This document shows, piece by piece, positions 1 through 64,000 of a stretch of DNA of 64,000 nt (within the stretch, counting starts at the first letter, position 1; the number at the start of each line of letters is the position of its first letter). The notes below the pieces were generated by a model. It was not told where the DNA came from and ran no database searches. It worked only from the letters and a program-made list of their open reading frames with translations. The position numbers and the translations under genes were made by a program. The stretch is from a bacterium (GTDB lineage: Bacteria > Patescibacteriota > Patescibacteriia > UBA2196): assembly GCA_035387885.1 (NCBI GenBank), contig DAOOOW010000003.1, forward strand, positions 3,498-67,497, read 5' to 3'.

Positions 1-134
1 TGCTGACGGTTATTAAAGGTCTTGATCAGGTAACAACTGATAGAATAATTGAATTGACGTAAAACATTTGTTTGGAGGAAGGAAAAAAGTGATTAGGTAC
101 AAGAAAAAGTATTCCTATTGGTGAGCTGGCGGTA

Positions 135-590
135 ATGGTTGGAAGTGCTATTGTTAAAGACGAAGCACTCAGCAGAAGAAACGTCAGAACCACCAAGGAT
201 GGAAAGATTGATGGAAGGGTATTTGTAAAAATCATTAAGATGGTAGCAGTTGAAGAGAATAACATGATTCATTATCTTGATGATGAGCTCAAAAGATGTG
301 TGATCCATCTAGAGTATTATAAAGGCGATAAAACAATCGGGGCATATGTTGGCTTAAGAATGGCAAAAGAGGAAAGTGGAGAATTGAGAGCTCCTAGAAA
401 AAAAATTCGTCAACAAGACGTTTCTTCAATCAGCGATGATATGGAGTTCGATCCAGACAGTATTTGTTGCGTAGCTGCATATATTTCTCGGACGCTTGAG
501 GAAAGAGGGGTAATTTTTACCAGAGAAGAATTTTCTGATTTTGCCATAGCTTTGAAACTTGAAGTATTTTCTGGAAAGGGAAAGAAATAA
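135..590 (+). CDS. hypothetical protein (151 aa)
   Basis: Intact ORF followed directly by a rho-independent terminator. I recognise no motif. Confidence 0.45.
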   Translation: MVGSAIVKDEALSRRNVRTTKDGKIDGRVFVKIIKMVAVEENNMIHYLDDELKRCVIHLEYYKGDKTIGAYVGLRMAKEESGELRAPRKKIRQQDVSSISDDMEFDPDSICCVAAYISRTLEERGVIFTREEFSDFAIALKLEVFSGKGKK

Positions 591-599
591 ATGCTTTTG

Positions 600-625
600 G
601 CCACACATCTGTGTGGCTTTTTTTT
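600..625 (+). terminator. rho-independent terminator
   Basis: Hairpin gccacaca-tc-tgtgtggc followed by a T9 run. Confidence 0.65.
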
Positions 626-666
626 GCCCAAAATTCCATTTTCTGTCATAATAATTTTAGAAAATT

Positions 667-1233
667 ATGCCTAAAATTCTCCTTCATTCCTGTTGCGCGC
701 CATGTGGCGGGCAAGTAATTAATGAATTAAAAGCGCAGGGCTTTGAGGTCACTGTCTTTTTTTATAATCCCAATATTTTCCCAATTGAAGAATATGAAAT
801 TAGAAAAAATGAAATAGAAAAATTTTGCCAAAGTCAAAACGTGGAATTTATAGCAGAGGATTACAATCATAAAAAGTGGCTAGAATTTATTAAAGGATTA
901 GAAAAAGAACCAGAAGGCGGACCTCGTTGTTTTAAATGCTATGAATTTCGTCTACAAGAAACAGCTAAATATGCTAAAGAAAATAATTTTGAATATTTTG
1001 CTTCCACACTTTCCATTTCGCCGCACAAAAATGCCGAAAAAATAAATGAAATCGGTAGGGAAGTTGTCTTCAGTCTCCTGACTGGAGACGTAATGCCTCA
1101 TTTAATTTTTTACGAAGCTGACTGGAAAAAACACGACGGCTTTAAAAAATCCTGCGAATTATCTAAAACTCATAATTTTTATCGCCAAAAATATTGTGGC
1201 TGTGAGTTTAGCTTTCATTTGTCTACGCTCTAA
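667..1233 (+). CDS. queH: epoxyqueuosine reductase QueH (DUF208)
   Basis: N-terminal LLHSCCAPC motif and Cys pattern typical of QueH, about 190 aa. It carries an in-frame palindromic insert at 1063-1096. Confidence 0.8.
   Translation: MPKILLHSCCAPCGGQVINELKAQGFEVTVFFYNPNIFPIEEYEIRKNEIEKFCQSQNVEFIAEDYNHKKWLEFIKGLEKEPEGGPRCFKCYEFRLQETAKYAKENNFEYFASTLSISPHKNAEKINEIGREVVFSLLTGDVMPHLIFYEADWKKHDGFKKSCELSKTHNFYRQKYCGCEFSFHLSTL
1063..1096. repeat. GC-rich palindromic mini-element (family B), in-frame inside queH
   Basis: gttgtcttcagtctcctgactggagacgtaatgc is near-identical to 27096-27129. It translates to VVFSLLTGDVMP. Confidence 0.6.
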
Positions 1234-1256
1234 AATATCTAATTAACGCTCCGGCG

Positions 1257-1277
1257 CCTGCCTGCCGGCGAGGCAGG
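1257..1277. repeat. GC-rich palindromic mini-element (family A core cctgcctgccggcgaggcagg)
   Basis: Perfect 7-bp stem cctgcct/aggcagg with a gccggcg centre. Copies sit at 23105-23125 (inverted) and 26089-26109. Confidence 0.7.
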
Positions 1278-1474
1278 GATAAATTCCAGTATTTTAATTT
1301 TGTTTGTAAAGTGCTATACTTTAAATATAAAAACCTGCTCGCCGTAGTGATAATTAGTCGTTATGGAGCGAAGGCGGGTACTTAAATATGACTCATGATA
1401 AATGACTAGATTTAAAAGATAAAATTAGCTCTAATTTTAAAATTGAAGAGTCTAAAAAAGAAACATTAGAAAAT

Positions 1475-1711
1475 GTGTCAGATTCTGTTTGCGAAACTTT
1501 GATTTTTAACGGTCCAAATGGTAAAATAAAGTTAGAGTGGATATCTAAACCCAAAATTTTGGGTGAAAAAACTTTGTATTCCGGTCGGGTGGGCGCTGAT
1601 GTTAAGGTTGAAAAAGTTTATAGTCAAGATGAAAAATCAGAATTTCTTAAGGCCTATCTTTTTAAAGATAATGATTGGCAAGAAATTAATACTCAAAATT
1701 TTAATTTTTAA
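1475..1711 (+). CDS. hypothetical small protein (78 aa)
   Basis: ORF only, no recognisable motif. Confidence 0.35.
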   Translation: MSDSVCETLIFNGPNGKIKLEWISKPKILGEKTLYSGRVGADVKVEKVYSQDEKSEFLKAYLFKDNDWQEINTQNFNF

Positions 1712-1728
1712 ATAATTATTTACTCATT

Positions 1729-1787
1729 AGTTTTGACTTTTGAGTTTTGACTTTTGAGTTTTGACTTTTGAGTTTTTTATTATGTTC
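1729..1787. repeat. tandem repeat, 14-bp unit ttttgagttttgac x about 4
   Basis: Directly visible tandem array immediately upstream of a small membrane-peptide ORF. Confidence 0.7.
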
Positions 1788-1934
1788 ATCGGCACAATTT
1801 TATTCATTACAGGTTTGGCGTTTTTGTTAAAAAATTTGGGCATCCTTTCTGGTGTTACCTGGTCATTTATTTGGCCAGTGGTTATTATGCTCATTGGTTT
1901 ATCCATGATTATTAACAAAAAGAAATTAGTCTAG
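1782..1934 (+). CDS. small hydrophobic peptide (50 aa, 2 predicted TM)
   Basis: ATG at 1782, sequence MFIGTILFITGLAFLLKNLGILSGVTWSFIWPVVIMLIGLSMIINKKKLV. It is not in the ORF track because it is under 60 aa. The antisense track ORF 1727..1918 is probably spurious. Confidence 0.35.
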   Translation: MFIGTILFITGLAFLLKNLGILSGVTWSFIWPVVIMLIGLSMIINKKKLV

Positions 1935-1991
1935 CTTATTTTTAAATTAATTTGTTAACTCGTTAATTAATTAACTTGTTAATTAAGTTTT

Positions 1992-3617
1992 ATGTTAGAT
2001 CAAAAAAATTTAGAAGCAGTACCTCAAAATACTGTTGGCTCAACAGTTAGTTCAGAAACCAACATACCTTTAAAAATAATCAAAGAACTTTTTAAAAATT
2101 CTATTGCTTTAACTTGGTTAAAAAAGTGGCGTTTTATTTTTTTAAATATCATTCCTAAATTAATAGGTTTTTTACCTTTTCTGTTTTTGGGGGTTATTTA
2201 TGCAATTCTAGTATTTCAAGTGGGTTTTTCCAAATCTCTCATCAGTATTTCTCTGGTAGCTGGTTTTTTAGCTATTTTTTGTTTACTTTTTTTAATATCT
2301 TGTGTGTTTTGGTCTCAAAACGCTTATATTAATTATTTACAAACTAATGAAGAATCAAAAAAAACAATTTTAAAAAATAGTCGTAAGAAAGTTTGGAAAT
2401 TTTTTTGGGTTAGTATTTTAAGTGGTTTTATGGCTTTTGGTTATTTAATTTTGTTTTTTATCGTTGCGCCATTATTTTATATTTTTGTATCAACAGCAAC
2501 TATTGGCCTAGTGATTGGCGGTATAGTGTTTTTGGTTTTATTGATTCATGGCATCATCAGGGCCATTAAATTTAGTTTAGCCCCTTTAGCTTATTTAATT
2601 GATGATAAAACTGGTATGTTGGCTATTAAACACAGTGAATTCTTAACTTCTGGTTATCGCTGGGCTATTTTTAAAAGAAGTTTGGTTTTTGGATATTTTC
2701 AATTTGTTATTCAAGTTCTTGTTGGTGTGTTGGTTGTATTGGTGGGTCTACTTTTAGGCTTGGGTGGTTTAATTGGTATTCTTGGCACGATATTAATAAT
2801 AGTTTTATCTTTCATTAATATTTTTATTGGTTTATTGTTGGAACCCTTGGGTTATGTATATAATTTTGATATTTATAATAATTTAAAATTAAATAAACAA
2901 ACTGGTGAATCAAAAGAAAAATATTCTTTAGGACAAAAAATAGTTGTTTTATTGTTAATGATTGTTTTGCCGATTATGGCTATTGGTTTTTCTTTGCTTT
3001 TAAATCTTATTAGTCCTGAAAAAGACAATTTAGATAATAATATTTTTTCTTCTTTTGTTAATCAAATAGCTCCAGGCACCATGGAAAATTCAGCCAATAT
3101 TTTAATTAATTTTGAAGAAGATGATTTAAACACTGTTAGCGATCAACAACAACAAGCCAACGATGAATTGTTAAAAACTCTCAATTCACTAACCGAGGCG
3201 GAGACTGTGACAGCTAACAATCTTTTTGTCAAAACTTATCGATCTATGATGAATGGAGAAAACATACCAGAATTTTCAGAAACAGAATTTCAGTTTTTAA
3301 TTATTATGCAGGGTCTTGATGCCACCCCAATTAATAATTTATCTTTAGAAAAAAAGAAATTTATCTGGAATATTTTTTATGTTGATGGTTTAAAAGAACA
3401 AAATGAACAAATTGATTTAAATGATGATATTAATCAAAATGTCGTTCAAGATAATATCAATCAAGACGTTGATCAAGACGGTCTAACTGATGATTGGGAA
3501 AAATATTATAAAACAGATGTCAACAATCCTGATACAGATGGTGATGGTTATTTTGATGGCGACGAGGTGCAAAATGGTTATGATCCCGCTTTGCCTGGCG
3601 ATGCTAAATTAAAATAA
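1992..3617 (+). CDS. polytopic membrane protein with an acidic C-terminal tail of TSP3-like Ca-binding repeats (DxDxDG)
   Basis: Multiple hydrophobic segments. The C-terminus reads DQDGLTDDW...NPDTDGDGYFDGDE. Confidence 0.55.
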   Translation: MLDQKNLEAVPQNTVGSTVSSETNIPLKIIKELFKNSIALTWLKKWRFIFLNIIPKLIGFLPFLFLGVIYAILVFQVGFSKSLISISLVAGFLAIFCLLFLISCVFWSQNAYINYLQTNEESKKTILKNSRKKVWKFFWVSILSGFMAFGYLILFFIVAPLFYIFVSTATIGLVIGGIVFLVLLIHGIIRAIKFSLAPLAYLIDDKTGMLAIKHSEFLTSGYRWAIFKRSLVFGYFQFVIQVLVGVLVVLVGLLLGLGGLIGILGTILIIVLSFINIFIGLLLEPLGYVYNFDIYNNLKLNKQTGESKEKYSLGQKIVVLLLMIVLPIMAIGFSLLLNLISPEKDNLDNNIFSSFVNQIAPGTMENSANILINFEEDDLNTVSDQQQQANDELLKTLNSLTEAETVTANNLFVKTYRSMMNGENIPEFSETEFQFLIIMQGLDATPINNLSLEKKKFIWNIFYVDGLKEQNEQIDLNDDINQNVVQDNINQDVDQDGLTDDWEKYYKTDVNNPDTDGDGYFDGDEVQNGYDPALPGDAKLK

Positions 3618-3635
3618 AAAATAAAATAATATAAT

Positions 3636-4142
3636 ATGTTAAAAAAACAAAATCCCCATCAACATTTTAAAATGACCGAACGTGATGTCTCACATTTTTT
3701 TTCTTCTCGCAAAAATATAGCCATTTTTGTGGCGGTTGTAATTACGGTTTGCTTTAGCTCTTGGTTTTTAATTAATAATGATAAAACATCAAATTATCAG
3801 ATTGTCGTGCCCGCAGAAAAAAGTTTTAAAGAAAATCAAGATGACGTTAGTTTAAAAGAAAAATATCAAACAGAAGTCAAAAAAATAGTTTTAGACTATT
3901 TGGAGCAGAGAAAAAATATTGCTAAAAATGATTTAGACAATTGTCAGACAATTATTAAGCAAACAGCGGAAAAAATTATGCAGTTGATGGTACCGGCTGA
4001 GTTTAAAAAGTTTCATTTGGAATTAGTGATTGCTGTGGATAAAGAAAATAATTATTGTGTTGATCCGAAGGTTTTTGCCAACCCAGAATCTAATGTAGTT
4101 TGGGATGAATTAAAATTACAAAACGTTTGGTTAAGTCAATAA
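3636..4142 (+). CDS. hypothetical protein with an N-terminal TM anchor
   Basis: ORF in tight + strand operon spacing. One hydrophobic segment. Confidence 0.45.
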   Translation: MLKKQNPHQHFKMTERDVSHFFSSRKNIAIFVAVVITVCFSSWFLINNDKTSNYQIVVPAEKSFKENQDDVSLKEKYQTEVKKIVLDYLEQRKNIAKNDLDNCQTIIKQTAEKIMQLMVPAEFKKFHLELVIAVDKENNYCVDPKVFANPESNVVWDELKLQNVWLSQ

Positions 4143-4148
4143 AATTTT

Positions 4149-4913
4149 ATGCTTTTTTTAAGAAAAATATTTATTTATTTATTAAGTTTAAGTAATTTGT
4201 TATTGTTTTTTTTATTGATTTATAAACCAGAAAAAAATATTTATTGGTTGGGGTTATTTATCATTTTTTTATTTTTTTTAAATCGTTTAGCTAGCGGCAA
4301 TAAACTATCTTTAAAACAATTACTTTATTTTTTTTCTTTTAGTTTAATTTTTAGTTTGGTCAGTGTTATCTTTTTAAGCCTTTTGGAAAATATAATTTTG
4401 AGCTACATTTTTATTTTTTTTATAAATCTTTTTTTGTTATTTTATTTTATTATATTATATACCTATGTTTATCGCCCCGAAGATTATTTAGTGTTTAGTC
4501 TAGTTAATTTTATTAGTTATTTGTCTTTTTGGATTTTTTATTCTTTATTTACAGTTAGTTATGTGTTTGTCAATGTTTTAAATGCTTCCATTTGGTTGGT
4601 AGCTGTATTATTAGTCATATTTTCGTTGACAATTTTAGCTTATAATTTTTCTGTGGAAAATTTGAGTATTAAAAAAAATTGGCGTTATTTTTTAGTCTAT
4701 TCATGCTTAATTGGCGAGTTGAGTTGGTTAATTGCTTGGTTGCCTTGGAATTATTTTGTTAAAGGTTTTTGTTTGGCAACTATAGCCTATTTTGTTTTAT
4801 ATTATATTATTAAAAAAATTAAACATGATTGGTTGGCAAAAAATTTTATTTGGCAGACAGCAGTATTAATATTTTTGATGATTGTAATAGTAGCCACCAC
4901 TCGTTGGTTTTAA
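4149..4913 (+). CDS. polytopic membrane protein, hypothetical
   Basis: Very hydrophobic 254 aa, operonic. Confidence 0.5.
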   Translation: MLFLRKIFIYLLSLSNLLLFFLLIYKPEKNIYWLGLFIIFLFFLNRLASGNKLSLKQLLYFFSFSLIFSLVSVIFLSLLENIILSYIFIFFINLFLLFYFIILYTYVYRPEDYLVFSLVNFISYLSFWIFYSLFTVSYVFVNVLNASIWLVAVLLVIFSLTILAYNFSVENLSIKKNWRYFLVYSCLIGELSWLIAWLPWNYFVKGFCLATIAYFVLYYIIKKIKHDWLAKNFIWQTAVLIFLMIVIVATTRWF

Positions 4914-4928
4914 ATTTTTATATTTTTT

Positions 4929-6149
4929 ATGACACAAAAAAAATTTTCCACCAGAAAAATAAAAGACTGCGAACCATCAGAAAAAAAAGAAGCTTGCCCA
5001 GACGAAACACTAGAGAATTTTTATAATGAATTTCTAGAAAAACCTATTAGAAAAAAACAAATAAATTTAATTTGGTTTTTATTTTTAACTGTAATTTTAA
5101 GTTTTTTGGCTAGTATGACTATGTTTTTTTTGTTTCTTTCTGATACATTTTACGATTCCAAAATTTCTACTTGGTTGGGTGTTGAACCCGTAACCCACAA
5201 CAATATTGTAGTTGAAAAAAAAGAAACTTATAATATAGCTGAAGAAGAATATTTAACCAACTTGCTTAAAGAAATTAAGCCAACCAGTGTGGGCATTTTT
5301 TTGCAAGATACAAAGAATAAAACTGAATATTATCAAAATGCAAATTTTGTAGGCAGTGGTATGATTATGACTAGCGACGGCTGGATAGTTACGGCCAAAA
5401 GTCTCTTAAATACTAAAAATAGTTACGTGGTTATTGATCAAAATAGCAAAATTTATCAAGTTTTAGATATTAAAATTGATGAGACTTGGGAGGTGGCCTA
5501 TTTGAAAATCGAAGCTAATAATTTGCCGGTTATGTCTTTAGCAGAATTTAACAATGTGAACCAAGGCGATAGAGTTATTTTAATAACCGGAGTCAATGGT
5601 ATTAATAGTAAAACTATCACTAGTAGAATCGCTGATGCACGCTTAGTTTTAGATAAAGAATATATTCGAGAAACTGAAAAAAATTATTTATATTTTGAAT
5701 TGGCAAGCAAGAAAAATGAAAATATATTTGTTGGTGCGCCTGTAGTTAATTATAAAAAAGAAGTAGTAGGAATTTTATTAAATAACGGTGAAGTTGATTA
5801 TGTGTTACCGGCTAGTTATCTTAAAAAACATTTTAACATGTTATTAACGCTTAAAAAATACATTCCAGCTTTTTTAGGTTTGGAATACATAGATTTAGCG
5901 GCTAATCTTAATCAAGAAACACCCACAGGGGTTTTGGTTGTTAATGTAAAAAATAATTCTCCCTTACTTAAAACATCCATAACTAAAGGCACGATCATTT
6001 TGAAAGTAGGTGATGATTTGCTTAATGTTAATAATAATTTTTCTAATTTAATTCAAGAATATCGAGTGGGTGATAAAATTAATTTGACATATTTAGATAA
6101 AAATTCTGAATCTTCAGTAGAAAAAACTTTAGGTGTCGAACTAAAATAA
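4929..6149 (+). CDS. HtrA/DegP-like trypsin-fold protein with a C-terminal PDZ domain. Catalytic triad apparently lost.
   Basis: Block GSGMIMTSDGWIVTAKSLL aligns to HtrA GSGFII..GYILTNNHVV with H changed to K/S. EVAYLKIE stands in for DIAVLKI. FVGAPVVN stands in for GNSGGPLVN with the Ser lost. A PDZ-like stretch GVLVVNVKNNSPL follows. Confidence 0.55.
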   Translation: MTQKKFSTRKIKDCEPSEKKEACPDETLENFYNEFLEKPIRKKQINLIWFLFLTVILSFLASMTMFFLFLSDTFYDSKISTWLGVEPVTHNNIVVEKKETYNIAEEEYLTNLLKEIKPTSVGIFLQDTKNKTEYYQNANFVGSGMIMTSDGWIVTAKSLLNTKNSYVVIDQNSKIYQVLDIKIDETWEVAYLKIEANNLPVMSLAEFNNVNQGDRVILITGVNGINSKTITSRIADARLVLDKEYIRETEKNYLYFELASKKNENIFVGAPVVNYKKEVVGILLNNGEVDYVLPASYLKKHFNMLLTLKKYIPAFLGLEYIDLAANLNQETPTGVLVVNVKNNSPLLKTSITKGTIILKVGDDLLNVNNNFSNLIQEYRVGDKINLTYLDKNSESSVEKTLGVELK

Positions 6150-6155
6150 TTTTTT

Positions 6156-7073
6156 ATGGTTAATAAAAAAAATAAAATTTATCAATGGTTCTTGCCTCAC
6201 GAAGATAATGGTTATAAGCCACATTCTTTAAGACATAAAAGTTTGGCCATTTATTCTAGTATTTTGATAAGCGTGAAAATTTTAGTCGCTTTTATTCTTC
6301 TTTTAAGTTATCCAAGTCCAGCGGAATTTTCCACCATTACCATTAATAGGATAGTCGAATTAACCAATCAAGAAAGAATAAAAAATGGTTTGCCGGCTTT
6401 AGAACATAATTCTGTTTTGAATTTGGCAGCTGATAAAAAAGCGCAAGACATGTTGCAAAATAATTATTTTGCTCACACATCACCTGCAGGAATTAAACCC
6501 TGGTTTTGGTTTAATGAGGTTAAATATAATTATACATATGCTGGAGAGAATTTGGCCATGAATTTTATTGAAGCCGAAGATGCTCTTGGGGCCTGGATGA
6601 ATTCTCCAAGTCATAGGGAAAATATTTTGTCAAAAAATTTTGAAGATATTGGCATTGGAGTAGCGGTTGGACAAATTAATGGTATGGAAACAACTATTGT
6701 GGTGCAAATGTTTGGTAAAACTTATACTAAAGTAGCTGGTGAATCTTTTGTGCCGACTTCAGAACCGAATCCTGTAGAACAAATAACTGGCCAGCCCACT
6801 TTGGGCGAAGAAGCCTCACAAAAAGAAGTGCGATTAGAAGCCGTTAATAATCAAGGCTGGATGACTAAATTAATTTATTATTCCGAAAGATTTTTTATAG
6901 TTTTCTTGGCCTTTATTTTAATTAATTTGTTGTTGACAATTATTGTCAGAGTGGAAATTCAACATAAACCAATAATTTTACACAGTTTGTTTGTAATTTT
7001 ATTGGCTTTAGTTATGATTTTTATTAAATTTCATTTTATAGAACAGATAGGGCGTGATTTAAATATCATATAA
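6156..7073 (+). CDS. CAP/SCP (PR-1, YkwD-like) domain protein with N- and C-terminal TM segments
   Basis: Motifs HRENIL, GENLA and FAHTSP are typical of the CAP domain. Confidence 0.7.
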   Translation: MVNKKNKIYQWFLPHEDNGYKPHSLRHKSLAIYSSILISVKILVAFILLLSYPSPAEFSTITINRIVELTNQERIKNGLPALEHNSVLNLAADKKAQDMLQNNYFAHTSPAGIKPWFWFNEVKYNYTYAGENLAMNFIEAEDALGAWMNSPSHRENILSKNFEDIGIGVAVGQINGMETTIVVQMFGKTYTKVAGESFVPTSEPNPVEQITGQPTLGEEASQKEVRLEAVNNQGWMTKLIYYSERFFIVFLAFILINLLLTIIVRVEIQHKPIILHSLFVILLALVMIFIKFHFIEQIGRDLNII

Positions 7074-7090
7074 ATAATAATATAATATTT

Positions 7091-8365
7091 ATGCTTAAAA
7101 GTAACAAAGTTTTAAAGATGCCAGATGGTTTTTTATGGGGTACAGCCACGGCTGCTCACCAAGTGGAAGGTAATAATATTAATTCTGATTGGTGGCAATG
7201 GGAACAAAAAAATGTCGGTAAAATTTTAGATGTTAAAGAAAAAAAATTCCGTAACAAAAAATTTGAACCATCAGGACTTGCTTGTGATCACTATAGTCGC
7301 TTTGAAGAAGATTTTAAATTAATTGAAGAATTGGGCAATAATGCTCATAGATTATCAATCGAATGGGCTAGAATAGAGGCCGAAGAAGGTAAATTGAATT
7401 TAGCAGAATTAGAACATTACCGACAAGTTTTAGAATCTTTAAAAAATAAAAAAATTAAAGTCATGTTAACCTTAAATCATTTTACTTTGCCCTCATGGTT
7501 AGCTGATAAGGGTGGTTGGACTAATTTTAAATCACCTTTTTATTTTAATCGATACGCAACTTTTGTGGCTAAAAATTTAGGACATCTAGTAGATTTTTGG
7601 ATTACTATTAATGAACCAGAAATTTATATGGACATGAGTTATATGTCAGGGTTTTGGCCACCACAAAAAAAAGATATTAAATTAGCTGGTTGGGTTTATT
7701 TTAATATGGCCAGAGCGCATAAAAAAGTTTATAAAAATATTCATAAAATTTTAGATAAAAAAGGACATAAAACTCAAGTTGGTTTTTCTATGAACGTGAT
7801 GTCTTTTGCTTCTTATCGCAAGCATAATTTTTGGGAATTATTTTTTGTGCATGCCGCTGATAGAATTGTTAATCATTCGTTTTATGATTTAACAAAAAAA
7901 TCTCACGATTTTTTGGGTGTTAATTATTATTTTAGGGTTAGACTTAAAAAAAATGAAGGCAGTTTAATACCCGCAGTTGATGAAGTGCATGAAGATGAAA
8001 GTGAACTTAGTGACATGGGGTGGGTGGTGTACTCTCATGGAATTTTTGATGTCTTGATGGATTTTAAAGATTTTAATTTACCAATTTATATCACAGAAAA
8101 TGGCATTGCCACTGAAGATGAAGACCAGCGAGCTAAATTTATTAGTAATCATTTGGCTGAAATTCATCATGCTATTCAAGCGGGTGTGGATGTACGAGGA
8201 TATTTTTATTGGTCGCTTTTAGATAATTTTGAGTGGGATAAGAGTTTTGGACCAAAATTTGGTTTAGTGGCAGTTGATCGGAAAAAAAAGACTCGAAAAC
8301 CCAAAGAAAGTTTTTATGCTTATCAAAAAATATGTCAAACTAATACCGTGAGGCCGGTTGCTTAA
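7091..8365 (+). CDS. glycoside hydrolase family 1 beta-glucosidase
   Basis: Motifs FLWGTATAAHQVEG, TINEP (acid/base) and ITENG (nucleophile). Confidence 0.85.
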   Translation: MLKSNKVLKMPDGFLWGTATAAHQVEGNNINSDWWQWEQKNVGKILDVKEKKFRNKKFEPSGLACDHYSRFEEDFKLIEELGNNAHRLSIEWARIEAEEGKLNLAELEHYRQVLESLKNKKIKVMLTLNHFTLPSWLADKGGWTNFKSPFYFNRYATFVAKNLGHLVDFWITINEPEIYMDMSYMSGFWPPQKKDIKLAGWVYFNMARAHKKVYKNIHKILDKKGHKTQVGFSMNVMSFASYRKHNFWELFFVHAADRIVNHSFYDLTKKSHDFLGVNYYFRVRLKKNEGSLIPAVDEVHEDESELSDMGWVVYSHGIFDVLMDFKDFNLPIYITENGIATEDEDQRAKFISNHLAEIHHAIQAGVDVRGYFYWSLLDNFEWDKSFGPKFGLVAVDRKKKTRKPKESFYAYQKICQTNTVRPVA

Positions 8366-8367
8366 TT

Positions 8368-9636
8368 ATGAAAAAAAATATTCAGAAAATACTTTATTTA
8401 TTAGCTAAAAAAATATTAAAAATATATCAGCCACAAATAATTGCCATAACTGGTTCAGTTGGTAAAACTTCTGTTAAGGAAGCAGTTTATTTGGTACTTA
8501 AAGATAATTTTTCGGTAGCGACTAACATTAAAAATTATAATACAGAATTTGGTGTACCTTTAACAATTATCAAAGCTAAGAGTGGTGGTAAAAATATTTT
8601 GAAGTGGTTAACGGTGATTTTAAAAGCTTTAAAAAAAATTATTTGTAAAGATAAAAAATATCCGAAGATATTAATTTTAGAAATGGCTGCTGATCATCCT
8701 GGGGATATTGAATATTTAGTTAAATTAGCTCAACCTAATCTAGCCATTATTACAGCTATTGGACCAGCTCATATGGAATTTTTTGGTTCTTTGGAAAATA
8801 TCATTAAAGAAAAACAAACTTTAATTACTAAATTAAATAAAGACGCTCAGGCTATTTTAAACGCTGATGACAATTTGGTCTTAGCTATGAAAAATAAAAC
8901 TGAGGCCCAAGTTTTAACTTATGGTTTAGGTGAAAATGCTCTAGTTAGGGCGACAAATATTAGATATGAAGATGATGGTAGCGGCATCTATTGTACTATT
9001 AATTATGGTCAAGAAACTGCTGAAGCTCATTTTAAAAATGTTTTGGCTTTAACTCAAATAGGTTCTCTAATGGCAGCTATTACAGTTGGTCTGATTTATC
9101 AAATGTCTTTAGAAAATATAATTAAAAAATTAATTGATTTTAAATTCCCGGCTGGTAGATTGCAATTTTTAGCTGGTATTAAACAGACCCAAATTATAGA
9201 TGATACTTATAATTCTTCTCCTAAAGCAGTTAAAGTGGCTTTAGAAGTTTTGTCTAGAGTTGCTTGTGCATCCAGACGTTTTGCTGTTTTAGGAGATATG
9301 TTGGAGTTGGGTAATTATTCCGAAACTGCCCATGCGGAAGTGGGCGAGTGGGTTAAAGAATATAAAATTGATATTTTAATTGCCGTTGGCCAAAGTTCTA
9401 AAAAAACAGCTGAAGTGGCTGAAATAAATGGTTTAGCCAGAGAGCATGTTTTGGTTTTTGACACAGCTTTTGAGGCTGGTAAATTTTTGCAAAATGAAAT
9501 TGTTCAAGGCGATTTAATTTTAGTTAAAGGCTCGCAAAGCATGAGGATGGAAAGAGTGGTTAAAGAAATTATGGCCGAACCGAACCGTGCCGAGGAATTG
9601 CTTGTGCGTCAAAGTGAGGGTTGGTTAACTAAATAA
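8368..9636 (+). CDS. murF: UDP-MurNAc-pentapeptide synthetase MurF with a short N-terminal domain
   Basis: AITGSVGKTS P-loop, EMAADHPGDI, and a C-terminal LVKGSQSMRMERVV stretch that aligns closely to MurF. Confidence 0.75.
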   Translation: MKKNIQKILYLLAKKILKIYQPQIIAITGSVGKTSVKEAVYLVLKDNFSVATNIKNYNTEFGVPLTIIKAKSGGKNILKWLTVILKALKKIICKDKKYPKILILEMAADHPGDIEYLVKLAQPNLAIITAIGPAHMEFFGSLENIIKEKQTLITKLNKDAQAILNADDNLVLAMKNKTEAQVLTYGLGENALVRATNIRYEDDGSGIYCTINYGQETAEAHFKNVLALTQIGSLMAAITVGLIYQMSLENIIKKLIDFKFPAGRLQFLAGIKQTQIIDDTYNSSPKAVKVALEVLSRVACASRRFAVLGDMLELGNYSETAHAEVGEWVKEYKIDILIAVGQSSKKTAEVAEINGLAREHVLVFDTAFEAGKFLQNEIVQGDLILVKGSQSMRMERVVKEIMAEPNRAEELLVRQSEGWLTK

Positions 9637-9704
9637 AATATTGTTTGATAAAAGGCAAGAGCACAATTTTTATGCTAATATGTTAAAATGTTATATATGA
9701 TTTT

Positions 9705-10406
9705 ATGTTAGTTTATATTATTATTCCGACCTATAATGAAAAGGAAAACCTGGCTAATTTAATTCCAGCCATTGCTGAAAATTTAAAAAATTTCGATTAC
9801 AAAATTTTAGTTGTTGATGATAATTCGCCAGATGATACTGGTAAATTAGCAGAAAAGTTAGCCGAAAATTTTCCTATTGAAGTTTTGCATCGCATTGGTA
9901 AATTCGGTTTAGGTTCGGCTTATATTATGGGATTTAAAAAAGCGCTTGCCAATGGCGCTGATTTAATTTTTGAAATGGATGCGGATTTTTCTCATGATCC
10001 CAAAGACTTGCCACACCTGATTGAAGCCGTGAGTCATGCTGATTTAGTAATTGGCTCGCGTAAAATAAAAAATGGCAAAATAATAGGCTGGAATTTTTTA
10101 CGCCATTTTTATTCCAATGGCGCAATGTTTTTTGCTCGGTTGATTTTAGGTTTAAAAACACATGATGTGACGGCTGGATTTCGTTGTTATAAACGTGAAG
10201 TTTTAGAAAAAATAAATTTAGATCAAATTAAATCTAATGGTTATGCTTTTCAAGAGGAAATGCTTTTTCACGTTGAAAAAAATAATTTTAAAATTAAAGA
10301 AGTCCCTGTGGTTTTTCAAGATAGAAAAGTGGGACAGTCCAAATTAAACAAAAAAGATATTTTAGAATTTTTTAAAACAATTTTAAGATTGAGATTGAAG
10401 AAATAA
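9705..10406 (+). CDS. GT2 polyprenyl-phosphate glycosyltransferase (Dpm1/GtrB-like)
   Basis: IIIPTYNEKENL ... VVDDNSPDDT ... DADFSHDP. Confidence 0.8.
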   Translation: MLVYIIIPTYNEKENLANLIPAIAENLKNFDYKILVVDDNSPDDTGKLAEKLAENFPIEVLHRIGKFGLGSAYIMGFKKALANGADLIFEMDADFSHDPKDLPHLIEAVSHADLVIGSRKIKNGKIIGWNFLRHFYSNGAMFFARLILGLKTHDVTAGFRCYKREVLEKINLDQIKSNGYAFQEEMLFHVEKNNFKIKEVPVVFQDRKVGQSKLNKKDILEFFKTILRLRLKK

Positions 10407-10409
10407 ATT

Positions 10410-11141
10410 ATGTCTATTTTTTTTAAAAATAATCAAGAACAACGTCAATATGTTAAAAATAAATTGTCTAAACTATATCCCAATTTTAAAACTGGTGGAG
10501 ATTATTTTGTAGATTTTTTAAGCGGTCATTTAGAGCAAAATTCTCTTATCGTAGATGCGGGGTGTGGCGAGGGTGGTGATATAATGAGTAAATATCAAGG
10601 CAGGGTTAGCTCAATTATTGGCTTAGATATAGACAGTGAAAGTTTAGAAAAAAATCAAAATGTAGATCAAAAAATAGTGGCCAATTTAGAACAAATTTCT
10701 TTAGAAGATAATACAATAGATATTGTGGTGGCAATTTTTGTGTTGGAACATTTAAAAAATCCTTTGGAAGTTTTCAAAGAAATTAGGCGGGTGCTTAAAA
10801 AAGATGGAGTTTTGATATTTTTAACACCAAATTTGTTTAATCCAATAATGTTTTTTAGCAAAATTTCGCCATATTTTATTCATAAAATTTTAAGAAAATA
10901 TATTTTAAAAAATCCAGAGAAGGCTTATAAAACTTTTTATAAAATTAATACCAAATCCAAGTTAGTCTCTTTATTAAAACAAGCAAACTTTACCACCATG
11001 CAGATAAAAAGAGCTGGTAATCCAGAATATTTGGGTTTTTGTAAGCCTTTGGTTGGAGTAGCTATTTTTTGGGAAAAAATAATTGCTAGTAGATTTTTGA
11101 ATTTCTTAAAAATGTATTTAATTGGCAAAGCTATAAAATAA
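10410..11141 (+). CDS. class I SAM-dependent methyltransferase
   Basis: Motif I VDAGCGEGGD, LKKDGVLIF. Confidence 0.65.
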   Translation: MSIFFKNNQEQRQYVKNKLSKLYPNFKTGGDYFVDFLSGHLEQNSLIVDAGCGEGGDIMSKYQGRVSSIIGLDIDSESLEKNQNVDQKIVANLEQISLEDNTIDIVVAIFVLEHLKNPLEVFKEIRRVLKKDGVLIFLTPNLFNPIMFFSKISPYFIHKILRKYILKNPEKAYKTFYKINTKSKLVSLLKQANFTTMQIKRAGNPEYLGFCKPLVGVAIFWEKIIASRFLNFLKMYLIGKAIK

Positions 11142-11176
11142 TTTTTAAATTAAGATTGACAAGAATTTAATTTTTT

Positions 11177-12556
11177 ATGTTAATTAAATTTATAAAAAAT
11201 AATATTTATAAGATTTTTTTAATTTTATTTTTTTTAATAATCATATTTTTTCGTTTTAATAATGTCCTAAATTATAATTCTTACTGGGGCTATGATGGTG
11301 CTAAGCACATGGAATATATTGATTCTATAGAAGATAAATACAGGTTACCAACATTTACAGAAAATTATTTAGCCTGGCACGAACCTTTATATTATTTTGT
11401 CTTTGCAGTTTTTGGTTTTATTTATAAATTTATTACCAACAGTAATAATTTTATTTTGATGATTAAATCTTTACAAATTTTGACTGCATTTTTAGATGTG
11501 ATTTTTTTATTTATTTTTTATAAAACCCTTTCTTTATTAACGGAAAACAAAAGTCTTAAATTATTAACTCTTTTAACCACAGGTTTTTTTACGCCTTTAA
11601 TTTTAATTAATAATTACTTAACCAACGAATTATTTTTATATTGGTTAATAATTTTATGTTTTTATTTTATTGTTAAATTTGATAAAACTGGTTGGAATTA
11701 TCAAAAAATAATTTTGGTGGCTTTTTTATCTAGCTTAGCACTTTTAACTAAACTTTCTGCCATAATTTTTATTTTTTGCTTCATTATTTGGTTTTTATAT
11801 CAAACAATTTATTTTAAAACAAAAATTTATTATAAATATTTATTACTTTTTATCGGTCTAGTTTTTATCATCAACCTGCCTTGGCAAATTTATCGAGCGA
11901 AAAACTTGGGTGGCATTTTCACAATTAATAATTACGAACTTTTGCAAGAGCAGGAAATACCGCAAACAAAAGATATCACCAATAAATTTTGGTTTAATTT
12001 TGATACGCATATTTTTAATAATCCTTTCTGGCAAACTGGCAGAAATTCTTTTTGGTCCATTATTTTTAGTCAAACTTTTATAGATTATGATAATATTGGA
12101 GGCAATGTAGACTTAAACAATGTCCAAAAACAGGTCAAAACAGGTAACGGACGGTATTTGAGCTTTAAAACCTTTAATTGGGCTAAAATAGCCCTTAAAA
12201 ACGGTTTTTTAATGCTTCTGGTTGTGTTATTTGGTTATGCACTTGAGATTAAAAACTCTTTTAAAAATAAATTTATACCAGATGTAAATTTATTTTTAAA
12301 TTTGTTTATTAGTGCTTCTTTTTTGGCTTTAATTTTTAATGTGCTCAAAAATCCTTTTATTGAAAGGGGGACTTTAAAACTTATCTTTATTATCTCGGCT
12401 TTTCCTTGGTTTTTTTTCTTAAGTTATAAAAACATTAATAATTTTTTACAAAATAAAAAAATAAAATTTATTTGGCTTTTTATTTTAGGCACAGTTATAT
12501 TTTATAGTTTTATATCATTAAAAATAAATTGGGTTAGTGCATTGCCAAGAATATAG
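11177..12556 (+). CDS. polytopic membrane protein, probable GT-C fold glycosyltransferase (ArnT/PMT-like)
   Basis: About 12 hydrophobic segments plus glycan-locus context. Family assignment is tentative. Confidence 0.4.
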   Translation: MLIKFIKNNIYKIFLILFFLIIIFFRFNNVLNYNSYWGYDGAKHMEYIDSIEDKYRLPTFTENYLAWHEPLYYFVFAVFGFIYKFITNSNNFILMIKSLQILTAFLDVIFLFIFYKTLSLLTENKSLKLLTLLTTGFFTPLILINNYLTNELFLYWLIILCFYFIVKFDKTGWNYQKIILVAFLSSLALLTKLSAIIFIFCFIIWFLYQTIYFKTKIYYKYLLLFIGLVFIINLPWQIYRAKNLGGIFTINNYELLQEQEIPQTKDITNKFWFNFDTHIFNNPFWQTGRNSFWSIIFSQTFIDYDNIGGNVDLNNVQKQVKTGNGRYLSFKTFNWAKIALKNGFLMLLVVLFGYALEIKNSFKNKFIPDVNLFLNLFISASFLALIFNVLKNPFIERGTLKLIFIISAFPWFFFLSYKNINNFLQNKKIKFIWLFILGTVIFYSFISLKINWVSALPRI

Positions 12557-12563
12557 AAAAATT

Positions 12564-13535
12564 ATGGAAATCAAAAAATGTAAAATTTGTAATCAGGAAA
12601 TTGGCGACAAATCATATTTGGTGCCAGAGATGATGTTTGGAATGGAAGAAAAGTTTATATATCTTGAGTGCCAAAAATGTGGTTGTTTACAAATTAAAGA
12701 ACCTCTAACAGATCTTAGTAAATATTATCCAGTTAATTATTATTCATTTCATAATATAATTTCTAAATTTGATTTTTTAATCTCTTTTTTAAGGCGACAA
12801 ATGGCCAAATATTATATTTTTGAAAAAAATAATATTTTGGGTATGTTTTTAATAATTTTTTTTGGTATACCGGATTTTTTTCACTGGTTTAAAAAAATAA
12901 AATTAAATTCTCAAGCCAAAATTTTAGACGTGGGTTGTGGCATTGGCCACCTGCTTGTCGGTTTAAAAAGAGCTGGCTTTGCAAATTTAACTGGCGTAGA
13001 CGCATATATTGAAAAAGACATTTTTTATTATAATAAACAAATCAAGATATTTAAAGAAGATGTTTTTGGGTTAAATGAAAAATTTGATTTTATCATTTTA
13101 AATCATAGTTTTGAGCACATGTTAGATCCTCAAATAGTAATTAAAAAACTATTCAATTTATTAAATAATGGCGGACGTCTTTTAATTAGAGTTCCTGTGG
13201 TTTCTTCTTATGCTTGGCAACATTACGGAGTAAATTGGGTGCAACTCGATGCACCAAGACATGTTTTTATTCCTTCATTTAAAAGTATGGAAATACTAGC
13301 AAATGTGGGCAACTTTGATTCAATGGATGTTGTTTTTGAATCTTGGGATTTTCAATTTTGGGGTAGTGAGCAATATTTAAGAAATATTCCTTTAAGAAGT
13401 TTTCAATCTTACGCAGAGAATCCTAAAAAATCTATTTTTACAAAATCTCAAATTAAAAAATTTAAAATCCAGTCAAAAGAATTGAATCTAAAAGGGCAAG
13501 GTGATACGGCTAGTTTTTATTTTTATAAAAAATAA
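12564..13535 (+). CDS. class I SAM-dependent methyltransferase with an N-terminal Zn-ribbon (CxxC..CxxC)
   Basis: CKICNQ...CQKCGC followed by LDVGCGIGH motif I. Start chosen at MEIKKC just after the upstream stop. Confidence 0.65.
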   Translation: MEIKKCKICNQEIGDKSYLVPEMMFGMEEKFIYLECQKCGCLQIKEPLTDLSKYYPVNYYSFHNIISKFDFLISFLRRQMAKYYIFEKNNILGMFLIIFFGIPDFFHWFKKIKLNSQAKILDVGCGIGHLLVGLKRAGFANLTGVDAYIEKDIFYYNKQIKIFKEDVFGLNEKFDFIILNHSFEHMLDPQIVIKKLFNLLNNGGRLLIRVPVVSSYAWQHYGVNWVQLDAPRHVFIPSFKSMEILANVGNFDSMDVVFESWDFQFWGSEQYLRNIPLRSFQSYAENPKKSIFTKSQIKKFKIQSKELNLKGQGDTASFYFYKK

Positions 13536-13538
13536 TTT

Positions 13539-15125
13539 TTATTTATAGATTTTCTGTAATAAATAAATTTTTACTTTTTTAAATAAAAAATAATTATAAT
13601 ATTCCTCTTCGGCAATTGTTTTATAATTTGATAATTCTGAAAAAGAAATCACATATTCCATAGTATTTTTAGGAAATAAACGATTAATATACCACGGTCT
13701 GCTTAAATCAATTAAAATTGGTATATTTTTCATTACCTCATACGTGTATTGTCCATTAAGTTCATAACCACCATCTATTTGATAATATAATTTATTTTTT
13801 GCTGTTTCCTGATAAAAATAACTTCTGATTCTATTCCAATCCATATAATTTCTTTCTAGGGTAATAGAGAAAAAAGCAAAAAATAATAAAAAAATTATTG
13901 GTAATATAAAATTTTTTTTTGTTACAAACATTTCTGGCTCGGTGGCAGTTATCAAAATAAAAATTAAAGGCAATAATAATAAATAATAACGATCAAAACT
14001 TATAAAAACCAAAATTAGCATTAACTGCAAAATAAAGTTTATAAAAATAAATTTTAGAAAAATATTAGACCATATTTTTTTAAAGTTTAAAATAAAAAAC
14101 AATAACAAAAGCGCTCCGCCTAAAGAAGCGCCCAAATTAACTATAATTTTTAATGTTGCTGTAAAAACAATAGCTGGTATGCCCATCAGGACTTCTGTAT
14201 TTGGTCCCAGTCCGTAATCATTAATAATATTTTGAATATAGGGAAAATTTGCGCCGATAGTTTTGTTTAAACCAAACAATATAATAAAAAATAATAAAAA
14301 TAAAAATATTTTTTTCTTTGCAAAAAGTTTTTTTTGGTAAATTATAAGCAGGGGCAAAGAAAATAAACCTAGGTATTGAATAGAATAAAAAAGCCAACGC
14401 CCAATATTTTCTAGTAAATTTTTTTCTAAAAGATGGGTTTGCCCTTCGCTAATATTAATATAATTTTTAAATAATATATATCCAATAACTATCAAAAGAG
14501 AGGTTACAAAAGTAAGAATTAAAAAATCTTTTTTAAATTTGATTTTTTTATAAGATAAAAGAAAAAATAAGCATAAAGAGCCTAAAAGTAAAATTCCATT
14601 TTGTCTAATAAAAAAAGCAATAAGCGTGGATAAAAAACCTAATCCTAAATTTAATTCTCTAGACTTATCAAAATATTTTTCAAATTGCCAAAGGGCGAAT
14701 AAGTAAAAAAATAAAAAAGGCACGTCAGTTAAAAAAGTAAAAGAGGTGTTAATTAAAATTGGATTAAATAAAAACATTAAACAGGCAAAAAGATTTATTT
14801 TTTTATCAACTTTATTTTTTTCTAAAATTAAATATAAAATAATTACGCTTAAAATAGAAAAAAATAGACTTGATAATCTTAAAAAATTATAAGAAAAACC
14901 GGTTATTAAACTTATAATAAATCCATAAAATGTTTGAGCAATTAAAATTGGCCCAGTAAATTCATAAAAATCCAATTTATGTTCATAAAGCAGACTTTGA
15001 ACCGTGTGCCCATGCACCCAATCATCATTCAAAGGAAAATTGCCCTGCGGATTTACTAATAAAATGATTATCAAAAAAACGGTAATTATTATAATTAAAT
15101 GTTTTAAACGGCTTGTCATAGTCAT
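13539..15125 (-). CDS. polytopic membrane protein, probable GT-C glycosyltransferase (family 39/83-like)
   Basis: 528 aa and highly hydrophobic, with NDDWVHGH in the first loop. Confidence 0.4.
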   Translation of the reverse strand: MTMTSRLKHLIIIITVFLIIILLVNPQGNFPLNDDWVHGHTVQSLLYEHKLDFYEFTGPILIAQTFYGFIISLITGFSYNFLRLSSLFFSILSVIILYLILEKNKVDKKINLFACLMFLFNPILINTSFTFLTDVPFLFFYLFALWQFEKYFDKSRELNLGLGFLSTLIAFFIRQNGILLLGSLCLFFLLSYKKIKFKKDFLILTFVTSLLIVIGYILFKNYINISEGQTHLLEKNLLENIGRWLFYSIQYLGLFSLPLLIIYQKKLFAKKKIFLFLLFFIILFGLNKTIGANFPYIQNIINDYGLGPNTEVLMGIPAIVFTATLKIIVNLGASLGGALLLLFFILNFKKIWSNIFLKFIFINFILQLMLILVFISFDRYYLLLLPLIFILITATEPEMFVTKKNFILPIIFLLFFAFFSITLERNYMDWNRIRSYFYQETAKNKLYYQIDGGYELNGQYTYEVMKNIPILIDLSRPWYINRLFPKNTMEYVISFSELSNYKTIAEEEYYNYFLFKKVKIYLLQKIYK

Positions 15126-15175
15126 ATAAAATATGATAACATCTAACTTAGAAAAAATAAAATTAATTTTACTTT

Positions 15176-15835
15176 ATGGACATTCAAGAAAAAATCAATC
15201 AGCAAATCGCCAGTTTAAACGAGGCTTTGGATTTTAAGGAATATTTTAAACTGCAACGAGAAATTAATCATGAATATCTGCGCACATGGGATTATGCTGA
15301 ATTTTTTTTAAAAAAAGACGCTTTTGTCCAATATGAATTATTGATCAAAAGTTTTGATGAAAAATTAAAAATAGATCAGGAAAAATCCGCGGAAGAAAAG
15401 GCTAAACAGGGTTTAGATGATAAAAAATTAGAAACCATGAAAAAATTTAACGAACAGGTTTTAGCCAGTTTATCTACTAAAGATTATCAAAAAACTTCCG
15501 AACAAATGTTTTATGTGATTTTGGGCAATGTTATCGAGCACGCGGAGTTAAAAGATATTGATTTAACAAAATTTGATTTAGCTAAAGATTTGTATCCCAA
15601 ACTTAAAGCGCCGCTTTCTTTGGCTGTTTTTCTTTTTCAAAATTTAACTTTTGGCCCTATTGCTTTAAAAATAAATTCTTTAAGCTCGGAATATTTGCAA
15701 AAATATTGTGCCTTGTTTTTATGCCTCTGGCGTTCTGTTTTTGATTTTATGGCTTACGAAAGGATGCAAGAACAACAAAAACAAAATCAATCTGTCAATC
15801 ACGAACATAATCATCAACATGGTAAGGGCGAATAA
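15176..15835 (+). CDS. hypothetical protein with a His-rich C-terminus (NHEHNHQHGKGE)
   Basis: ORF only. Confidence 0.4.
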   Translation: MDIQEKINQQIASLNEALDFKEYFKLQREINHEYLRTWDYAEFFLKKDAFVQYELLIKSFDEKLKIDQEKSAEEKAKQGLDDKKLETMKKFNEQVLASLSTKDYQKTSEQMFYVILGNVIEHAELKDIDLTKFDLAKDLYPKLKAPLSLAVFLFQNLTFGPIALKINSLSSEYLQKYCALFLCLWRSVFDFMAYERMQEQQKQNQSVNHEHNHQHGKGE

Positions 15836-15839
15836 TTCG

Positions 15840-16032
15840 CTCCTACGAGCAAATGGAACATCAAAAACCATTGGCGCTATTGTTCGCGACTATAAAATCG
15901 GTGTAACCAAATGGACGCGTGCCAATAGCAATATTATGGCAACGTAATTATTTTGAACACATTATTAGATCAGAAAGATCTTTATTTGATATTCGTAATT
16001 ATATTTTAAATAATCCCTATAATTGGGCATAG
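15840..16032 (+). pseudogene. IS200/IS605-family (RAYT-like, COG1943) tyrosine transposase C-terminal remnant, frameshifted
   Basis: Frame 0 reads KTIGAIVRDYKIGVTKWTR, then a +1 shift gives WQRNYFEHIIRSERSLFDIRNYILNNPYNW. This is the conserved RAYT/TnpA(IS200) C-terminal signature. The N-terminal catalytic half is missing. Confidence 0.6.
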
Positions 16033-16059
16033 AGTGTTTGTATTGTAGGGGCGCCCTTT

Positions 16060-17511
16060 GTGGGTGCCCAAAATATTATGAAAATTGATTTTAAAAAAAA
16101 ATTTTTACAAATAAAAAAATATTTAGATAAACACTTTTTTGTTTTTTCTTTTATTATATTATTGGTGGTTGGAATTTTAATATATTTACCAACCCTGCAA
16201 ATTGATTTTTTATCAGACGATTGGGGCTATGCTTATTTAGCTAAAAACAACGCCCCACAAGATGCTCTTAAATATTTTTATCAAACAGATATTGATGGTA
16301 ACGGCATTGGTAATTTTAGACCACTAGAAAGTTTTTTGGTTATTCTTGTATGGAAACCATTTCTTAATAATCCTTATTTTATACATTTAATGGCAATTAT
16401 TATGCATATAATAGTTGCTTTTTTAGTTGGTTTTTTATTTCATATAATTTTTAAAGATAAAAAAAGCAGTTTAATAAGTGCTTTTTTATTTTTACTCTTT
16501 CCCTTAAACATGGAAGTGGTTTGTTGGTTGTGTAGCAGTTGGAACACTTTGCCAGCTATTATTTTTTTATTATTGTCCATAATTTTTTATTGTCGAGACG
16601 GTGCTACAAAACATAAAATTATTTTTATGTATTTTTTTGTTATTTTGTCACTTTTAGCTAAAGAGTTTGCTTTATTAATACCCATAATTACTTTTTTCAT
16701 AGATTTATTGTTAAAAAGAAAACCTCATTGGCTACTTATTATTAGTTTTGTAATTTTAGATTTAATATATTTTTTTGCTCGCTTTTTATATCTGGGTCAG
16801 TTGGGTGGCTATACTGATCTTGGGGGTCAATCTTTACATACTCAATTTAGCTTAATAGGTTTAGTTTCATTTATAAAATTACCAATAGTTTATGTTGTTA
16901 ACTTTTTTAATTGGCTACTGGTGCCAGGATGGTTAAAATATTCAGCTGCAATTTTAATTTTTATTTTAATTTTATATTTTATAATTTTATTTTTTACAAA
17001 AAAAGATATTAATAAAAAACAAATCTTAAAAAATATTTTTATTTTATTTATACTTATTTATATTGGATCGGCGTTAGCCTGGAATTTAATCAACCCATTA
17101 TCTAAAATCAATATTCATTCCCGCCTTTATTATTTAAGCAACGTTTGGTTTGTGTTTTTATTGGGTTATTTATTTTTGATTATGAAAAATAATAAGATTT
17201 TTAAAACTTTATATATTTTATATTTAATATGTTTAATAAGTATAAGTTATTATCAAATGCAGCCATGGTTAATAGCTAATGAAAAAACTAAGGAAATAAA
17301 TTTTCTTATAAATAATGTTTTAAAAAATAATGAATCGAAAAAAAAACTGGAGATTATAAATTTGTCAGATGCTTATCAAAATGCTTATATTTATCGCAAC
17401 GGCATAGATTCGGCAGTTGCTTTAATTAATAATTATAAAAAAGATGATATAATTATAGAAAAGAAAATGCAAGCATCAGTTGATTTACCAATAATAGTAA
17501 ATATAAAATAA
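16060..17511 (+). CDS. polytopic membrane protein, possible GT-C-type glycosyltransferase
   Basis: 483 aa and very hydrophobic, with an FLSDDWGYAY loop. The true start is probably MKIDF at 16078. Confidence 0.4.
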   Translation: MGAQNIMKIDFKKKFLQIKKYLDKHFFVFSFIILLVVGILIYLPTLQIDFLSDDWGYAYLAKNNAPQDALKYFYQTDIDGNGIGNFRPLESFLVILVWKPFLNNPYFIHLMAIIMHIIVAFLVGFLFHIIFKDKKSSLISAFLFLLFPLNMEVVCWLCSSWNTLPAIIFLLLSIIFYCRDGATKHKIIFMYFFVILSLLAKEFALLIPIITFFIDLLLKRKPHWLLIISFVILDLIYFFARFLYLGQLGGYTDLGGQSLHTQFSLIGLVSFIKLPIVYVVNFFNWLLVPGWLKYSAAILIFILILYFIILFFTKKDINKKQILKNIFILFILIYIGSALAWNLINPLSKINIHSRLYYLSNVWFVFLLGYLFLIMKNNKIFKTLYILYLICLISISYYQMQPWLIANEKTKEINFLINNVLKNNESKKKLEIINLSDAYQNAYIYRNGIDSAVALINNYKKDDIIIEKKMQASVDLPIIVNIK

Positions 17512-17525
17512 AAATATAATTAATT

Positions 17526-17549
17526 TTAATCAATAAAATTATTGATTAA
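17526..17549. promoter_or_regulatory. perfect 11-2-11 inverted repeat ttaatcaataa-aa-ttattgattaa upstream of mscL
   Basis: Seen directly. It ends 12 nt before the mscL ATG. Confidence 0.3.
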
Positions 17550-17560
17550 CTACAAAACTT

Positions 17561-17863
17561 ATGAAAGGCTTTATAAATTTTATTAGAGAACAAGGAGTCG
17601 TGGGTTTGGCTGTTGGTTTTATACTTGGTGGCGCAGTTTCTAAAGTGGTTTCTTCATTGGTCACCGACATTATCAATCCAATTCTGGGCATTATTCTTGG
17701 AACTGCCGGCGGATTAAAAAATGCTGTCTGGAAAGTTGGTTCCATAAGTATTTTGTATGGTGATTTGATTGCTGTGATTATTGATTTTTTGGTTATAGCT
17801 TTTGTGGTTTATTTCGGGGTTAAAATGTTAGGTATTGATAAATGGGACAAAAAGAAAGAATAG
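17561..17863 (+). CDS. mscL: large-conductance mechanosensitive channel MscL
   Basis: FINFIREQGVVGLAVGFILGGAVSKVVSSLVTDIINP aligns to the MscL TM1 and N-terminal region. Confidence 0.85.
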   Translation: MKGFINFIREQGVVGLAVGFILGGAVSKVVSSLVTDIINPILGIILGTAGGLKNAVWKVGSISILYGDLIAVIIDFLVIAFVVYFGVKMLGIDKWDKKKE

Positions 17864-17894
17864 TTTTTTGTTTAAGAATTAAAAAAATGTTTTT

Positions 17895-17923
17895 TTGACA
17901 AAATCTTTTCTTTTTGGTATAAT
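17895..17923 (+). promoter_or_regulatory. sigma70-type promoter for rnpB (TTGACA-17-TGgTATAAT)
   Basis: Consensus -35 and extended -10 with a 17-nt spacer, about 10 nt upstream of the RNase P RNA 5' end. Confidence 0.55.
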
Positions 17924-17933
17924 AAAAATCGTT

Positions 17934-18329
17934 CAAGGCGGGTGAACGGCTGCCCCGATGAGCGCAAGCAATATTGGGGAGGAAAGTCCGGACATTATAA
18001 AAAATGGTAGTCGCGAAATGCGACCAGGCATAAGAATTACTAAAAAAATAAATCACGATCGTGTTATTTTTTAAGGACAAATTCAAAACCTCGAGACAGT
18101 GCCACAGAGACAATAATAGTCCCGCATTTGCGGGATCAAAGGTGAAAAGTGAATTGGTGTTGATTTTAATCAGCTACAATTCTCGCCCAATGGTGACATT
18201 GGTGCGTGGCAAACCTTACCTAATGCAATCCCTATGGGGAGCTTAGATAGATAGTCGTATTTATTCGTAATATTCGCTTTTATTAGCAATATTCGAATAA
18301 AACAGAATCCGGCTTATGATCCCGCCTTG
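17934..18329 (+). ncRNA. rnpB: RNase P RNA (bacterial type A)
   Basis: GGGAGGAAAGTCCGGAC P4 strand. AGTGCCACAGAGACA...GCGGGATCAAAGGTGAAA matches the E. coli J11-12/P12 region. 3' ACAGAATCCGGCTTAT P4 strand. P1 pairing caaggcggg/cccgccttg. Confidence 0.85.
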
Positions 18330-18346
18330 GACAAATAAAATTTAAT

Positions 18347-19735
18347 ATGAAGAAATCAGACCTTATATTTTCAGCAATTTTAGTCCCTCTAGATTATGTG
18401 ATGACAATCTTGGCGGCTTTGACGGCCTATAGTTTGCGTTATGTTGATTGGGTTAAAGAGATTCGTCCGGTAGCTTTTAATTTGCAGTTTAATCAATATT
18501 TTAACTATGTTTGGCCCATAGCTTTGGGTTGGATAATAATTTTTAGCATTGCTGGATTATATAGAATTTCTGGTTCCAAAAGTTTGTTTGATGAAATAGG
18601 TAAAATATTTTTAGCTTGTTCCACAGCCATGTTGACGGTAATTGTCGGCGCTTTTTTTTCTCGCGAACTTTTTAATTCGCGTTTTATTTTGCTTTTCGCT
18701 TGGGTTTTGGCCATCGTATATGTGGTTTTTGTGCGTTTAATTATTAGGGGTATTCAAAGACTATTATACGGTCAAGGATTGGGCATCAATCGTATAATTT
18801 TAATTGGAGCGGATAATTCGTCAGAAGATATTGCCCAAGAAATTTATCGTAATAAAAAACTTGGTTATCAAATAGTTGCTCGTTTAGAAAATTATAATAA
18901 TAATCAAGAAAAAATCGTATCTCTTTTTAAAACTAAAGGTTTTGAAGAAATTTGGCAGACAGATTCTAACTTGAGTCGCAAAGAAAATGTGGCCTTATTA
19001 GATTTTGCCAATGAACATCATCTGATTTTTAAATATGTGGCGGATTTTTTTGCCACTCAAAGTTTAAAATTTGATATTTATACTTTAGCGGGCATACCAT
19101 TAGTGGAAGTTAAGCGTACGTCTTTAGATGGTTGGGGTAAAATTTTAAAAAGATTATTTGATATAATTTTGTCTGTTTTTTTGTTAATTATTTTTTCACC
19201 AGTTTTTTTGATTTTAGCTTTATTGATAAAAATAGATTCCAGGGGGTCAGTATTTTATGGGGCTAAAAGAATTGGTGCCAATGGTCGTGAAATTAAAATC
19301 TGGAAATTTAGATCCATGATTGTTAATGCAGATAAAATTAAGAAAAAATTATTAGATAAAAACGAAAGAGAAGACGGTCCTTTATTTAAAATGGAAAATG
19401 ATCCGCGAGTAACTCGAGTTGGTAAATTTATTCGTAAATGGAGTTTGGATGAATTGCCCCAATTTTACAATGCTTTTAATGGCAGTATGAGTTTGGTTGG
19501 CCCAAGGCCACACGAACCAGGTGAAGTTAAACAATATAAAACACATCATCAAAAATTATTAAATATTAAACCAGGTATTACAGGTATGGCGCAAGTTTCT
19601 GGTCGTTCAGATTTAGAATTTGAAGAAGAAGTTCGCTTGGATACGTTTTATATTGAAAATTGGTCAATGTGGTTAGATTTAGTTATTTTAATAAAAACCC
19701 CTTTGATTGTTTTTTTGCGTAAGGGTGCTAAATAA
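18347..19735 (+). CDS. polyprenyl-phosphate hexose-1-phosphate transferase (WbaP/WcaJ-type bacterial sugar transferase)
   Basis: N-terminal TM/CoA-binding-like region and a C-terminal bacterial sugar transferase domain (DELPQF...SLVGPRP...GITGMAQV). Confidence 0.85.
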   Translation: MKKSDLIFSAILVPLDYVMTILAALTAYSLRYVDWVKEIRPVAFNLQFNQYFNYVWPIALGWIIIFSIAGLYRISGSKSLFDEIGKIFLACSTAMLTVIVGAFFSRELFNSRFILLFAWVLAIVYVVFVRLIIRGIQRLLYGQGLGINRIILIGADNSSEDIAQEIYRNKKLGYQIVARLENYNNNQEKIVSLFKTKGFEEIWQTDSNLSRKENVALLDFANEHHLIFKYVADFFATQSLKFDIYTLAGIPLVEVKRTSLDGWGKILKRLFDIILSVFLLIIFSPVFLILALLIKIDSRGSVFYGAKRIGANGREIKIWKFRSMIVNADKIKKKLLDKNEREDGPLFKMENDPRVTRVGKFIRKWSLDELPQFYNAFNGSMSLVGPRPHEPGEVKQYKTHHQKLLNIKPGITGMAQVSGRSDLEFEEEVRLDTFYIENWSMWLDLVILIKTPLIVFLRKGAK

Positions 19736-19753
19736 AATTAAAATTAGTGTTAA

Positions 19754-19781
19754 AAAAACGGTTTTAAATACCGTTTTTTTG
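19754..19781 (+). terminator. rho-independent terminator
   Basis: aaaacggt-tttaaat-accgtttt followed by a T-run. Confidence 0.6.
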
Positions 19782-19864
19782 CCTTTTGTTTACTCTCTTG
19801 CTAAGATAAAATAAGTTTTCCACAACAATAATCTTAATATTCTGACACTTTTTAACACTACTTT

Positions 19865-20944
19865 ATGAAAGTCGCTCTCATCAACGACATGCTTGTTCAA
19901 GAAGGCGGACAAGAAAGAGTTCTGCGCGCCTTGCAAGAAATATTTCCAGAAAGTCCAACCTTTGTGTTGTTTTATGATGTTAAAAATAAAGAAAGATATT
20001 ATCAAAAAAAAGAAATTGTTTCCAGTTTTTTGCAAAGATTTCCTCAAATAGAAACCAGATATCAGTGGATGTTGCCCTTAATGTCCACGGCTATTGAATC
20101 TTTAGATTTAAGAGAATATGATTTAATTATTTCTTCAAGCTCTTCTTTTGCTAAAGGAGTTTTGGTAAAACCTGAAGCTAAACATATTTGTTATTGTCAT
20201 ACGCCGACGAGATTTTTATGGTCAGAGTGGCATGAATATATTGGCGATTTGCGCTATCCTAAATTTATTAAAAAAATATTGCCATTTTATTTATCACAAT
20301 TACGCAGTTGGGATTATAATGCAGCTCAAAGAGTAGATTATTTTTTAGCTAATTCCAAAACCGTAGCCGATAGAATAAAAAAATATTATAATCAAGATTC
20401 CGCCATAATTTTTCCACCAGTAGATACTGAAAAATATTTTATTGCCGAGCCTAAAAATTATTATTTAATTGGCGGTAGGCTTGTGCCTTACAAAAGATAC
20501 GACTTAGCTGTCAAAGCTTTTAATAAGTTAAACATACCTTTAAAAATTTTTGGCCTAGGATCAGAATATGCTTATTTAAAATCTATTGCTAAAAATAATA
20601 TTGAATTTTTGGGTGAAGTTTCTGAAAACGAAAAAATTCGCCTTTATAGCGAAGCTCTTGCTTTTCTAAATCCCGGTGAAGAAGATTTTGGTATAACTAT
20701 GATTGAATCTTTAGCTTCTGGTCGACCAGTCATTGCCTATAATAAAGGCGGGGCAAAAGAAACAATTAAAGCAGGGGAGACTGGAGTTTTTTTTAATCAC
20801 CAAACCTGGGAAAGTTTGGCTAATACCATTATTCATTTTCAACCAGAAAAATTTAATAGCCAACAAATTAAACTTCACGCCGAACAGTTTAATAAAAAAA
20901 GATTTAAAAATGAAATGAAATCTTTTCTTGACAAGATTATTTAA
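19865..20944 (+). CDS. GT4 family glycosyltransferase
   Basis: C-terminal EDFGITMIESLASGRPVIA...GETG motif (GT-B, GT4). Confidence 0.8.
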   Translation: MKVALINDMLVQEGGQERVLRALQEIFPESPTFVLFYDVKNKERYYQKKEIVSSFLQRFPQIETRYQWMLPLMSTAIESLDLREYDLIISSSSSFAKGVLVKPEAKHICYCHTPTRFLWSEWHEYIGDLRYPKFIKKILPFYLSQLRSWDYNAAQRVDYFLANSKTVADRIKKYYNQDSAIIFPPVDTEKYFIAEPKNYYLIGGRLVPYKRYDLAVKAFNKLNIPLKIFGLGSEYAYLKSIAKNNIEFLGEVSENEKIRLYSEALAFLNPGEEDFGITMIESLASGRPVIAYNKGGAKETIKAGETGVFFNHQTWESLANTIIHFQPEKFNSQQIKLHAEQFNKKRFKNEMKSFLDKII

Positions 20945-20956
20945 TTATATACAACT

Positions 20957-21403
20957 TCACCTCTCGGCTTTATCAATAAAAAGCACTCCGTCTAAATGAT
21001 CAATTTCGTGTTGAAAAACCCTAGCCAGTAAATCCTTGGCTTTTATTTTTTGCTTTTTTGCTTCTAAATTTAAAAATTCTACTTCCACTCCATAATGTCT
21101 TTTAACCAACATAAAAATATCTGGCAAAGACAAACAACCTTCTTCGCCAATTTTTTTACGCCAAGATTTTTTTAAAATTTTAGGATTAATAAAAGCCATC
21201 ACCCCATCTTCAGAATTAACCACAATTAAGCGGATGTTTTTGCCAACCTGTGGCGCGGCCAAACCCACGCCATCTTTTTCTAACATGGTTTTGGCCATAT
21301 CTTTGACCAATTTTTTAAAATCTGCACGCAAAATCTCTTCATGTTTTATTTCACGAGATTTTTTTCTCAAAATTGGATTGGGGTGAGTGATTATTTTTAA
21401 CAT
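20957..21403 (-). CDS. def: peptide deformylase
   Basis: GLAAPQVG, EGCLS and HEIDHLDG motifs. Confidence 0.9.
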   Translation of the reverse strand: MLKIITHPNPILRKKSREIKHEEILRADFKKLVKDMAKTMLEKDGVGLAAPQVGKNIRLIVVNSEDGVMAFINPKILKKSWRKKIGEEGCLSLPDIFMLVKRHYGVEVEFLNLEAKKQKIKAKDLLARVFQHEIDHLDGVLFIDKAER

Positions 21404-21408
21404 GTCCG

Positions 21409-21539
21409 TAGTTTATCCCGAGCGATTAGTCGAGGGATCTCATTTAGAATTAAAAGTGATTTGTAATTAATGTATTTTTTATGCAGAACACGGGATCCCT
21501 CGGCTCATAACGACCAAAAAAGTCGCTCGGGATAAACTA
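21409..21539. repeat. MITE-like element with perfect 17-bp terminal inverted repeats (tagtttatcccgagcga / tcgctcgggataaacta) and an inner IR cgagggatc/gatccctcg
   Basis: Seen directly. 131 bp lying between the priA stop and the def start. Confidence 0.55.
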
Positions 21540-21545
21540 AAAAAA

Positions 21546-23471
21546 TTAATTTATTTTCTCAGGATTTATATCTAGCATAACATTTTTTGGCAGATTATTC
21601 AAAATTTTATCCAAAGTAATATCTAATGGAATTTTGGCAATCAAATTAAATTTAAAGTTTTTGTTTTGATGAGTATCTGGCAATGGTCCAAGAAGTTCTA
21701 TTTTTTCATCAATATTTTTAATAAATTCCGATATTTTTTTTAAAGAATTTTTTACTAATAATTCTTTTTTATCAGTGGCTATAAATTTAACCAATTGCGA
21801 AAATGGTGGATAATTAAAGTCTTGTCTAGTTTGCAATTCAGAATTATAAAATATTTCTGGCTTATTTTCTTTAATACTTTGGATGACTAAATTTTCTGGT
21901 ATATTAGTTTGTAAAACAAAATCAGCGTTATTATGAGCCGAAAAAATATTATAAAACAGCTGATAAGCCTTTTCCTCGGCTCGAAAATCACCAATATTTA
22001 ACAATTGATCAAAATTAATAAAAGCAATCAAAGCAAATTCCTTTAAATCTATTTTATTAATAACAAATCTGGTGCCAATAATTATCTGGTAATCAGCTGT
22101 TGTTTTGTGTTCCAACTTATCCAACTCTAAAATCTTGGCTTCTGGCAAAAGTTTTTGTAATTCACTTTTAACTTTTTGTGTACCCGCGCCCTTAAAATTT
22201 ATATTAATCCCGGAACATTTTGGACAAAATGGTGACATGTCTTCATGGTATTTACACCAAGAACAAACCAATTGCTTTTTTTTATTTTCATAAGCCAAAT
22301 TATTAGCACATTTTGGACATTTAAAAACATATTCACAATCTTGACAATTGACTAATTTAGCAAAACCAATACGATTATGAAACAAAAATATTTTCTGCTT
22401 ATTATTTAGTTTTTCTTTTATATTTGCTAATAATTTATCAGAAATGGGATTATAATTGCCACCCTGTCTTTCATTTTTTAAATTGACTATGCTGACAACT
22501 GCCTTTGGCCCAATGTTGCCACCTTTTTTGTCATCCTCGCGGAAGCGAGAACCCAGAAATTTTATTTTATTTGCAAATTTTTTTTTCTGGATTCCAGCTT
22601 TCGCTGGAATGACAGCCAAATTGTAAGTTTCTAAATTTGGTGCTGTCGTAGTCAAAACTAATTCCGCTCCAAAATTTTCCGCTAGCCATTCTGCCACATC
22701 TCTGGCGTCAAATCTTGGATTTGCTTCAGATTGTTTGTGATTCCAACTCTCGGCGTTTAAAATTATAAGATGTTTTAAATTAACAAACGGTAAAAAAACA
22801 GCAATTTTTGTCCCGATAATAATTTTATTTTTATTATTTAAAACATTTTGCCAAGTCTGGAAATAATCTGATTTTTTAATTTGACTATGAACAATAGCCA
22901 CATCTTTTTCTTTTACAGAACAATTGATTATTATTTTTTTAATTAAAGAAATTTCTGGTATTAAAATTAAAATTTGTTCTTTATTTTTTAAAGCCAATTT
23001 TATTTTTTCTTTAATTAAATTTTCTACTTCTGAAATATCCCGATACCATAATAATTGTGCTTTCTTTTTATTGTTTTTAATTTTTATATTTTTTTTCTGA
23101 TTTCCCTGCCTCGCCAGCAGGCAGGTGCTGGCGTATTTTGAATTTTTTTTAGGTAGATTCGGTACTAATGTTTTGGCTAAGCCAGTTAAAGAGCTGCCGG
23201 TTGATTGAGCTATAAATTTTATTAATTCAATTTGTTTGGCATTAATAATTGGTAATAGAGTAATAATTTTTATAATTTTTTTTAATTTAAAATGATAAAT
23301 TGGTTTTTTATTTTCTAAACCAATTATTAAACCATTAATTTTTTTATGCCCAAAATCTATAGCTACAATTTGGCCCAAAGAAATTACATTTTCCAATTCT
23401 AAAGGCACGGTATAGGAAAAAAAATCCAAACTGGCTGGTAATTTTAAAAGTGGAATAATTTGTGCTATCAT
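21546..23471 (-). CDS. priA: primosomal protein N' (PriA) homolog with degenerate helicase motifs
   Basis: PriA Cys-rich zinc region CQDCEYVFKCPKCAN...CSWC...CPKCSG. ILILIPEISL aligns to VMVPEIGL and IIGTKIAVFLPF to IGTRSALFTPF. Walker A is replaced by YRDISEVENLI and DEEHD by NAESWN. Confidence 0.8.
   Translation of the reverse strand: MIAQIIPLLKLPASLDFFSYTVPLELENVISLGQIVAIDFGHKKINGLIIGLENKKPIYHFKLKKIIKIITLLPIINAKQIELIKFIAQSTGSSLTGLAKTLVPNLPKKNSKYASTCLLARQGNQKKNIKIKNNKKKAQLLWYRDISEVENLIKEKIKLALKNKEQILILIPEISLIKKIIINCSVKEKDVAIVHSQIKKSDYFQTWQNVLNNKNKIIIGTKIAVFLPFVNLKHLIILNAESWNHKQSEANPRFDARDVAEWLAENFGAELVLTTTAPNLETYNLAVIPAKAGIQKKKFANKIKFLGSRFREDDKKGGNIGPKAVVSIVNLKNERQGGNYNPISDKLLANIKEKLNNKQKIFLFHNRIGFAKLVNCQDCEYVFKCPKCANNLAYENKKKQLVCSWCKYHEDMSPFCPKCSGININFKGAGTQKVKSELQKLLPEAKILELDKLEHKTTADYQIIIGTRFVINKIDLKEFALIAFINFDQLLNIGDFRAEEKAYQLFYNIFSAHNNADFVLQTNIPENLVIQSIKENKPEIFYNSELQTRQDFNYPPFSQLVKFIATDKKELLVKNSLKKISEFIKNIDEKIELLGPLPDTHQNKNFKFNLIAKIPLDITLDKILNNLPKNVMLDINPEKIN
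22530..22613. repeat. 84-bp palindromic element (gtcatcc family) inserted in-frame in priA
   Basis: Arms gtcatcctcgcggaagcgagaacccagaaa and tttctggattccagctttcgctggaatgac. Translates to ...IPAKAGIQKKKFANKIKFLGSRFREDDKKGG... Confidence 0.6.
23105..23125. repeat. family A palindromic mini-element (inverted copy) in-frame in priA
   Basis: cctgcctcgccagcaggcagg. The extended 33-bp match to 1246-1278 is in reverse orientation. Translates to TCLLARQGNQ. Confidence 0.65.
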
Positions 23472-23772
23472 AAAATTATCTTATCGTGTTTGTTGGTTTA
23501 ATGGCTCTGCCTGCCCCGCATCTGCGGTGGCCTTGAACCATTTTGTTCCTTCAGTAAAACTCGTTTATTACTTTGAGGCATTAAGGTTCAAAGTAGAGCT
23601 TTGAATCAACGTTGAGGTGGTTATGCTTTGCCGATAGGCGTTATTTACTATTCCAATTTTAACATTTTACAGCTAACTTGTATAATGGTATAATATAAAC
23701 AATTCTTAATTATTAATTTTGAATTTTGAATGTCATGGTTTATTTTTATTAAAAATTAAAAATTATAATTAT

Positions 23773-24789
23773 ATGCCTACAAAAAAACCCATCCGCCTAG
23801 CTATTAATGGTTTTGGTCGTATTGGCCGAGCCGCTTTTAAAATCGCTTTGGAAAACCTCAAGTTTCAAGTGGTGGCTATTAATGATCTAACAGATAATGC
23901 CACTTTGGCCCATTTATTAAAATATGATTCTGTCTATGGTGTTTATAATCACGAGATTAAAAGTGATGAGGACAATATTTATGTTGACCAAGTTAAATAT
24001 CCCTCTTTTTCCATAAAAGATTTAGAACAATTATCTTGGCAAGATTTGCAAGTGGACGTGGTTTTAGAATGCACTGGAAAATTTGTTAAAGATAGTGTGG
24101 CTTCTGGTCATATTAAGGCTGGTGCTAAAAAAGTTATTTTATCAGCTCCGTCAAAAGGCACGCCCAAAGCACCAACCTATTTAATCGGTGTTAATGAAGA
24201 TAAATATAAAGGCGAGAGTGTTATTTCCAATGCATCTTGCACCACCAATTGTATTGCCCCAGTGACTAAAGTTATTTTAGATAATTTTGGTATAAAAAAA
24301 GCTTTTCTAAATACTATTCATTCCTATACTGCAGATCAAAATTTGGTTGATGGTCCACATAAAGATTTGCGTCGTGCTCGTAGCGCTGCTTACAATATTA
24401 TACCAACTTCTACTGGCGCGGCTATTGCGGTGACAGAAGTTTTGCCAGAATTAAAAGGTAAATTTGACGGCGTGGCTTTGCGGGTGCCTACAATTTGCGG
24501 TTCTATTTCAGACATTACTTATGTTTTAAAAAAGAAAGCTACCGTTGATAGTGTTAATAAAGCCCTTAAAAAAGCTTCTCTCGCTGCTAAAATGAAAAAT
24601 ATTTTAACAGTTAGTAATGAGCCATTGGTTTCTAGTGATATTATTGGTAATCCAGCTTCTGTAGTTGTGGATTTAGAATCCACCATGATGTTGGGTGAAG
24701 ATTATTTAAAAATTTTAGCTTGGTATGATAATGAATGGGGTTATTCATGTCGCCTTGTTGAAATGGCCGAAGTGGTCATGAAGAAATAG
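23773..24789 (+). CDS. gap: glyceraldehyde-3-phosphate dehydrogenase
   Basis: INGFGRIGR Rossmann motif and SNASCTTNCIAP active site. Start taken at MPTKKP. The track ORF has a spurious 5' extension. Confidence 0.9.
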   Translation: MPTKKPIRLAINGFGRIGRAAFKIALENLKFQVVAINDLTDNATLAHLLKYDSVYGVYNHEIKSDEDNIYVDQVKYPSFSIKDLEQLSWQDLQVDVVLECTGKFVKDSVASGHIKAGAKKVILSAPSKGTPKAPTYLIGVNEDKYKGESVISNASCTTNCIAPVTKVILDNFGIKKAFLNTIHSYTADQNLVDGPHKDLRRARSAAYNIIPTSTGAAIAVTEVLPELKGKFDGVALRVPTICGSISDITYVLKKKATVDSVNKALKKASLAAKMKNILTVSNEPLVSSDIIGNPASVVVDLESTMMLGEDYLKILAWYDNEWGYSCRLVEMAEVVMKK

Positions 24790-24799
24790 TCCTTTGTTT

Positions 24800-24853
24800 G
24801 TCATCCCCGCCGGTCTCGCCATGAATCAGGCACACAGAGCTGGGATCCCGTGA
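24800..24853. repeat. GC-rich palindromic element (gtcatcc...gggatcc family) just 3' of gap
   Basis: gtcatccccgccgg...gggatcccgtgaa. Related to 27055-27091. Confidence 0.5.
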
Positions 24854-24872
24854 ATATAACATGGAGGTTAAT

Positions 24873-25037
24873 ATGTTTTATATAGCATATTATTTATTAA
24901 TTTTGGTTGTTTGTTGCATTATTTTTTTGATTATGATTTTTGGTATTATGTTTTGGAGGTTTAAAATAGCCAAAACACAAACGGAAAAAATTTTTTCACT
25001 AAAAAAGCCACTCAGCAGAGTGGCTTTTTATGTCTAA
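24873..25037 (+). CDS. small hydrophobic peptide (54 aa, one TM, basic C-terminus)
   Basis: GGAGG RBS 6 nt upstream. MFYIAYYLLILVVCCIIFLIMIFGIMFWRFKIAKTQ... The 3' end runs through hairpin DR1. Confidence 0.3.
   Translation: MFYIAYYLLILVVCCIIFLIMIFGIMFWRFKIAKTQTEKIFSLKKPLSRVAFYV
25005..25026. repeat. hairpin direct repeat DR1 (aagccact-cagcag-agtggctt)
   Basis: 8-bp stem, 6-nt loop, followed by a T-run. Near-identical copy at 25511-25532. Confidence 0.7.
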
Positions 25038-25073
25038 CTTTAGCTAAAATATTTTGCTATACATAACTTTTGC

Positions 25074-25100
25074 TTGACAAATCTCTCTCTCTGCTATAAT
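25074..25100 (+). promoter_or_regulatory. near-consensus sigma70 promoter TTGACA-N15-TGcTATAAT with a (CT)5 spacer
   Basis: Seen directly. A GGGAGGG Shine-Dalgarno sits at 25164-25170. Confidence 0.6.
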
Positions 25101-25173
25101 GGAAATATCAAAAAAGATATACATTGTTACAGTAAATGCAATGAGCAATAAATCTAACTCCTAGGGAGGGATT

Positions 25174-25497
25174 ATGTCAAAAGTGAAAGCAAGAGAGGTG
25201 TTGTCAGTAAGTAAACACGGTCCTGACTACCACTGGTTTCATCTGGTAGTCAACGGGCTGCAAACACTGACGGTTTCTGATGCTGCAGCGGTATGGATCG
25301 TAGATGATACGGTTCATAAGACCACTGCAATTATCACCAGAGCTTGGGAAAAGTATGATGATCAAAAAGATCTCGTTGTTAAACGGGCTAAAATCACTGG
25401 CCCGGAGTTTCAAATCCTGAATCTTCTAAGTAGCCTTGGGATGGGGACTCCTGAAGTCGCAGCTATTCCTTGGCAAAAAAATGAAGATGCTGTGTAA
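25174..25497 (+). CDS. hypothetical protein (107 aa) on a compositionally foreign cassette
   Basis: GC is about 45-50% against about 28% in the flanks. Codon usage differs (ctg/ggc/acg rich). Strong promoter and RBS. Flanked by hairpin direct repeats. Confidence 0.6.
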   Translation: MSKVKAREVLSVSKHGPDYHWFHLVVNGLQTLTVSDAAAVWIVDDTVHKTTAIITRAWEKYDDQKDLVVKRAKITGPEFQILNLLSSLGMGTPEVAAIPWQKNEDAV

Positions 25498-25510
25498 TCT
25501 TCGTCTTGAA

Positions 25511-25532
25511 AAGCCACTCAACAGAGTGGCTT
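25511..25532. repeat. hairpin direct repeat DR2 (aagccact-caacag-agtggctt)
   Basis: Differs from DR1 by one loop base. Also serves as a bidirectional terminator between the cassette and the convergent GT gene. Confidence 0.7.
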
Positions 25533-25548
25533 TTGTATTTAATATTTT

Positions 25549-26736
25549 TTATTCCTGGTAGACTTTTTCCGTCTCTCTCAGCATTTTTTCCAAGCTAAAA
25601 TTTTTTATTTTTTCCAAATTATTGTGGCTGAATTTTTCTGCCAATTTTGGATCATCCAAAATTTTTTCTAAAGCCCTAGTAATTTCTCTGGGTTTTTCTT
25701 TGTTAACTATTAGACCATTAGCATCTTGTTCAACAATTTCTAACATGCCTCCAACAGAGGTGGCCACAACAGGTAATCCAGCAGCCATGGCTTCCATAAC
25801 AGAATAGGAAAAACCTTCTTTAACAGAGGGCAAACAAAAAATATCAAAAGCTTTTAAAAGTTCATAAGCTTTATCAATATTACCAACAAGAAAAAAAACA
25901 TTCTCTAAATTTAATTGCTTAATTTCACGTTCTAGGTTTTTTCTTTGTCCACCTTCACCAATAACTATAAAAATAACTTGTGGATTTTTTTCTTTTAAAA
26001 TTTTGGCTGCTCGAATTAAGTAAATTAGACCTTTGGTGGCATATAAATTGGCAATAGTGCCAATAAGTGGTGAGTAATCCCTAATTTGCCTGCCTGCCGG
26101 CGAGGCAGGTAATCTGTAATTGGTAATTAATGTTTTTCTAGCTTCAGATTTTTCTAAAAAATTTAATTTAGTTAAATCAATACCGTTGTGAATAGTAATA
26201 AATTTATGATGGGGAGCTATTTTGTGATTTAAACCAGTGATTTTATCTAATTCGGAAACACAAATGATTTTATCTTTAAAATGTCCAGATATTCTTTCAG
26301 ACCATTGGTAAAATAATTTTCTACCAAGAGATATTGGTTCGTTAAACACAAAACCATGAACAGTATAAATTATTTTGACTTTTTTACCACTTATCTTTTT
26401 ATAAAGCCAGCCCATAACTGCGCCGGTCGAGCCAATTTTACTGGAATTTAAATGAATAATATCTGGTTGAGATTTTTCAAGTAGCCGATAAATTTCTAAG
26501 CCTGATAAAAAATCATGCCAGAGATTTATTTCTCTGACAACATGTTTAAGTCGCCAAACTTTAAAACCCTTTTGAGACAAACTTTCTAGCCAATCAACAA
26601 CGGGGTGTTCTTTTTTTTCTCCGACCGCAATTTCTATAATATATTTATTAGCAGGTAAATTTTCTGCCAAATCAATAATATATTTTTGGGCGCCACCAAA
26701 TTCACTTTGAGTGACAAGATAGAGAATTTTAATCAT
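25549..26736 (-). CDS. GT4 family glycosyltransferase
   Basis: GT-B N-terminal GGAQ motif and C-terminal EGFSYSVMEAMAAGLPVVAT. In-frame family A element at 26089-26109 (PASPAGRQ). Confidence 0.8.
   Translation of the reverse strand: MIKILYLVTQSEFGGAQKYIIDLAENLPANKYIIEIAVGEKKEHPVVDWLESLSQKGFKVWRLKHVVREINLWHDFLSGLEIYRLLEKSQPDIIHLNSSKIGSTGAVMGWLYKKISGKKVKIIYTVHGFVFNEPISLGRKLFYQWSERISGHFKDKIICVSELDKITGLNHKIAPHHKFITIHNGIDLTKLNFLEKSEARKTLITNYRLPASPAGRQIRDYSPLIGTIANLYATKGLIYLIRAAKILKEKNPQVIFIVIGEGGQRKNLEREIKQLNLENVFFLVGNIDKAYELLKAFDIFCLPSVKEGFSYSVMEAMAAGLPVVATSVGGMLEIVEQDANGLIVNKEKPREITRALEKILDDPKLAEKFSHNNLEKIKNFSLEKMLRETEKVYQE
26089..26109. repeat. family A palindromic mini-element, in-frame in a GT4 gene
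   Basis: cctgcctgccggcgaggcagg, identical to 1257-1277. Confidence 0.7.
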
Positions 26737-26792
26737 ATTTTATATTATATAACAAATTGCCATTTTGAGCAAAAAGAGCTAAAATAGAAAAT

Positions 26793-28022
26793 ATGCAACT
26801 CAAGCAGGAAAAACCCAAAATTTTAATTTTTTCTTTAGCTTATTTTCCATTTATTGGTGGTGCGGAAGTCGCGGTAAAAGAAATTATTACACGTTTACCG
26901 GAATTTGAATTTGACATGATTACTTGTAATTTAGATGGACAACAAAAAGCCGAAGAACAAATTAATAATATAAAAATTTATCGAGTTGGCAGAGGAAAAT
27001 TTGCTAAAATATTTTTTCCATTTTTGGCATACAAAAAAGCATGCTCTCTCTTTTGTCATCCCGACGATCCGCCAACCGGCGGACGGGATCCTTATGTTGT
27101 CTCCAGTCTCTTGACTGGAGACGCAATGCACTATCGCTCCAGTCAGGAGACTGGAGCGAACAACTATATTATCTGGTCCATCATGGCCAATCAAGCCGGT
27201 CTAGCTGCTTTATTTTTTAAGAAAAAATTTCCTCAAGTTAAATTTTTATTAACTTTGCAAGAAGGCGATTCTGTTTTTAATATTTGGAAAAAAACTTGGT
27301 ACATGCGCCCGCTTTATAAAGCCATTTATCATTCGGCTGATTGCATTCAAGCTATTAGTAATTTTTTAGCCAAGAGAGCTCTTAAATATGGTTACAAAGG
27401 ACCAATAGAAGTGATACCCAACGGAGTAGATTTAGAAAAATTTAAGTATCTTGAAAAAAATTTGCTTGATAAAAAAGACAAAGTAATTTTGACAGACTCT
27501 CGATTGGTGGAAAAAAATGGTGTGGAATATTTAATTAAAGCCATGATTCTAATTAATATTAAAATTAAATTATTAATTTTAGCTGATGGACCACTGAGAG
27601 AATATTTACAAAAACTGGTTGTTAATTTAAACTTGCAAGACAGAGTTGAATTTTTGGGTTTAATTCCTTATGATAATATTCAAAAATATTATGCCGAGGC
27701 AGATGTTTTTGTGCGGCCGTCATTAACAGAAGGTTTTGGTAATGTTTTTATTCAAGCTATGGCCGCTGGAATTCCAGTTATTGCCACACCAGTTGGCGGT
27801 ATTCCAGATTTTTTGAAAGCAGGGGAGACGGGATGGTTTTGTGAAGTAAAAAATCCACAAAGTATTGCCGAAAAAATAAATTATATTTTAGATGAAAAAA
27901 ATAAAGATGAAGTTGAACGAGTAGTGGCTAATGCCAAAAAGATGGTTGAAGAAAAATATACTTGGGAAATTGTGACTAAAAAAATGAAAAATATTTTTGT
28001 TTCCCTAATTTTTAATTTTTAA
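26793..28022 (+). CDS. GT4 family glycosyltransferase carrying an in-frame insert of about 105 nt
   Basis: C-terminal EGFGNVFIQAMAAGIPVIATPVGG. The insert encodes CHPDDPPTGGRDPYVVSSLLTGDAMHYRSSQETGAN. Confidence 0.8.
   Translation: MQLKQEKPKILIFSLAYFPFIGGAEVAVKEIITRLPEFEFDMITCNLDGQQKAEEQINNIKIYRVGRGKFAKIFFPFLAYKKACSLFCHPDDPPTGGRDPYVVSSLLTGDAMHYRSSQETGANNYIIWSIMANQAGLAALFFKKKFPQVKFLLTLQEGDSVFNIWKKTWYMRPLYKAIYHSADCIQAISNFLAKRALKYGYKGPIEVIPNGVDLEKFKYLEKNLLDKKDKVILTDSRLVEKNGVEYLIKAMILINIKIKLLILADGPLREYLQKLVVNLNLQDRVEFLGLIPYDNIQKYYAEADVFVRPSLTEGFGNVFIQAMAAGIPVIATPVGGIPDFLKAGETGWFCEVKNPQSIAEKINYILDEKNKDEVERVVANAKKMVEEKYTWEIVTKKMKNIFVSLIFNF
27055..27158. repeat. composite GC-rich palindromic insertion (gtcatcc...gggatcc unit plus a family B unit with two hairpins)
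   Basis: 27096-27129 matches 1063-1096 closely. Second hairpin cgctccagtcaggagactggagcg. Confidence 0.65.
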
Positions 28023-28033
28023 TTTTATTTTGT

Positions 28034-28462
28034 ATGTTTCAAAAAATCGGCGATCTATTTTTAAAATTATTTTGGCAGCACCTTACAGAAAAAATTCGGC
28101 AATTTTTTATTTATTGTGTTGGTGGCGGATTGGCTTTTATTATTGATATTTTAGGTTTGTATCTTTTGACCGAATACCTGCACGTTTGGTATTTGTTTTC
28201 TGCCACAATGTCTTTTATTCTGGCCGCCATTTTTAACTATCTTTTTCAAAGATTTATCACTTTTCAATCCACTGACAAAAATATTACTCGGCAATTTATT
28301 TTTTTTGTTATTATCGCTGTTATTGGTCTTTTAATTAATAATACTTTACTATATTTATTGGTAGAATTAGCTGGCGTGTGGTATATTTTTGCCAAAACTC
28401 TTGCCGCGGCCATTGTTTTGGTGTGGAATTTTATAGCTAATAAAAAATTTACTTTTAAATAA
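28034..28462 (+). CDS. GtrA-family membrane protein (polysaccharide synthesis/flippase accessory)
   Basis: Four TM segments, a YCVGGG N-terminal motif and a C-terminal WNFIANKKFTF, all typical of PF04138. Confidence 0.7.
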   Translation: MFQKIGDLFLKLFWQHLTEKIRQFFIYCVGGGLAFIIDILGLYLLTEYLHVWYLFSATMSFILAAIFNYLFQRFITFQSTDKNITRQFIFFVIIAVIGLLINNTLLYLLVELAGVWYIFAKTLAAAIVLVWNFIANKKFTFK

Positions 28463-28476
28463 TTTTTTTCTAGTAT

Positions 28477-29640
28477 ATGACAGTCTTAATTGCTACGGGC
28501 ATTTTTCCTCCCGATATTGGCGGTCCAGCCACTATGCTCCAATCTCTAGCCAAGAGTTTGGTTGAGCGTGGATTTAAAATAAAAATTATTACTTATAGTC
28601 AGGTTTCTAGACATAATTTAGATAATGAATTGGATATTTATCGGGTTAATAAAAATTTGCCTCTTGGATTAAGTAAAATTTTTTATTTTTTAAAACTTTG
28701 GCGTTTATCCAAAAAAGCAGATTTAATTTATGCCGCCGATACATACAGTGTCGGTTATTTTTCTTATCTTTTAAAAAAAATATTTAATAAAAAATATATC
28801 CTTCGCTTTACTGGTGACAGCGCTTGGGAAAATGCTCGTGCTAAAAATTTGCTTCAAGATGATTTGTTAACTTTTCAAAAAACTGTTTATAATTCTGATA
28901 TTGAAAAAATAAAATCGCGTCGCCAAAAAATTTTATTATTTGCTGATAAAATTATTGTTGATTGCGAGTTTAACAAAAAAATAGCCGAAGAGATCGGTGT
29001 TTTAAATAATAAAATTTTTGTTATCTATAACAGTGTAGAAATCCCCACCCACATAAAGAGAGTTGAAGAGAAAACAAAAGAATTTAAACCAAAATATTCC
29101 TCCAATAATGAAAAAATTATTTTGACTTCCTGTCGCTTAACTTCTTGGAAGGGTGTAGATCAAATCATTGAAATTTTACCAGAACTTAAAAAACAGATTG
29201 GTCCTTTAAATTTTTTAATTATGGGTCTTGGTCCGGAAAAAGAAAATTTAGAAAAAATAGCCGAGCAATCTGGTGTTTTAGATGATGTTCGTTTTTTAGG
29301 TATTATTGCTCAAGAACATATTTTTGAATATTATAAAATCGCCGATGTTTTTATTTTAAATTCTCAATACGAAGGCATGTCTAATACTTTGTTAGAAGTT
29401 ATGGCAGCTGATGTGCCAATTATCGCCAGCAATTGTGGAGGTAATCCAGAATTAATTGAAAATAATAAAACTGGAATCTTGGTGAAATATGGTAATAAAA
29501 ATGATTTATTAAAATCGTTGGTCAAATTGTTAATAGATAAAATTTTAGCCAAGGAATTGGCTCAAAACGCCCAACAAAAAGTTCAACAATTTAATTTAGA
29601 TAAAATGATCACTAAAACAATAGATGTAATAAAAAAATAA
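28477..29640 (+). CDS. GT4 family glycosyltransferase
   Basis: GIFPPDIGGPA N-terminal motif and C-terminal EGMSNTLLEVMAADVPIIAS. Confidence 0.8.
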   Translation: MTVLIATGIFPPDIGGPATMLQSLAKSLVERGFKIKIITYSQVSRHNLDNELDIYRVNKNLPLGLSKIFYFLKLWRLSKKADLIYAADTYSVGYFSYLLKKIFNKKYILRFTGDSAWENARAKNLLQDDLLTFQKTVYNSDIEKIKSRRQKILLFADKIIVDCEFNKKIAEEIGVLNNKIFVIYNSVEIPTHIKRVEEKTKEFKPKYSSNNEKIILTSCRLTSWKGVDQIIEILPELKKQIGPLNFLIMGLGPEKENLEKIAEQSGVLDDVRFLGIIAQEHIFEYYKIADVFILNSQYEGMSNTLLEVMAADVPIIASNCGGNPELIENNKTGILVKYGNKNDLLKSLVKLLIDKILAKELAQNAQQKVQQFNLDKMITKTIDVIKK

Positions 29641-29647
29641 ATAAATC

Positions 29648-31099
29648 ATGAAAATACTTTTAATTAACCCACCTTTCAACATTCCCAAAGAAAATTACGA
29701 CAGCTCTGTTTCCGTTGGTCTTTTGTCAATTGCCAGTTTTTTAAAAAGCAATGGAGTTGGTGTTGAAATTATTGATGCTGTACGCCAGAAAGATTTTTTA
29801 AATTTAATTTCTAATCGCGCTAAAGAATATAATTTAATTGGTCTATCAGTTATGACCATGCAAATTAGTGAAGCTTTAAAAATTAGTCAATTAATAAGAA
29901 AAATAAATTCGCAGGCTAAAATTCTTTGGGGCGGTTCGCACCCAACTTTTTTTGTTAAAGAAACTATTGAGCATCCACTTGTGGATTTGGTTTGTTTTGG
30001 TGAAGGAGAAAAAGTTTGTTTAGATTTAATCCAAAATAAACCATTTGAGGAAATTTCAGGCTTAGCCTATAAAACAGAAAATAGCGAAATTAAAATCAAC
30101 CCCCATCAGCCCCTTCTTAAAAGAGAAGAACTGCCGGAATTTAATTGGAATTTGGTACCAGAAGAAATTCTTAATCATCTCTATTTAATTCCCTCACTAA
30201 CTTCCCGAGGTTGTCCACACCGTTGCACATTTTGTATTAATGCCATTTTAAAAAATCACTGGCGCGCCAAAAGTGCAGAACAAGTTTTGCATGATTTAGA
30301 AATAATTAAAAATAGACCAGAATTTCAAAATAAAAAAATTCGTTTTTGGGATGAAAATTTTTTTGTGGATATTGAACGCGCTAAAAAAATAATTTCTGGC
30401 ATGATTGAGAGAAATCTTGTTATGCCTTGGGAAACAACTATTAGAGCTAATTATTTAAATAATGACATGATTGATGATAATTTATTAAAACAAATGAAGA
30501 CTTCGGGTTGTTATTTATTATCTTTTGGAGCTGAATCTGGTTGTCCTAGAATTTTGAAAAAAATTAAAAAAGATGTTGATCCAGAAGAAATTTTAAATTC
30601 TGCTAAAATGGCTTTGCGCCATAATATTATTCCGCAATATTCTTTTATGATTGGTTTGCCAGGCGAAACCAGAAGCGACATGCACGCTACTTTAAAATTA
30701 ATTGATGATTTGCTAAAATTAAGTCCTAAGATTCAAATTTTGGGTCCGCAAGCTTTTCGGCCATATCCGGGTTCAGAATTATATGAAGAATGTTTGCAAG
30801 CTGGCTGGCAGGCGCCAAAAAATTTAGACGACTGGACACATCTAATTGAAAATCAATTAAATTATTTATCTGTTAAAAACTTTCCTTGGGTTGAAGACAA
30901 AGATAAAGATTTTGTGGAATCCATGGAAGCTTATGTACGTTTTGGTGCTCATTCCATTAGCAGTGCTATGGGCTCGAGCGTTAAAGCTAAAAAAAATCTT
31001 AAACTTGGTTTTGTGCTTCTGTGTCAATTACGTTGGAAATTAAAATTTTTTGCTTGGCCAATTGAATTTAAACTCGCGAAAAAATTTGTTAGTGGGTAA
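29648..31099 (+). CDS. B12-binding-domain radical SAM enzyme (class B)
   Basis: N-terminal MKILLINPP...GLSVMT...GGSHPT (B12-binding fold) followed by LTSRGCPHRCTFC (CxxxCxxC). Confidence 0.8.
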   Translation: MKILLINPPFNIPKENYDSSVSVGLLSIASFLKSNGVGVEIIDAVRQKDFLNLISNRAKEYNLIGLSVMTMQISEALKISQLIRKINSQAKILWGGSHPTFFVKETIEHPLVDLVCFGEGEKVCLDLIQNKPFEEISGLAYKTENSEIKINPHQPLLKREELPEFNWNLVPEEILNHLYLIPSLTSRGCPHRCTFCINAILKNHWRAKSAEQVLHDLEIIKNRPEFQNKKIRFWDENFFVDIERAKKIISGMIERNLVMPWETTIRANYLNNDMIDDNLLKQMKTSGCYLLSFGAESGCPRILKKIKKDVDPEEILNSAKMALRHNIIPQYSFMIGLPGETRSDMHATLKLIDDLLKLSPKIQILGPQAFRPYPGSELYEECLQAGWQAPKNLDDWTHLIENQLNYLSVKNFPWVEDKDKDFVESMEAYVRFGAHSISSAMGSSVKAKKNLKLGFVLLCQLRWKLKFFAWPIEFKLAKKFVSG

Positions 31100-31576
31100 A
31101 TTGGGTATTATTAGATTTCTACCTTTAAAGAGGGCAAAAAGGCGACAATAAAACTTAAAATAAAAAAGCCCACCGTGGTGGGCATTAAAAAAATTAGTTC
31201 GACGATTTGGAATCTTCAGGATGTTCTTTAATAGTTTTTGTGACAAGTAAAGACAAAAAAATATTACCAAAAAAAGATAAAATAAAAAGAAATTTCCAGG
31301 TGCGTTTACAAAGACATGAAAACCACAACAAAACCAGATTAAAAAACTGAAAACCATAAGAAGGGCTGTTGACTCATCACATTTTTTATGTATATCAATT
31401 GAATAAAAATTGGCTACCGCAGAAAGAAACCCTACCAAGGAAACAAAAAAGGTTGTTTTGATACCATGTTGTGGTATTTTAACAATATTTATTGCTAAAA
31501 AAATATCAATGACCGCGGAAATAAATGCTACAGCGTAGTAGAAACTAGCTTTTTCTAAGATTTGATTAATTTTCAT
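31040..31576 (-). CDS. hypothetical small membrane protein. 3' extent uncertain.
   Basis: AGGAG RBS 5 nt upstream of the ATG at 31576 and three hydrophobic segments in the first 110 aa. The last 45 codons cross a terminator hairpin and are low-complexity. Confidence 0.35.
   Translation of the reverse strand: MKINQILEKASFYYAVAFISAVIDIFLAINIVKIPQHGIKTTFFVSLVGFLSAVANFYSIDIHKKCDESTALLMVFSFLIWFCCGFHVFVNAPGNFFLFYLFLVIFFCLYLSQKLLKNILKIPNRRTNFFNAHHGGLFYFKFYCRLFALFKGRNLIIPNLPTNKFFREFKFNWPSKKF
31168..31183 (-). terminator. hairpin gcccaccgtggtgggc with the T-run on the minus strand
   Basis: Seen directly. It lies inside the 3' part of track ORF 31040..31576 (-). Confidence 0.45.
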
Positions 31577-31665
31577 TTTTCACTCCTGCTGTGAGTTTTA
31601 AGAGTTTTTAGAATTTATAATCAATTAAGATTAAATTAGCAAATATTTAATAAAATGTCAAGTCT

Positions 31666-32805
31666 ATGAAAATCCTAATGCTTTCCATTGACAAAGGCCT
31701 ACTTGGAAAAAATCCCATGGGCGATGTAATTGAGCGTCATAAAAAATATGGCGAGTTTTGTGAACAACTAGATATCGTTGTGTTTTCTAAGGTGCATTAT
31801 GAAAAACAAAAATTATCAAATAATGTTTTCGTATATTCTACTAATTCCCTAACTCGTTATAATTTTTTCTTTGATGCCTATAAAATTGGTAAAAAATTAT
31901 TTAAAGAAAATTATTACCAATTAATAATAGGAGATTTTTTTTCTGGCTTAAGCGCTTGGTGGCTTAAGAAAAAATTTAAAAGCAAATTATTATTAACTTT
32001 ACACGGTGATTTTTGGCACAACAAGGCTGGTTTACAATCTTTGTGGCATAATTATTTTTTATTGTTTTTTAATAAAATTTTATTAAAAAAAGTTGATAGT
32101 CTTAGAGTGGTTTCTAATAGTTTAAAAAATAAATTAATAAAAATGGGAGTAAATCCAGAAAAAGTTTGGGTCATTCCAGTAGCAGTTGATTGGCAAAAAA
32201 TAAATCAATTTGATCCGCAGATTAAAAAAGAAATAGAAAACAATTTTCCCGGTAAAATTATATTATTTATCGGACGCTTAGATGCAGTGAAAAATTTATC
32301 TTGGTTTTTGGATGTTTTTAAAAAAGTGGCCGAACAATATATTGGATCGGTAAAATTAGTTATAGCCGGTCAAGGTGTGGAAGAAAAAAAATTAAACGCA
32401 AAAGTCCAGCAACTTAATATTGAAGATAGAGTCAAATTTGTTGGGCAAATTCCGCACAATGAATTACCCAACTATTTGGCAGCCTGCAATATTTTGGTTT
32501 TGCCATCTTTATCCGAAAGTTTTGGCAAGGTTTTAATTGAGGCAGGAGCAGCTGGTAAACCAGTTGTGGCCACAATGACAACTGGAGCTAAAGAAATCGT
32601 AGAGAACGGTGTTACGGGCTTTTTAACACCTATTGGTGATGCCGAGGCTATGGCCGAAGCTATTTTAAAACTGTTAAATAATACAGATTTGGCAGAAAAA
32701 ATGGGCGCCCAAGCCAAAGAATATATTAAACAAAATTTTGATGGTAATGTTAATTTGCAAAAAATTAAAGAAATGTGGTCTAAAATAGTTAATGATAAAA
32801 CCTAA
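31666..32805 (+). CDS. GT4 family glycosyltransferase
   Basis: C-terminal ESFGKVLIEAGAAGKPVVAT...GVTG. Confidence 0.8.
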   Translation: MKILMLSIDKGLLGKNPMGDVIERHKKYGEFCEQLDIVVFSKVHYEKQKLSNNVFVYSTNSLTRYNFFFDAYKIGKKLFKENYYQLIIGDFFSGLSAWWLKKKFKSKLLLTLHGDFWHNKAGLQSLWHNYFLLFFNKILLKKVDSLRVVSNSLKNKLIKMGVNPEKVWVIPVAVDWQKINQFDPQIKKEIENNFPGKIILFIGRLDAVKNLSWFLDVFKKVAEQYIGSVKLVIAGQGVEEKKLNAKVQQLNIEDRVKFVGQIPHNELPNYLAACNILVLPSLSESFGKVLIEAGAAGKPVVATMTTGAKEIVENGVTGFLTPIGDAEAMAEAILKLLNNTDLAEKMGAQAKEYIKQNFDGNVNLQKIKEMWSKIVNDKT

Positions 32806-32828
32806 AACCAATCAAACAGGAGGAAAAA

Positions 32829-33020
32829 ATGAATTCAGCGAAAATCGTATCAATTAAAGAGCAAACAAGACTGGCTACATTTAAAGCAGAATTGAAAGAT
32901 GAAATCTTCTTTTCTGCCAATGAAGAAGGTTTTGACCGCTTTTTTTCTAGAGTTAGACGTTTGCTAGATAATCAAGAAAGAGAAGAGAGCCGTAGAAAAC
33001 TTCAGGAGTCTGAAGAATAA
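32829..33020 (+). CDS. hypothetical small charged protein (63 aa)
   Basis: AGGAGG RBS 6 nt upstream. GC elevated. Confidence 0.4.
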   Translation: MNSAKIVSIKEQTRLATFKAELKDEIFFSANEEGFDRFFSRVRRLLDNQEREESRRKLQESEE

Positions 33021-33065
33021 AAAGTGAGTATTAAAATAAACACAACAAACAACAGGGGGTAATTT

Positions 33066-33158
33066 ATGTTGACTGCCCAAGAGCTTCTAGAAGAGAGTTC
33101 TGAAATTTTAGAAGGTATTAATGATCCTGAAGAAAGAAGACTTGTGGAACTGTTGTAG
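33066..33158 (+). CDS. hypothetical acidic micro-ORF (30 aa)
   Basis: GGGGGT RBS. MLTAQELLEESSEILEGINDPEERRLVELL. Below the track cutoff. Confidence 0.2.
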   Translation: MLTAQELLEESSEILEGINDPEERRLVELL

Positions 33159-33185
33159 ATAGAAAAAGTCGATATTATATTAAAA

Positions 33186-33320
33186 ATGCGTCTTGACCAT
33201 ATTGAATCTTGGCCGTCTTTTTTAGACAGACTTGAAAGAATTTTAGAGTTTGCTAAATTGCACAGTTGGACTGCCCTTAAGGAGTATGAAACTAATTTGG
33301 CATTAAAAAAGAAAAAATAA
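33186..33320 (+). CDS. hypothetical micro-ORF (44 aa)
   Basis: MRLDHIESWPSFLDRLERILEFAKLHSWTALKEYETNLALKKKK. Weak RBS. Confidence 0.2.
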   Translation: MRLDHIESWPSFLDRLERILEFAKLHSWTALKEYETNLALKKKK

Positions 33321-33331
33321 GGTAAAAAAAC

Positions 33332-33360
33332 ACCCCGACAAGTCGTCGGGGTTTTGTTTT
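33332..33360. terminator. bidirectional rho-independent terminator (accccgac-aagtc-gtcggggt)
   Basis: GC-rich 8-bp stem with an A-run 5' and a T-run 3'. Confidence 0.7.
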
Positions 33361-33650
33361 TAATGTCCTGAACATTCTTTGCACCTCAAAGAGATCGATT
33401 CAAAATTAATAGGCCCTGTTAAACATTGTTCGCAAAAACCTTGCTGATGGAGCATGTAATTATGATCCAAGTTATACAAAGACACAATGTGAATGGTGTG
33501 CCTTCTGTGCTTGGCTAAATTAATCTGACACGTTCCTGTGCATTCTCCAATTACTTTATACCTTGCGCCATTAATTTTTAGTATTTCTCCATTTTTAGGC
33601 AAGTGATCACATTTCATTTTCAATCTCTCCTGTAATTGTGTTTTAGGCAT
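33360..33650 (-). CDS. Cys/His-rich small protein (96 aa), putative zinc-binding
   Basis: CxxxxxxxC, GECTGTC, HRRHTIH, CEQC and CKEC in sequence. GC about 38-40%. Confidence 0.45.
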   Translation of the reverse strand: MPKTQLQERLKMKCDHLPKNGEILKINGARYKVIGECTGTCQINLAKHRRHTIHIVSLYNLDHNYMLHQQGFCEQCLTGPINFESISLRCKECSGH

Positions 33651-33670
33651 TATTCATCTATAATTAAGAT

Positions 33671-34729
33671 ATGATTTTACTTTTTACCACTCGTAAAGTT
33701 GATAAAAATGACGAAAGAACTGGTTTTGTTTCTGGTTGGCTTTTAGAACTCTCTAAACATTTAAGCAAATTGATTGTAATTTGTCAAGAAAAAGGCGATA
33801 TTTCTGATCTGCCTAAAAATATTGAGGTTTACTCACTAGGCAAAGAAAAAGGCTATAATAAATTAAAACAAATTACTAATTTTCAATTTCTAATGGCTAA
33901 AAAAATAAAAGAGGTTAATGGTATATTTTCTCACATGGTGCCACATTATGCGGTTTTGGCCGGACCATGGTCTAAAATTTATCATAAAAAATTAGTTCAA
34001 TGGTATGTTCACAAAACAGTTTCACCTTGGTTAAAAATGGCTAATATGTTTGTGGATGAATATGTAACCACCAATCCAGAAAGTTTTCAATTAAAAACAA
34101 AAAAACCTATCAATTATTTTGGTCACGGTATTAATGTAAATAAATTTAAACCAATTACCAGTTACCAATTACCAATTACCAGTTTTATTATTCTCTCTAT
34201 TAGCCGCATTTCTCCTAGCAAAAACATTGACCTAATGATTAAAGCAATAGAAAAAATTTTAAATGAAAATCCAGAATTAAAAGATGTAATTCAATTACAA
34301 ATCATTGGCGGACCAGCTTTAAAAGAACAACAAAAATATTATGATTCACTGGCAGATTATATTGTTGAAAATAAATTAACCAATAATATTCAACTTCTTG
34401 GGCCAATGTCGCCAGAAAAAGTTTTGCCATATTATCAAAACTGCGATTTATTTTTAAATTTATCAGAAACTGGTTCAGTAGATAAAGCTGTGCTGGAAGC
34501 TATGGCATGCGAAAAAATAGTTTTAACAAGTAATGTAGCTTTTAAAAATATCGTGCCAGCTCAATTATTTTTAGCCGAAAAAAATATTGATTTACTGGCA
34601 AATAAAACTTTAGAAATATATAATTTATCGCAGGAAGAAAAAGGAAATTTGCAAAAGAAACTCAGACAAGAAATTGTCGATAATCATAATTTAAAAAATC
34701 TCGCACAAAAAATTATTAAGTTGTTTTAA
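33671..34729 (+). CDS. GT4 family glycosyltransferase
   Basis: C-terminal GSVDKAVLEAMACEKIVLTSN. Contains a heptanucleotide repeat at 34151-34185. Confidence 0.75.
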   Translation: MILLFTTRKVDKNDERTGFVSGWLLELSKHLSKLIVICQEKGDISDLPKNIEVYSLGKEKGYNKLKQITNFQFLMAKKIKEVNGIFSHMVPHYAVLAGPWSKIYHKKLVQWYVHKTVSPWLKMANMFVDEYVTTNPESFQLKTKKPINYFGHGINVNKFKPITSYQLPITSFIILSISRISPSKNIDLMIKAIEKILNENPELKDVIQLQIIGGPALKEQQKYYDSLADYIVENKLTNNIQLLGPMSPEKVLPYYQNCDLFLNLSETGSVDKAVLEAMACEKIVLTSNVAFKNIVPAQLFLAEKNIDLLANKTLEIYNLSQEEKGNLQKKLRQEIVDNHNLKNLAQKIIKLF

Positions 34730-34732
34730 AAT

Positions 34733-36013
34733 ATGAAAATTTGCATTATCGCCTATAAATTTGGCACTGAAAAAGAAATTGGGGAACATTTGGGCACTTA
34801 TCATTGGTTTATCGAATTTACCCGCCGTTTGGTTAAAGAAGGCCACGAAGTTGTTGTTGTAGCCCCCTGGATTTCTTTGTTTAAAAAAGGCAGTTTAGAA
34901 GTTAATGGAGTCAAAATTATTCGTTATTGGCCAAAATTTTGGTATCGTTTTTTGGCTTTTCCAATTAATAAAATTTGGCGCGCTATTTACATCTACGCAA
35001 CCAAAAAAAATGTTTTAAAAATATCTCAAAAAATTAAACCTGATATTTTTTTAGTTTGGCAGTCCAGAGAAACCGGTTATGCAATATCTCAAATTAAAGA
35101 AAAATTATCGGCGCCTGTTTTATTTCGTCAAATTGGTGCTTGGGCTTGGCATCTTAATCGTTCGGCTAAAGAGGTTTATGAAAAACGACCCTGGTATCAA
35201 ATTCTAAAAAAAGCTGGCCTTGATAAAATGGCCAATATCATTTTGGAATATTTATTAGATAAAAAAAATCAAAGAAAATTTGCTACAGCCATTTATAAAA
35301 AATTAGATCAAATTATTTTCGTTAGCCAGATTGCCACTTCCGAGGGACTGGCTTTAAATTTAGAAAAAGAAAAAATTGTTGTTCAACCAGTGACCATAGA
35401 AACAGAATTATTCTATCCTTTGGAAGATAAACAAAAAATACGGCAAGAGCTTGGTCTTCGGGGTGATAAAATTTTACTTTTTGTTGGGCGGTTAAATTTT
35501 GCCGAAAAGGGTCTAGGTTATTTATTAGAAGCTTTAAAAATTGCCAAAGAAAAAATTAGTGATTTGCAGTTGGTTATTATTGGCGCTGGCGGTGAACAAG
35601 AAAGAATGTTAAAAATGATTAAAGACCTGTTGTTGGAAAACAATGTGCAATGGGTTGGCAAAAAACCATTCAACGATTTAATAAAATATTTTAATGCCGC
35701 CGATGTTTTTATAATGAGTTCTATTTGGATGGAAACTTTTGGTCAAGTAACAATTGAAGCCATGGCTTGTGGGGTGCCAGTTATTGGTTTTAAAGCTGGG
35801 GCTACACCAGAAATTAATCTCCATGAAATTACTGGTTATAATGTAGAAAGTAAAAATAGTTTTTTAATGGCCGAAGCCATAGTTAAAATTTTTAATGATG
35901 AGGAGAAAAGAAAAAAGATGGGTGAAGCGGCGAGACAAAGAGTTGAAAAAAATTATACTTTTGAGGTTTTAATTAAAGATTTTATTAATTTGGTTAATCA
36001 AATAAAAAAATAA
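34733..36013 (+). CDS. GT4 family glycosyltransferase
   Basis: C-terminal ETFGQVTIEAMACGVPVIGFKAGATPE. Confidence 0.8.
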   Translation: MKICIIAYKFGTEKEIGEHLGTYHWFIEFTRRLVKEGHEVVVVAPWISLFKKGSLEVNGVKIIRYWPKFWYRFLAFPINKIWRAIYIYATKKNVLKISQKIKPDIFLVWQSRETGYAISQIKEKLSAPVLFRQIGAWAWHLNRSAKEVYEKRPWYQILKKAGLDKMANIILEYLLDKKNQRKFATAIYKKLDQIIFVSQIATSEGLALNLEKEKIVVQPVTIETELFYPLEDKQKIRQELGLRGDKILLFVGRLNFAEKGLGYLLEALKIAKEKISDLQLVIIGAGGEQERMLKMIKDLLLENNVQWVGKKPFNDLIKYFNAADVFIMSSIWMETFGQVTIEAMACGVPVIGFKAGATPEINLHEITGYNVESKNSFLMAEAIVKIFNDEEKRKKMGEAARQRVEKNYTFEVLIKDFINLVNQIKK

Positions 36014-36015
36014 AT

Positions 36016-36753
36016 ATGTTATTAAATAAAATAGTTTTAATCACTGGCGGTAATATGGGTATTGGACTTGCCACCGCCAAATATTTTGCTGAAAACAAGA
36101 TTACTGTTTTATATACTTATTTTGAAGATCAAAATAATAATGAGCAAATAAGTGTTGAATTAAAAAAAATGGGTGCTCCTGAAGTTGAAGGCTTTTTTTT
36201 AGATTTACAAGATGATGAAAATATCAAAAAAATAGCTTGGATAATTAAAGAAAAATATGGCCAAATAGATTATTTAATTAATAATGCGGCTCTCAAATTT
36301 AATGCTTTACTAGAAAATCAGTCTTTTAATATGATTAATAGTCAGTTAAGAGTGAATTTAGAAGGATTAATTAAACTAACTAAGGAATTTTTGCCTTTTA
36401 TTAAAGAGGTTATTATAAATATTGCCAGTGCTTTGGCATTAGAAGGAGCAAAGAAAGATTTAACTATCTATTGTGCCAGCAAATACGGGGTACGGGGATT
36501 TACAAAATCATTAGCTCGAGAATATCCTCAACTAAAAATTTATACGCTTAATCCTAGTTTAACAGCCACTCGTATGGGGCATTTTCAAGGGATGATGCCG
36601 GAAAAAACAGCGGAGATAGTCTTTAATACGGCCATGGGAAAATATCGCGTAAAATCTGGTGCTGACATAAATGTTCGAGATTATAAATATAATAAATTTA
36701 TTAAATTTTTTTTACCGATTTGGCGATTAATTAAAAAGATGATAAAGTTTTAA
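36016..36753 (+). CDS. short-chain dehydrogenase/reductase (SDR)
   Basis: TGGNMGIGLA Rossmann motif and a YCASK catalytic Y..K. Confidence 0.75.
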   Translation: MLLNKIVLITGGNMGIGLATAKYFAENKITVLYTYFEDQNNNEQISVELKKMGAPEVEGFFLDLQDDENIKKIAWIIKEKYGQIDYLINNAALKFNALLENQSFNMINSQLRVNLEGLIKLTKEFLPFIKEVIINIASALALEGAKKDLTIYCASKYGVRGFTKSLAREYPQLKIYTLNPSLTATRMGHFQGMMPEKTAEIVFNTAMGKYRVKSGADINVRDYKYNKFIKFFLPIWRLIKKMIKF

Positions 36754-36795
36754 GGTAAAAAATTAATAATTATTAAAATAATTAAAATAAAAAAT

Positions 36796-37917
36796 ATGAA
36801 AATTTTGAATTTTAATTCTGGTTTCTTGCCAGACAGGGGTGGGGTGGCGACCTATTCTTATGAGTTAACAAAATCTTTATCCGAAAACGACCAAGTAGAA
36901 AAAGTGCAAGTCATAGCTTTTAATGTCTCTGAAGCTGGCGAGGAAAAAGTTAATGACAAATATCATATCATTAGAATTAAGCGCGGAACGGTTGGTCTTT
37001 GGGCTATGGGCTTTATGATTTTAAAATATCTTTGGCAATATAGAGATTTTGATATTATTCATGCGACCAATATGTTTCCTGTGGGTTTTTGGGTGATGAT
37101 TTGGACAAAAATTTTAAGAAAAAAATATTTTATTACCATTTATGGCACCGATACTTTAACCAAACTTGGTTCAAAAAAGACTCGTTTAGCTAAAAAAATT
37201 ATAATGCAACAAGCTACCAAAGTTTTTAGTTTTAGTAATTCTACTACTCAAAAAACATTGGAAAAATATCAAATATCAGCTAAAAATTTTGTAACCATTT
37301 ATCCTGGAGTAACTGGTAATTTTAATAGTAAAATAAATTTTAATCTTAAAAACGAGCTTGGTTTCACTGGGGATGATTTTATTGTTTTAACTATTTGTCA
37401 TTTAGTAGCTCGCAAGGGAGTTGATGATGTAATAAGAGCTATTAGTATGATTGAGGATGAAAGAGTAAAATTAATTATTGGTGGTCAAGGCCCAGAAAAA
37501 GAAAATTTAGAAAATTTAGTTAAAGAATTAAAATTAGAAAAAAGAGTTAAGATTGTGGGTTTGATTCGCGATGTAGAATCATATTATAGAATATCTAATG
37601 TTTTTATTCTTGCTTCCTATTATGATAATACCGGCGATATTGAAGGTTTGGGGATTGTTTTAATTGAAGCGCAATTGAGTAATGTTCCCATAATTGGTAC
37701 TAATAGCGGTGGTATTCCGGAAACTATGCAAAATGGCGTGACCGGTTTTGTTGTTCCAGAACATGGGATAGAAGAAATAAAAGAGAAAATTTTATTTTTA
37801 AAAAATAATCCTGATATTTACCAAAAAATGAGTCAGACGGCTAAGGAATTTTCGATCAAAAATTTCAATTGGGTTAAAGTAGCAAAAGATTATATAAATT
37901 TTTATCAACAGAATTAA
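36796..37917 (+). CDS. GT4 family glycosyltransferase
   Basis: C-terminal EGLGIVLIEAQLSNVPIIGTNSGGIPE. Confidence 0.8.
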   Translation: MKILNFNSGFLPDRGGVATYSYELTKSLSENDQVEKVQVIAFNVSEAGEEKVNDKYHIIRIKRGTVGLWAMGFMILKYLWQYRDFDIIHATNMFPVGFWVMIWTKILRKKYFITIYGTDTLTKLGSKKTRLAKKIIMQQATKVFSFSNSTTQKTLEKYQISAKNFVTIYPGVTGNFNSKINFNLKNELGFTGDDFIVLTICHLVARKGVDDVIRAISMIEDERVKLIIGGQGPEKENLENLVKELKLEKRVKIVGLIRDVESYYRISNVFILASYYDNTGDIEGLGIVLIEAQLSNVPIIGTNSGGIPETMQNGVTGFVVPEHGIEEIKEKILFLKNNPDIYQKMSQTAKEFSIKNFNWVKVAKDYINFYQQN

Positions 37918-37920
37918 AAT

Positions 37921-38616
37921 ATGAATGATAAATTAATTTCTTTTTACAATAATTTATACAGTAAAAAACAGACAAACGCCATGAGACCTTTTAAAGAGTA
38001 TCAGTTTTTTTTAAATTTTTTAAAGCCTTTTGGAACAGATCAAAAAATTTTAGATGTTGCTTGTGGGACCGGTTTTTTGTTAAAAGCCGCGGTAGATGAT
38101 GGTTTAAAAACTTATGGCATAGATATTGCAAATGAAGCGGTTAAAATTTCTCAAAAAAATAGTCCGCAATCAGAAATTTTTTTGGGTTTGGCAGAAGAAT
38201 TGCCGTTCGCAAATAATTTTTTTGATTTTATTTATTGTTTGGGTAGCATTGAACATTTTTCTGATATTAACAAAGGCTTGCTTGAAATGTTAAGAGTTGG
38301 TAAAGAAAATGCTAAATATCTTTTGGTAGTACCCAATAAAAATTATTTTGCTTGGTGGTTTACCCAAAAAAAAGGAACACATCAACGTGATATTGGCGAA
38401 GAATTAAAATCGTTAAAAGAATGGGTTAGTCTTTTTGAAAGTGCTGGTTTTAGAATTATTAAAATTAAACAAGATAAGTGGCCCACTAGGTGCTTACCTT
38501 GGTTTTACAGTTTTAATCCATTAAAAATTTTTAAGAGATTATTTTTTAAGCTGATTTGGATGGTGTTACCTTTAAAATATACTTATCAATTTATAATCGT
38601 TGCTGAGAAAAAATAA
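37921..38616 (+). CDS. class I SAM-dependent methyltransferase
   Basis: LDVACGTGFLL motif I. Confidence 0.7.
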   Translation: MNDKLISFYNNLYSKKQTNAMRPFKEYQFFLNFLKPFGTDQKILDVACGTGFLLKAAVDDGLKTYGIDIANEAVKISQKNSPQSEIFLGLAEELPFANNFFDFIYCLGSIEHFSDINKGLLEMLRVGKENAKYLLVVPNKNYFAWWFTQKKGTHQRDIGEELKSLKEWVSLFESAGFRIIKIKQDKWPTRCLPWFYSFNPLKIFKRLFFKLIWMVLPLKYTYQFIIVAEKK

Positions 38617-38619
38617 TTT

Positions 38620-39234
38620 ATGACTTACTGGGAAATTTTTTTTAGAGAAAAAATTAAAAAGATATTTTTGGAAAAAAAGACCGTCATTGATATTGGCGGT
38701 GGTTTAAGAATTACATCAGAAAAAGGAAATCGTTATGATAAAGAGAGAGATTGGTTAAAGCCATACGCCGCAAAAGTTGATTATAAAATTTTGGATCCAG
38801 TGCCAGATTATAATCCCGATATAGTTGGCGATATACATAATTTGCCGTTTGAGGATAGTTCGGTTGATGCTATTGTTTGTTTAGCGGTCTTGGAACATGT
38901 GGAAAATCCGATTAAGGCAGTTTCTGAAATTAAGAGGGTTTTAAAACCAGGGGGCTTTTGTTTGGTTACGGTACCTTTTTTATATTACTATCACGCAGAG
39001 AAAGGTTATTATAAAGATTATTGGAGATTTACTGAGGATGCAGTGGAATTTATTTTTAAGGATTTTTCTAATATAGAAAAGATTAATATCCGGGGCGCTT
39101 TGTCAACTTGGGTAAAGATTTCTCCTTTAGGTAAATATAAATTATTTATAATAATAGCCGCTTTTTTCGATAAAATTTTTAAAAAAATAAATAGTAAACA
39201 AACCAGCGGTTATTGTATTTTTTTGACTAAATAA
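38620..39234 (+). CDS. class I SAM-dependent methyltransferase
   Basis: VIDIGGG motif I and LKPGGFCLVTVP. Confidence 0.7.
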   Translation: MTYWEIFFREKIKKIFLEKKTVIDIGGGLRITSEKGNRYDKERDWLKPYAAKVDYKILDPVPDYNPDIVGDIHNLPFEDSSVDAIVCLAVLEHVENPIKAVSEIKRVLKPGGFCLVTVPFLYYYHAEKGYYKDYWRFTEDAVEFIFKDFSNIEKINIRGALSTWVKISPLGKYKLFIIIAAFFDKIFKKINSKQTSGYCIFLTK

Positions 39235-39236
39235 TT

Positions 39237-40397
39237 ATGAAAATTTTATATTTTGCCAATTCTCGCATTCCTACAGAAAAGGCTTATGGACTGCAAATTA
39301 TGAAAACATGTGAAGCTTTGGCCGAAAATGGCGTGAGTGTAGATTTAATTTTGCCGACCAGAAAAAACAGGCCTTTTAAGGGCATAGACGTTTTTGAATA
39401 TTATGGGGTTAAAAAAAATTTTGAAATTAAGAGAATTTTAAGTCACGATCCAAATTGGCTTATGATTTTGCCAAATGGAATTTTTATCAAGGCGCAAATT
39501 TTTTTCTTTAGCCTTTCCTTGTTTTTATTTTTATTTTTTAAACAAAGCAAAAAAGATTTTATTTTTTATACCCGCGATGAATATCTTTTGCCAATATTAT
39601 TAAATTTTTCCAAAAAAGTTTTTTGGGAAGCGCACACTTTGCCACGAAACGGCAAGCATTACTTAAAATTTTGGCACAAATGTGTTGGAATTGTGGCAAT
39701 TACCGAAGGTTTGAAAAAAGATTTGATAAAATTGGGTTTGGAAGAAAATAAAATTATGGTGGCGCCGGATGGGGTGGATTTAAAAAATTTTGAATTAAGA
39801 ATTAAGAATTATGAATTAAGGGCGAGGTTTAACTTGCCGGCGGACAAAAAGATAGTGATGTATACGGGGCATCTTTATGATTGGAAAGGAACACAAACTT
39901 TGGCTGAGGCGGCGGAATTTTTGAATGATGACGCAATTGTTGTTTTTATTGGTGGAACGGATTTTGATTTGAAAAATTTTAAAAATAAAAATAGGGAATT
40001 GATTGAGAAAGGAAAAATTTTGCTTTTGGGCCAAAGGCCGCCAAGAGAAATCCCAGAATTTTTGGCCGTAGCTGATTGTTTGATTTTGCCAAATTCTGGT
40101 AAAGAGAATCGTTCAGAAAAATATACTTCACCCATGAAAATGTTTGAGTATTTGGCTGCAGGAAAGCCGATCGTGGCTTCAAATTTGCCTTCAATTAAAG
40201 AAATTTTAAATCAAGATAATGCTGTTTTGGTAGAAGCAGATAAACCCGAAGAATTTGCACGAGGAATTGTGAAAGTTTTGACCGATGACCCCGAGTGCTC
40301 AGGATTGGCACAAAAAATTTCAGCACAAGCCAAGGAAGACTCAAAAAAATATAGTTGGCTGAAAAGAGTAGAAAAAATTTTAAATTTTATCAGATAA
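39237..40397 (+). CDS. GT4 family glycosyltransferase
   Basis: GT-B C-terminal domain (YTSPMKMFEYLAAGKPIVASN). Heptanucleotide repeat at 39792-39820. Confidence 0.75.
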   Translation: MKILYFANSRIPTEKAYGLQIMKTCEALAENGVSVDLILPTRKNRPFKGIDVFEYYGVKKNFEIKRILSHDPNWLMILPNGIFIKAQIFFFSLSLFLFLFFKQSKKDFIFYTRDEYLLPILLNFSKKVFWEAHTLPRNGKHYLKFWHKCVGIVAITEGLKKDLIKLGLEENKIMVAPDGVDLKNFELRIKNYELRARFNLPADKKIVMYTGHLYDWKGTQTLAEAAEFLNDDAIVVFIGGTDFDLKNFKNKNRELIEKGKILLLGQRPPREIPEFLAVADCLILPNSGKENRSEKYTSPMKMFEYLAAGKPIVASNLPSIKEILNQDNAVLVEADKPEEFARGIVKVLTDDPECSGLAQKISAQAKEDSKKYSWLKRVEKILNFIR

Positions 40398-40404
40398 TTT
40401 TTTT

Positions 40405-41787
40405 ATGAAAATTTTTATCTTAAACCCATTGCTTTTTACCGATGAATTGCACGGAATTGCGCGCAAAAGACAGCCGTTGGAATTGGCCTATATGGCCAGT
40501 TTGTTTAGAGGAGAACACGAAGTTAAACTTTTGGATGCCAACGCTCTAAATTTGGATTTGGGACAAACAGTGGCCGAAATTAAAAATTTTCAGCCGGATA
40601 TTTTGATTTTGACTTCTACGCCATTGGATCGCTGGGAAGTGCCATCGCATTCACATATTAAATTGTTAATTAATAATTTAATTAAAACAATTAATGTTTT
40701 AGATATTCCGTATGTAATTTTGACCGGTGCGCACGGCACCATTATGCCGGAAAAAATGTTGAAAGAAACGAAAGTTAATTTTGTGGTGCGTGGTGAACCG
40801 GAGATGGTTGTAAAAGATTTGGTGGAAAAAATTTCAGTCGGTGAAAAAGATTATTCCGAAATTAAGGGAATTTCATATCTTCAAAATGGTGAAATAAAAA
40901 ATAACGCGGACGCGAAAAGAATTAAAAATTTGGACGAACTGCCGATGCCGGCGTATGATTTGTTGCCGATGGAAAAATATCGTTATACTTTTAACGATAT
41001 TCCCGAACCGTTTTCTTTAATGCTAACTTCCCGCGGGTGCCCCTTTAATTGTACCTATTGTTTGAAAGTGATGATGCCCGATTTTTATATTACACGCAGT
41101 CCTGAGAATGTGGCTGAAGAAATAAAATATTTAACAAAAAAATTTGGTGTTAAGGGAATTTATTTTCAGGATTGGGAGTTTTTGATTGATAAAAAAAGGA
41201 TAGCGACAATTTGTGATTTGATTTTGAAAGAAAATTTGGAAATTAAATGGGGTTGCAATGCGCGGGCGCCGGATGTAGACGAAGAAATTGTGAAGAAAAT
41301 GAAAGATGCCGGTTGTGTGCGAATTAATTTGGGTTTTGAAACGGGTTCGCAAAAAGTTTTGGATTTGGCGCAAAAAAAAGTGAAAGTTGAAGAAATGAAA
41401 AGAGCGTTTGAAATCTTAAAAAAATATGAAATAAATGTCGGGATTTATTCAATTTTAAATTTGCCGGGCGAGACAAGACAAACCATTGCGGAAACGGAAA
41501 ATTTTTTGGCGGAAAATGATTTGAAAACAATGTGCGCACCAAATTTGCCGATTCCATATCTTGGCACGCCACTTTATGAAATGTTAAAAAAGCAAGAAGG
41601 CAAGGAGGTGGCTTGGGAAGATTTAGATAAATATGCCGGTCGGGTGGGGGTGGTGCAAAGTCCGTTTTTAGCCAAAATTTATCGCTGGCATTACAAATAT
41701 AAATATAGCTTGGGCAGGTGGTATTTTTTAAAGCCAGAATTTTATGGGCATTTTTTAAAATTTATAAAAAATATATTAAAAATATGA
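40405..41787 (+). CDS. B12-binding-domain radical SAM enzyme (class B)
   Basis: MKIFILNP N-terminus and LTSRGCPFNCTYC. Confidence 0.8.
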   Translation: MKIFILNPLLFTDELHGIARKRQPLELAYMASLFRGEHEVKLLDANALNLDLGQTVAEIKNFQPDILILTSTPLDRWEVPSHSHIKLLINNLIKTINVLDIPYVILTGAHGTIMPEKMLKETKVNFVVRGEPEMVVKDLVEKISVGEKDYSEIKGISYLQNGEIKNNADAKRIKNLDELPMPAYDLLPMEKYRYTFNDIPEPFSLMLTSRGCPFNCTYCLKVMMPDFYITRSPENVAEEIKYLTKKFGVKGIYFQDWEFLIDKKRIATICDLILKENLEIKWGCNARAPDVDEEIVKKMKDAGCVRINLGFETGSQKVLDLAQKKVKVEEMKRAFEILKKYEINVGIYSILNLPGETRQTIAETENFLAENDLKTMCAPNLPIPYLGTPLYEMLKKQEGKEVAWEDLDKYAGRVGVVQSPFLAKIYRWHYKYKYSLGRWYFLKPEFYGHFLKFIKNILKI

Positions 41788-42929
41788 AAATAGCAATTTT
41801 TTCTTTTGACATTGATCGTGCTTATGGAACAGGTAATATTACTTATGAATTATGCGTGGAGCTTTATAAAAAAGGAGTCGATTTTACTTTGTTTTTACCA
41901 CAGATTAATAACCGTGACGGCAAACCAAACAGTGAAAAATGTGTCGGATTTCCTTTTACAATTAAATGTGTAATGCCACCCTATGTGTCTGGACTTGGTG
42001 AAATGATTAAAAAGAAACTGATTGTGCAATATTTAAAAACTTATAATTTAAAAGATTTTACTTTAGTTCATTGTTTGTTTGAATTTCCGCATTCATTTAT
42101 TACCGCCCGCTCGGCCAAAAAAAATAAATTGCCTTTTATTATGGGCGCGCAAGGAACCTATGGGGTTTTGCCTTTAACTAAAAGTGCCCGACCGTTTTTA
42201 AAGTGGTCTTATAGCCAAGCTAAAGAAATTATTGTGCCGAGCCAATTTACCAAAGAGATGATAAACAAATACGCTGGTGAAAATTATCCCATTTCCATAA
42301 TTCATAATGGTGTTAATTTTTCTCGTTTTGAAAAAGCACCAGACATTTCAGATTTACGAGAAAAATACAAAGGACAGAAAATTTTGTTGACAGTTGGTGG
42401 ATTAATTCCACGCAAAGGACAGGATTTGGTTATTCGGGCGTTGCCAAAAGTCGTGGCCAAGCATTCGAGTGTAAAATATATTTTAGCTGGCACCGGCCGA
42501 ATGCTAGAACCGTGGCAAAAAATGGCGGAAAGTTTGGGTCTGGCAAACAGGGTTGAATTTTTGGGGCGAGTTGAGGCGGACGATGTCAATCGGTGGTTTC
42601 ATTTTTGTGATATTTATGTTCATACACCAATTGTGGTTAATTTAAGTTTTGAAGGTTTCGGCATTGTTTATATCGAAGCTAGTGCTTGTGGCAAGCCGAT
42701 TGTTGCGAGCGACGCGGGTGGTATTCGTGACGCTATTATTGAGGGTAAAACCGGTTTAATCGCGCGCGATAGAAATATTAATGATATCGCTGATAAAATT
42801 ATTAAATTATTAGACAGCGAGGATTTGCGCCGTCAGATGGGCGAAGCAGGCAGACAATATGCCAAAGAGCACGACTGGTCAATTATTACTGATAAATTTA
42901 TTGAAAAGTACAAACAATATAGTTTATGA
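41784..42929 (+). CDS. GT4 family glycosyltransferase
   Basis: C-terminal EGFGIVYIEASACGKPIVASDAGG. Start taken at MKIAIFSF. The track ORF has a 5' extension overlapping the upstream gene. Confidence 0.8.
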   Translation: MKIAIFSFDIDRAYGTGNITYELCVELYKKGVDFTLFLPQINNRDGKPNSEKCVGFPFTIKCVMPPYVSGLGEMIKKKLIVQYLKTYNLKDFTLVHCLFEFPHSFITARSAKKNKLPFIMGAQGTYGVLPLTKSARPFLKWSYSQAKEIIVPSQFTKEMINKYAGENYPISIIHNGVNFSRFEKAPDISDLREKYKGQKILLTVGGLIPRKGQDLVIRALPKVVAKHSSVKYILAGTGRMLEPWQKMAESLGLANRVEFLGRVEADDVNRWFHFCDIYVHTPIVVNLSFEGFGIVYIEASACGKPIVASDAGGIRDAIIEGKTGLIARDRNINDIADKIIKLLDSEDLRRQMGEAGRQYAKEHDWSIITDKFIEKYKQYSL

Positions 42930-42946
42930 AATTTTGCAAAATAAAA

Positions 42947-42979
42947 ATGCCGACCTGATAGAAAGATCGGCGTTTTTTG
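42947..42979. terminator. bidirectional terminator (imperfect hairpin plus T6)
   Basis: gccgacctgatagaaagatcggc followed by tttttt, with an A-run on the other side. Confidence 0.45.
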
Positions 42980-42990
42980 ACGAATATTAT

Positions 42991-43659
42991 TTACTTTCTG
43001 GCAAGCCCATAGGCTTCCAGTGCCAACCTAGCAACCCTTTCTGGATACCAGTGTCCGCAGACACCGGGCACTAAGTCCTTAAGATCGAACAACCTTATTG
43101 CCGTATGATCGCTATCGTGGTACAGAGGTTGCTGGCCGTTATAGGTGGCAAGATAGCACAGGTTGATGGTGTCACATAATGTGCCGAGTGCCTCGGTATC
43201 TTCTGCGATCGTGCGATAGACGCCAATTAAAGTTACAATGGTTATATCCATACACGAATCCGAATCATCACGCAAGTTATTTTGCGTTATAAATTGTTCA
43301 ATCGACAACGATGTTAGACCACATTCTTTAGCTACTTTCCATAGAAGAAATTGCTTAACTGGGTAGAGAGTTAAAATTGTTCCACCCATAATCCACCAAC
43401 AATTTTTAAAAGGTGGTTTAGCACGAAGAATCATGGGAACCTTACCGTTTTCGATAATTACTGCATCAGCACAAGCCGACGTTAGTTTTGAACGATATAA
43501 TTTGTAAGTACTAACGCTCAGTCTATCTCTTGATATCTTAATAGATGGTTTAGTTATTAACAATAAATCTTGGCTAAACTTTTTTATCAAATTATCACCT
43601 AATTCAGTTATATTTTTTTCTATAATAATTGTGTCAAGCAAAATACCTGATTTGTTCAT
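42991..43659 (-). CDS. hypothetical protein with a Nudix-like fold and a degenerate Nudix box
   Basis: AVIIENGKVPMILRAKPPFKNCWWIMGGTI resembles a Nudix beta-strand and loop. The box is GGTILTLYPVKQFLLWKVAKECGL, missing the REx2EE glutamates. GC is elevated in the 3' half. Confidence 0.3.
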   Translation of the reverse strand: MNKSGILLDTIIIEKNITELGDNLIKKFSQDLLLITKPSIKISRDRLSVSTYKLYRSKLTSACADAVIIENGKVPMILRAKPPFKNCWWIMGGTILTLYPVKQFLLWKVAKECGLTSLSIEQFITQNNLRDDSDSCMDITIVTLIGVYRTIAEDTEALGTLCDTINLCYLATYNGQQPLYHDSDHTAIRLFDLKDLVPGVCGHWYPERVARLALEAYGLARK

Positions 43660-43791
43660 TTATAACCTCCTTTTTTTAAATTTGAAAGTTTTTATATTTT
43701 ATAACATAATTTTAAAATAACGTCAAGTTGACATAAAAAGCAAATAATATTAAGATAAAATAATTATAAATAATTTAAATTATATTTTTTT

Positions 43792-44763
43792 ATGAAACAT
43801 TTAGTTATTGGCGGTTGTGGTTTTATTGGCAGCAATTTAGCCACTTATCTTAATTCATTAGGCGAAGAAGTAACAGTTTTAGATAATCTTTCTAGAGTTG
43901 GTTCAGAAATAAATTTAAGGTGGTTAGAAAAAATGGGTGTCAAATCCATTAGGGCTGACGTTTTAGAGCAAGATATTTTTAATCCCGAGGATTTTGATGT
44001 GATATATATGTTAGCTGGACAAACAGCAGTTACTCATTCAGTTGAGAATCCGCGTCATGATTTTATGGTTAATGTAACTGGCGTATTTAATGTTTTAGAA
44101 ACCATTAGAAAATCAGTTAAAAAGCCACGTTTAGTTTTTGCTTCTACCAACAAAGTTTACGGTCATTTGCAAATAAATCAACCATGTGATGAATCAACTC
44201 CTTTAGATTTTTATACACCATATGGTTGTTCAAAAGGTACAGCTGATCAATATATTAGAGATTATGCTCGAATTTTTGATTTATGTACAACGGTTTTAAG
44301 ACAATCATGTATTTATGGTCATCGGCAATGGGGTACTGAAGATCAGGGTTGGTTGGCTTGGTTTGCTTTAAGAATTTTGCAAGAAAAAGAAATTACAATT
44401 TTTGGTGATGGTTCACAGGTTAGAGATTTGCTTTACATTAGTGATTTAGTAGAACTTTATTATAAAATTGCTAGCGCACCAAAAGAAATTGTTCAAGGAA
44501 AAATTTATAATGTGGGTGGCGGATTAGAAAATTCTAGAAGTTTGTCTGAAGCAATTTATGAAATTAATAAATATACAGGTAAAAATCCTAAATTAATATT
44601 TGCCCCAGAAAGACCTGGCGATCAGCCATATTTTGTAAGCGATAATACTAAACTTAAAAAAGAACTTAGTTGGGAGCCAAAAATTAATGTTAATCAGGGC
44701 TTATTAAAATTATTAACTTGGCTAGAAAAAGGAGCTATACCTTATTATAATCAAAAACAATAA
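43792..44763 (+). CDS. NAD-dependent sugar epimerase/dehydratase (SDR extended family, CDP-paratose/tyvelose epimerase-like)
   Basis: IGGCGFIGSNLA Rossmann motif and the YGCSK catalytic motif. Confidence 0.8.
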   Translation: MKHLVIGGCGFIGSNLATYLNSLGEEVTVLDNLSRVGSEINLRWLEKMGVKSIRADVLEQDIFNPEDFDVIYMLAGQTAVTHSVENPRHDFMVNVTGVFNVLETIRKSVKKPRLVFASTNKVYGHLQINQPCDESTPLDFYTPYGCSKGTADQYIRDYARIFDLCTTVLRQSCIYGHRQWGTEDQGWLAWFALRILQEKEITIFGDGSQVRDLLYISDLVELYYKIASAPKEIVQGKIYNVGGGLENSRSLSEAIYEINKYTGKNPKLIFAPERPGDQPYFVSDNTKLKKELSWEPKINVNQGLLKLLTWLEKGAIPYYNQKQ

Positions 44764-44775
44764 TAAATTTTTTTA

Positions 44776-44812
44776 AACGGTTTATTTATAATCAATAAAC
44801 CGTTTTTTCTTG
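44776..44812 (+). terminator. rho-independent terminator
   Basis: aaacggtttatt...aataaaccgttt followed by tttt. Confidence 0.6.
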
Positions 44813-44847
44813 TAATTTTTTAAAATTTTTATTATAATTAGATTAAG

Positions 44848-46170
44848 ATGATTAAAAAAATTAAGTCATTGTCTCAATCTAATTTTGTTAAAGACACAGC
44901 TATTTTGCAAGTCGGAACAATATTTTCTACCGGCTTGTCTTTTTTGGCATCTGTTATTTTTGCTCGCGTTTTGGGCCCAGAAAAATATGGTCAATACGCG
45001 CTTATTTTTTCTTTAACCGGTCTTTTTGGGATTTTTATGAATTGGGGCGCAGATTATGCTACCATTACTCTGTTAGCTGAAGCTTGGGCTAAACGTGATA
45101 AAGAAGAAATAAAGAATATTATTATTTTTTTTATAAAATTTAGTTTAATTGCTACTTTAACCGTTGGATTATTGGCTTTAATTTTTTCTCCGTTACTTGC
45201 CCAACATTTATATCATAACGAACAAATTGGACACTGGGCAAGAGTGGTTATATTAACCATTTGCTTTCAATTTATTTTCAGTTTACTAACCATTATTTTA
45301 CAGGCCGCTAGAAAAATTAAACACTTAACTATTTTAGAAAATATTAATAAAACCGCTGGTATTGTTATACCAACAATTTTTGTTTTAATTGGTTTGGGAC
45401 TTTATGGAATTGTCTGGGGTAATTTGTTAGCAGTTTTATTTTTTGTTTTTCTTTCTTTTTATATTTATCATGTGCTTTTAAAAAGAACTGAACTTTTACC
45501 AAGTTTTAAAATAATTTTATATGGTTTAAAAAATATTTCCACTAAAAAATATATTAAATTTGGTTTAACTATTGCTTTTGATAAAAATTTAGCCAATTTA
45601 AGCGCCGCTTTACCAATGATATTTTTAGGAATGACAGTTAGTCCAACACAAATTAGTTATTTTAAAATCGCCTTTGCCTATATTGGTTTGTCTTTAATTC
45701 TTTTAAAACCTATTTCTAGATTATTAATGGTACAACTACCTAAATCAAAAGTTATGGGTTATTCAATTCTTAAAGAACATTTTTTCAAAACGACCATTTA
45801 TTCTTTTTTAATAGTTTTAATTATTATTATTCCAATGTTGATTCTAGCCAAATTTTTAGTTTTGCTTGTCTATGGTGCTAATTATTTACCTTGTGTAAAA
45901 TTAATTTATTGGCTCTGGCCTTATGCCTTGATATCATCTTTGACAGTTGGTATTGGTACTTTTTATAGAACTATTAACAAAGTAAAAATGGCTGTCGTGG
46001 TTAATTTTTTAAATTTAATCATTGGTACGCCAATTTTTTATTGGTTAATTAAAAATTACGGTTTAACTGGAATGATCATAAGCGTTACTCTTTGTTTGGG
46101 CATTCCGGTTTTAATCATTTTGTGTTATATTAGTTATCAACTTAAAAAAATAAACATTCCAATAAATTAA
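44848..46170 (+). CDS. Wzx-type polysaccharide/O-unit flippase (MOP superfamily)
   Basis: About 12 TM segments. N-terminal KDTAILQVGTIFSTGLSFLASVIFARVLGPEKYG is typical of polysaccharide biosynthesis flippases. Confidence 0.7.
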   Translation: MIKKIKSLSQSNFVKDTAILQVGTIFSTGLSFLASVIFARVLGPEKYGQYALIFSLTGLFGIFMNWGADYATITLLAEAWAKRDKEEIKNIIIFFIKFSLIATLTVGLLALIFSPLLAQHLYHNEQIGHWARVVILTICFQFIFSLLTIILQAARKIKHLTILENINKTAGIVIPTIFVLIGLGLYGIVWGNLLAVLFFVFLSFYIYHVLLKRTELLPSFKIILYGLKNISTKKYIKFGLTIAFDKNLANLSAALPMIFLGMTVSPTQISYFKIAFAYIGLSLILLKPISRLLMVQLPKSKVMGYSILKEHFFKTTIYSFLIVLIIIIPMLILAKFLVLLVYGANYLPCVKLIYWLWPYALISSLTVGIGTFYRTINKVKMAVVVNFLNLIIGTPIFYWLIKNYGLTGMIISVTLCLGIPVLIILCYISYQLKKINIPIN

Positions 46171-46192
46171 AAAAATAATTATATTTAATAAT

Positions 46193-46645
46193 ATGTCAGA
46201 AAATAAAATTAAACTTGATCTTGGGTGTGGCAAAGAAAAAAAAGATGGTTTTATCGGTATTGATATTAATCCACAAAGTCAGGCCGATATTATTGCCTCT
46301 GCTTTAAATTTACCTTTTAAAGAAAATTCAGTCGATGAAATTTATTCCCGCCATGTGGGTGAACATTTTTCGCCGATTGAAATAGATATTTTTTTTAAGG
46401 AAATATATCGTGTATTAAAACCGGGCAGTAAAGCATTTTTAAAAATTGATCGCGATTGGAGTAAAAAAAGACTATTAAAAAAAGATAGCACACACGCTTA
46501 CCGTTATAGCACTGAAGAAATCAGGCAACATCTCAAAAATTTCAAATTTTCCAAAGTAAAAAATACTTTCTATTTTACCAAAACCCCTGATACTTTTTTG
46601 GGTTATACTTTTTATAACAAAATTTTTGTCTGGTTGGAAAAATAA
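46193..46645 (+). CDS. small class I SAM-dependent methyltransferase
   Basis: LDLGCGKEKKDGFIGID motif I and VLKPGS. Confidence 0.6.
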   Translation: MSENKIKLDLGCGKEKKDGFIGIDINPQSQADIIASALNLPFKENSVDEIYSRHVGEHFSPIEIDIFFKEIYRVLKPGSKAFLKIDRDWSKKRLLKKDSTHAYRYSTEEIRQHLKNFKFSKVKNTFYFTKTPDTFLGYTFYNKIFVWLEK

Positions 46646-46665
46646 GAAATATAAAAATATCTTTT

Positions 46666-47796
46666 ATGTCTTGGATTCAATACTTTAAATTATTACGCTT
46701 ATCAATTAAGCACCATTCCATCACCAAAAATAAATTTAAACATTGGTGGCAAAAAAAAATAGGTTTGTCGCAAAACTTTCCTAGTTTGGTGCGTTTTTTT
46801 CTTTTTTATGGTTGTAATTTACGATGTTTTATGTGTGGCCAGTGGGGAAAAACAGGTGTTTCTAAAACAGAAGAAGTTAAAAACTATTTACCAATAGAGA
46901 AATTAAAAACTTTAATTAATGAAATTGCGCCATATAAGTCAGAAATTTATATTTGGGGCGGGGAACCAACATTGCATCCGGATTTCGCGGAATTTATTAG
47001 TTATTTAAAAAATAAAAAATTAACTTGTACCATTAATACTAATGGAGTATTATTGGAAAGATATGCTGAAGAAATTGTAAAAAACAAAATTGATTCTTTG
47101 GATGTTTCTTTAATTGGTCCAGAGCAAATTCATAATAAAACTGTAGGAGTGCCTGATACTTTTAAACAAGTGCTTAAAGGATTAAAAAAGATCGAAGAAA
47201 AAAGATTGATATATAATTACAAACCCTTAATTAAAGCTATTATTACTATTAATTCTCTTAACATTGGAGAGATAGAGAGTTTGTTAAAGGAAATTGAAAA
47301 AAATTCTGCCATTGATTTGAGCATTATTCAATTAGGTTGGTTTACCACATCAAAAGTTGGAGAAATTTATGAAAAAAGAATGCAAAAAAGTTTTGATTTG
47401 GCAGCCAAAAGTTGGTCTGGTTTTTTAAATAGTTATGAAAAAAATTTTGCCTTGTCGGTGCAAAATTTAATCCAAAAAATTAGAGTTAATAAAGAATATA
47501 AAAAACCAATTCTTTTTTTCCCAAATATTAAAACCAAAGATGTGGCCAATTACTATTTAGATCACAGCAACAGTTTTGGTTATAAAAAATGTGGGGCTTT
47601 GGAAAGAGAAATTGATATTCGTCATAATGGTGATGTGGTGATTTGCGCGGATTTTCCAGATTATGTTATTGGAAATTTAAATGAAGAATCTATAAAAAAA
47701 ATTTGGCAGGGTGAAAAACTAAAAGAATTTCATGAAGATATTAAAAAAAATGGTCTTTTTTCAATTTGCAACCGCTGTTGTGGGTTGTTTAGGTAA
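46666..47796 (+). CDS. radical SAM protein with a Cys-rich C-terminal (SPASM/twitch-like) domain
   Basis: GCNLRCFMCG (CxxxCxxC) and a C-terminal CGALE...CADFP...CNRCCG. Confidence 0.65.
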   Translation: MSWIQYFKLLRLSIKHHSITKNKFKHWWQKKIGLSQNFPSLVRFFLFYGCNLRCFMCGQWGKTGVSKTEEVKNYLPIEKLKTLINEIAPYKSEIYIWGGEPTLHPDFAEFISYLKNKKLTCTINTNGVLLERYAEEIVKNKIDSLDVSLIGPEQIHNKTVGVPDTFKQVLKGLKKIEEKRLIYNYKPLIKAIITINSLNIGEIESLLKEIEKNSAIDLSIIQLGWFTTSKVGEIYEKRMQKSFDLAAKSWSGFLNSYEKNFALSVQNLIQKIRVNKEYKKPILFFPNIKTKDVANYYLDHSNSFGYKKCGALEREIDIRHNGDVVICADFPDYVIGNLNEESIKKIWQGEKLKEFHEDIKKNGLFSICNRCCGLFR

Positions 47797-47800
47797 GATA

Positions 47801-49270
47801 TTATAATGAACGACCGACAATCTTTTGCACTTCTTCTGGCGAAAGCTGCTCGGTTTTAACATAACACTTATTACCAGTAGCATACGTTAAAGTTGGATCG
47901 TAATCGGGCATAAGATAGTTGTTTTTAACACATAAATCATAAAGTTCTGTGTGGGGAAATGGTTGAAAAATAAATCTGATCACTCTATCGAAGTTAACCT
48001 CCTTGGCAAAACTTAAACTTTCTTCCATAGTTTTTACAGTTTCTCCTGGAATGCCAAAAATAAAAGCTCCTTCTGTAAAAATTCCTATTTTTTTACACAC
48101 GGCAACTATATCTTTAACCTTACTTAGATCAATATTTTTTTTAATAACATTATGCAATATATCAGAATTACCAGATTCAATACTCATTCTAATATAACTC
48201 ATGCCAGATTTTTTAAGCCATTCCAGAATTTCTTCATCAAGAGTCGGCACATATGATCCAGATGATGAAGAAAAAGTAATATTATAATTATTTTTAACAA
48301 TGCCCTGACAAATTTTTAAGACTCTTTCTTTGGAGGCATTAAAATTATCATCAACAAAATTGATATGTTTAGCACCACACTTTTTAACTAAATAATCAAT
48401 TTCTAATAACACACTTTCAGCAGAACGCATTCGCCAACGATGTCCCCAAATATTGTGAATTGCACAAAAGGTGCAGTGGTATGGACATCCCCGAGAAGTA
48501 ATTACTTCTGCTGCTGGCAATTTTTCCCTACCATGGCGATTATGTAAATAATAGTAAAAAAATGGCAAAAAAGGCAGGGAACTCATTTTTTCAGCTAAAA
48601 AAAGAACTATTTTTTCATTATTAAACATTTTTTTTAAACGCAAATAGAAAGCCCTGTACAAATTTTGTTTTGAATAATTATTACGAGAAGAGTAGTTTCT
48701 TTTAGGCAAAGGAAGTGTGTCGAGATTTTCTATAAAATTTCTTGGTTTATTAACAATAATTGATCCATTTTTTCTAAAAGCCAGACCATCAATTTTTTCT
48801 AAATTTTGACATTTGTTATCCATTAGTTCCTTCAAAGTTATCTCTCCTTCCCCATAAACAACCAGATTAATTTCTGAATTTTCTTTTAAAATTGCCCCCG
48901 GATCGGTCGACGGATGTGGTCCGCCAACAACAATCGTCACTTGTGTGTCTAATTGTCTAATAAGCTTTATAATTAAATTTATACTTTCGTTTTGTGTAGA
49001 AAATAACCAAGAAATACCAATAATATCTGGCTGGCTATTTTTAATTTTTTTTAATATTTTTTTAAGGCTTAAACCCTGAAACACCGTAGTCGGATATTCA
49101 TCATTTTCCCAATATTTATTCCACCCTTCGGCCACCGTATCTAAAATTTTCACTTCATGAAATGGTTCAATAAAAGCAGCCAAAGATTCAATACCTAAAG
49201 ATTCATTAATAAATCTTGGAAAATAAAATTTTTTTACAGCAAAAGGTGGTCGAATAAGCAAAATTTTCAT
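47801..49270 (-). CDS. B12-binding-domain radical SAM enzyme (class B)
   Basis: MKILLIRPPF N-terminus and ITSRGCPYHCTFC. Confidence 0.8.
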   Translation of the reverse strand: MKILLIRPPFAVKKFYFPRFINESLGIESLAAFIEPFHEVKILDTVAEGWNKYWENDEYPTTVFQGLSLKKILKKIKNSQPDIIGISWLFSTQNESINLIIKLIRQLDTQVTIVVGGPHPSTDPGAILKENSEINLVVYGEGEITLKELMDNKCQNLEKIDGLAFRKNGSIIVNKPRNFIENLDTLPLPKRNYSSRNNYSKQNLYRAFYLRLKKMFNNEKIVLFLAEKMSSLPFLPFFYYYLHNRHGREKLPAAEVITSRGCPYHCTFCAIHNIWGHRWRMRSAESVLLEIDYLVKKCGAKHINFVDDNFNASKERVLKICQGIVKNNYNITFSSSSGSYVPTLDEEILEWLKKSGMSYIRMSIESGNSDILHNVIKKNIDLSKVKDIVAVCKKIGIFTEGAFIFGIPGETVKTMEESLSFAKEVNFDRVIRFIFQPFPHTELYDLCVKNNYLMPDYDPTLTYATGNKCYVKTEQLSPEEVQKIVGRSL

Positions 49271-49299
49271 ACCTTAATTTAAATTAATTTTTATTTTAT

Positions 49300-51018
49300 A
49301 TGTTTTATTTTAACAAAAAAATAAAAGAAAATCAATTATTTAGAAAAAGCATATTTCCAGTTTTGCTTTTACTTTTTTTAATTTTAGCTATTGGTGTTTG
49401 GTATAGTCCAATCGTTTTTAAAGGTTATCCAGCCAATTCTTTGCCAGCCAATTTAATCTTGGCAAAAAATTTGGCTACTAACAATCTTTACGGTATGGAA
49501 AGCAAAATAGGAGTTGTTTTATCAAGTAACCTGCTTAATCAAGAAGCCACGGAGTCAAGTTTAGGAAACAAGTTAACCTCAATAATTTATAGTCAAATTT
49601 TTAAAAATTTCAGATTATTAAATATCAACAAACTATTATTTCTTTCTTGCTTTCTTTATGCTCTATCTCTTATTTTTTTCATGTTAACAGTTAAGAAAAT
49701 ATTTGATAAAAAAATATCCATATTTTTTGGATTGGTGTATATTTTTATACCCGTTCAATGGGCTTTGCCCTTATCCCATTTTATTAGCTATGAATTTGCA
49801 ACTTTGTTTTTTTCTGTTTTTATTTTTTTATATTTTACTGGTTTGGGAAAAAAGAAAGAAAAAATTTATTTAATTAGCTCTGGAGTTTTTTTAGCTCTAT
49901 CTGCTATGGCCAAAGAAGTTTTTCTGTTATTCATACCAGTCTTTATTATCTATTTATTTATCATTAAAAAACGTCGGGAATTAATCTATTTTACTGGCGC
50001 TCTCATTGTACTTTTAGGTGTCTTTTGGTTACCAAATTTGTTTAACAATGTCTATTTTGGGCACTTAAACGACAAACTTCAAGAGACAACCATGAGCAAG
50101 GACTTTGAAATATATGGTGAATTTTTTGCTGATCCTTATTCTTATTATTTTCAAAAAGATGAAATATTAGCTAATGTTAAAATTGAAAAAAGTTTTAATC
50201 CTTTAAAACAATTACAACCAATTAAACTCCTATCTAATGTTGGTATTCGTACTCCCAGTATTTATGAACGGTTATTTATTGGAACATTTTTATTTTTCAA
50301 ACAAAATTTTAAAATATTATCTTTAGAACAAACAGGCGGGCCGCTAATTTTTATCATTTTTCTCGGTGGTGTGCTCTATTTATGGAAACAAGAAAGAGAA
50401 AAAATACTTTTTTTTATTGGTTGGATTTTAGGTATGTCGTTGATGCTTTCCTATATTGTATTGGGGAGTCGTTCACATCTTATGGATATTATTTTCCCCA
50501 TTTGTCTTTTGATTGCTTTGGGTATTAACAATCTATTTGTAATGATTGAACAAAATATTCTTATTAAGAAAAAAATATTAATCGTCTTAGAAACAACTAT
50601 TTTATTGTTAATAGTATACAATTTTGTTCAAACCAGTCATCTAACTTTAAACAGACTCTATAGTAATCCAATTGTTCTAAAAATAGAAGCTTACGCTAAA
50701 ATAATTCAAACCAAAAACAATATTTCCGATAATGATGTTATTGCGGTTAACGATAGGCAAGAGGCGTATCAGTTAAATTACATGACAAACAAATCTTTGG
50801 TTATTTTTAAAGATCAAACTTTAGAGAAACTACTGGTTGATAATAAACTACAGACAGTATTTGATCAATATAATGTCCGTTATCTTATTGGTTATAACAA
50901 AGAATTATCAGAAAAAATTATTAAAACAACAAATGTAACCATTTTATCAGAAGATATATCAGCATCAGAGCCAGAACCTTCTAATGTTAAAAAACAATTT
51001 TTAAACTTTTTTAGATAA
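49300..51018 (+). CDS. polytopic membrane protein, probable GT-C glycosyltransferase (ArnT/PMT-like)
   Basis: 572 aa with more than 10 hydrophobic segments, in glycan-locus context. Confidence 0.4.
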   Translation: MFYFNKKIKENQLFRKSIFPVLLLLFLILAIGVWYSPIVFKGYPANSLPANLILAKNLATNNLYGMESKIGVVLSSNLLNQEATESSLGNKLTSIIYSQIFKNFRLLNINKLLFLSCFLYALSLIFFMLTVKKIFDKKISIFFGLVYIFIPVQWALPLSHFISYEFATLFFSVFIFLYFTGLGKKKEKIYLISSGVFLALSAMAKEVFLLFIPVFIIYLFIIKKRRELIYFTGALIVLLGVFWLPNLFNNVYFGHLNDKLQETTMSKDFEIYGEFFADPYSYYFQKDEILANVKIEKSFNPLKQLQPIKLLSNVGIRTPSIYERLFIGTFLFFKQNFKILSLEQTGGPLIFIIFLGGVLYLWKQEREKILFFIGWILGMSLMLSYIVLGSRSHLMDIIFPICLLIALGINNLFVMIEQNILIKKKILIVLETTILLLIVYNFVQTSHLTLNRLYSNPIVLKIEAYAKIIQTKNNISDNDVIAVNDRQEAYQLNYMTNKSLVIFKDQTLEKLLVDNKLQTVFDQYNVRYLIGYNKELSEKIIKTTNVTILSEDISASEPEPSNVKKQFLNFFR

Positions 51019-51966
51019 TGTTTTAAAATTTATAGGATTAAAAATCCAATAAAAAAATCCAATAATTGCCGCAGAAAAAACTGTAAATAATTGTAAAATA
51101 CCCAAAGCGGTTGCTTTTTCTGGCGAGAGATTAATTAAGCCAAAAAAGAAAATGAATACCGCTTCGCGCGTTCCCAGACCGTTAAAACTTATTGGCAACA
51201 GATCAGTTGCGTTCGCCACAGCAATCATCGGAATTAAATAAAAAATATTTAATCGCAGTCCCAAAGCTAAACTTAAAAAATAAATTTGTACTAAATAAAC
51301 CAACCAGGCTAAAAAAGTTGCTCCAAATCCTAATAAATAATTTTTATAATTATATTTTTTAAAGTTATCTTTAAAATCCTGTAAATGTATAAAGATATTT
51401 TCGTGATGTTTTTGTGGCACAAAAAAATAAATTAATTTAAGATATATCTTTGTTTTTAAAATGAAATAAAATAAGATAACACAAATTAAAATTATTAAGC
51501 ACAAATAAATGATTTCACTAAAAAATATTTGAATAAAAATTAAAAAACCAATTAAAATTAAAAAAATAAGGAAAAGAAAATCAAAAATTCTATCAATTAT
51601 AATGGTAACTAAAGATTTATTGATAGAATGGCCATCGTTTTGTAAATAAAATATCTTAACAATTTCTCCTATTTTACCCGGGGTTGCTAGACTTAAAAAA
51701 GATGCCACTGAATAGAATGAAAAAGATTTTTTAAACGAATATTCTATTTCTTGTTTTTTCATCAACATTTTCCAACGCCAAGCTTTAAAACCTAATAATA
51801 AAAAAGTCAAAAAAAATACAGGCACCAGGTACCAATAATTTACTTTTTTAAAAATATTAAAAAGAATTTTTACATCAACTAAATAAAAAATAATAAATAA
51901 AAAAATTAAACAACCTATTATGGGGAGTAAAATATTTTTTATTTTTTTTTTAATTTTAATTTTCAC
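51001..51966 (-). CDS. flippase-like / lysylphosphatidylglycerol-synthase-TM-region family membrane protein (UPF0104)
   Basis: KVNYWYLVPVFFLTFLLLGFKAWRWKML signature. Eight TM segments. Confidence 0.6.
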   Translation of the reverse strand: MKIKIKKKIKNILLPIIGCLIFLFIIFYLVDVKILFNIFKKVNYWYLVPVFFLTFLLLGFKAWRWKMLMKKQEIEYSFKKSFSFYSVASFLSLATPGKIGEIVKIFYLQNDGHSINKSLVTIIIDRIFDFLFLIFLILIGFLIFIQIFFSEIIYLCLIILICVILFYFILKTKIYLKLIYFFVPQKHHENIFIHLQDFKDNFKKYNYKNYLLGFGATFLAWLVYLVQIYFLSLALGLRLNIFYLIPMIAVANATDLLPISFNGLGTREAVFIFFFGLINLSPEKATALGILQLFTVFSAAIIGFFYWIFNPINFKTLSKKV

Positions 51967-51973
51967 AATACTT

Positions 51974-53386
51974 TTAAACTTTTAATAATTTTAACGCCAT
52001 TATAGATTTTGTTATTAATTCTTTAAACGATTTAATTTTTAATAATCTTCTTAATATATAATTGGGTCTAAAATAAAACGATCTATAAGCTCTTTGTAAC
52101 ATTTTGACTAATTCTTCTTTAGTTAGATTTTCCTCCCAAACTTGGGCTTCAAAATCGCAGGTTGGATTCTTGGCAAATTCTTTCCAATAATCATTTTTAA
52201 TAATCCCTTGATCTAATCCCATTAAATAGAGCTCGGTTGCAGGATAAGGTGTTGTAATTGTAAAATGAGCATAATCTGGTTGCATTTTTTTTGCTATCTT
52301 AATGGTTTTTAAAATATCCTCTTTAGTTTCTGTAGGTGAACCCATCATAAAATACCCCAGAGTTTGTATACCAGCTTTCCTAGCCAATTTAAAAGCCTTT
52401 TTTGCCATATCTAATGTAATACCCTTACGCAAGACTTTTAATATTTTTTCTGTTCCAGCTTCTACACCAAAATGAATTCTTTGACAACCAGCATCTTTTA
52501 AAATTGCTAAAATTTCTTCGTCAACGGTATTAACCCTTGTTCTTATATCCCAGCTAATATCTATTTTTTTTTCTTTAATTAATTTGCATATATCCAACAC
52601 TCTTTGCCTGTCTACAGCAAAAGTATCATCATAAATAAATATTTCTTTAATACCCAACTTAACACATTCTTCCAATTCGCTAACCACACTCTTGGCAGAG
52701 CGGGCACGAAAATTTTTACCTAAATGTGGCCTGTCACAAAAAAGACATTTATAAGGACAACCCCGACTAGTAAACATGGTCGTCACAGGAAATTTTGTAG
52801 CCATGCTTGATGAATATTTTTTATAAGGTGTCAATTCTCTGGCTGGGAAAGGTAACTCATCTAAGTTTTGAATTAAATCTCTTATCCCGACATTAACTAT
52901 ATTTCCATCATTTTTAAAAACCAAATTACTTATATTCTGCCATTCTTTAGGATTGTCTAAATTATCTATCAGCTCTTTAAATGCTTTTTCTCCCTCCCCA
53001 AGTACGCAAAAATCTACTCCCGGTAAATTTATTGTCTCTTCTGGAAAAATGTGTGGGTGCGGGCCACCCAAAACAATTTTTGCATTTGGTTTGATCGATT
53101 TAACTGTTTTTATTGTTTCTAAAACATCCAACAACGTAAAAGTCATGGTTGTAATGCCAACCACTTCTGGATTTTCCTTTTCAACATAATCTTTTATTTG
53201 TTCTAAATTAATTTTTTCAACCTGGCAATCTAAAATTTGAACATCATAATTTGATTCTCTTTTTAAATAACCAGCTAAATACATTAAACCAAGTGGTGGC
53301 ATTGGATCTTCATCTGATAAAAGAACCTCTGGCAAACTTGGATCAATTACATGAGAAATTGGTGGATTGATAAGTAATATTTTCAT
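51974..53386 (-). CDS. B12-binding-domain radical SAM enzyme (class B)
   Basis: MKILLINPP N-terminus and FTSRGCPYKCLFC. Confidence 0.8.
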   Translation of the reverse strand: MKILLINPPISHVIDPSLPEVLLSDEDPMPPLGLMYLAGYLKRESNYDVQILDCQVEKINLEQIKDYVEKENPEVVGITTMTFTLLDVLETIKTVKSIKPNAKIVLGGPHPHIFPEETINLPGVDFCVLGEGEKAFKELIDNLDNPKEWQNISNLVFKNDGNIVNVGIRDLIQNLDELPFPARELTPYKKYSSSMATKFPVTTMFTSRGCPYKCLFCDRPHLGKNFRARSAKSVVSELEECVKLGIKEIFIYDDTFAVDRQRVLDICKLIKEKKIDISWDIRTRVNTVDEEILAILKDAGCQRIHFGVEAGTEKILKVLRKGITLDMAKKAFKLARKAGIQTLGYFMMGSPTETKEDILKTIKIAKKMQPDYAHFTITTPYPATELYLMGLDQGIIKNDYWKEFAKNPTCDFEAQVWEENLTKEELVKMLQRAYRSFYFRPNYILRRLLKIKSFKELITKSIMALKLLKV

Positions 53387-53391
53387 ATATC

Positions 53392-55290
53392 TTAATAAGT
53401 TTTAGGAGCGTTATTTATTGTTTTTATTGTTTCATTAAAATCTAAACCAACTGTTTCGCAATACCATTGTAATCCATTAGGACGTGGTTTGTTTTCCTCT
53501 TTTACTAATTCCAAAGCCTCTGCGCGTGTTATCAAACCTTCACGAATTTGATTACTACGAAAAGTATCATTTTCAGTAAAACCAGCCATAGTGTAGTAAA
53601 TATAATTATAAAAAGGCGCTGTGCCATCTCCAATTCTCCAAGTGGAATTTGTATCAGGGGCGAGTTCCCAATTATATTCATTTTTTAAAATTTGATTAAT
53701 TTCCTTTTCATTCCATTTGACATAGTTAAATAAATTTAAATAATCATGTGGAAAAATATAACAAGAAATATAAGCCCCGATAGTATCAATCAAAGATGTA
53801 TTTAAATAGCTTGGATTAATCATATATTGTTTTAAATAATGACCAATCATTTTCAATTGATTAAAAAAATTTAATCCATAAAATAACCCTTTTTCTTTGC
53901 CAGGTTTAACACTGGCAAAAAGGGTTTTGAAATTTGTTTTTTCTAAATGATTTTCGCCAAGTATTAATAAATCCAAATTCATCTGCTTTTTAAGTTTATA
54001 AGCATGATAAAAATATTGCTTATCACCAGCCATAAAAAGTGGTACTACACCTAAATCTGGTTTTTTAAGCCAAGCTAAAACATTTTTTCTAATATTCTCG
54101 CGTTTCTTTTTAATATCGGCTGAAATAATTATCTGTTCCACACCCAGTTTAGCACAAAGTTTTGCCTGATTACGTCTGGCTAAGTCAGTTACCATGCCCC
54201 AGTCATAAGAAAAAACTACGGGATTCAATTTTAAAATATTTTTAACATAATGCAAAGCAAAAGAACTATCTCTTCCTCCACTAAAAGCAATTAAACAGTT
54301 GGGTTGTCGTCCAATCACAACTTTTTTTTCTAATTCTTGTTTCATAAGTTCTTCTGGTAAAACACTGTTTTTTTTATAATCTCTACAAAAATTACAAACT
54401 CCTTCACCATCAAATTCAATCCCTGGAAAAGACTCTGGCAAAATACACTTTGAGCACCTCTTAAGGTGTTCATTCAAATCATATTTTAACAAACTAAAAT
54501 CAGGACTTATTTTTTTGTTATTAAAGGGTTGCCCGGATATTTCTAATTCGCCTCTAAAAATAATATCTTTTTTGTTTTGCAAATCTAAATTTATTATTCT
54601 TTTTTCATAAGGTTTAATTTGCTCCAAAGTTTCTCGAACTAAAAAACTATTTTTTTTAATTATTTGTTCTAAAATATATTTTTCTGAGGCAAAAACCATG
54701 ATCTTTCTACTTTTATCAAAACAAATATAAATAGAACCTGTGTTAGTCGTTAATAATAAATAGGGAAGCGAATCAAATAAAATAGCCGTGGAAATCGTGC
54801 CCTCCACCTCTAAAAAAACTTTATCAATGGCTGTTTCAAGATTGTCTCCGGTTATCAGATATTTTTTTAATAAAAATAATACTATTTCAGTGTCCACTTC
54901 ATACATTCTATTTAATTCACCAAATTTCTGCCACAACAAATCAACATTGGTGACAATACCGTTATGCACCCCCACCAAACTATCTTTAACCACTGGTTGA
55001 TTATTAGTATTGTCAGCCAAATCCAAACCATTAGTAGCTAATCGCGTGTGTCCAATTAAACAATTGATATTTTTTAAGGTAAATAATTGTTTATATTTTT
55101 TTTCTTTAAGTAATTTTCTGGCTTTAATTGGTTTTTTATAAACATAAATTTTATCGCTCATTAACGCAATTCCGGAAGCTTCTTTACCGCGAGATTCTGA
55201 TAATTTAAACAACTCGTCAGTTAATTGACGAATTTTTTTATTGGAAATATTACAACCTTGGTGAATTGTTATACCAAAAATTCCACACAT
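53392..55290 (-). CDS. Ntn-glutamine amidotransferase fused to a PP-loop N-acetyl-sugar amidotransferase (asparagine-synthetase-like; WbpG/LfnA-type)
   Basis: MCGIFGI N-terminal nucleophile, a CSKC...CNFC Zn-ribbon, and an SGGRDSS PP-loop. Confidence 0.7.
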   Translation of the reverse strand: MCGIFGITIHQGCNISNKKIRQLTDELFKLSESRGKEASGIALMSDKIYVYKKPIKARKLLKEKKYKQLFTLKNINCLIGHTRLATNGLDLADNTNNQPVVKDSLVGVHNGIVTNVDLLWQKFGELNRMYEVDTEIVLFLLKKYLITGDNLETAIDKVFLEVEGTISTAILFDSLPYLLLTTNTGSIYICFDKSRKIMVFASEKYILEQIIKKNSFLVRETLEQIKPYEKRIINLDLQNKKDIIFRGELEISGQPFNNKKISPDFSLLKYDLNEHLKRCSKCILPESFPGIEFDGEGVCNFCRDYKKNSVLPEELMKQELEKKVVIGRQPNCLIAFSGGRDSSFALHYVKNILKLNPVVFSYDWGMVTDLARRNQAKLCAKLGVEQIIISADIKKKRENIRKNVLAWLKKPDLGVVPLFMAGDKQYFYHAYKLKKQMNLDLLILGENHLEKTNFKTLFASVKPGKEKGLFYGLNFFNQLKMIGHYLKQYMINPSYLNTSLIDTIGAYISCYIFPHDYLNLFNYVKWNEKEINQILKNEYNWELAPDTNSTWRIGDGTAPFYNYIYYTMAGFTENDTFRSNQIREGLITRAEALELVKEENKPRPNGLQWYCETVGLDFNETIKTINNAPKTY

Positions 55291-55293
55291 ACA

Positions 55294-56160
55294 TTAATTC
55301 TTTAAACTAATTTCTCTTCTTAAAGCTGCAATTTGATCAGCAATCAACCCAAACAAAAATATTAAAATAGAAGTAATTAAAATAAAAATAGTGCCTTCTG
55401 AAATATTTACCATAGTTAAATCATAAATCAAATAGATCAAGCCCACTCCAAACAAAAACCCGCTCACCGGTAAAAATATACGCAAAGGAGAAAAAAGCAT
55501 CACTAAACGAAAAATTAACATTAAATAAACAAAAGCCTGACGTGGTTTAACCATGCTTTTACCGCCAGCCCGTTTATTAATAGTTAGAGGCACAAATTTA
55601 ATATTTAATTTTTCTTTTAAAAAAGCAAAGACTGTAGTTGTGGAAATAGAAAAACCATCGGGAAAAAGATGGCTGAATCTTAAAAATTCATGTTTTTTAA
55701 CTAAACGAAAACCACAATTAACATCATTAATTTTTATTTTAAATAAATATTTAACTAGCCAATTGATAAATCTTTTACCAGGTTGACGAATCCAGGGTCC
55801 TTTATAGCCAATTCTTTCACCAGACACCAAATCAAAATTTTGGGTGTATGGTAAAAAATCTTTTAAATATTCTGGTTTATGCTGACCATCAGCATCATAA
55901 AACATCAGCCAATCATAAACAGCTTGTTTGGCGCCTGTTTTTAAGGCTGCCCCATAACCCTTATTGTATGGCTGGGTAATAATTTTTATATTTTCAATAG
56001 TTTTTAAAATTTCAGCTGTGGCATCTGTCGAGCAATCATTAATAACTAAAATTTCATAATTAGTTAAATTTAAATTAAGCAGTTCGTTTTGTAAACCGCT
56101 GATAACACTTTTTATGGTTTCTGCTTCGTTAAAAACAGGTATTAAAATAGATAAATTCAT
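55294..56160 (-). CDS. GT2 polyprenyl-phosphate glycosyltransferase (GtrB-like, two C-terminal TM segments)
   Basis: ILIPVFNEAETI...VINDCSTDAT...YDADGQH. Confidence 0.8.
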   Translation of the reverse strand: MNLSILIPVFNEAETIKSVISGLQNELLNLNLTNYEILVINDCSTDATAEILKTIENIKIITQPYNKGYGAALKTGAKQAVYDWLMFYDADGQHKPEYLKDFLPYTQNFDLVSGERIGYKGPWIRQPGKRFINWLVKYLFKIKINDVNCGFRLVKKHEFLRFSHLFPDGFSISTTTVFAFLKEKLNIKFVPLTINKRAGGKSMVKPRQAFVYLMLIFRLVMLFSPLRIFLPVSGFLFGVGLIYLIYDLTMVNISEGTIFILITSILIFLFGLIADQIAALRREISLKN

Positions 56161-56221
56161 ACATCTAATTTAAACATAATTTACTAATTTTAGCAAACTT
56201 GATTCTAATTTTAAATATGTT

Positions 56222-57117
56222 AACATATTGACATATGAAAAATACTAAAATTCTTTTAATTGTGCCACCAAACAGTCTGGAAGAACGTTATGGCAAGCTT
56301 AAATGATTTTGGTAAAAACCGCCAAATGTGTGTGCACATTACCCTGTTCTTGTCACAAAACTTTTGGCAGAAGTTATCGTTTTATGAGCACCGCTCGAGT
56401 AATTGAGGAAATAAAATATTTAATTAAAAATTATCAAATTGATGGCTTGCATTTTTATGACGACACTTTAACCGTTAATAAGCCACGGATTATTGAGCTG
56501 TGCAACCAAATGATTGAAGAAAAAATTAATTTGCCTTGGGCTTGTTTTACTCGAGTTGATTGTGTGGATGAAGAAATTTTAAAAAAAATGGCCGAGGCTA
56601 ATTGTTATCAAATTTTTTATGGGGTTGAAGCTGGCAATCAAAGAATGCTTGATGTGATGAACAAGGGGATTACTATTGAACAAATAAAAAAAGCTTTTGC
56701 TTTAACGAGAAAATATAAAATTGAAGCTCTGGCTAGTTTTATTATTGGCGTACCCACCGAAACTCTTGAAGACACTAAAGAATCTTTAAAATTTGCCAAA
56801 GAAATTAAAGCAGATTTTGCTCATTGGGAAATTTATACTCCGCATCCCGGCACTATTTATATAATATTGCTATTGAGCATGGGGATCTTTTGACCAAGGA
56901 TTTAAATAAATACAGCCCTTGGAGCGATGAACCAGTTTATGCGGCTCATGGCCGCACGGTTGAAGAATTAAAGAAAACCAAAGAACTTGTTTATCGTTCA
57001 TTTTATATGCGCCCACTTTTTATTTTAAAAAGATTGCGCAACCTTCTTCGTCTACCACCGGGAAGAATTTTAAAATTAATTCATAGTGGCTTAGTAATGA
57101 CCTTTAGTAAAAATTAA
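56222..57117 (+). pseudogene. decayed B12-binding radical SAM paralog (internal deletion, damaged Cys motif, frameshift)
   Basis: MKNTKILLIVPP start, then a stop after about 23 codons. The B12 domain is absent. CTLPCSC is CxxxCxC instead of CxxxCxxC. A frame switch near 56865 joins YTPHPGT to LYNIAIEHGDLL...YRSFYMRPLFILKRL, which matches the intact paralog at 51974..53386 (ORF end) to (ORF start). Confidence 0.65.
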
Positions 57118-57126
57118 AACAATTAA

Positions 57127-57160
57127 AAAAACCGTTCCGCAGTCGCGAAACGGTTTTTGG
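57127..57160. terminator. bidirectional rho-independent terminator
   Basis: aaaccgtt...aacggttt with an A-run 5' and a T-run 3'. Confidence 0.6.
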
Positions 57161-57163
57161 CGT

Positions 57164-57673
57164 TTATTTCAAATGCGCTAAAATTTCTTTGTTAAAACAT
57201 ATCTTTCGAAACCATAGAAAATAATTCCATAAAAAAATATGAATTCCAGTTGGCAATGGCGACACCAACGGCACCCGTTGATTATCGCAATCCAAAGGAT
57301 CAATTCCAAGGATGTGTAACCAGTTAATCAAGAGACAACACGCACCGAGCAATTGATCCGCCTGCATTATCACGATACCTGTAAACGTTAAAAGAAAAAA
57401 TCCTGGCAGTGAATGAAAAAAATTAACTTTGGCTGGATCAAGCTTGCCCAAAGTAATTTTTCCTTGCTTCAGACCCTGCCAAATTTCTCTGCGTCGTGCT
57501 TTGGCTTTTTTGCCAAGATAATGATCAACGTCAATAAAAACTCCACTGAACATTATCAGACAAAATCCTATTATTGCCAATGCCCACCGATCTTCAGTGA
57601 CACGCACACTAAAATAATATATTGCCGCTGAAAATGTCGGCAAAAAATGCAATACGCCTAAATGATAAATCAT
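57164..57673 (-). CDS. membrane protein, possibly DUF457/YdjM-like metal-dependent membrane hydrolase
   Basis: Four to five TM segments and an FIDVDHYL motif. GC about 40%. Confidence 0.3.
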   Translation of the reverse strand: MIYHLGVLHFLPTFSAAIYYFSVRVTEDRWALAIIGFCLIMFSGVFIDVDHYLGKKAKARRREIWQGLKQGKITLGKLDPAKVNFFHSLPGFFLLTFTGIVIMQADQLLGACCLLINWLHILGIDPLDCDNQRVPLVSPLPTGIHIFLWNYFLWFRKICFNKEILAHLK

Positions 57674-57698
57674 CCCTAACCTCCAAATTTTTAAACTG

Positions 57699-58358
57699 TT
57701 ATTTTTTCTCCTGCATTTTCTTTATCTCTGCAGCTAATCGATTCTTAAAACTATTCAACCTGTCCTGTAAAACACTAACATCAACACCCTTTGTCTTGGC
57801 TTCGCCAGCAGTTTCTTTAATTTCTGTCTTTATTTCTGCTAACGCTATTCGTGCCGCCCTTATTCTAGCATTTCTATTGTTTATTAGCTCGTAACCAATA
57901 ATGGTTACAGTTGCTTTTTTGTTTGCATATCTATTAGTGACCTTACGGGCTTCCATGCTACCGGTTACACAGATATCTATCTCATTACCAGAAATACCAC
58001 TGCCAACATCGCAGGCTAAAAAAATAATAGAATACCCATTTCTCTCATAACCATCAATAGTAAAAATCTTGCCCAGAGCAATAACTTTGGGATCAACCGC
58101 TGCCGAAACATAACTTCCTAAATAATACCCTTGTAAAGTACGTAAAGGTATTCCCCGGCGATCAAATCCGCCACCTTCTCTTTTTGCTTCTTCTTCTGTT
58201 TTATATCCTTCTGGTGGCGGTGGCCAATAACCTGTTGTGACCACATCTTTAATAACTATTCTTTCACTTTCATCATACAACTCATACTGAAAATCTTGGG
58301 CTACTACAACCGTAGTAACGATAAATGCTAATAACACAATTATTTTCCATTTACCCAT
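57699..58358 (-). CDS. secreted 3D-domain protein (MltA-like / YuiC-type cell-wall binding)
   Basis: Signal peptide. AAVDPKVIALGKIFTIDGY...ACDVGSGISGNEIDI matches the 3D domain consensus. GGAGG RBS. Confidence 0.65.
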   Translation of the reverse strand: MGKWKIIVLLAFIVTTVVVAQDFQYELYDESERIVIKDVVTTGYWPPPPEGYKTEEEAKREGGGFDRRGIPLRTLQGYYLGSYVSAAVDPKVIALGKIFTIDGYERNGYSIIFLACDVGSGISGNEIDICVTGSMEARKVTNRYANKKATVTIIGYELINNRNARIRAARIALAEIKTEIKETAGEAKTKGVDVSVLQDRLNSFKNRLAAEIKKMQEKK

Positions 58359-58509
58359 CTTGTCCTCCAGCTGTTTATATTTTTAATAATAATTTTTTCT
58401 TGAATATTCCAGCATATATTATCTATTAAAAAAAGTCAAGGAAACAAAAATAGACAGGTTTTAAACTTGTCTCTACCATCATACATTATTTATACCCCAT
58501 TATATAATT

Positions 58510-59889
58510 TTACTGTCCGCCTCCACTCAACACCGTTTTAATAGTCTTTAGAACAATAGATAAATCTAAAAGCATTGATCTGTTTTTAATATAATACAAA
58601 TCATATTGTAATTTTTCTAAGGCATCTGCTTCGCTTGAGCCGTAAGGAAAATTAATTTGTGCCCAACCAGTAAGCCCAGGTTTAATCAGTAATCTTTCGT
58701 TATAATAAGGAATTTTATTTTCTAGTTTTTCCACAAATTCTGGCCGCTCTGGCCGTGGCCCAATAAAACTCATTTCGCCACGCAAGATATTAATTAATTG
58801 AGGAATTTCATCAATTCGTGTTTTTCTAAAAAATTTACCACTTTTAGTAACTCGGGGGTCATTTTTAGTGGCCCACTGCGGTCCGTTAACTTCTGCATTT
58901 CTATGCATGGTGCGAATTTTAATAGCTAAAAATTTTTTACCAAGCTTGCCAGTTCTGGTTTGCATAAATAAAAAAGGTCCATGACTATTTAATTTAACAA
59001 TTAAATATAACAACGGTAAAAAAGGAATAGCCACAATTAAAATTATGAGAGCCAAAATAAGATCTAGACTTCTTTTACCTATTTCATAAACAGTTTTTTG
59101 ACTTTCTTTTAAATTTTCTAAAAACCAAATTTGCCCAATAGAATTAACCGGAATTTTACCAGTAAATTTTTCGATAAAACTTGGTAAATCAAAAAAATAT
59201 ATTTTTAAAGGAATACATTCATACAAACTATTGACTAATTCGGGATTGTGATGAGGATTTAAAGCTGTGATGATGGTTTTAATTTTTTTAATTTTTACTA
59301 AACCAGGCAAAGAATGTGGCGGGTTTAGAATTTCTATATCTAAAATTTTTTCCAGATCCATGTTTGTTCCACCTTCATTAATAATGCCCACAACTTTTAA
59401 GCCCAATTGCGGATTATCATTAATTTCTCTGGCCAAAGACAAAGTTTCTTGATTTAAGCCAATAATTAAAACATTATTTTGCCAAGGTTTAATTTTGACT
59501 AATAAATTAAAAATTTGTCGCCAAGCAAGAAACAAGATAGTTAAAAGCGCGAATTCCAGTAATAAATTGGTTTTAGGAGTAATACCTGGTCTGATAACAT
59601 AGAAAAAAGCCATGGAGACTCCTGCGCACCAAGCCAAACTTTTCATTAAAATAGTATAAAAAATTAAATTAGTTCTAGCAATTTGTAAACTGTAGATACC
59701 AGAGATGTAAAAAATAAGCATCCAAATGACAAAAATAAAACTAAAGGGCCAAAAATGTTGGGCCCATCTTTCTTCTATTTCTAAACTCTGATAACGAATT
59801 AACAGAGTTAAATAAAGCGAAAGATATAAAATACCAAGATCACCTAAAATCAAAATTACTTTTTTTATTTTAGTGAGAATATCAGACAT
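58510..59889 (-). CDS. polyprenyl-phosphate hexose-1-phosphate transferase (second WbaP/WcaJ-type paralog)
   Basis: C-terminal sugar transferase domain DEIPQLINILRGEMSFIGPRP...GLTGWAQI. Confidence 0.85.
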   Translation of the reverse strand: MSDILTKIKKVILILGDLGILYLSLYLTLLIRYQSLEIEERWAQHFWPFSFIFVIWMLIFYISGIYSLQIARTNLIFYTILMKSLAWCAGVSMAFFYVIRPGITPKTNLLLEFALLTILFLAWRQIFNLLVKIKPWQNNVLIIGLNQETLSLAREINDNPQLGLKVVGIINEGGTNMDLEKILDIEILNPPHSLPGLVKIKKIKTIITALNPHHNPELVNSLYECIPLKIYFFDLPSFIEKFTGKIPVNSIGQIWFLENLKESQKTVYEIGKRSLDLILALIILIVAIPFLPLLYLIVKLNSHGPFLFMQTRTGKLGKKFLAIKIRTMHRNAEVNGPQWATKNDPRVTKSGKFFRKTRIDEIPQLINILRGEMSFIGPRPERPEFVEKLENKIPYYNERLLIKPGLTGWAQINFPYGSSEADALEKLQYDLYYIKNRSMLLDLSIVLKTIKTVLSGGGQ

Positions 59890-59989
59890 AAATCAAGATG
59901 CTTTTATTATACTTATTTTTAACAAATTTGGCAAATTGTGTTAATATCTAAGATGGATTATAATAAATACTATAATAAATAATTAAAAT

Positions 59990-62206
59990 ATGACCAACAA
60001 AAAAGTTCCTCTCTATTTTGCTTATGCCCTTAAAACAGTTTTATATTTAATTTTAATAACTCCGATTTTAATTTCTTCAAAATATCTTTTTCCTTTTATT
60101 ACCACTAAAACTATTTATTTTAGATTGATGGTGGAAATTGCTTTGGTTTTATATTTAATTTTACTTTTTATAACTAATGAGTTTAAGCCCAAAATGAACA
60201 AACTTTCTTGGAGCGTGGTTATTTTTGGTGGTGTAATTTTTTTAACAGGTATTACCGGAATGGATTTTTATCGGACTTTTTGGGGCACAATTGAAAGGGG
60301 AGAAGGCTTTTTAACTATTAGCCATTTGATGATTTATTTTTTGTTATTAACTTGGGTTTTTAAAAGTAAAAAAGATTGGCTTAATTATATAAGCGCTTTA
60401 ATTGGCGTGGGCTTAATGGTTGATTTATACGCGATTTTACAAAAAGCTCAAGTAGAAAATTTTTTCTTGTTTGGCCGGGTTATTAATTCTGGCGGTCGTT
60501 TGACAGCTACTTTGGGTAACGCGGCTTTCTTGGGCGCTTTTACTTTAGCCCAATTCTTTTTATCTCTTTTAATTGTTTTAAAAAGGAATCATTGGGGCTG
60601 GAAAATTTTAGGCGCCTCGGGGGCTTTAATAAATTTATACGTACTTTTTCAAACTCAAACCAGAGGTGCGGGCATTGCTCTGGCTATAGTTTTAATTATT
60701 GGTAGCCTATTTTTTGCTCTTAAGATTAGAGAGAAAAAATTAAAATTTATGGCTCTTGGTTTTTTTATTTTAATAATTGCCTCGATTATTTTGATTTTTA
60801 CTTTTAAAAACAGTTCTTTGGTGCAAAATAATCCCATGCTTTATCGTTTGGTTAGTATTTCCAAAACAGATATTACCACTGAATCGCGTTTATTAGCCTG
60901 GGACACCTCTTGGAAGGGTTGGCAAGATAGATTTATTTTTGGTTATGGCTGGGAAAATTACAATATAGCTTTTAATAAATATTTTCACGCGGAAATTTTT
61001 AAAGACGCTGGTTCGCAATTATGGTTTGATCGAGCCCACAATACAATTTTTGATGTGGCTGTGGCTACTGGTTTAATTGGTTTAATTAATTATTTAACAA
61101 TTTTTGGTTTAGCTCTTTATTATTTATATAAAAAATTGGCTAAAGATTTTTATTTAAGTTTTATTTTAATGTGTTCGCTGGTGGCGCATTTTATACAAAA
61201 TATTTTTGTTTTTGATGTCTTATCAACCTATGTGATTTTATATACTGTTTTGGCTTTAATAACATTTATAAATTTTGAAGAGGAAGAAAATCCCAATAAA
61301 AATAATCCTAAAAAAGATTTTAATATTATTTTATTAATCGGCCTTATTTTGATCATAACTTTTCTGGCTTATATTTTTAATTGCAAACCTTTGCAAGCCA
61401 ATAAAATTGGTATTCAAGCACTTTCTTTGGCTGGCAGTGATGAAAAACAAACAGTTAAATTGTTTGAAGAAGGTATTGCTTTAAATACTTATCAAACCAT
61501 GGAATTAAGACAAAAATTAGCTGATAACATCTTGGCTGTTAACAGGACAAAAAATGGTTTAACCCAAGATGATGTCAATAATAATTATCAAATTAGCATT
61601 AAAGAAATTAAAAAAAATATTGAAGAGCACCCCAATGATGTGCAAAATCATTTATATTTAATGGCTTTAAATAATCAATATGGTTCTTCCAATAAACAAG
61701 CTTATGGCGAAGTTTTGATTTGGGGGGAGAAGGCTTTAAGACTTTCTCCAACTAGACCGCAAATTTATTTTGAAATGGGACAGGCTAGCATTAATTTAGG
61801 TAATTTTACAGACGGCATCACTTATTTTAAAAAAGCTTTAGCTCTTAATGAAGAAGCTCAAGAATCTCATTGGAATCTGTTTGCTGCTTATTCCTTAATT
61901 AAAAAAAATGAATTAGCTGATGCTGAAATAAAATGGCTAGAAAATAATGGTTTTGACTTTACTTCTTCACAAAATTTAAATCGTTTGTATACTATTTATA
62001 TGTTGTCTGATCGCAAAGAAAAAATGGTGGAAACTTTAGAAAAACTTATTGATCTTGAACCAAACGCAGATAATTATGCTAAAATAGCCGCTGCCTATAA
62101 AGAAGTGGGACAATTTGATAAAGCGCGCGCTGCAGTTAATAAAGCCGTGGAATTAAATCCAGAACTGCAAGCCGAAGCAGTTAAATTTTTACAACTCTTA
62201 AAGTAG
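59990..62206 (+). CDS. O-antigen ligase/polymerase-like (Wzy_C) membrane domain fused to C-terminal TPR repeats
   Basis: About 11 TM segments with a large periplasmic loop near RGAGIALAIVL, then about 300 aa of TPR-like repeats. Confidence 0.65.
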   Translation: MTNKKVPLYFAYALKTVLYLILITPILISSKYLFPFITTKTIYFRLMVEIALVLYLILLFITNEFKPKMNKLSWSVVIFGGVIFLTGITGMDFYRTFWGTIERGEGFLTISHLMIYFLLLTWVFKSKKDWLNYISALIGVGLMVDLYAILQKAQVENFFLFGRVINSGGRLTATLGNAAFLGAFTLAQFFLSLLIVLKRNHWGWKILGASGALINLYVLFQTQTRGAGIALAIVLIIGSLFFALKIREKKLKFMALGFFILIIASIILIFTFKNSSLVQNNPMLYRLVSISKTDITTESRLLAWDTSWKGWQDRFIFGYGWENYNIAFNKYFHAEIFKDAGSQLWFDRAHNTIFDVAVATGLIGLINYLTIFGLALYYLYKKLAKDFYLSFILMCSLVAHFIQNIFVFDVLSTYVILYTVLALITFINFEEEENPNKNNPKKDFNIILLIGLILIITFLAYIFNCKPLQANKIGIQALSLAGSDEKQTVKLFEEGIALNTYQTMELRQKLADNILAVNRTKNGLTQDDVNNNYQISIKEIKKNIEEHPNDVQNHLYLMALNNQYGSSNKQAYGEVLIWGEKALRLSPTRPQIYFEMGQASINLGNFTDGITYFKKALALNEEAQESHWNLFAAYSLIKKNELADAEIKWLENNGFDFTSSQNLNRLYTIYMLSDRKEKMVETLEKLIDLEPNADNYAKIAAAYKEVGQFDKARAAVNKAVELNPELQAEAVKFLQLLK

Positions 62207-62274
62207 CGCGAATTGTGCGAATTAAAATTGCGAATTAATTGCGAATAATTTAAAGTGCGAATCCCTATAGGGAC
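62207..62274 (+). promoter_or_regulatory. array of five TGCGAAT direct repeats plus palindrome tccctataggga upstream of the subtilase gene
   Basis: Seen directly. Spacings are 9, 13, 11 and 16 nt. The palindrome ends 13 nt before the ATG. Confidence 0.35.
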
Positions 62275-62287
62275 AAATGTCTAAATT

Positions 62288-64000
62288 ATGAAAATAAAAA
62301 AAATAAAATTTTTATTACCCTATTGCCTGATTATAATATTACTAATTTTAGGTAATTTTTTTTCTATTCCTGTAAAAGCAATTTCTGCCAGCAATATTTT
62401 ACCTCCGCATCAATCCGGTGAACTTCTTATTAAACTTAAAAATAGCCAACAAATTTATAAATTTAAATTTCAAAACGATAATGAATTACAAGAATTAATA
62501 AAATTTTATCAAGAACAAAAAGATGTTGAATTAGTAGAACCCAATTATCTCTATCAAGCTGCACTCATTCCCAATGATCAATATTATGATGAACAATGGT
62601 ATTTGGAAAAAATTCAAGCGCCCAATGCTTGGAATATAACTACTGGCACCAATCTGCCAATCATTGCTATTATAGATTCTGGGGTGGATATTGATCATCC
62701 AGATTTAAAAAATAATATTTGGACAAATTCTAAAGAAATTGCTAATAACGGTATTGACGATGATCAAAATGGTTTTACAGATGATTTTTACGGTTGGGAT
62801 TTTGTAGACAATAACAACAATGTTAAACCAACTATTAAAGAACCATATTCTGATATAGGTTTAAAACACGGCACGGTTGTAGCTGGAGTGGTGGCTGCTG
62901 AAGGTGGTAATAAGGAAGGTGTTGCTGGAATATCTTGGCATGCCAAAATTATGGTTATTAAAGCTTTGGACAATGCCGGCGTTGGTGACACATTAACTGT
63001 ATCCAAAGCTATTGATTATGCCAGAGTTATGGGTGCTAATATTATTAATTTAAGTTTTGTGGGTGAAGGTAATAGTCAAACTTTAGAAACAGCTATTAAA
63101 CAAGCTTATGAAGCAGACATTATGGTTGTAGCAGCGGCCGGTAACGAAGTTAAGGATGGTGTTAATATGAATACCAGCCCCAGATATCCAGCTTGTCATA
63201 ATGGACCCAATGGTGACAATTGGGTTATAGCTGTGGGCTCTTTAGATGCCAATGATGTTAAAGCCAGTTTTTCTAATTATGGTTCCAACTGTTTAGATAT
63301 TTCAGCGCCTGGAGTAGGAATTTTTAGTACAGTATATTATAATAACAATAATGATAAATATAAAAAATATTATGAACGCGGTTGGACAGGTACTTCTGTC
63401 TCAGCGCCACAAATTGCTGGAGCGGCTGCATTAATTAAATCCTTAAGACCAGAATTGCCTTTTAATCAAATCAAAAAAATAATTTTACAAAATACTGATA
63501 ATATTGATGAGACTAATAAAAATTTAAAAGGATTTTTGGGTAATGGCCGTTTAAATTTAATTAAAAGTATTTCTAATGCTTTAATGGCCACACCAGAAAC
63601 TTCCATTCAACCGAAAAGAATTATCACTTCGCCTGTCTCGGCTGGAGGCCCACATATTAAAATTTTTAGAAAAGGAATTTTGGAACAGCAATTTTTTGCT
63701 CATGATGAAAAATTTCGTGGTGGTTTAAGTTTAGCTGGTTATACTACTAATGAACAACTAAAAATTGTGGTTGGTTTGGGCAAAGGCACATACCCGTGGA
63801 TAAAGATATTTTCTAATACCAATACTTTAATAGAAAAGATGTCCGCATTTGCAGAAAATTTTCGTGGCGGTGTTGAAGTGACGGCGGGTCAAGTAAACGC
63901 GGACAAAGAAATAGAAATAGTGGCAACAGCAGGAGTAAGTGGCGGACCACAAATAAGAATTTTTAATGAATTGGGGTTAGTTAAAAGCAGTTGGTTTGCT
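62288..64000 (+). CDS. subtilisin-like serine protease (S8 family), 3' partial at window edge
   Basis: Signal/TM N-terminus. Asp IAIIDSGVD, His HGTVVAG, Ser GTSVSAPQIAGAAAL. C-terminal repeated AGGPHIKIF and SGGPQIRIF modules. The ORF is open to the window end. Confidence 0.8.
   Translation, partial: MKIKKIKFLLPYCLIIILLILGNFFSIPVKAISASNILPPHQSGELLIKLKNSQQIYKFKFQNDNELQELIKFYQEQKDVELVEPNYLYQAALIPNDQYYDEQWYLEKIQAPNAWNITTGTNLPIIAIIDSGVDIDHPDLKNNIWTNSKEIANNGIDDDQNGFTDDFYGWDFVDNNNNVKPTIKEPYSDIGLKHGTVVAGVVAAEGGNKEGVAGISWHAKIMVIKALDNAGVGDTLTVSKAIDYARVMGANIINLSFVGEGNSQTLETAIKQAYEADIMVVAAAGNEVKDGVNMNTSPRYPACHNGPNGDNWVIAVGSLDANDVKASFSNYGSNCLDISAPGVGIFSTVYYNNNNDKYKKYYERGWTGTSVSAPQIAGAAALIKSLRPELPFNQIKKIILQNTDNIDETNKNLKGFLGNGRLNLIKSISNALMATPETSIQPKRIITSPVSAGGPHIKIFRKGILEQQFFAHDEKFRGGLSLAGYTTNEQLKIVVGLGKGTYPWIKIFSNTNTLIEKMSAFAENFRGGVEVTAGQVNADKEIEIVATAGVSGGPQIRIFNELGLVKSSWFA

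Follow-up and report, generated by a model that had tools for sequence, protein, structure and literature searches.

In the window, the 64,000-nucleotide stretch of a Patescibacteria contig analysed here, proteins were assigned to families using Pfam and NCBIfam profiles with curated cut-offs, and the gene content of the original prediction was largely borne out (Table 1; genes are cited by their first coordinate). We recovered two large phosphoglycosyl transferases (the initiators), four intact B12-binding radical SAM proteins, one SPASM radical SAM protein, one decayed copy, GtrA, Wzx, an MprF-type flippase-like protein, three methyltransferases (37921, 38620 and 46193), an amidotransferase, an SDR, an NAD-epimerase/dehydratase and a Wzy_C-TPR fusion. 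The glycosyltransferase tally was slightly lower than claimed, with 10 GT4 and 1 GT2 (55294) genes between the initiators instead of 11 and 2; a second GT2 (9705) lies outside this bracket. The near-absence of nucleotide-sugar synthesis genes is real, the sole members being the epimerase/dehydratase, whose best sub-threshold matches are dTDP-glucose 4,6-dehydratase and GalE, and the SDR, which attains no NCBIfam equivalog cut-off.

The locus had also been described as a single unit of about 41 kb between two inverted WbaP-type initiators. Both are present and exceed the TIGR03025 cut-off (409.7 bits for no. 1 and 387.4 for no. 2, versus 295.55), but neither attains that of the WbaP subfamily (327 versus 403 for no. 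1), and because they share just 28% identity, they do not delimit one 41-kb unit. A housekeeping block of peptide deformylase (def), PriA and GAPDH (gap) genes (20957-24789) falls inside the bracket and thus sets initiator no. 1 and its GT4 apart from the main cluster. The remainder would comprise module A (~25.5-46.2 kb), a putative Wzx-dependent assembly line with nine GT4, GtrA, the SDR, two methyltransferases, the epimerase/dehydratase and two B12-binding radical SAM genes (29648, 40405), and module B (~46.2-62.2 kb), a conserved cassette. The Wzy_C-TPR gene, previously placed outside the bracket, belongs to this cassette together with initiator no. 2, from which it diverges. The same divergent pairing occurs in related loci L025, L055 and L057; in L012, L022 (Wzy_C-TPR orthologue at 49%), L061 and L063 it recurs with a small ORF, or a few of them, separating the two genes.

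Table 1. Features of the locus, with supporting profile matches and motifs
Position	Strand	Feature	Evidence
18347..19735	+	Large polyprenyl-phosphate hexose-1-P transferase no. 1 (WcaJ/WbaP-like)	Bac_transf 225.9 bits + CoA_binding_3
19865..20944	+	GT4 paired with initiator no. 1	Glycos_transf_1 92 bits
25549..26736	-	GT4, left edge of main assembly module	Glycos_transf_1 140.3 bits
26793..28022	+	GT4	Glycos_transf_1 142.4 bits
28034..28462	+	GtrA-family small membrane protein	GtrA_DPMS_TM 81.4 bits; 4 hydrophobic segments
28477..29640	+	GT4, ending 7 nt upstream of the 29648 gene	Glycos_transf_1 140.3 bits
29648..31099	+	B12-binding radical SAM family 1, 483 aa	B12-binding 62.4, Radical_SAM 71.2 bits; CPHRCTFC at residue 189
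31666..32805	+	GT4	Glycos_transf_1 162 bits
33671-34729	+	GT4-type	Glycos_transf_1 70.9 bits
34733-36013	+	GT4-type	Glycos_transf_1 152 bits
36016..36753	+	Classical short-chain dehydrogenase/reductase (SDR)	adh_short 120.6 bits
36796..37917	+	GT4	Glycos_transf_1 132 bits
37921-38616	+	Class I SAM methyltransferase	Methyltransf_11 65.1 bits
38620-39234	+	Class I SAM methyltransferase	Methyltransf_11 60.7 bits
39237..40397	+	GT4, first of GT4-rSAM-GT4 triad	Glycos_transf_1 75.3 bits
40405..41787	+	B12-binding radical SAM family 2, 460 aa	Radical_SAM 102.1, B12-binding 33.7 bits; CPFNCTYC at residue 212
41784..42929	+	GT4, start overlapping 40405 stop by 4 nt; 381 aa on source contig	Glycos_transf_1 149.6 bits
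43792..44763	+	NAD-dependent sugar epimerase/dehydratase	Epimerase 172.5 bits
44848..46170	+	Wzx-type (MOP) flippase	Polysacc_synt 67.1 bits
46193..46645	+	Small SAM methyltransferase, 150 aa	Methyltransf_11 41 bits
46666..47796	+	Radical SAM with C-terminal SPASM domain	Radical_SAM 80.8, SPASM 50.3 bits
47801..49270	-	B12-binding radical SAM family 3, 489 aa	Radical_SAM 87, B12-binding 65.7 bits; CPYHCTFC at residue 262
49300..51018	+	Polytopic membrane protein, 572 aa, soluble domain at C-terminus; candidate GT-C-type transferase	~10 hydrophobic segments
51001..51966	-	MprF-type flippase-like membrane protein	LPG_synthase_TM 163.3 bits
51974..53386	-	B12-binding radical SAM family 4 (rSAM470), 470 aa	B12-binding 108.1, Radical_SAM 107.2 bits; CPYKCLFC at residue 210
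53392..55290	-	Ntn-type glutamine amidotransferase fused to WbuX-like PP-loop N-acetyl-sugar amidotransferase	GATase_6; MCGIFG at N-terminus; SGGRDS at residue 337
55294..56160	-	GT2, polyprenyl-phosphate sugar synthase type (DPMS/ArnC/GtrB/AglJ-like)	Glycos_transf_2 105.1 bits; YDAD motif
56238..57108	+	Pseudogene, fifth B12-binding radical SAM, divergent from GT2	Alignment to intact 475-aa orthologue (L051)
57127-57158		Terminator-like hairpin	14-bp stem
57164..58358	-	Two genes: 169-aa protein with hydrophobic segments; 3D-domain protein	32 bits (3D domain)
58510..59889	-	Large polyprenyl-phosphate hexose-1-P transferase no. 2, conserved cassette head	Bac_transf 217 bits + CoA_binding_3
59990..62206	+	Wzy_C (O-antigen ligase/polymerase/PglL-type) membrane domain fused to TPR repeats	Wzy_C 69.7 bits + TPR families

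Families and neighbourhoods of the radical SAM genes

All four B12-binding radical SAM proteins combine a B12-binding domain (PF02310) with a radical SAM core carrying a CxxxCxxC motif, and from this domain match they are predicted to bind cobalamin. No radical SAM protein in the locus attains any curated NCBIfam family cut-off, and we therefore leave their reaction unassigned. The highest sub-threshold family is HpnJ for all four and also BchE for two; these are the top two for rSAM470, the best-conserved of the enzymes. An AF2 model of rSAM470 (pLDDT 92.6) has AprD4 as its top structural match, which is the nearest solved structure by both sequence and fold.

Each of the four families keeps glycan-gene neighbours in other genomes, more than expected by chance, and the proposed link to glycan biosynthesis is upheld. 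Among 80 metagenome orthologues of family 1 (62-73% identity), an orthologue of the 28477 GT4 lies directly upstream in 74 (median gap 23.5 nt) and a GT4 lies downstream in 72; 71 of these loci have an orthologue of the 26793 GT4 (42% identity), and 60 a nearby homologue of the 25549 GT4 (35%). Family 2 is found almost entirely in Patescibacteria, with its overlapping GT4-rSAM-GT4 triad kept in L087 at 72% identity. Orthologues of family 3 share contigs with families 2 and 4 and have glycan contexts in L090 and L091, and other Patescibacteria contigs also carry glycan loci with multiple radical SAM genes. In module A, the 29648 and 40405 genes are wedged among glycosyltransferase genes with 7-nt gaps or a 4-nt overlap, which suggests that their products may edit a lipid-linked oligosaccharide between two glycosyl transfers. 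Orthologues of the Wzx flippase (42-54% identity) lie at the edges of related cassettes.

For the rSAM470 family, a threshold of E<=1e-20 yields 5714 relatives, the top 120 of them at 59-74% identity, and members occur in 328 species genomes. The family keeps a constant length at 50-74% identity across phyla, its hosts being Patescibacteria, Brocadia/anammox Planctomycetota, Chloroflexota, Nitrospirota, Methanosarcinales, Altiarchaeota and Nanoarchaeota. Of 83 rSAM470 loci, 72 contain a GT2 homologue, which lies no more than 3 kb away in 70 (median gap 144 nt). When only fully flanked loci were counted (at least 5 kb on each side of rSAM470; n=44), a DPMS/ArnC-type GT2 was found within 5 kb in 43. 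The same distance contained an MprF-type flippase in 14, an initiator in 12, a SPASM radical SAM gene in 10, a nitroreductase in 8, a deacetylase in 7 and an amidotransferase in 2, and a GT-C-like membrane protein occurred within 10 kb in 24. Since flippase-like and GT-C-like genes are found in only about a third to half of related loci, the GT2-rSAM470 pair is the sole universal core. Two loci, L007 and L008, match the window in order (initiator, GT2, amidotransferase, rSAM, flippase, methyltransferase and a convergent 540-580-aa membrane protein), and in Brocadia a GT2-rSAM-methyltransferase set adjoins a PA14 + PMT_2 GT-C protein. Orthologues of initiator no. 2 (48-58% identity) adjoin the pair in L012, L013, L014, L017, L022, L025, L026 and L084. 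This pairing across many phyla points to an undescribed editing of a sugar on its lipid carrier, and no paper on a member turned up in the literature library searched.

A candidate pathway for module B

In the window the GT2, amidotransferase, rSAM470 and flippase genes form a tight operon with gaps of 3, 5 and 7 nt. The GT2 attains no curated NCBIfam cut-off, its best matches (AglJ, PgfS, ArnC and PpgS) all being sub-threshold; its nearest PDB entries are DPMS 5mlz, ArnC 9hwj and GtrB 5ekp, and its C-terminal hydrophobic region corresponds to about two TM helices (residues 210-274). The amidotransferase fusion scores below the TIGR03573 cut-off (136.7 versus 203.2 bits) and has orthologues at 49-50% in the equivalent position of L004, L007, L008 and L020, while the flippase-like protein exceeds that of TIGR00374 (90.6 versus 43.2), with orthologues at 50-58% identity in L007, L008 and L012. 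The GT-C-like label for the 49300 protein is weak, with a sub-threshold PMT_2 match (21.9 versus 26.1 bits) and an hhalign match to PMT_2 proteins of 47% probability (E 1.9e-4); a PDB search gave no match, and a single-sequence structure model was useless (pLDDT 44). Of the 83 related loci, 24 contain a member of its family and 18 have a SPASM gene no more than 5 kb from the rSAM gene; the SPASM gene of the window has a 74% orthologue in L051. The 46193 methyltransferase has an orthologue at 54% in L006, a DPANN locus, and a 151-aa counterpart in L090.

We consider it somewhat probable (roughly 0.55) that this is a Patescibacteria (CPR) surface-glycan locus of at least two modules rather than one bracketed unit, with an Arn/Gtr-like single-sugar branch as the core of module B. 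Which lipid carries the sugar, what the substrate is and how the steps follow one another are all inferred, as is the chemistry of every radical SAM enzyme here. On the cytoplasmic face, the membrane-anchored GT2 would charge polyprenyl phosphate with an N-acetyl-hexosamine, whose acetamido group the glutamine-dependent PP-loop amidotransferase would then turn into an acetamidino group. The amidotransferase's place may be taken in relatives by a polysaccharide deacetylase, alone or together with a nitroreductase and a methyltransferase. rSAM470 would next act on the lipid-linked sugar by radical chemistry, the MprF-type protein would carry the product across the membrane, and the polytopic GT-C-like protein would transfer the sugar to an outside acceptor, perhaps the glycan that the adjacent initiator starts and on which the Wzy_C-TPR protein acts. 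The ArnC-ArnD-ArnE/F-ArnT and mycobacterial PpgS routes are known parallels of module B. So are HexSDF (PMC10128005), GpgSDF (PMC12713373) and the hopanoid set HpnI-HpnK-HpnJ-HpnL (PMC13459092; bioRxiv 10.1101/2025.07.29.667474).

Alternative chemistries and products

C-methylation, suggested in the original prediction, is an assumption. Most characterised class B radical SAM enzymes are methylases, and it is possible, though doubtful, that all four B12-binding proteins, given their PF02310 domain and CxxxCxxC core, are cobalamin-dependent C-methyltransferases (GenK/GenD1/Fom3-like) acting on unactivated sugar carbons, which together with SAM O/N-methyltransferases would yield a heavily methylated glycan. 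Structural matches include the methylases TsrM, MgmA, CysS and TokK, and many class I methyltransferases occur in the same loci. However, neither HpnJ nor BchE is a methylase, AprD4 is a sugar 1,2-diol dehydratase, and methylase families (PhpK 172.6 bits, KedN5 93.3, TsrM-type 63.9) score under HpnJ (243.9), so that methyl transfer is unproven by sequence. Also consistent with methylation, an anammox S-layer O-glycan shows an unusual degree of methylation and includes an unidentified residue of 174 Da (PMC5088730), and the GT2-rSAM470 pair is present in anammox Brocadia.

Less likely still is that module B makes a membrane aminoglycolipid, in which a sugar attached to a membrane lipid acquires a positive charge (as amine or amidine), undergoes the radical SAM step, is flipped and stays in the outer leaflet; if true, this would mean head-group remodelling by a CPR cell, thought to be reliant on scavenged lipids. 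A synthase, a deacetylase and an MprF-type flippase-like protein, found together in relatives such as L006, L022, L025 and L026, reproduce the HexSDF/GpgSDF layout exactly (PMC10128005, PMC12713373), and the hopanoid set of HpnI (GT2), HpnK (deacetylase), HpnJ (B12-binding rSAM, the top sub-threshold family here) and HpnL (LPG-synthase-like) matches in composition, radical SAM step included (PMC13459092; bioRxiv 10.1101/2025.07.29.667474). However, the module B synthase is a DPMS/ArnC/GtrB-type GT2, whereas GpgS is a GT4 and HexS is MGDG-synthase-like, and GT-C-like proteins, users of polyprenyl-phosphate sugars, occur at about half of the fully flanked loci and in Brocadia. The 51001 flippase-like protein also scores far below the cut-offs for HpnL (31.4 versus 195.65) and the GlcN-PG flippase (18.6 versus 320), and hopanoid genes are absent from the window.

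In favour of the genes being mere passengers, with RiPP, tRNA or cofactor functions unrelated to the glycan, are matches to RiPP and cofactor enzymes such as ApyD, BzaD and MiaB/RimO. This is nevertheless highly improbable, as these matches all fall short of their cut-offs, precursor peptide, tRNA and cofactor genes are not among the companions, and all four families, rather than falling confidently into non-glycan families with unrelated neighbourhoods, keep glycosyltransferase adjacency in many independent genomes, a synteny that already contradicts this reading.

The interval between initiator no. 2 and the GT2 operon

Initiator no. 2 and the GT2 operon are separated here by two genes, the terminator-like hairpin that follows them and the pseudogene. 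Compared with the intact 475-aa Kuenenbacteria orthologue (L051), the decayed copy retains aa 3-24, 220-389 and 391-474 at 88-95% identity. A deletion of aa 25-219 has removed the B12 domain together with the first part of the Cys motif, and there is a frameshift near codon 390.

Gene content and module structure

Scanning the open reading frames of at least 100 aa in the window with Pfam and NCBIfam models, we recovered nearly all of the genes named in the original prediction at their expected positions (see table below). The window has a G+C content of about 30%, its proteins occur in identical form on a 73-kb metagenome contig (ena:ERZ27257431:k141_831755) and in two Logan assemblies, and several of them have their closest named relatives in Candidatus Kuenenbacteria, Buchananbacteria and other Patescibacteria. 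The host is accordingly a member of the CPR/Patescibacteria. Between the two initiators (no. 1 and no. 2), we counted 10 GT4 and one GT2 glycosyltransferases, fewer than the at least 11 GT4 and two GT2 first listed, and a second GT2 lies upstream of this bracket, at 9705. Cobamide and transport genes are absent from the window; organisms of the CPR (Patescibacteria) type are generally thought to be without cobamide synthesis. A defence system was considered and rejected: the GT4 proteins with weak GT4-conflict matches all match Glycos_transf_1 far more strongly, which makes the former secondary. The promoter count was within what shuffled sequence gives (105 versus 95.9 +/- 9.2), and of the terminator-like hairpins the strongest alone was used, as a hint.

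Coordinates of the features discussed (window numbering; a single number is a gene start)
Feature	Coordinates	Strand	Basis or remark
Second glycosylation set	9705-15125		
Class A bacterial RNase P RNA	17934-18333	+	131 bits, full-length model match
Initiator no. 1, large phosphoglycosyl transferase	18347-19735	+	Pfam/NCBIfam
Peptide deformylase, PriA, GAPDH	20957-24789		
Intact B12-binding radical SAM proteins (four)	29648, 40405, 47801, 51974		CxxxCxxC motif in each
Break in the GT4 run	32806-33670		865 nt, small ORFs only
Cys-rich ORF, 96 aa	33360-33650	-	gene called on source contig too
SPASM radical SAM protein (one)	46666		Pfam/NCBIfam
572-aa membrane protein	49300-51018	+	
Flippase-like (LPG_synthase_TM) protein	51001-51966	-	
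rSAM470, fourth B12-binding radical SAM protein	51974-53386	-	
Glutamine amidotransferase fused with WbuX-like PP-loop domain	53392-55290	-	family scans
GT2	55294-56160	-	
Radical SAM pseudogene	56238-57108	+	
3D-domain protein, 169-aa protein and terminator-like hairpin	57127-58358	-	
Initiator no. 2, large phosphoglycosyl transferase	58510-59889	-	Pfam/NCBIfam
Wzy_C-TPR fusion	59990-62206		family scans
Truncated ORF, at least 570 codons	62207-64000	+	runs past window end
GtrA, Wzx, three methyltransferases, SDR, NAD-epimerase/dehydratase			family scans

Both initiators have a Bac_transf catalytic domain and an N-terminal transmembrane/CoA_binding_3 region. Their description as WbaP-type holds at the general level, since both pass TIGR03025 (409.7 and 387.4 against 295.55), but not at the level of the WbaP subfamily model TIGR03022, which both miss (327.2 and 226.4 against 403 bits). 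An origin by inverted duplication was rejected, with only 28% identity between the two. Initiator no. 1 and its GT4 are cut off from the main cluster by the genes for peptide deformylase, PriA and GAPDH, and this initiator is only about 30% identical to those that flank the cassette in related loci. In many loci the cassette is flanked by orthologues of initiator no. 2 (48-58% identity) and by divergent Wzy_C-TPR genes; initiator no. 2 and the Wzy_C-TPR gene therefore belong to one conserved module, roughly 46.2-62.2 kb (module B), rather than the latter lying outside a bracketed locus as first proposed. Between initiator no. 2 and GT2, the window encodes a 3D-domain protein of the cell-wall lytic type and a 169-aa protein with hydrophobic segments, a gene pair followed by the region's strongest terminator-like hairpin (14-bp stem); in three related loci (L007, L008 and L012) the initiator directly adjoins GT2, unlike in the window.

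The predicted decayed radical SAM copy was borne out, and its decay could be mapped exactly against an intact 475-aa orthologue on a Kuenenbacteria contig (L051:8-1435, - strand). The pseudogene keeps residues 3-24, 220-389 and 391-474 of the orthologue at 88-95% identity and is without residues 25-219, with the B12 domain gone and the deletion junction within the Cys motif; a frameshift lies near codon 390. Identity to L051 is lower for its neighbours (GT2 76%, rSAM470 55%), and both the pseudogene and its counterpart occupy the same divergent position upstream of GT2. This suggests either a recent loss, or a recent acquisition and subsequent decay.

Radical SAM families and their neighbourhoods

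The four intact proteins are predicted class B (cobalamin-binding) radical SAM enzymes by their domains and cluster motif. Their PF04055 scores are 71-107 bits (gathering threshold 29.5), and the N-terminal PF02310 B12-binding domain scores 62.4, 33.7, 65.7 and 108.1 bits for 29648, 40405, 47801 and 51974, respectively (cut-off 32.1). With a mutual identity of 27-30%, they are paralogues of long standing, not products of recent duplication. In the NCBIfam scan no curated cut-off was reached by any of the six radical SAM sequences, so there was no function to transfer; in particular, none falls at these cut-offs into the tRNA, cofactor or RiPP families that would have spoken for a role other than in glycans. 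The best sub-threshold model for all four is HpnJ (TIGR03471; 153.6, 198.2, 196.5 and 243.9 bits against 577.6), followed by BchE, PhpK-type, ApyD and others.

Comparative synteny, proposed earlier as a check, places the 29648, 40405 and 47801 families beside glycosyltransferase and other glycan genes elsewhere as well. Among 80 metagenome loci with orthologues of 29648 (62-73% identity), an orthologue of the GT4 at 28477 stands directly upstream in 74 (median gap 23.5 nt) and a GT4 directly downstream in 72. Nearly all members of the 40405 family are found in Patescibacteria; its overlapping GT4-rSAM-GT4 triad recurs at 72% identity in L087, and distant members adjoin methyltransferase, PMT_2, GT2 and GT4 genes in L088, and a GT9 heptosyltransferase with heptose-synthesis genes in L089. 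Orthologues of 47801 share contigs with other radical SAM families. L090 holds four B12-binding radical SAM genes in 21 kb, among GT4, methyltransferase, flippase-like, Wzx and AsnB-like genes, and L091 resembles it. Multi-radical-SAM glycan loci are therefore recurrent in Patescibacteria and not peculiar to the window. Here these genes belong to the glycan machinery as conserved and integral components. L091 also encodes a UbiA prenyltransferase and a HAD phosphatase beside a PMT_2 GT-C (L091:5248-6789), a set that recalls the decaprenyl-phosphoribose/arabinose donor route of mycobacteria.

The fourth family, that of rSAM470, was the most informative. Its members keep a length of about 470 aa and were found in 328 species in a scan of one genome per species. 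The best 120 matches (59-74% identity) come from sources named Patescibacteria, Spirochaetota, Nanoarchaeota and Deltaproteobacteria, and the best 80 loci (50-67% identity) comprise many Patescibacteria and many anammox Brocadia, including the complete Ca. Brocadia pituitae genome, together with Anaerolineae/Chloroflexota, Nitrospirota, Omnitrophota, Methanosarcinales and Altiarchaeota. A homologue of GT2 is present in 72 of 83 rSAM470 loci, in 70 of them within 3 kb (median gap 144 nt). We clustered neighbouring ORFs de novo, searched them with profiles and made counts for the 44 loci flanked by 5 kb or more to either side of rSAM470: GT2 was within 5 kb in 43, an MprF-type flippase-like protein in 14, a phosphoglycosyl transferase in 12, a SPASM radical SAM protein in 10, a nitroreductase-family protein in 8, a polysaccharide deacetylase (Polysacc_deac_1 + DUF3473) in 7 and an amidotransferase in 2; a GT-C-like membrane protein was within 10 kb in 24 of the 44.

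In Brocadia, a GT2-rSAM470-methyltransferase set adjoins an 820-900-aa protein with PA14 and PMT_2 domains (L041, L047, L053 and others; L049 is the complete Ca. Brocadia pituitae genome). Patescibacteria have a larger cassette in the order initiator, GT2, tailoring set, rSAM470, sometimes a second B12-binding radical SAM gene, flippase-like protein, SPASM radical SAM and methyltransferase, ending in a convergent 540-610-aa membrane protein, a GT4 and another B12-binding radical SAM gene. The tailoring set is a deacetylase, a nitroreductase with methyltransferase and deacetylase, or an amidotransferase; L007 and L008 repeat the window's gene order in its amidotransferase variant. Patescibacteria often carry, between GT2 and rSAM470, a nitroreductase-family protein (flavin nitroreductase fold, about 218 aa) and a methyltransferase of 250 aa (L013, L014, L025, L026, L051, L060-L062 and others).

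A contig of one MAG labelled Nanoarchaeota (L006) carries a full cassette, with a Bac_transf fragment, GT2 (52% identity), deacetylase, rSAM470 (60%), flippase-like protein, SPASM radical SAM and methyltransferases. It also has a second B12-binding radical SAM gene and encodes a methyltransferase of 140 aa (54%) and a membrane protein of 583 aa (37%); this would be either a CPR-DPANN transfer or a mis-binned contig. The plasmid search yielded only 35%-identity paralogues. On plasmid pDCAR1 of Solidesulfovibrio carbinolicus DSM 3852 (L092, 66-83 kb), a glycosyltransferase/epimerase/acyltransferase cluster includes four or more annotated radical SAM genes. Immediately downstream of the glycosyltransferase lies one of these, a full-length rSAM470 paralogue (35% identity); the host, a cultured sulfate reducer, could serve as an experimental handle.

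The GT2-rSAM470 cassette and its relation to known pathways

The genes for GT2, amidotransferase, rSAM470 and flippase-like protein follow one another in the window with gaps of 3, 5 and 7 nt. The GT-A domain of GT2 (288 aa) contains a YDAD motif at about residues 88-91, and the C-terminal part (residues 210-274) is hydrophobic, with about two transmembrane helices. The protein reaches no curated equivalog cut-off in NCBIfam, where its best matches are AglJ (99.5 bits against 325), PgfS, ArnC, PpgS and a dolichyl-phosphate hexose transferase, and its nearest PDB entries are Pyrococcus DPMS (2.5e-18), ArnC (4.4e-14) and GtrB (1.7e-10). Judged by sequence, its profile is that of a polyprenyl-phosphate sugar synthase of the DPMS/ArnC/GtrB/AglJ type. 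The amidotransferase begins with the MCGIFG of Ntn-type glutamine amidotransferases and has an SGGRDS PP-loop and a Cys-rich stretch consistent with a zinc ribbon; it covers 335 of 344 positions of the N-acetyl sugar amidotransferase model WbuX (TIGR03573), at 136.7 bits against a cut-off of 203.2, and by analogy with WbuX/PseA-type enzymes may convert an acetamido into an acetamidino group. The flippase-like protein exceeds both PF03706 (163.3 against 33.4 bits) and TIGR00374 (90.6 against 43.2), flipping being its predicted activity. The 572-aa membrane protein has about 10 transmembrane segments and a C-terminal soluble domain, a topology that fits a GT-C (PMT_2/ArnT-like); the GT-C-like label given to it earlier stays tentative, with PMT_2 at 21.9 bits against 26.1 and an hhalign probability of 47% against PMT_2 proteins (E 1.9e-4). 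PDB sequence and profile searches gave no match for this protein or the flippase-like protein, and the single-sequence AlphaFold model of the 572-aa protein is too poor for use (pLDDT 44.4).

The alignment-based AlphaFold (AF2) model of rSAM470 (pLDDT 92.6) has an N-terminal Rossmann-like domain of alternating strands and helices. AprD4 (6fd2) leads its PDB matches in fold (TM 0.74-0.77) as well as in sequence (E 9.4e-40), ahead of the cobalamin enzymes TsrM, MgmA, OxsB, CysS and TokK; the AprD4 sequence match is limited to the radical SAM core (residues 174-400), and the N-terminal domain of rSAM470 matches the B12-binding family strongly (108 bits). AprD4 is a radical SAM 1,2-diol dehydratase of apramycin biosynthesis whose substrate is the aglycone-attached glucosamine ring of paromamine. 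This nearest solved relative is only 24% identical to rSAM470, and its model NF033070 gives at best 158.6 bits against a cut-off of 500, over the radical SAM core only. AprD4 has a similar N-terminal domain and has been reported without bound cobalamin.

Of the readings considered, the one with the most support places an Arn/Gtr-like single-sugar side branch in module B. In Arn (ArnC-ArnD-ArnE/F-ArnT), a membrane GT2 loads one sugar onto polyprenyl phosphate; still lipid-bound, this sugar is edited and then flipped, and a GT-C transfers it outside. ArnD belongs to the polysaccharide deacetylase family. The cassette follows the same logic as Arn and three-component glycosylation of the Gtr/PpgS type: the window's GT2 matches ArnC, DPMS and GtrB structures, and a Polysacc_deac_1 gene occupies ArnD's position in cassette relatives. 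Unlike these systems, it adds a B12-binding radical SAM enzyme and has a flippase-like protein of the MprF type instead of ArnE/F or GtrA, and in the window the amidotransferase takes the deacetylase's place and the 572-aa protein is the candidate GT-C. Gene families, order and conservation are observed; from here we infer carrier, substrates, step order and all radical chemistry. GT2 would charge polyprenyl phosphate with HexNAc, the amidotransferase (a deacetylase in relatives) and the radical SAM enzyme would edit the sugar on the lipid, the MprF-type protein would flip it and the GT-C-like protein would transfer it outside. The adjoining initiator, Wzx and the Wzy_C-TPR protein would build and deliver the main chain, the last as a possible polymerase, ligase or PglL-type O-oligosaccharyltransferase. 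Module A, the Wzx-dependent assembly genes at 25.5-46.2 kb, contributes nine GT4 and two radical SAM enzymes translationally coupled to glycosyltransferases, which may act on the growing lipid-linked oligosaccharide.

A live but disfavoured rival is that the product of module B is an aminoglycolipid that stays in the membrane. The HexSDF operon of C. difficile and the GpgSDF operon of P. aeruginosa each produce a cationic amino-sugar lipid by means of a synthase together with a deacetylase and a flippase-like protein of the MprF type (PMC10128005, PMC12713373). The window has the flippase-like protein but not the HexSDF/GpgSDF operon, as no deacetylase was found in it (relatives have one), and those systems have synthases of the GT4 or MGDG-synthase type, in contrast to the DPMS-type GT2 here, and neither a radical SAM enzyme nor a GT-C partner. 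The DPMS/ArnC-type GT2 and the frequent GT-C partners of the cassette argue against a product retained in the membrane.

As for the radical chemistry, the C-methylation of sugars first suggested is possible: the class B methylases GenK, GenD1, TsrM, TokK, CysS and MgmA have the same two-domain architecture as the window enzymes, and the solved ones are similar in fold. However, identity is 16-22%, no evidence of methyl transfer was found, and those relatives nearest to rSAM470 whose chemistry is known or has been proposed (AprD4 and, by family, HpnJ and BchE) are non-methylases. The sugar methylases known to us act on soluble aminoglycoside intermediates, and we know of none in glycan loci beside a polyprenyl-phosphate GT2. 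The cassette is also alike in composition to HpnI-HpnK-HpnJ-HpnL, a set of GT2, deacetylase, B12-binding radical SAM enzyme and LPG-synthase-like protein that acts on lipid-linked glucosamine, HpnJ being proposed to contract the glucosamine ring (PMC13459092; bioRxiv 10.1101/2025.07.29.667474). HpnJ is the top sub-threshold family of all four window enzymes, but their 154-244 bits lie far under its 577.6 and the window's GT2 is not HpnI-like. Hopanoid biosynthesis was rejected on these scores and because no shc, hpnH, hpnI or hpnK family member was found in the scanned window ORFs of at least 100 aa (hopanoid sampling took in the window and cassette relatives).

The cassette mirrors four characterised layouts (ArnC-ArnD-ArnE/F-ArnT, HexSDF, GpgSDF and HpnI-HpnK-HpnJ-HpnL) and is a member of none: the curated cut-offs all fail, the synthase is unlike HexS/GpgS and hopanoid genes are absent. 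Taken as a whole, the locus is a glycan gene cluster whose general type is familiar. What is uncharacterised is the variant in which GT2 and rSAM470 are paired, a pairing conserved in bacterial as well as archaeal phyla; its core is small and testable, two genes (DPMS-type GT2 and rSAM470) that keep 50-74% identity between Patescibacteria, anammox bacteria and archaea. Within the library searched we found no paper on B12-binding radical SAM enzymes in CPR glycan loci or on this pair. Surface glycans are the main interface of episymbiotic CPR cells with their hosts; the portable pair could bring to light a new modification of sugars on their lipid carrier, and a link between cobamide availability and cell-surface structure becomes testable in organisms presumed to have no cobamide synthesis of their own.

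One specific conjecture, which we regard as unlikely, is that enzymes of the rSAM470 family act directly on an amino or amidino sugar linked to polyprenyl phosphate and rearrange it by radical chemistry without methylation. They would either contract the ring to a carbocyclic cyclitol, in the manner of HpnJ or calditol synthase, or deoxygenate the sugar as AprD4 does, and a GT-C would then transfer the edited unit to the surface. If true, this would be a new class of carrier-lipid-level radical sugar editing common to CPR, DPANN and other archaea, anammox Planctomycetota, Chloroflexota and Nitrospirota, and among the unidentified residues that it might explain is the 174-Da unit in the S-layer glycan of anammox bacteria. 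In Kuenenia, the S-layer O-glycan contains HexNAc in methylated form as well as this 174-Da residue (PMC5088730); a link to the Brocadia GT2-rSAM470 pair is possible, Kuenenia itself lying outside the loci examined.

Other sites in the window

The RNase P RNA gene lies immediately upstream of initiator no. 1. The separate, small second glycosylation set comprises a GT2 without transmembrane segments (AglJ/PpgS-like), a methyltransferase, a 332-aa methyltransferase, a 459-aa membrane protein (about 10 transmembrane segments, no family match) and, on the opposite strand, a PMT_2-type GT-C, and looks like another lipid-phosphate-sugar/GT-C system. The 96-aa Cys-rich ORF falls within the break in the GT4 run. 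The ORF truncated by the window's end has a signal-peptide-like start and, by eye, looks like a subtilisin-like (S8) protease.

Follow-up and report, generated by a model that had tools for sequence, protein, structure and literature searches.

How did a small GC-rich gene, provided with what looks like its own promoter and enclosed between two nearly identical hairpins, come to lie in the intergenic zone where the gap and GT4 genes of a CPR bacterium converge? The locus was analyzed within a stretch of 64,000 nucleotides (hereafter the window) from a Kuenenbacteria-like genome, the host being placed near Ca. Kuenenbacteria through its gap protein. CPR bacteria have tiny genomes, and hardly anything has been established, to our knowledge, on gene gain in these organisms or on their interactions with their phages. 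The answer proposed here is that the gene, called ORF107, probably belongs to a horizontally acquired, self-contained, moron-like transcription unit lodged in the bacterial chromosome, which would encode a small β-barrel binder and whose flanking hairpins would stem from the duplication of a terminator. The acquisition of the unit and its anatomy are well supported. The elements of the locus are listed below.

24790–25548, no strand: whole gap–GT4 spacer, 759 nt; the region of gain as compared with the 88 nt found in a relative (locus L073)
24797–24850, no strand: GC-rich palindromic MITE-like repeat, TTTGTCATCCC...GGGATCC, the end motif of which also occurs elsewhere in the window
24873–25037, + strand: hydrophobic small ORF of 54 codons, with a GGAGG Shine–Dalgarno sequence and an AT-rich, native composition; status uncertain
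25003–25028, no strand: hairpin 1, palindrome AAAAGCCACTCAGCAGAGTGGCTTTT, bidirectional and intrinsic-terminator-like (−17.6 kcal/mol, z = −5.9)
25074–25100, + strand: predicted promoter, with −35 TTGACA at 25074–25079, (TC)5 at 25082–25091, TG at 25092–25093 and TATAAT at 25095–25100
25107–25173, + strand: putative 5′ leader of about 67 nt, its start site being placed from the −10 position; Shine–Dalgarno GGGAGGG at 25164–25170
25174–25497, + strand: ORF107, 107 aa, predicted soluble small β-barrel plus helix protein of an uncharacterized family
25509–25534, no strand: hairpin 2, identical to hairpin 1 at 25 of 26 positions (−16.9 kcal/mol on either strand)
Hairpin repeat sequence used for copy counting: AAAAGCCACTCANCAGAGTGGCTTTT

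The original prediction, made from the sequence of the window, had placed a 107-aa ORF with a GGGAGGG Shine–Dalgarno sequence in a convergent terminator zone between gap and GT4. The ORF is indeed present on the + strand at these coordinates, the Shine–Dalgarno motif was recovered just upstream, and the description of the zone was correct as far as it went, two further elements having escaped mention, namely the repeat at 24797–24850 and the 54-codon ORF. This repeat is a separate small insertion, which lies outside the transcription unit. The 54-codon ORF runs through hairpin 1, its final 11 codons being the hairpin sequence itself; it is annotated as a gene in another contig (L070), is absent from L073, and gave no significant match in a Pfam search. 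Two 22-bp hairpins differing by one loop base had also been described: the loop difference holds, but the length does not, each hairpin being in fact 26 nt long. The two copies are in direct orientation and 25/26 identical, with a single G/A difference in the loop. Their stems of 11–12 bp (about −17 kcal/mol) are preceded by an A-run and followed by a U-run on both strands, and such a combination of a GC-rich stem-loop and a U-run is what would be expected of intrinsic (Rho-independent) terminators. The promoter starts 45 nt after hairpin 1, and only 11 nt separate the ORF107 stop codon from hairpin 2.

Evidence that ORF107 encodes a protein comes mainly from its relatives. An exhaustive HMMER search over 1.84 billion representatives yielded 15 true homologues, 55–136 aa in size and 25–52% identical, to which a profile search added four more, extending the sizes to 142 aa, and the family now amounts to about 20 diverged members or clusters. 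Two large HMMER matches (P0011 and P0012) turned out to be repeat-protein artefacts and were set aside, and a word-index protein search with ORF107 retrieved the identical protein only. The conserved motifs are REVLsV.K.G.DY.WF, W41 and I.GP..QI.NLL.SLG..TP. Besides the initiator Met, the invariant residues are F22, W41, I74 and G89, all of them hydrophobic, aromatic or glycine. The AlphaFold model (pLDDT 89, pTM 0.78) consists of six to seven strands and one helix. The protein, which had not been recognized at the outset, thus belongs to a real but uncharacterized family of patchy distribution, and the structure prediction that had been proposed as a check gave a confident β-barrel plus helix at the above pLDDT.

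The strong folding of the transcript raised another possibility, that of a structured non-coding RNA in which the ORF would be fortuitous. The 430-nt transcript folds indeed with a z of −5.8 on the + strand, as against −3.3 on the − strand, and the coding sequence alone reaches −3.5. However, the z values of the homologous coding sequences range from +0.7 to −2.9, which means that strong folding is not conserved, whereas the protein homologues, 24–51% identical and carried by contigs of 29–55% GC, retain conserved residues and a confident fold. No Rfam family was matched here even at E ≤ 1, the leader included; the RNase P RNA lies elsewhere, at 17934–18333, and no tmRNA or tRNA was found. The non-coding RNA identity was rejected on account of the missing Rfam match, the protein homologues and the unconserved folding, and it is hardly credible. 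Since homologues, conserved motifs and a confident fold come together with an RNA folding that is not conserved, ORF107 is a real protein-coding gene.

What this protein does can only be approached through its fold and its invariant residues. Searches of Pfam, NCBIfam, PHROGs, PADLOC and PDB sequences gave no significant match to ORF107, and none of 18 family members matches a PADLOC model. Fold searches, including those against the PDB and BFVD, returned sub-threshold OB/CSD-like matches only, the weak structural leads all being small β-barrels of the cold-shock, OB and RPA types. Two homologues show some similarity to the Pfam family PF20287 (SH3DP) over their N-terminal strands (P0021, 20.1 bits; P0017, 12.5 bits), below the gathering threshold of 25 bits, and ORF107 itself does not match this family. 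These OB, CSD and SH3DP matches are leads, not assignments. The parallel with cspA extends to the gene organization, since ORF107 likewise appears to be transcribed on its own, from an extended −10 promoter and with a leader. The lack of a conserved polar triad and the nature of the invariant residues point to a binding module rather than to an enzyme, and ORF107 would accordingly act in a non-catalytic manner, by binding a partner, either a nucleic acid or a protein. The isoelectric points in the family range from 4.7 to 10 and charge is not conserved, which gives no indication of a generic role in nucleic-acid binding. A subfamily of longer members has an extra C-terminal helix of about 24 residues.

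The short and long forms of the protein are found in different settings. The short form is encoded by a stand-alone gene amid unrelated neighbors. In a Ca. Moranbacteria contig (L010), this gene adjoins a 23S-IVP gene and the hrcA-grpE-dnaK cluster; in L018 it adjoins smpB; in L021 and L068 it lies upstream of rpsO and argS, respectively. In phage-like contigs (L014 and L015), the long form is encoded within extended series of small ORFs, all in one orientation, whose products comprise a DNA ligase, a metallophosphoesterase, a homing endonuclease and members of several PHROG families. The occurrence of homologues among such unrelated genes (dnaK/grpE/hrcA, smpB, rpsO, argS) as well as in phage-like arrays argues for mobility. 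Terminators are found 3′ of the homologous genes. A tblastn search of INPHARED phages and pattern scans of IMG/VR detected no significant match to the family.

Base composition also sets ORF107 apart from its surroundings. Its GC content is 44.4%, compared with 30.4% for the 64-kb window, and just 0.46% of the 324-nt windows are as GC-rich. The GC at third codon positions (GC3) is 0.393, compared with 0.238 ± 0.042 and a maximum of 0.361 for 50 long ORFs, and the synonymous-codon log-odds of ORF107 are the lowest among 51 genes. Both GC3 and codon log-odds being atypical, the shift in composition is real and goes beyond an effect of the amino acid sequence. A GC content of about 45–50% and a distinct codon usage had been announced; the shift and the codon usage were borne out by the windowed-GC and codon calculations that had been suggested, in which ORF107 proved to be the most atypical of the 51 genes in GC3 and codons, and the GC value is only slightly lower than stated. 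A similar tendency is seen in the family, the homologous gene being richer in GC than its own contig in eight of the eight bacterial loci examined.

A site devoid of the unit could be observed in L073. The gap proteins of the two genomes are 83% identical and the gene order is shared over 13 kb (Bac_transf...GT-def-priA-gap-GT4(−)-GT4(+)...GtrA-GT-rSAM). In L073, the gap and GT4 stops are at 7014 and 7103, leaving 88 nt between the two genes instead of 759 nt, and this short spacer contains one bidirectional terminator hairpin, AAAAACCGCTTAATTGGAGCGGTTTTTTTT. By eye, its CCGCT/AGCGG arms recall the CCACT/AGTGG of the window hairpins, which suggests orthology, but the alignment is weak and no conclusion is drawn from this resemblance. 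L073 has neither the small ORF nor the MITE-like repeat. All same-species strains (99.7% identical over about 1 kb) carry the cassette, and a scan of genome contigs with the GT4 protein found distant glycosyltransferases only. The comparison with an empty site, expected to show a single hairpin and no cassette, thus came out as anticipated in this one relative, and the proposed horizontal acquisition is sustained by both the foreign composition of ORF107 and its absence from the syntenic L073 locus.

L073 is nevertheless distant, with priA and GT4 only about 50% identical, and it is the sole outgroup, so that the polarity of the event, gain versus loss, is mainly deduced from composition and patchy distribution. 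ORF107 could in principle be ancestral and have been lost along the L073 lineage, for instance by recombination between the two hairpins, which would leave exactly one hairpin, as observed there. Such a scenario does not fit with GC3 and codon usage that are the most atypical in the window, nor with a family so sparse (about 20 clusters in 1.8 billion representatives) and so scattered over unrelated contexts. Moreover, neither the MITE-like repeat nor the small ORF, both likewise missing from L073, would have been removed by a hairpin-by-hairpin deletion. An ancestral gene lost from L073 is thus unlikely, and a gain in the lineage of the window is the preferred reading.

How the two hairpins arose is a separate issue. 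No further copy was found in the 64-kb window when up to three mismatches were allowed (the chance expectation being 0), and no other gene-scale pair of direct repeats of high identity is present there. In a metagenome scan, the hairpin 22-mer was retrieved from 44 unrelated contigs, always as a single-copy terminator and never as part of a second hairpin-bounded cassette. It follows that this hairpin does not mark the ends of a widespread element. As it is single in all 44 contigs and chance convergence is negligible, the two copies of the window can be considered, from their sequences, as related by descent; the original prediction had allowed for them being ordinary, unrelated terminators, which their 25/26 identity contradicts. 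The flanking hairpins are not a property of the ORF107 gene family. Three observations speak for a duplication: the 64 kb contain no more than two copies, these copies enclose exactly ORF107, and the empty site has one hairpin. It is thus plausible, though unproven, that a resident terminator was duplicated upon insertion of the cassette.

The hairpins might instead be self-spreading, REP/MITE-like repeats able to form terminators, which would be uninformative about the arrival of the gene, even if the latter was still acquired. Like REP/BIME and other small intergenic palindromes, the hairpins are short and can act as terminators, and repeats of this kind flank the L018 and L021 homologues: in L021, three successive genes, rpsO among them, are preceded by the hairpin (three copies in 2.5 kb), and the L018 palindrome is found three times in 1.6 kb, both being multi-copy intergenic repeats. 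The window also has other short palindromic families. Identical copies of the palindromic repeat GCCTGCCTGCCGGCGAGGCAGG are found at 1256 and 26088, and the end motif of TTTGTCATCCC... occurs at 24797, at about 22538 (inside priA) and at about 27050 (inside the + strand GT4 gene), the copies within priA and GT4 being in frame and missing from the L073 orthologues. These other families are, however, GC-rich and unlike terminators. A REP/BIME palindrome would be expected in many dispersed intergenic copies, and the hairpin was found twice in the 64 kb covered, on either side of ORF107; that both copies should bracket one and the same gene has a chance of about 2%, given some 55 intergenic sites. 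A spreading repeat is therefore a possible but rather doubtful origin for the pair and, for this window only, duplication on insertion looks roughly twice as likely. Much less probable still is a non-autonomous mobile element ending in the hairpins and moved in trans, either IS200/IS605-PATE-like or Xer/dif-module-like. Hairpins in direct orientation at both ends, nearly identical and differing in the central loop, are reminiscent of such elements, and hairpin 1 with one more base on each side (25002–25029) can be drawn as a 28-bp palindrome of the 11-6-11 type. Yet gene calling over the surrounding 20 kb gave no transposase, recombinase or integrase, and the unit is unlike IS200/IS605 or PATE in being single in 64 kb and in having an empty site that already possesses a terminator hairpin at that position. 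The consensus of dif-like sites is ATAA-N6-TTAT, and inspection of the hairpin sequence revealed neither this motif nor the GTTRRRY motif of attC. Similarity between the two flanks of the gene was detected at 5 of 9 family loci and for 2 of 146 control genes (p = 3.6e-6), the controls having been drawn from other genomes. This enrichment was discounted because of the origin of the controls, because the L018 and L021 flanks are multi-copy repeats in repeat-rich genomes, and because the repeat at L014 is a phage promoter motif found in front of about 18 genes. No flanking repeat was found at three homologue loci, and end motifs are not conserved, no cassette-end motif common to the homologue loci having been found.

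Two 574-nt contigs (L019 and L020) show a perfect 14-nt inverted repeat at their end. Their equal length in two assemblies and a coverage of up to 229 were noted; this repeat may be an adapter or amplicon artefact and was not counted as evidence for hairpin ends.

The unit itself can be compared with known mobile cassettes. Phage morons are independent transcription units added to phage genomes, such as HK97 gene 15 (PMC3594210). Like them, the ORF107 unit is an addition between two genes found side by side in a relative (88 versus 759 nt), differs in GC content from its neighbors (44.4% versus 30.4%), consists of a single small gene with its own predicted promoter and terminator, and has relatives in phage-like contigs. 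It differs from morons by its location in a bacterial chromosome among syntenic housekeeping and envelope genes, and by being bracketed by two copies of one terminator; no phage gene was found in the 20 kb around it, where the priA, def, gap and GT neighbors are syntenic with L073. A unit of about 500 bp with a single ORF, hairpin direct repeats and an ORFan-like protein also evokes an integron cassette or a CALIN. The attC sites of integrons are imperfect palindromes of about 55–140 nt, with R″, L″, L′ and R′ boxes and a GTTRRRY core. Unlike them, the ORF107 repeats are perfect 26-nt hairpins without R″/R′ (GTTRRRY) boxes, and the unit, unlike an integron cassette, seems to have a strong promoter of its own. 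No integron integrase Pfam was detected among the called genes of L001.

The promoter deserves a closer description. Its motif is TTGACA-N12-TGcTATAAT, with 15 nt between the two hexamers, 2 nt below the optimum. Both hexamers had been correctly identified; the N15 initially given before TGcTATAAT is, however, the hexamer-to-hexamer spacing and not the gap that precedes the TG. This 15-nt spacing also accounts for the absence of the promoter from a consensus scan restricted to 16–18 nt. The most fitting description would be that of an extended −10 promoter whose −35 hexamer matches the consensus but is badly spaced. A promoter of the same type (TTGACAAAt...TGcTAnnAT) together with a strong Shine–Dalgarno sequence is present at five bacterial loci, the spacing being 16–17 nt elsewhere, which suggests that promoter and gene travel together. 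A high expression of ORF107 may be expected from the promoter and Shine–Dalgarno sequences only, and the −35/−10 spacing is suboptimal. A promoter-like site on the opposite strand (25180 to 25151) was dismissed, since it stems from the conserved Met-Ser-Lys codons and has no conserved −10 at other loci.

The spacer of this promoter is polymorphic. The tract is (TC)5 in the window, L001 and L002, and (TC)4 in L069–L072, giving a spacing of 13 nt in these sequences, which come from other samples and show one further change over 1 kb, GAT to GGT (D65G) in ORF107. Phase-variable promoters with repeats between −35 and −10 are known for Haemophilus hif, Neisseria porA/opc and Mycoplasma vlp. As in these cases, the repeat lies in the spacer and a one-unit difference between strains alters the spacing (13 versus 15 nt), and a simple spacer repeat of variable length is, at the sequence level, what a contingency promoter would display. 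Unlike them, the ORF107 tract is short, its alleles follow lineages instead of being mixed within samples, and neither corresponds to the 17-nt optimum of the homologous promoters. The alleles are linked to D65G and to a gap variant, which suggests that they are lineage markers. Two Logan contigs stop at 25068 and 25079, beside the (TC)n tract; this could reflect heterogeneity and proves nothing.

These elements can be assembled into a working scheme. An extended −10, σ70-type promoter would drive a transcript that begins with a leader of some 67 nt, carries GGGAGGG as its ribosome-binding site and contains the 107-codon ORF. Hairpin 2 would terminate this transcript on the + strand and that of the convergent GT4 gene on the − strand, while hairpin 1 would terminate gap and small-ORF transcription and insulate the cassette. 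Insertion of the cassette may have duplicated the resident terminator, hence the two hairpins. The product would bind a partner without catalysis, most likely as an accessory protein of phage origin; a role in phage–host conflict is only a guess.

A bolder view is that ORF107-type genes form an unrecognized class of promoter-plus-gene cassettes moved in trans, which would integrate at boundary elements (bacterial terminator hairpins or, in phages, repeated promoters) and duplicate them, so that the cassette arrives insulated, with (TC)n slippage tuning expression and the β-barrel representing a new fold family in CPR phage–host conflict. This view appears improbable. Rather than a new kind of system, the locus is a tidy example of a moron-type accessory gene.

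As such, it defines a rare protein family, present in CPR chromosomes and phage-like contigs, with a confident predicted fold for which no structural or sequence relatives were found. If the insertion did duplicate the terminator, this would represent an unstudied route of integration; if not, ORF107 is an ordinary accessory gene. The locus lets two states be compared, before, with one terminator at an empty site, and after, with a promoter-bearing gene between two terminator copies, and it documents the acquisition of a single gene in a Kuenenbacteria-like genome.

The spacer of the promoter that drives the acquired 107-codon gene, ORF107, contains a dinucleotide tract (25082–25091) that differs between strains. 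This tract reads (TC)5 in the window and in the matching contigs L001 and L002. Four contigs that come from other samples have (TC)4 instead (positions 6310–6317 of L069), and this shorter allele is linked to the D65G substitution in ORF107 and to a variant in gap. An antisense promoter-like site, TTGACA-18-TAGATT, runs from 25180 to 25151 on the minus strand, across the ORF107 start and leader, and is directed at the upstream flanking hairpin (hairpin 1). Its TTGACA derives from conserved Met-Ser-Lys codons, and its −10 element is not conserved at the other homologue loci. A small reading frame precedes the cassette:

24873–25037, plus strand, hydrophobic 54-codon ORF with a GGAGG Shine-Dalgarno sequence and native composition

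Hairpin 1 supplies its final 11 codons, and the ORF is absent in L073, the syntenic relative with an empty site. The frame may encode a genuine small membrane protein or have arisen as a side product of the rearranged spacer.

Repeats are also found around some ORF107 homologues of other genomes. The phage-like contig L014 (GCA_030690205.1, positions 1–12420), which carries a long-form homologue, has the motif GTAACA(C/A)(T/A)(T/A)TCAAA-N7–9-CGTA(A/T)AC before about 18 small genes, presumably as a phage-specific promoter; identity at 28 of 28 positions is limited to the two copies on either side of the ORF107 homologue. At another homologue locus, L021, a repeat of about 50 nt, consisting of a hairpin with a 10-bp GC stem followed by TTGAC, occurs at 22–75, 924–975 and 1433–1472, upstream of three consecutive genes, including the homologue and rpsO. 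The genome is 55% GC, and the repeats form an array of boundaries in it, each made of a hairpin and a promoter. The loci L019 and L020 are one 574-nt contig found in two assemblies, at coverages of 229 and 10.6, containing a promoter, the homologous gene and a terminator. At its two ends the contig carries a perfect inverted repeat of 14 nt (ACTTTGTGTTTGAG...CTCAAACACAAAGT); it is an artefact of an adapter or amplicon, or else a mini-element bounded by terminal inverted repeats.

Relative to L002, a strain contig with 99.6% identity, all 41 mismatches fall within 870 nt (32376–33245); this clustering suggests a recombined tract within one gene of the polysaccharide locus. L004 and L005 are short contigs of low coverage, each from a different assembly. 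Both cease to match the window at 25673, in the 3′ part of GT4(−); in L004 the next 16 bases are unrelated, a hint of a strain-level breakpoint.

Four regions of the window reach at least 42% GC, one of them being the bacterial class A RNase P RNA (17934–18333, plus strand, 131 bits). The glycosyltransferase island contains two more GC-rich genes at 41718–43659, a 403-aa glycosyltransferase (plus strand) and a 222-aa ORF (minus strand), the latter with a GC3 of 0.36 and the second-lowest codon log-odds; both are probably further acquired genes. The GC-rich 22-nt palindrome GCCTGCCTGCCGGCGAGGCAGG occurs in two identical copies spaced 24.8 kb apart, at 1256–1277 and at 26088–26109, the second within the GT4(−) coding sequence (…RLPASPAGRQ…); a diverged copy upstream of priA (23104–23125) was scored as a terminator. 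MITE-like GC-rich palindromic repeats, all starting with TTTGTCATCC(C/T), are found at three places:

22456–22626, inside priA
24797–24850, intergenic
27040–27150, inside GT4+ (26793–28022)

Two of the three are in-frame insertions in coding genes, adding about 20–33 residues (for example AVIPAKAGIQKKKF... and CHPDDPPTGGRDPYVV...) that the L073 orthologues of priA and GT4+ lack. They are similar to in-frame insertions of the Rickettsia palindromic element type.
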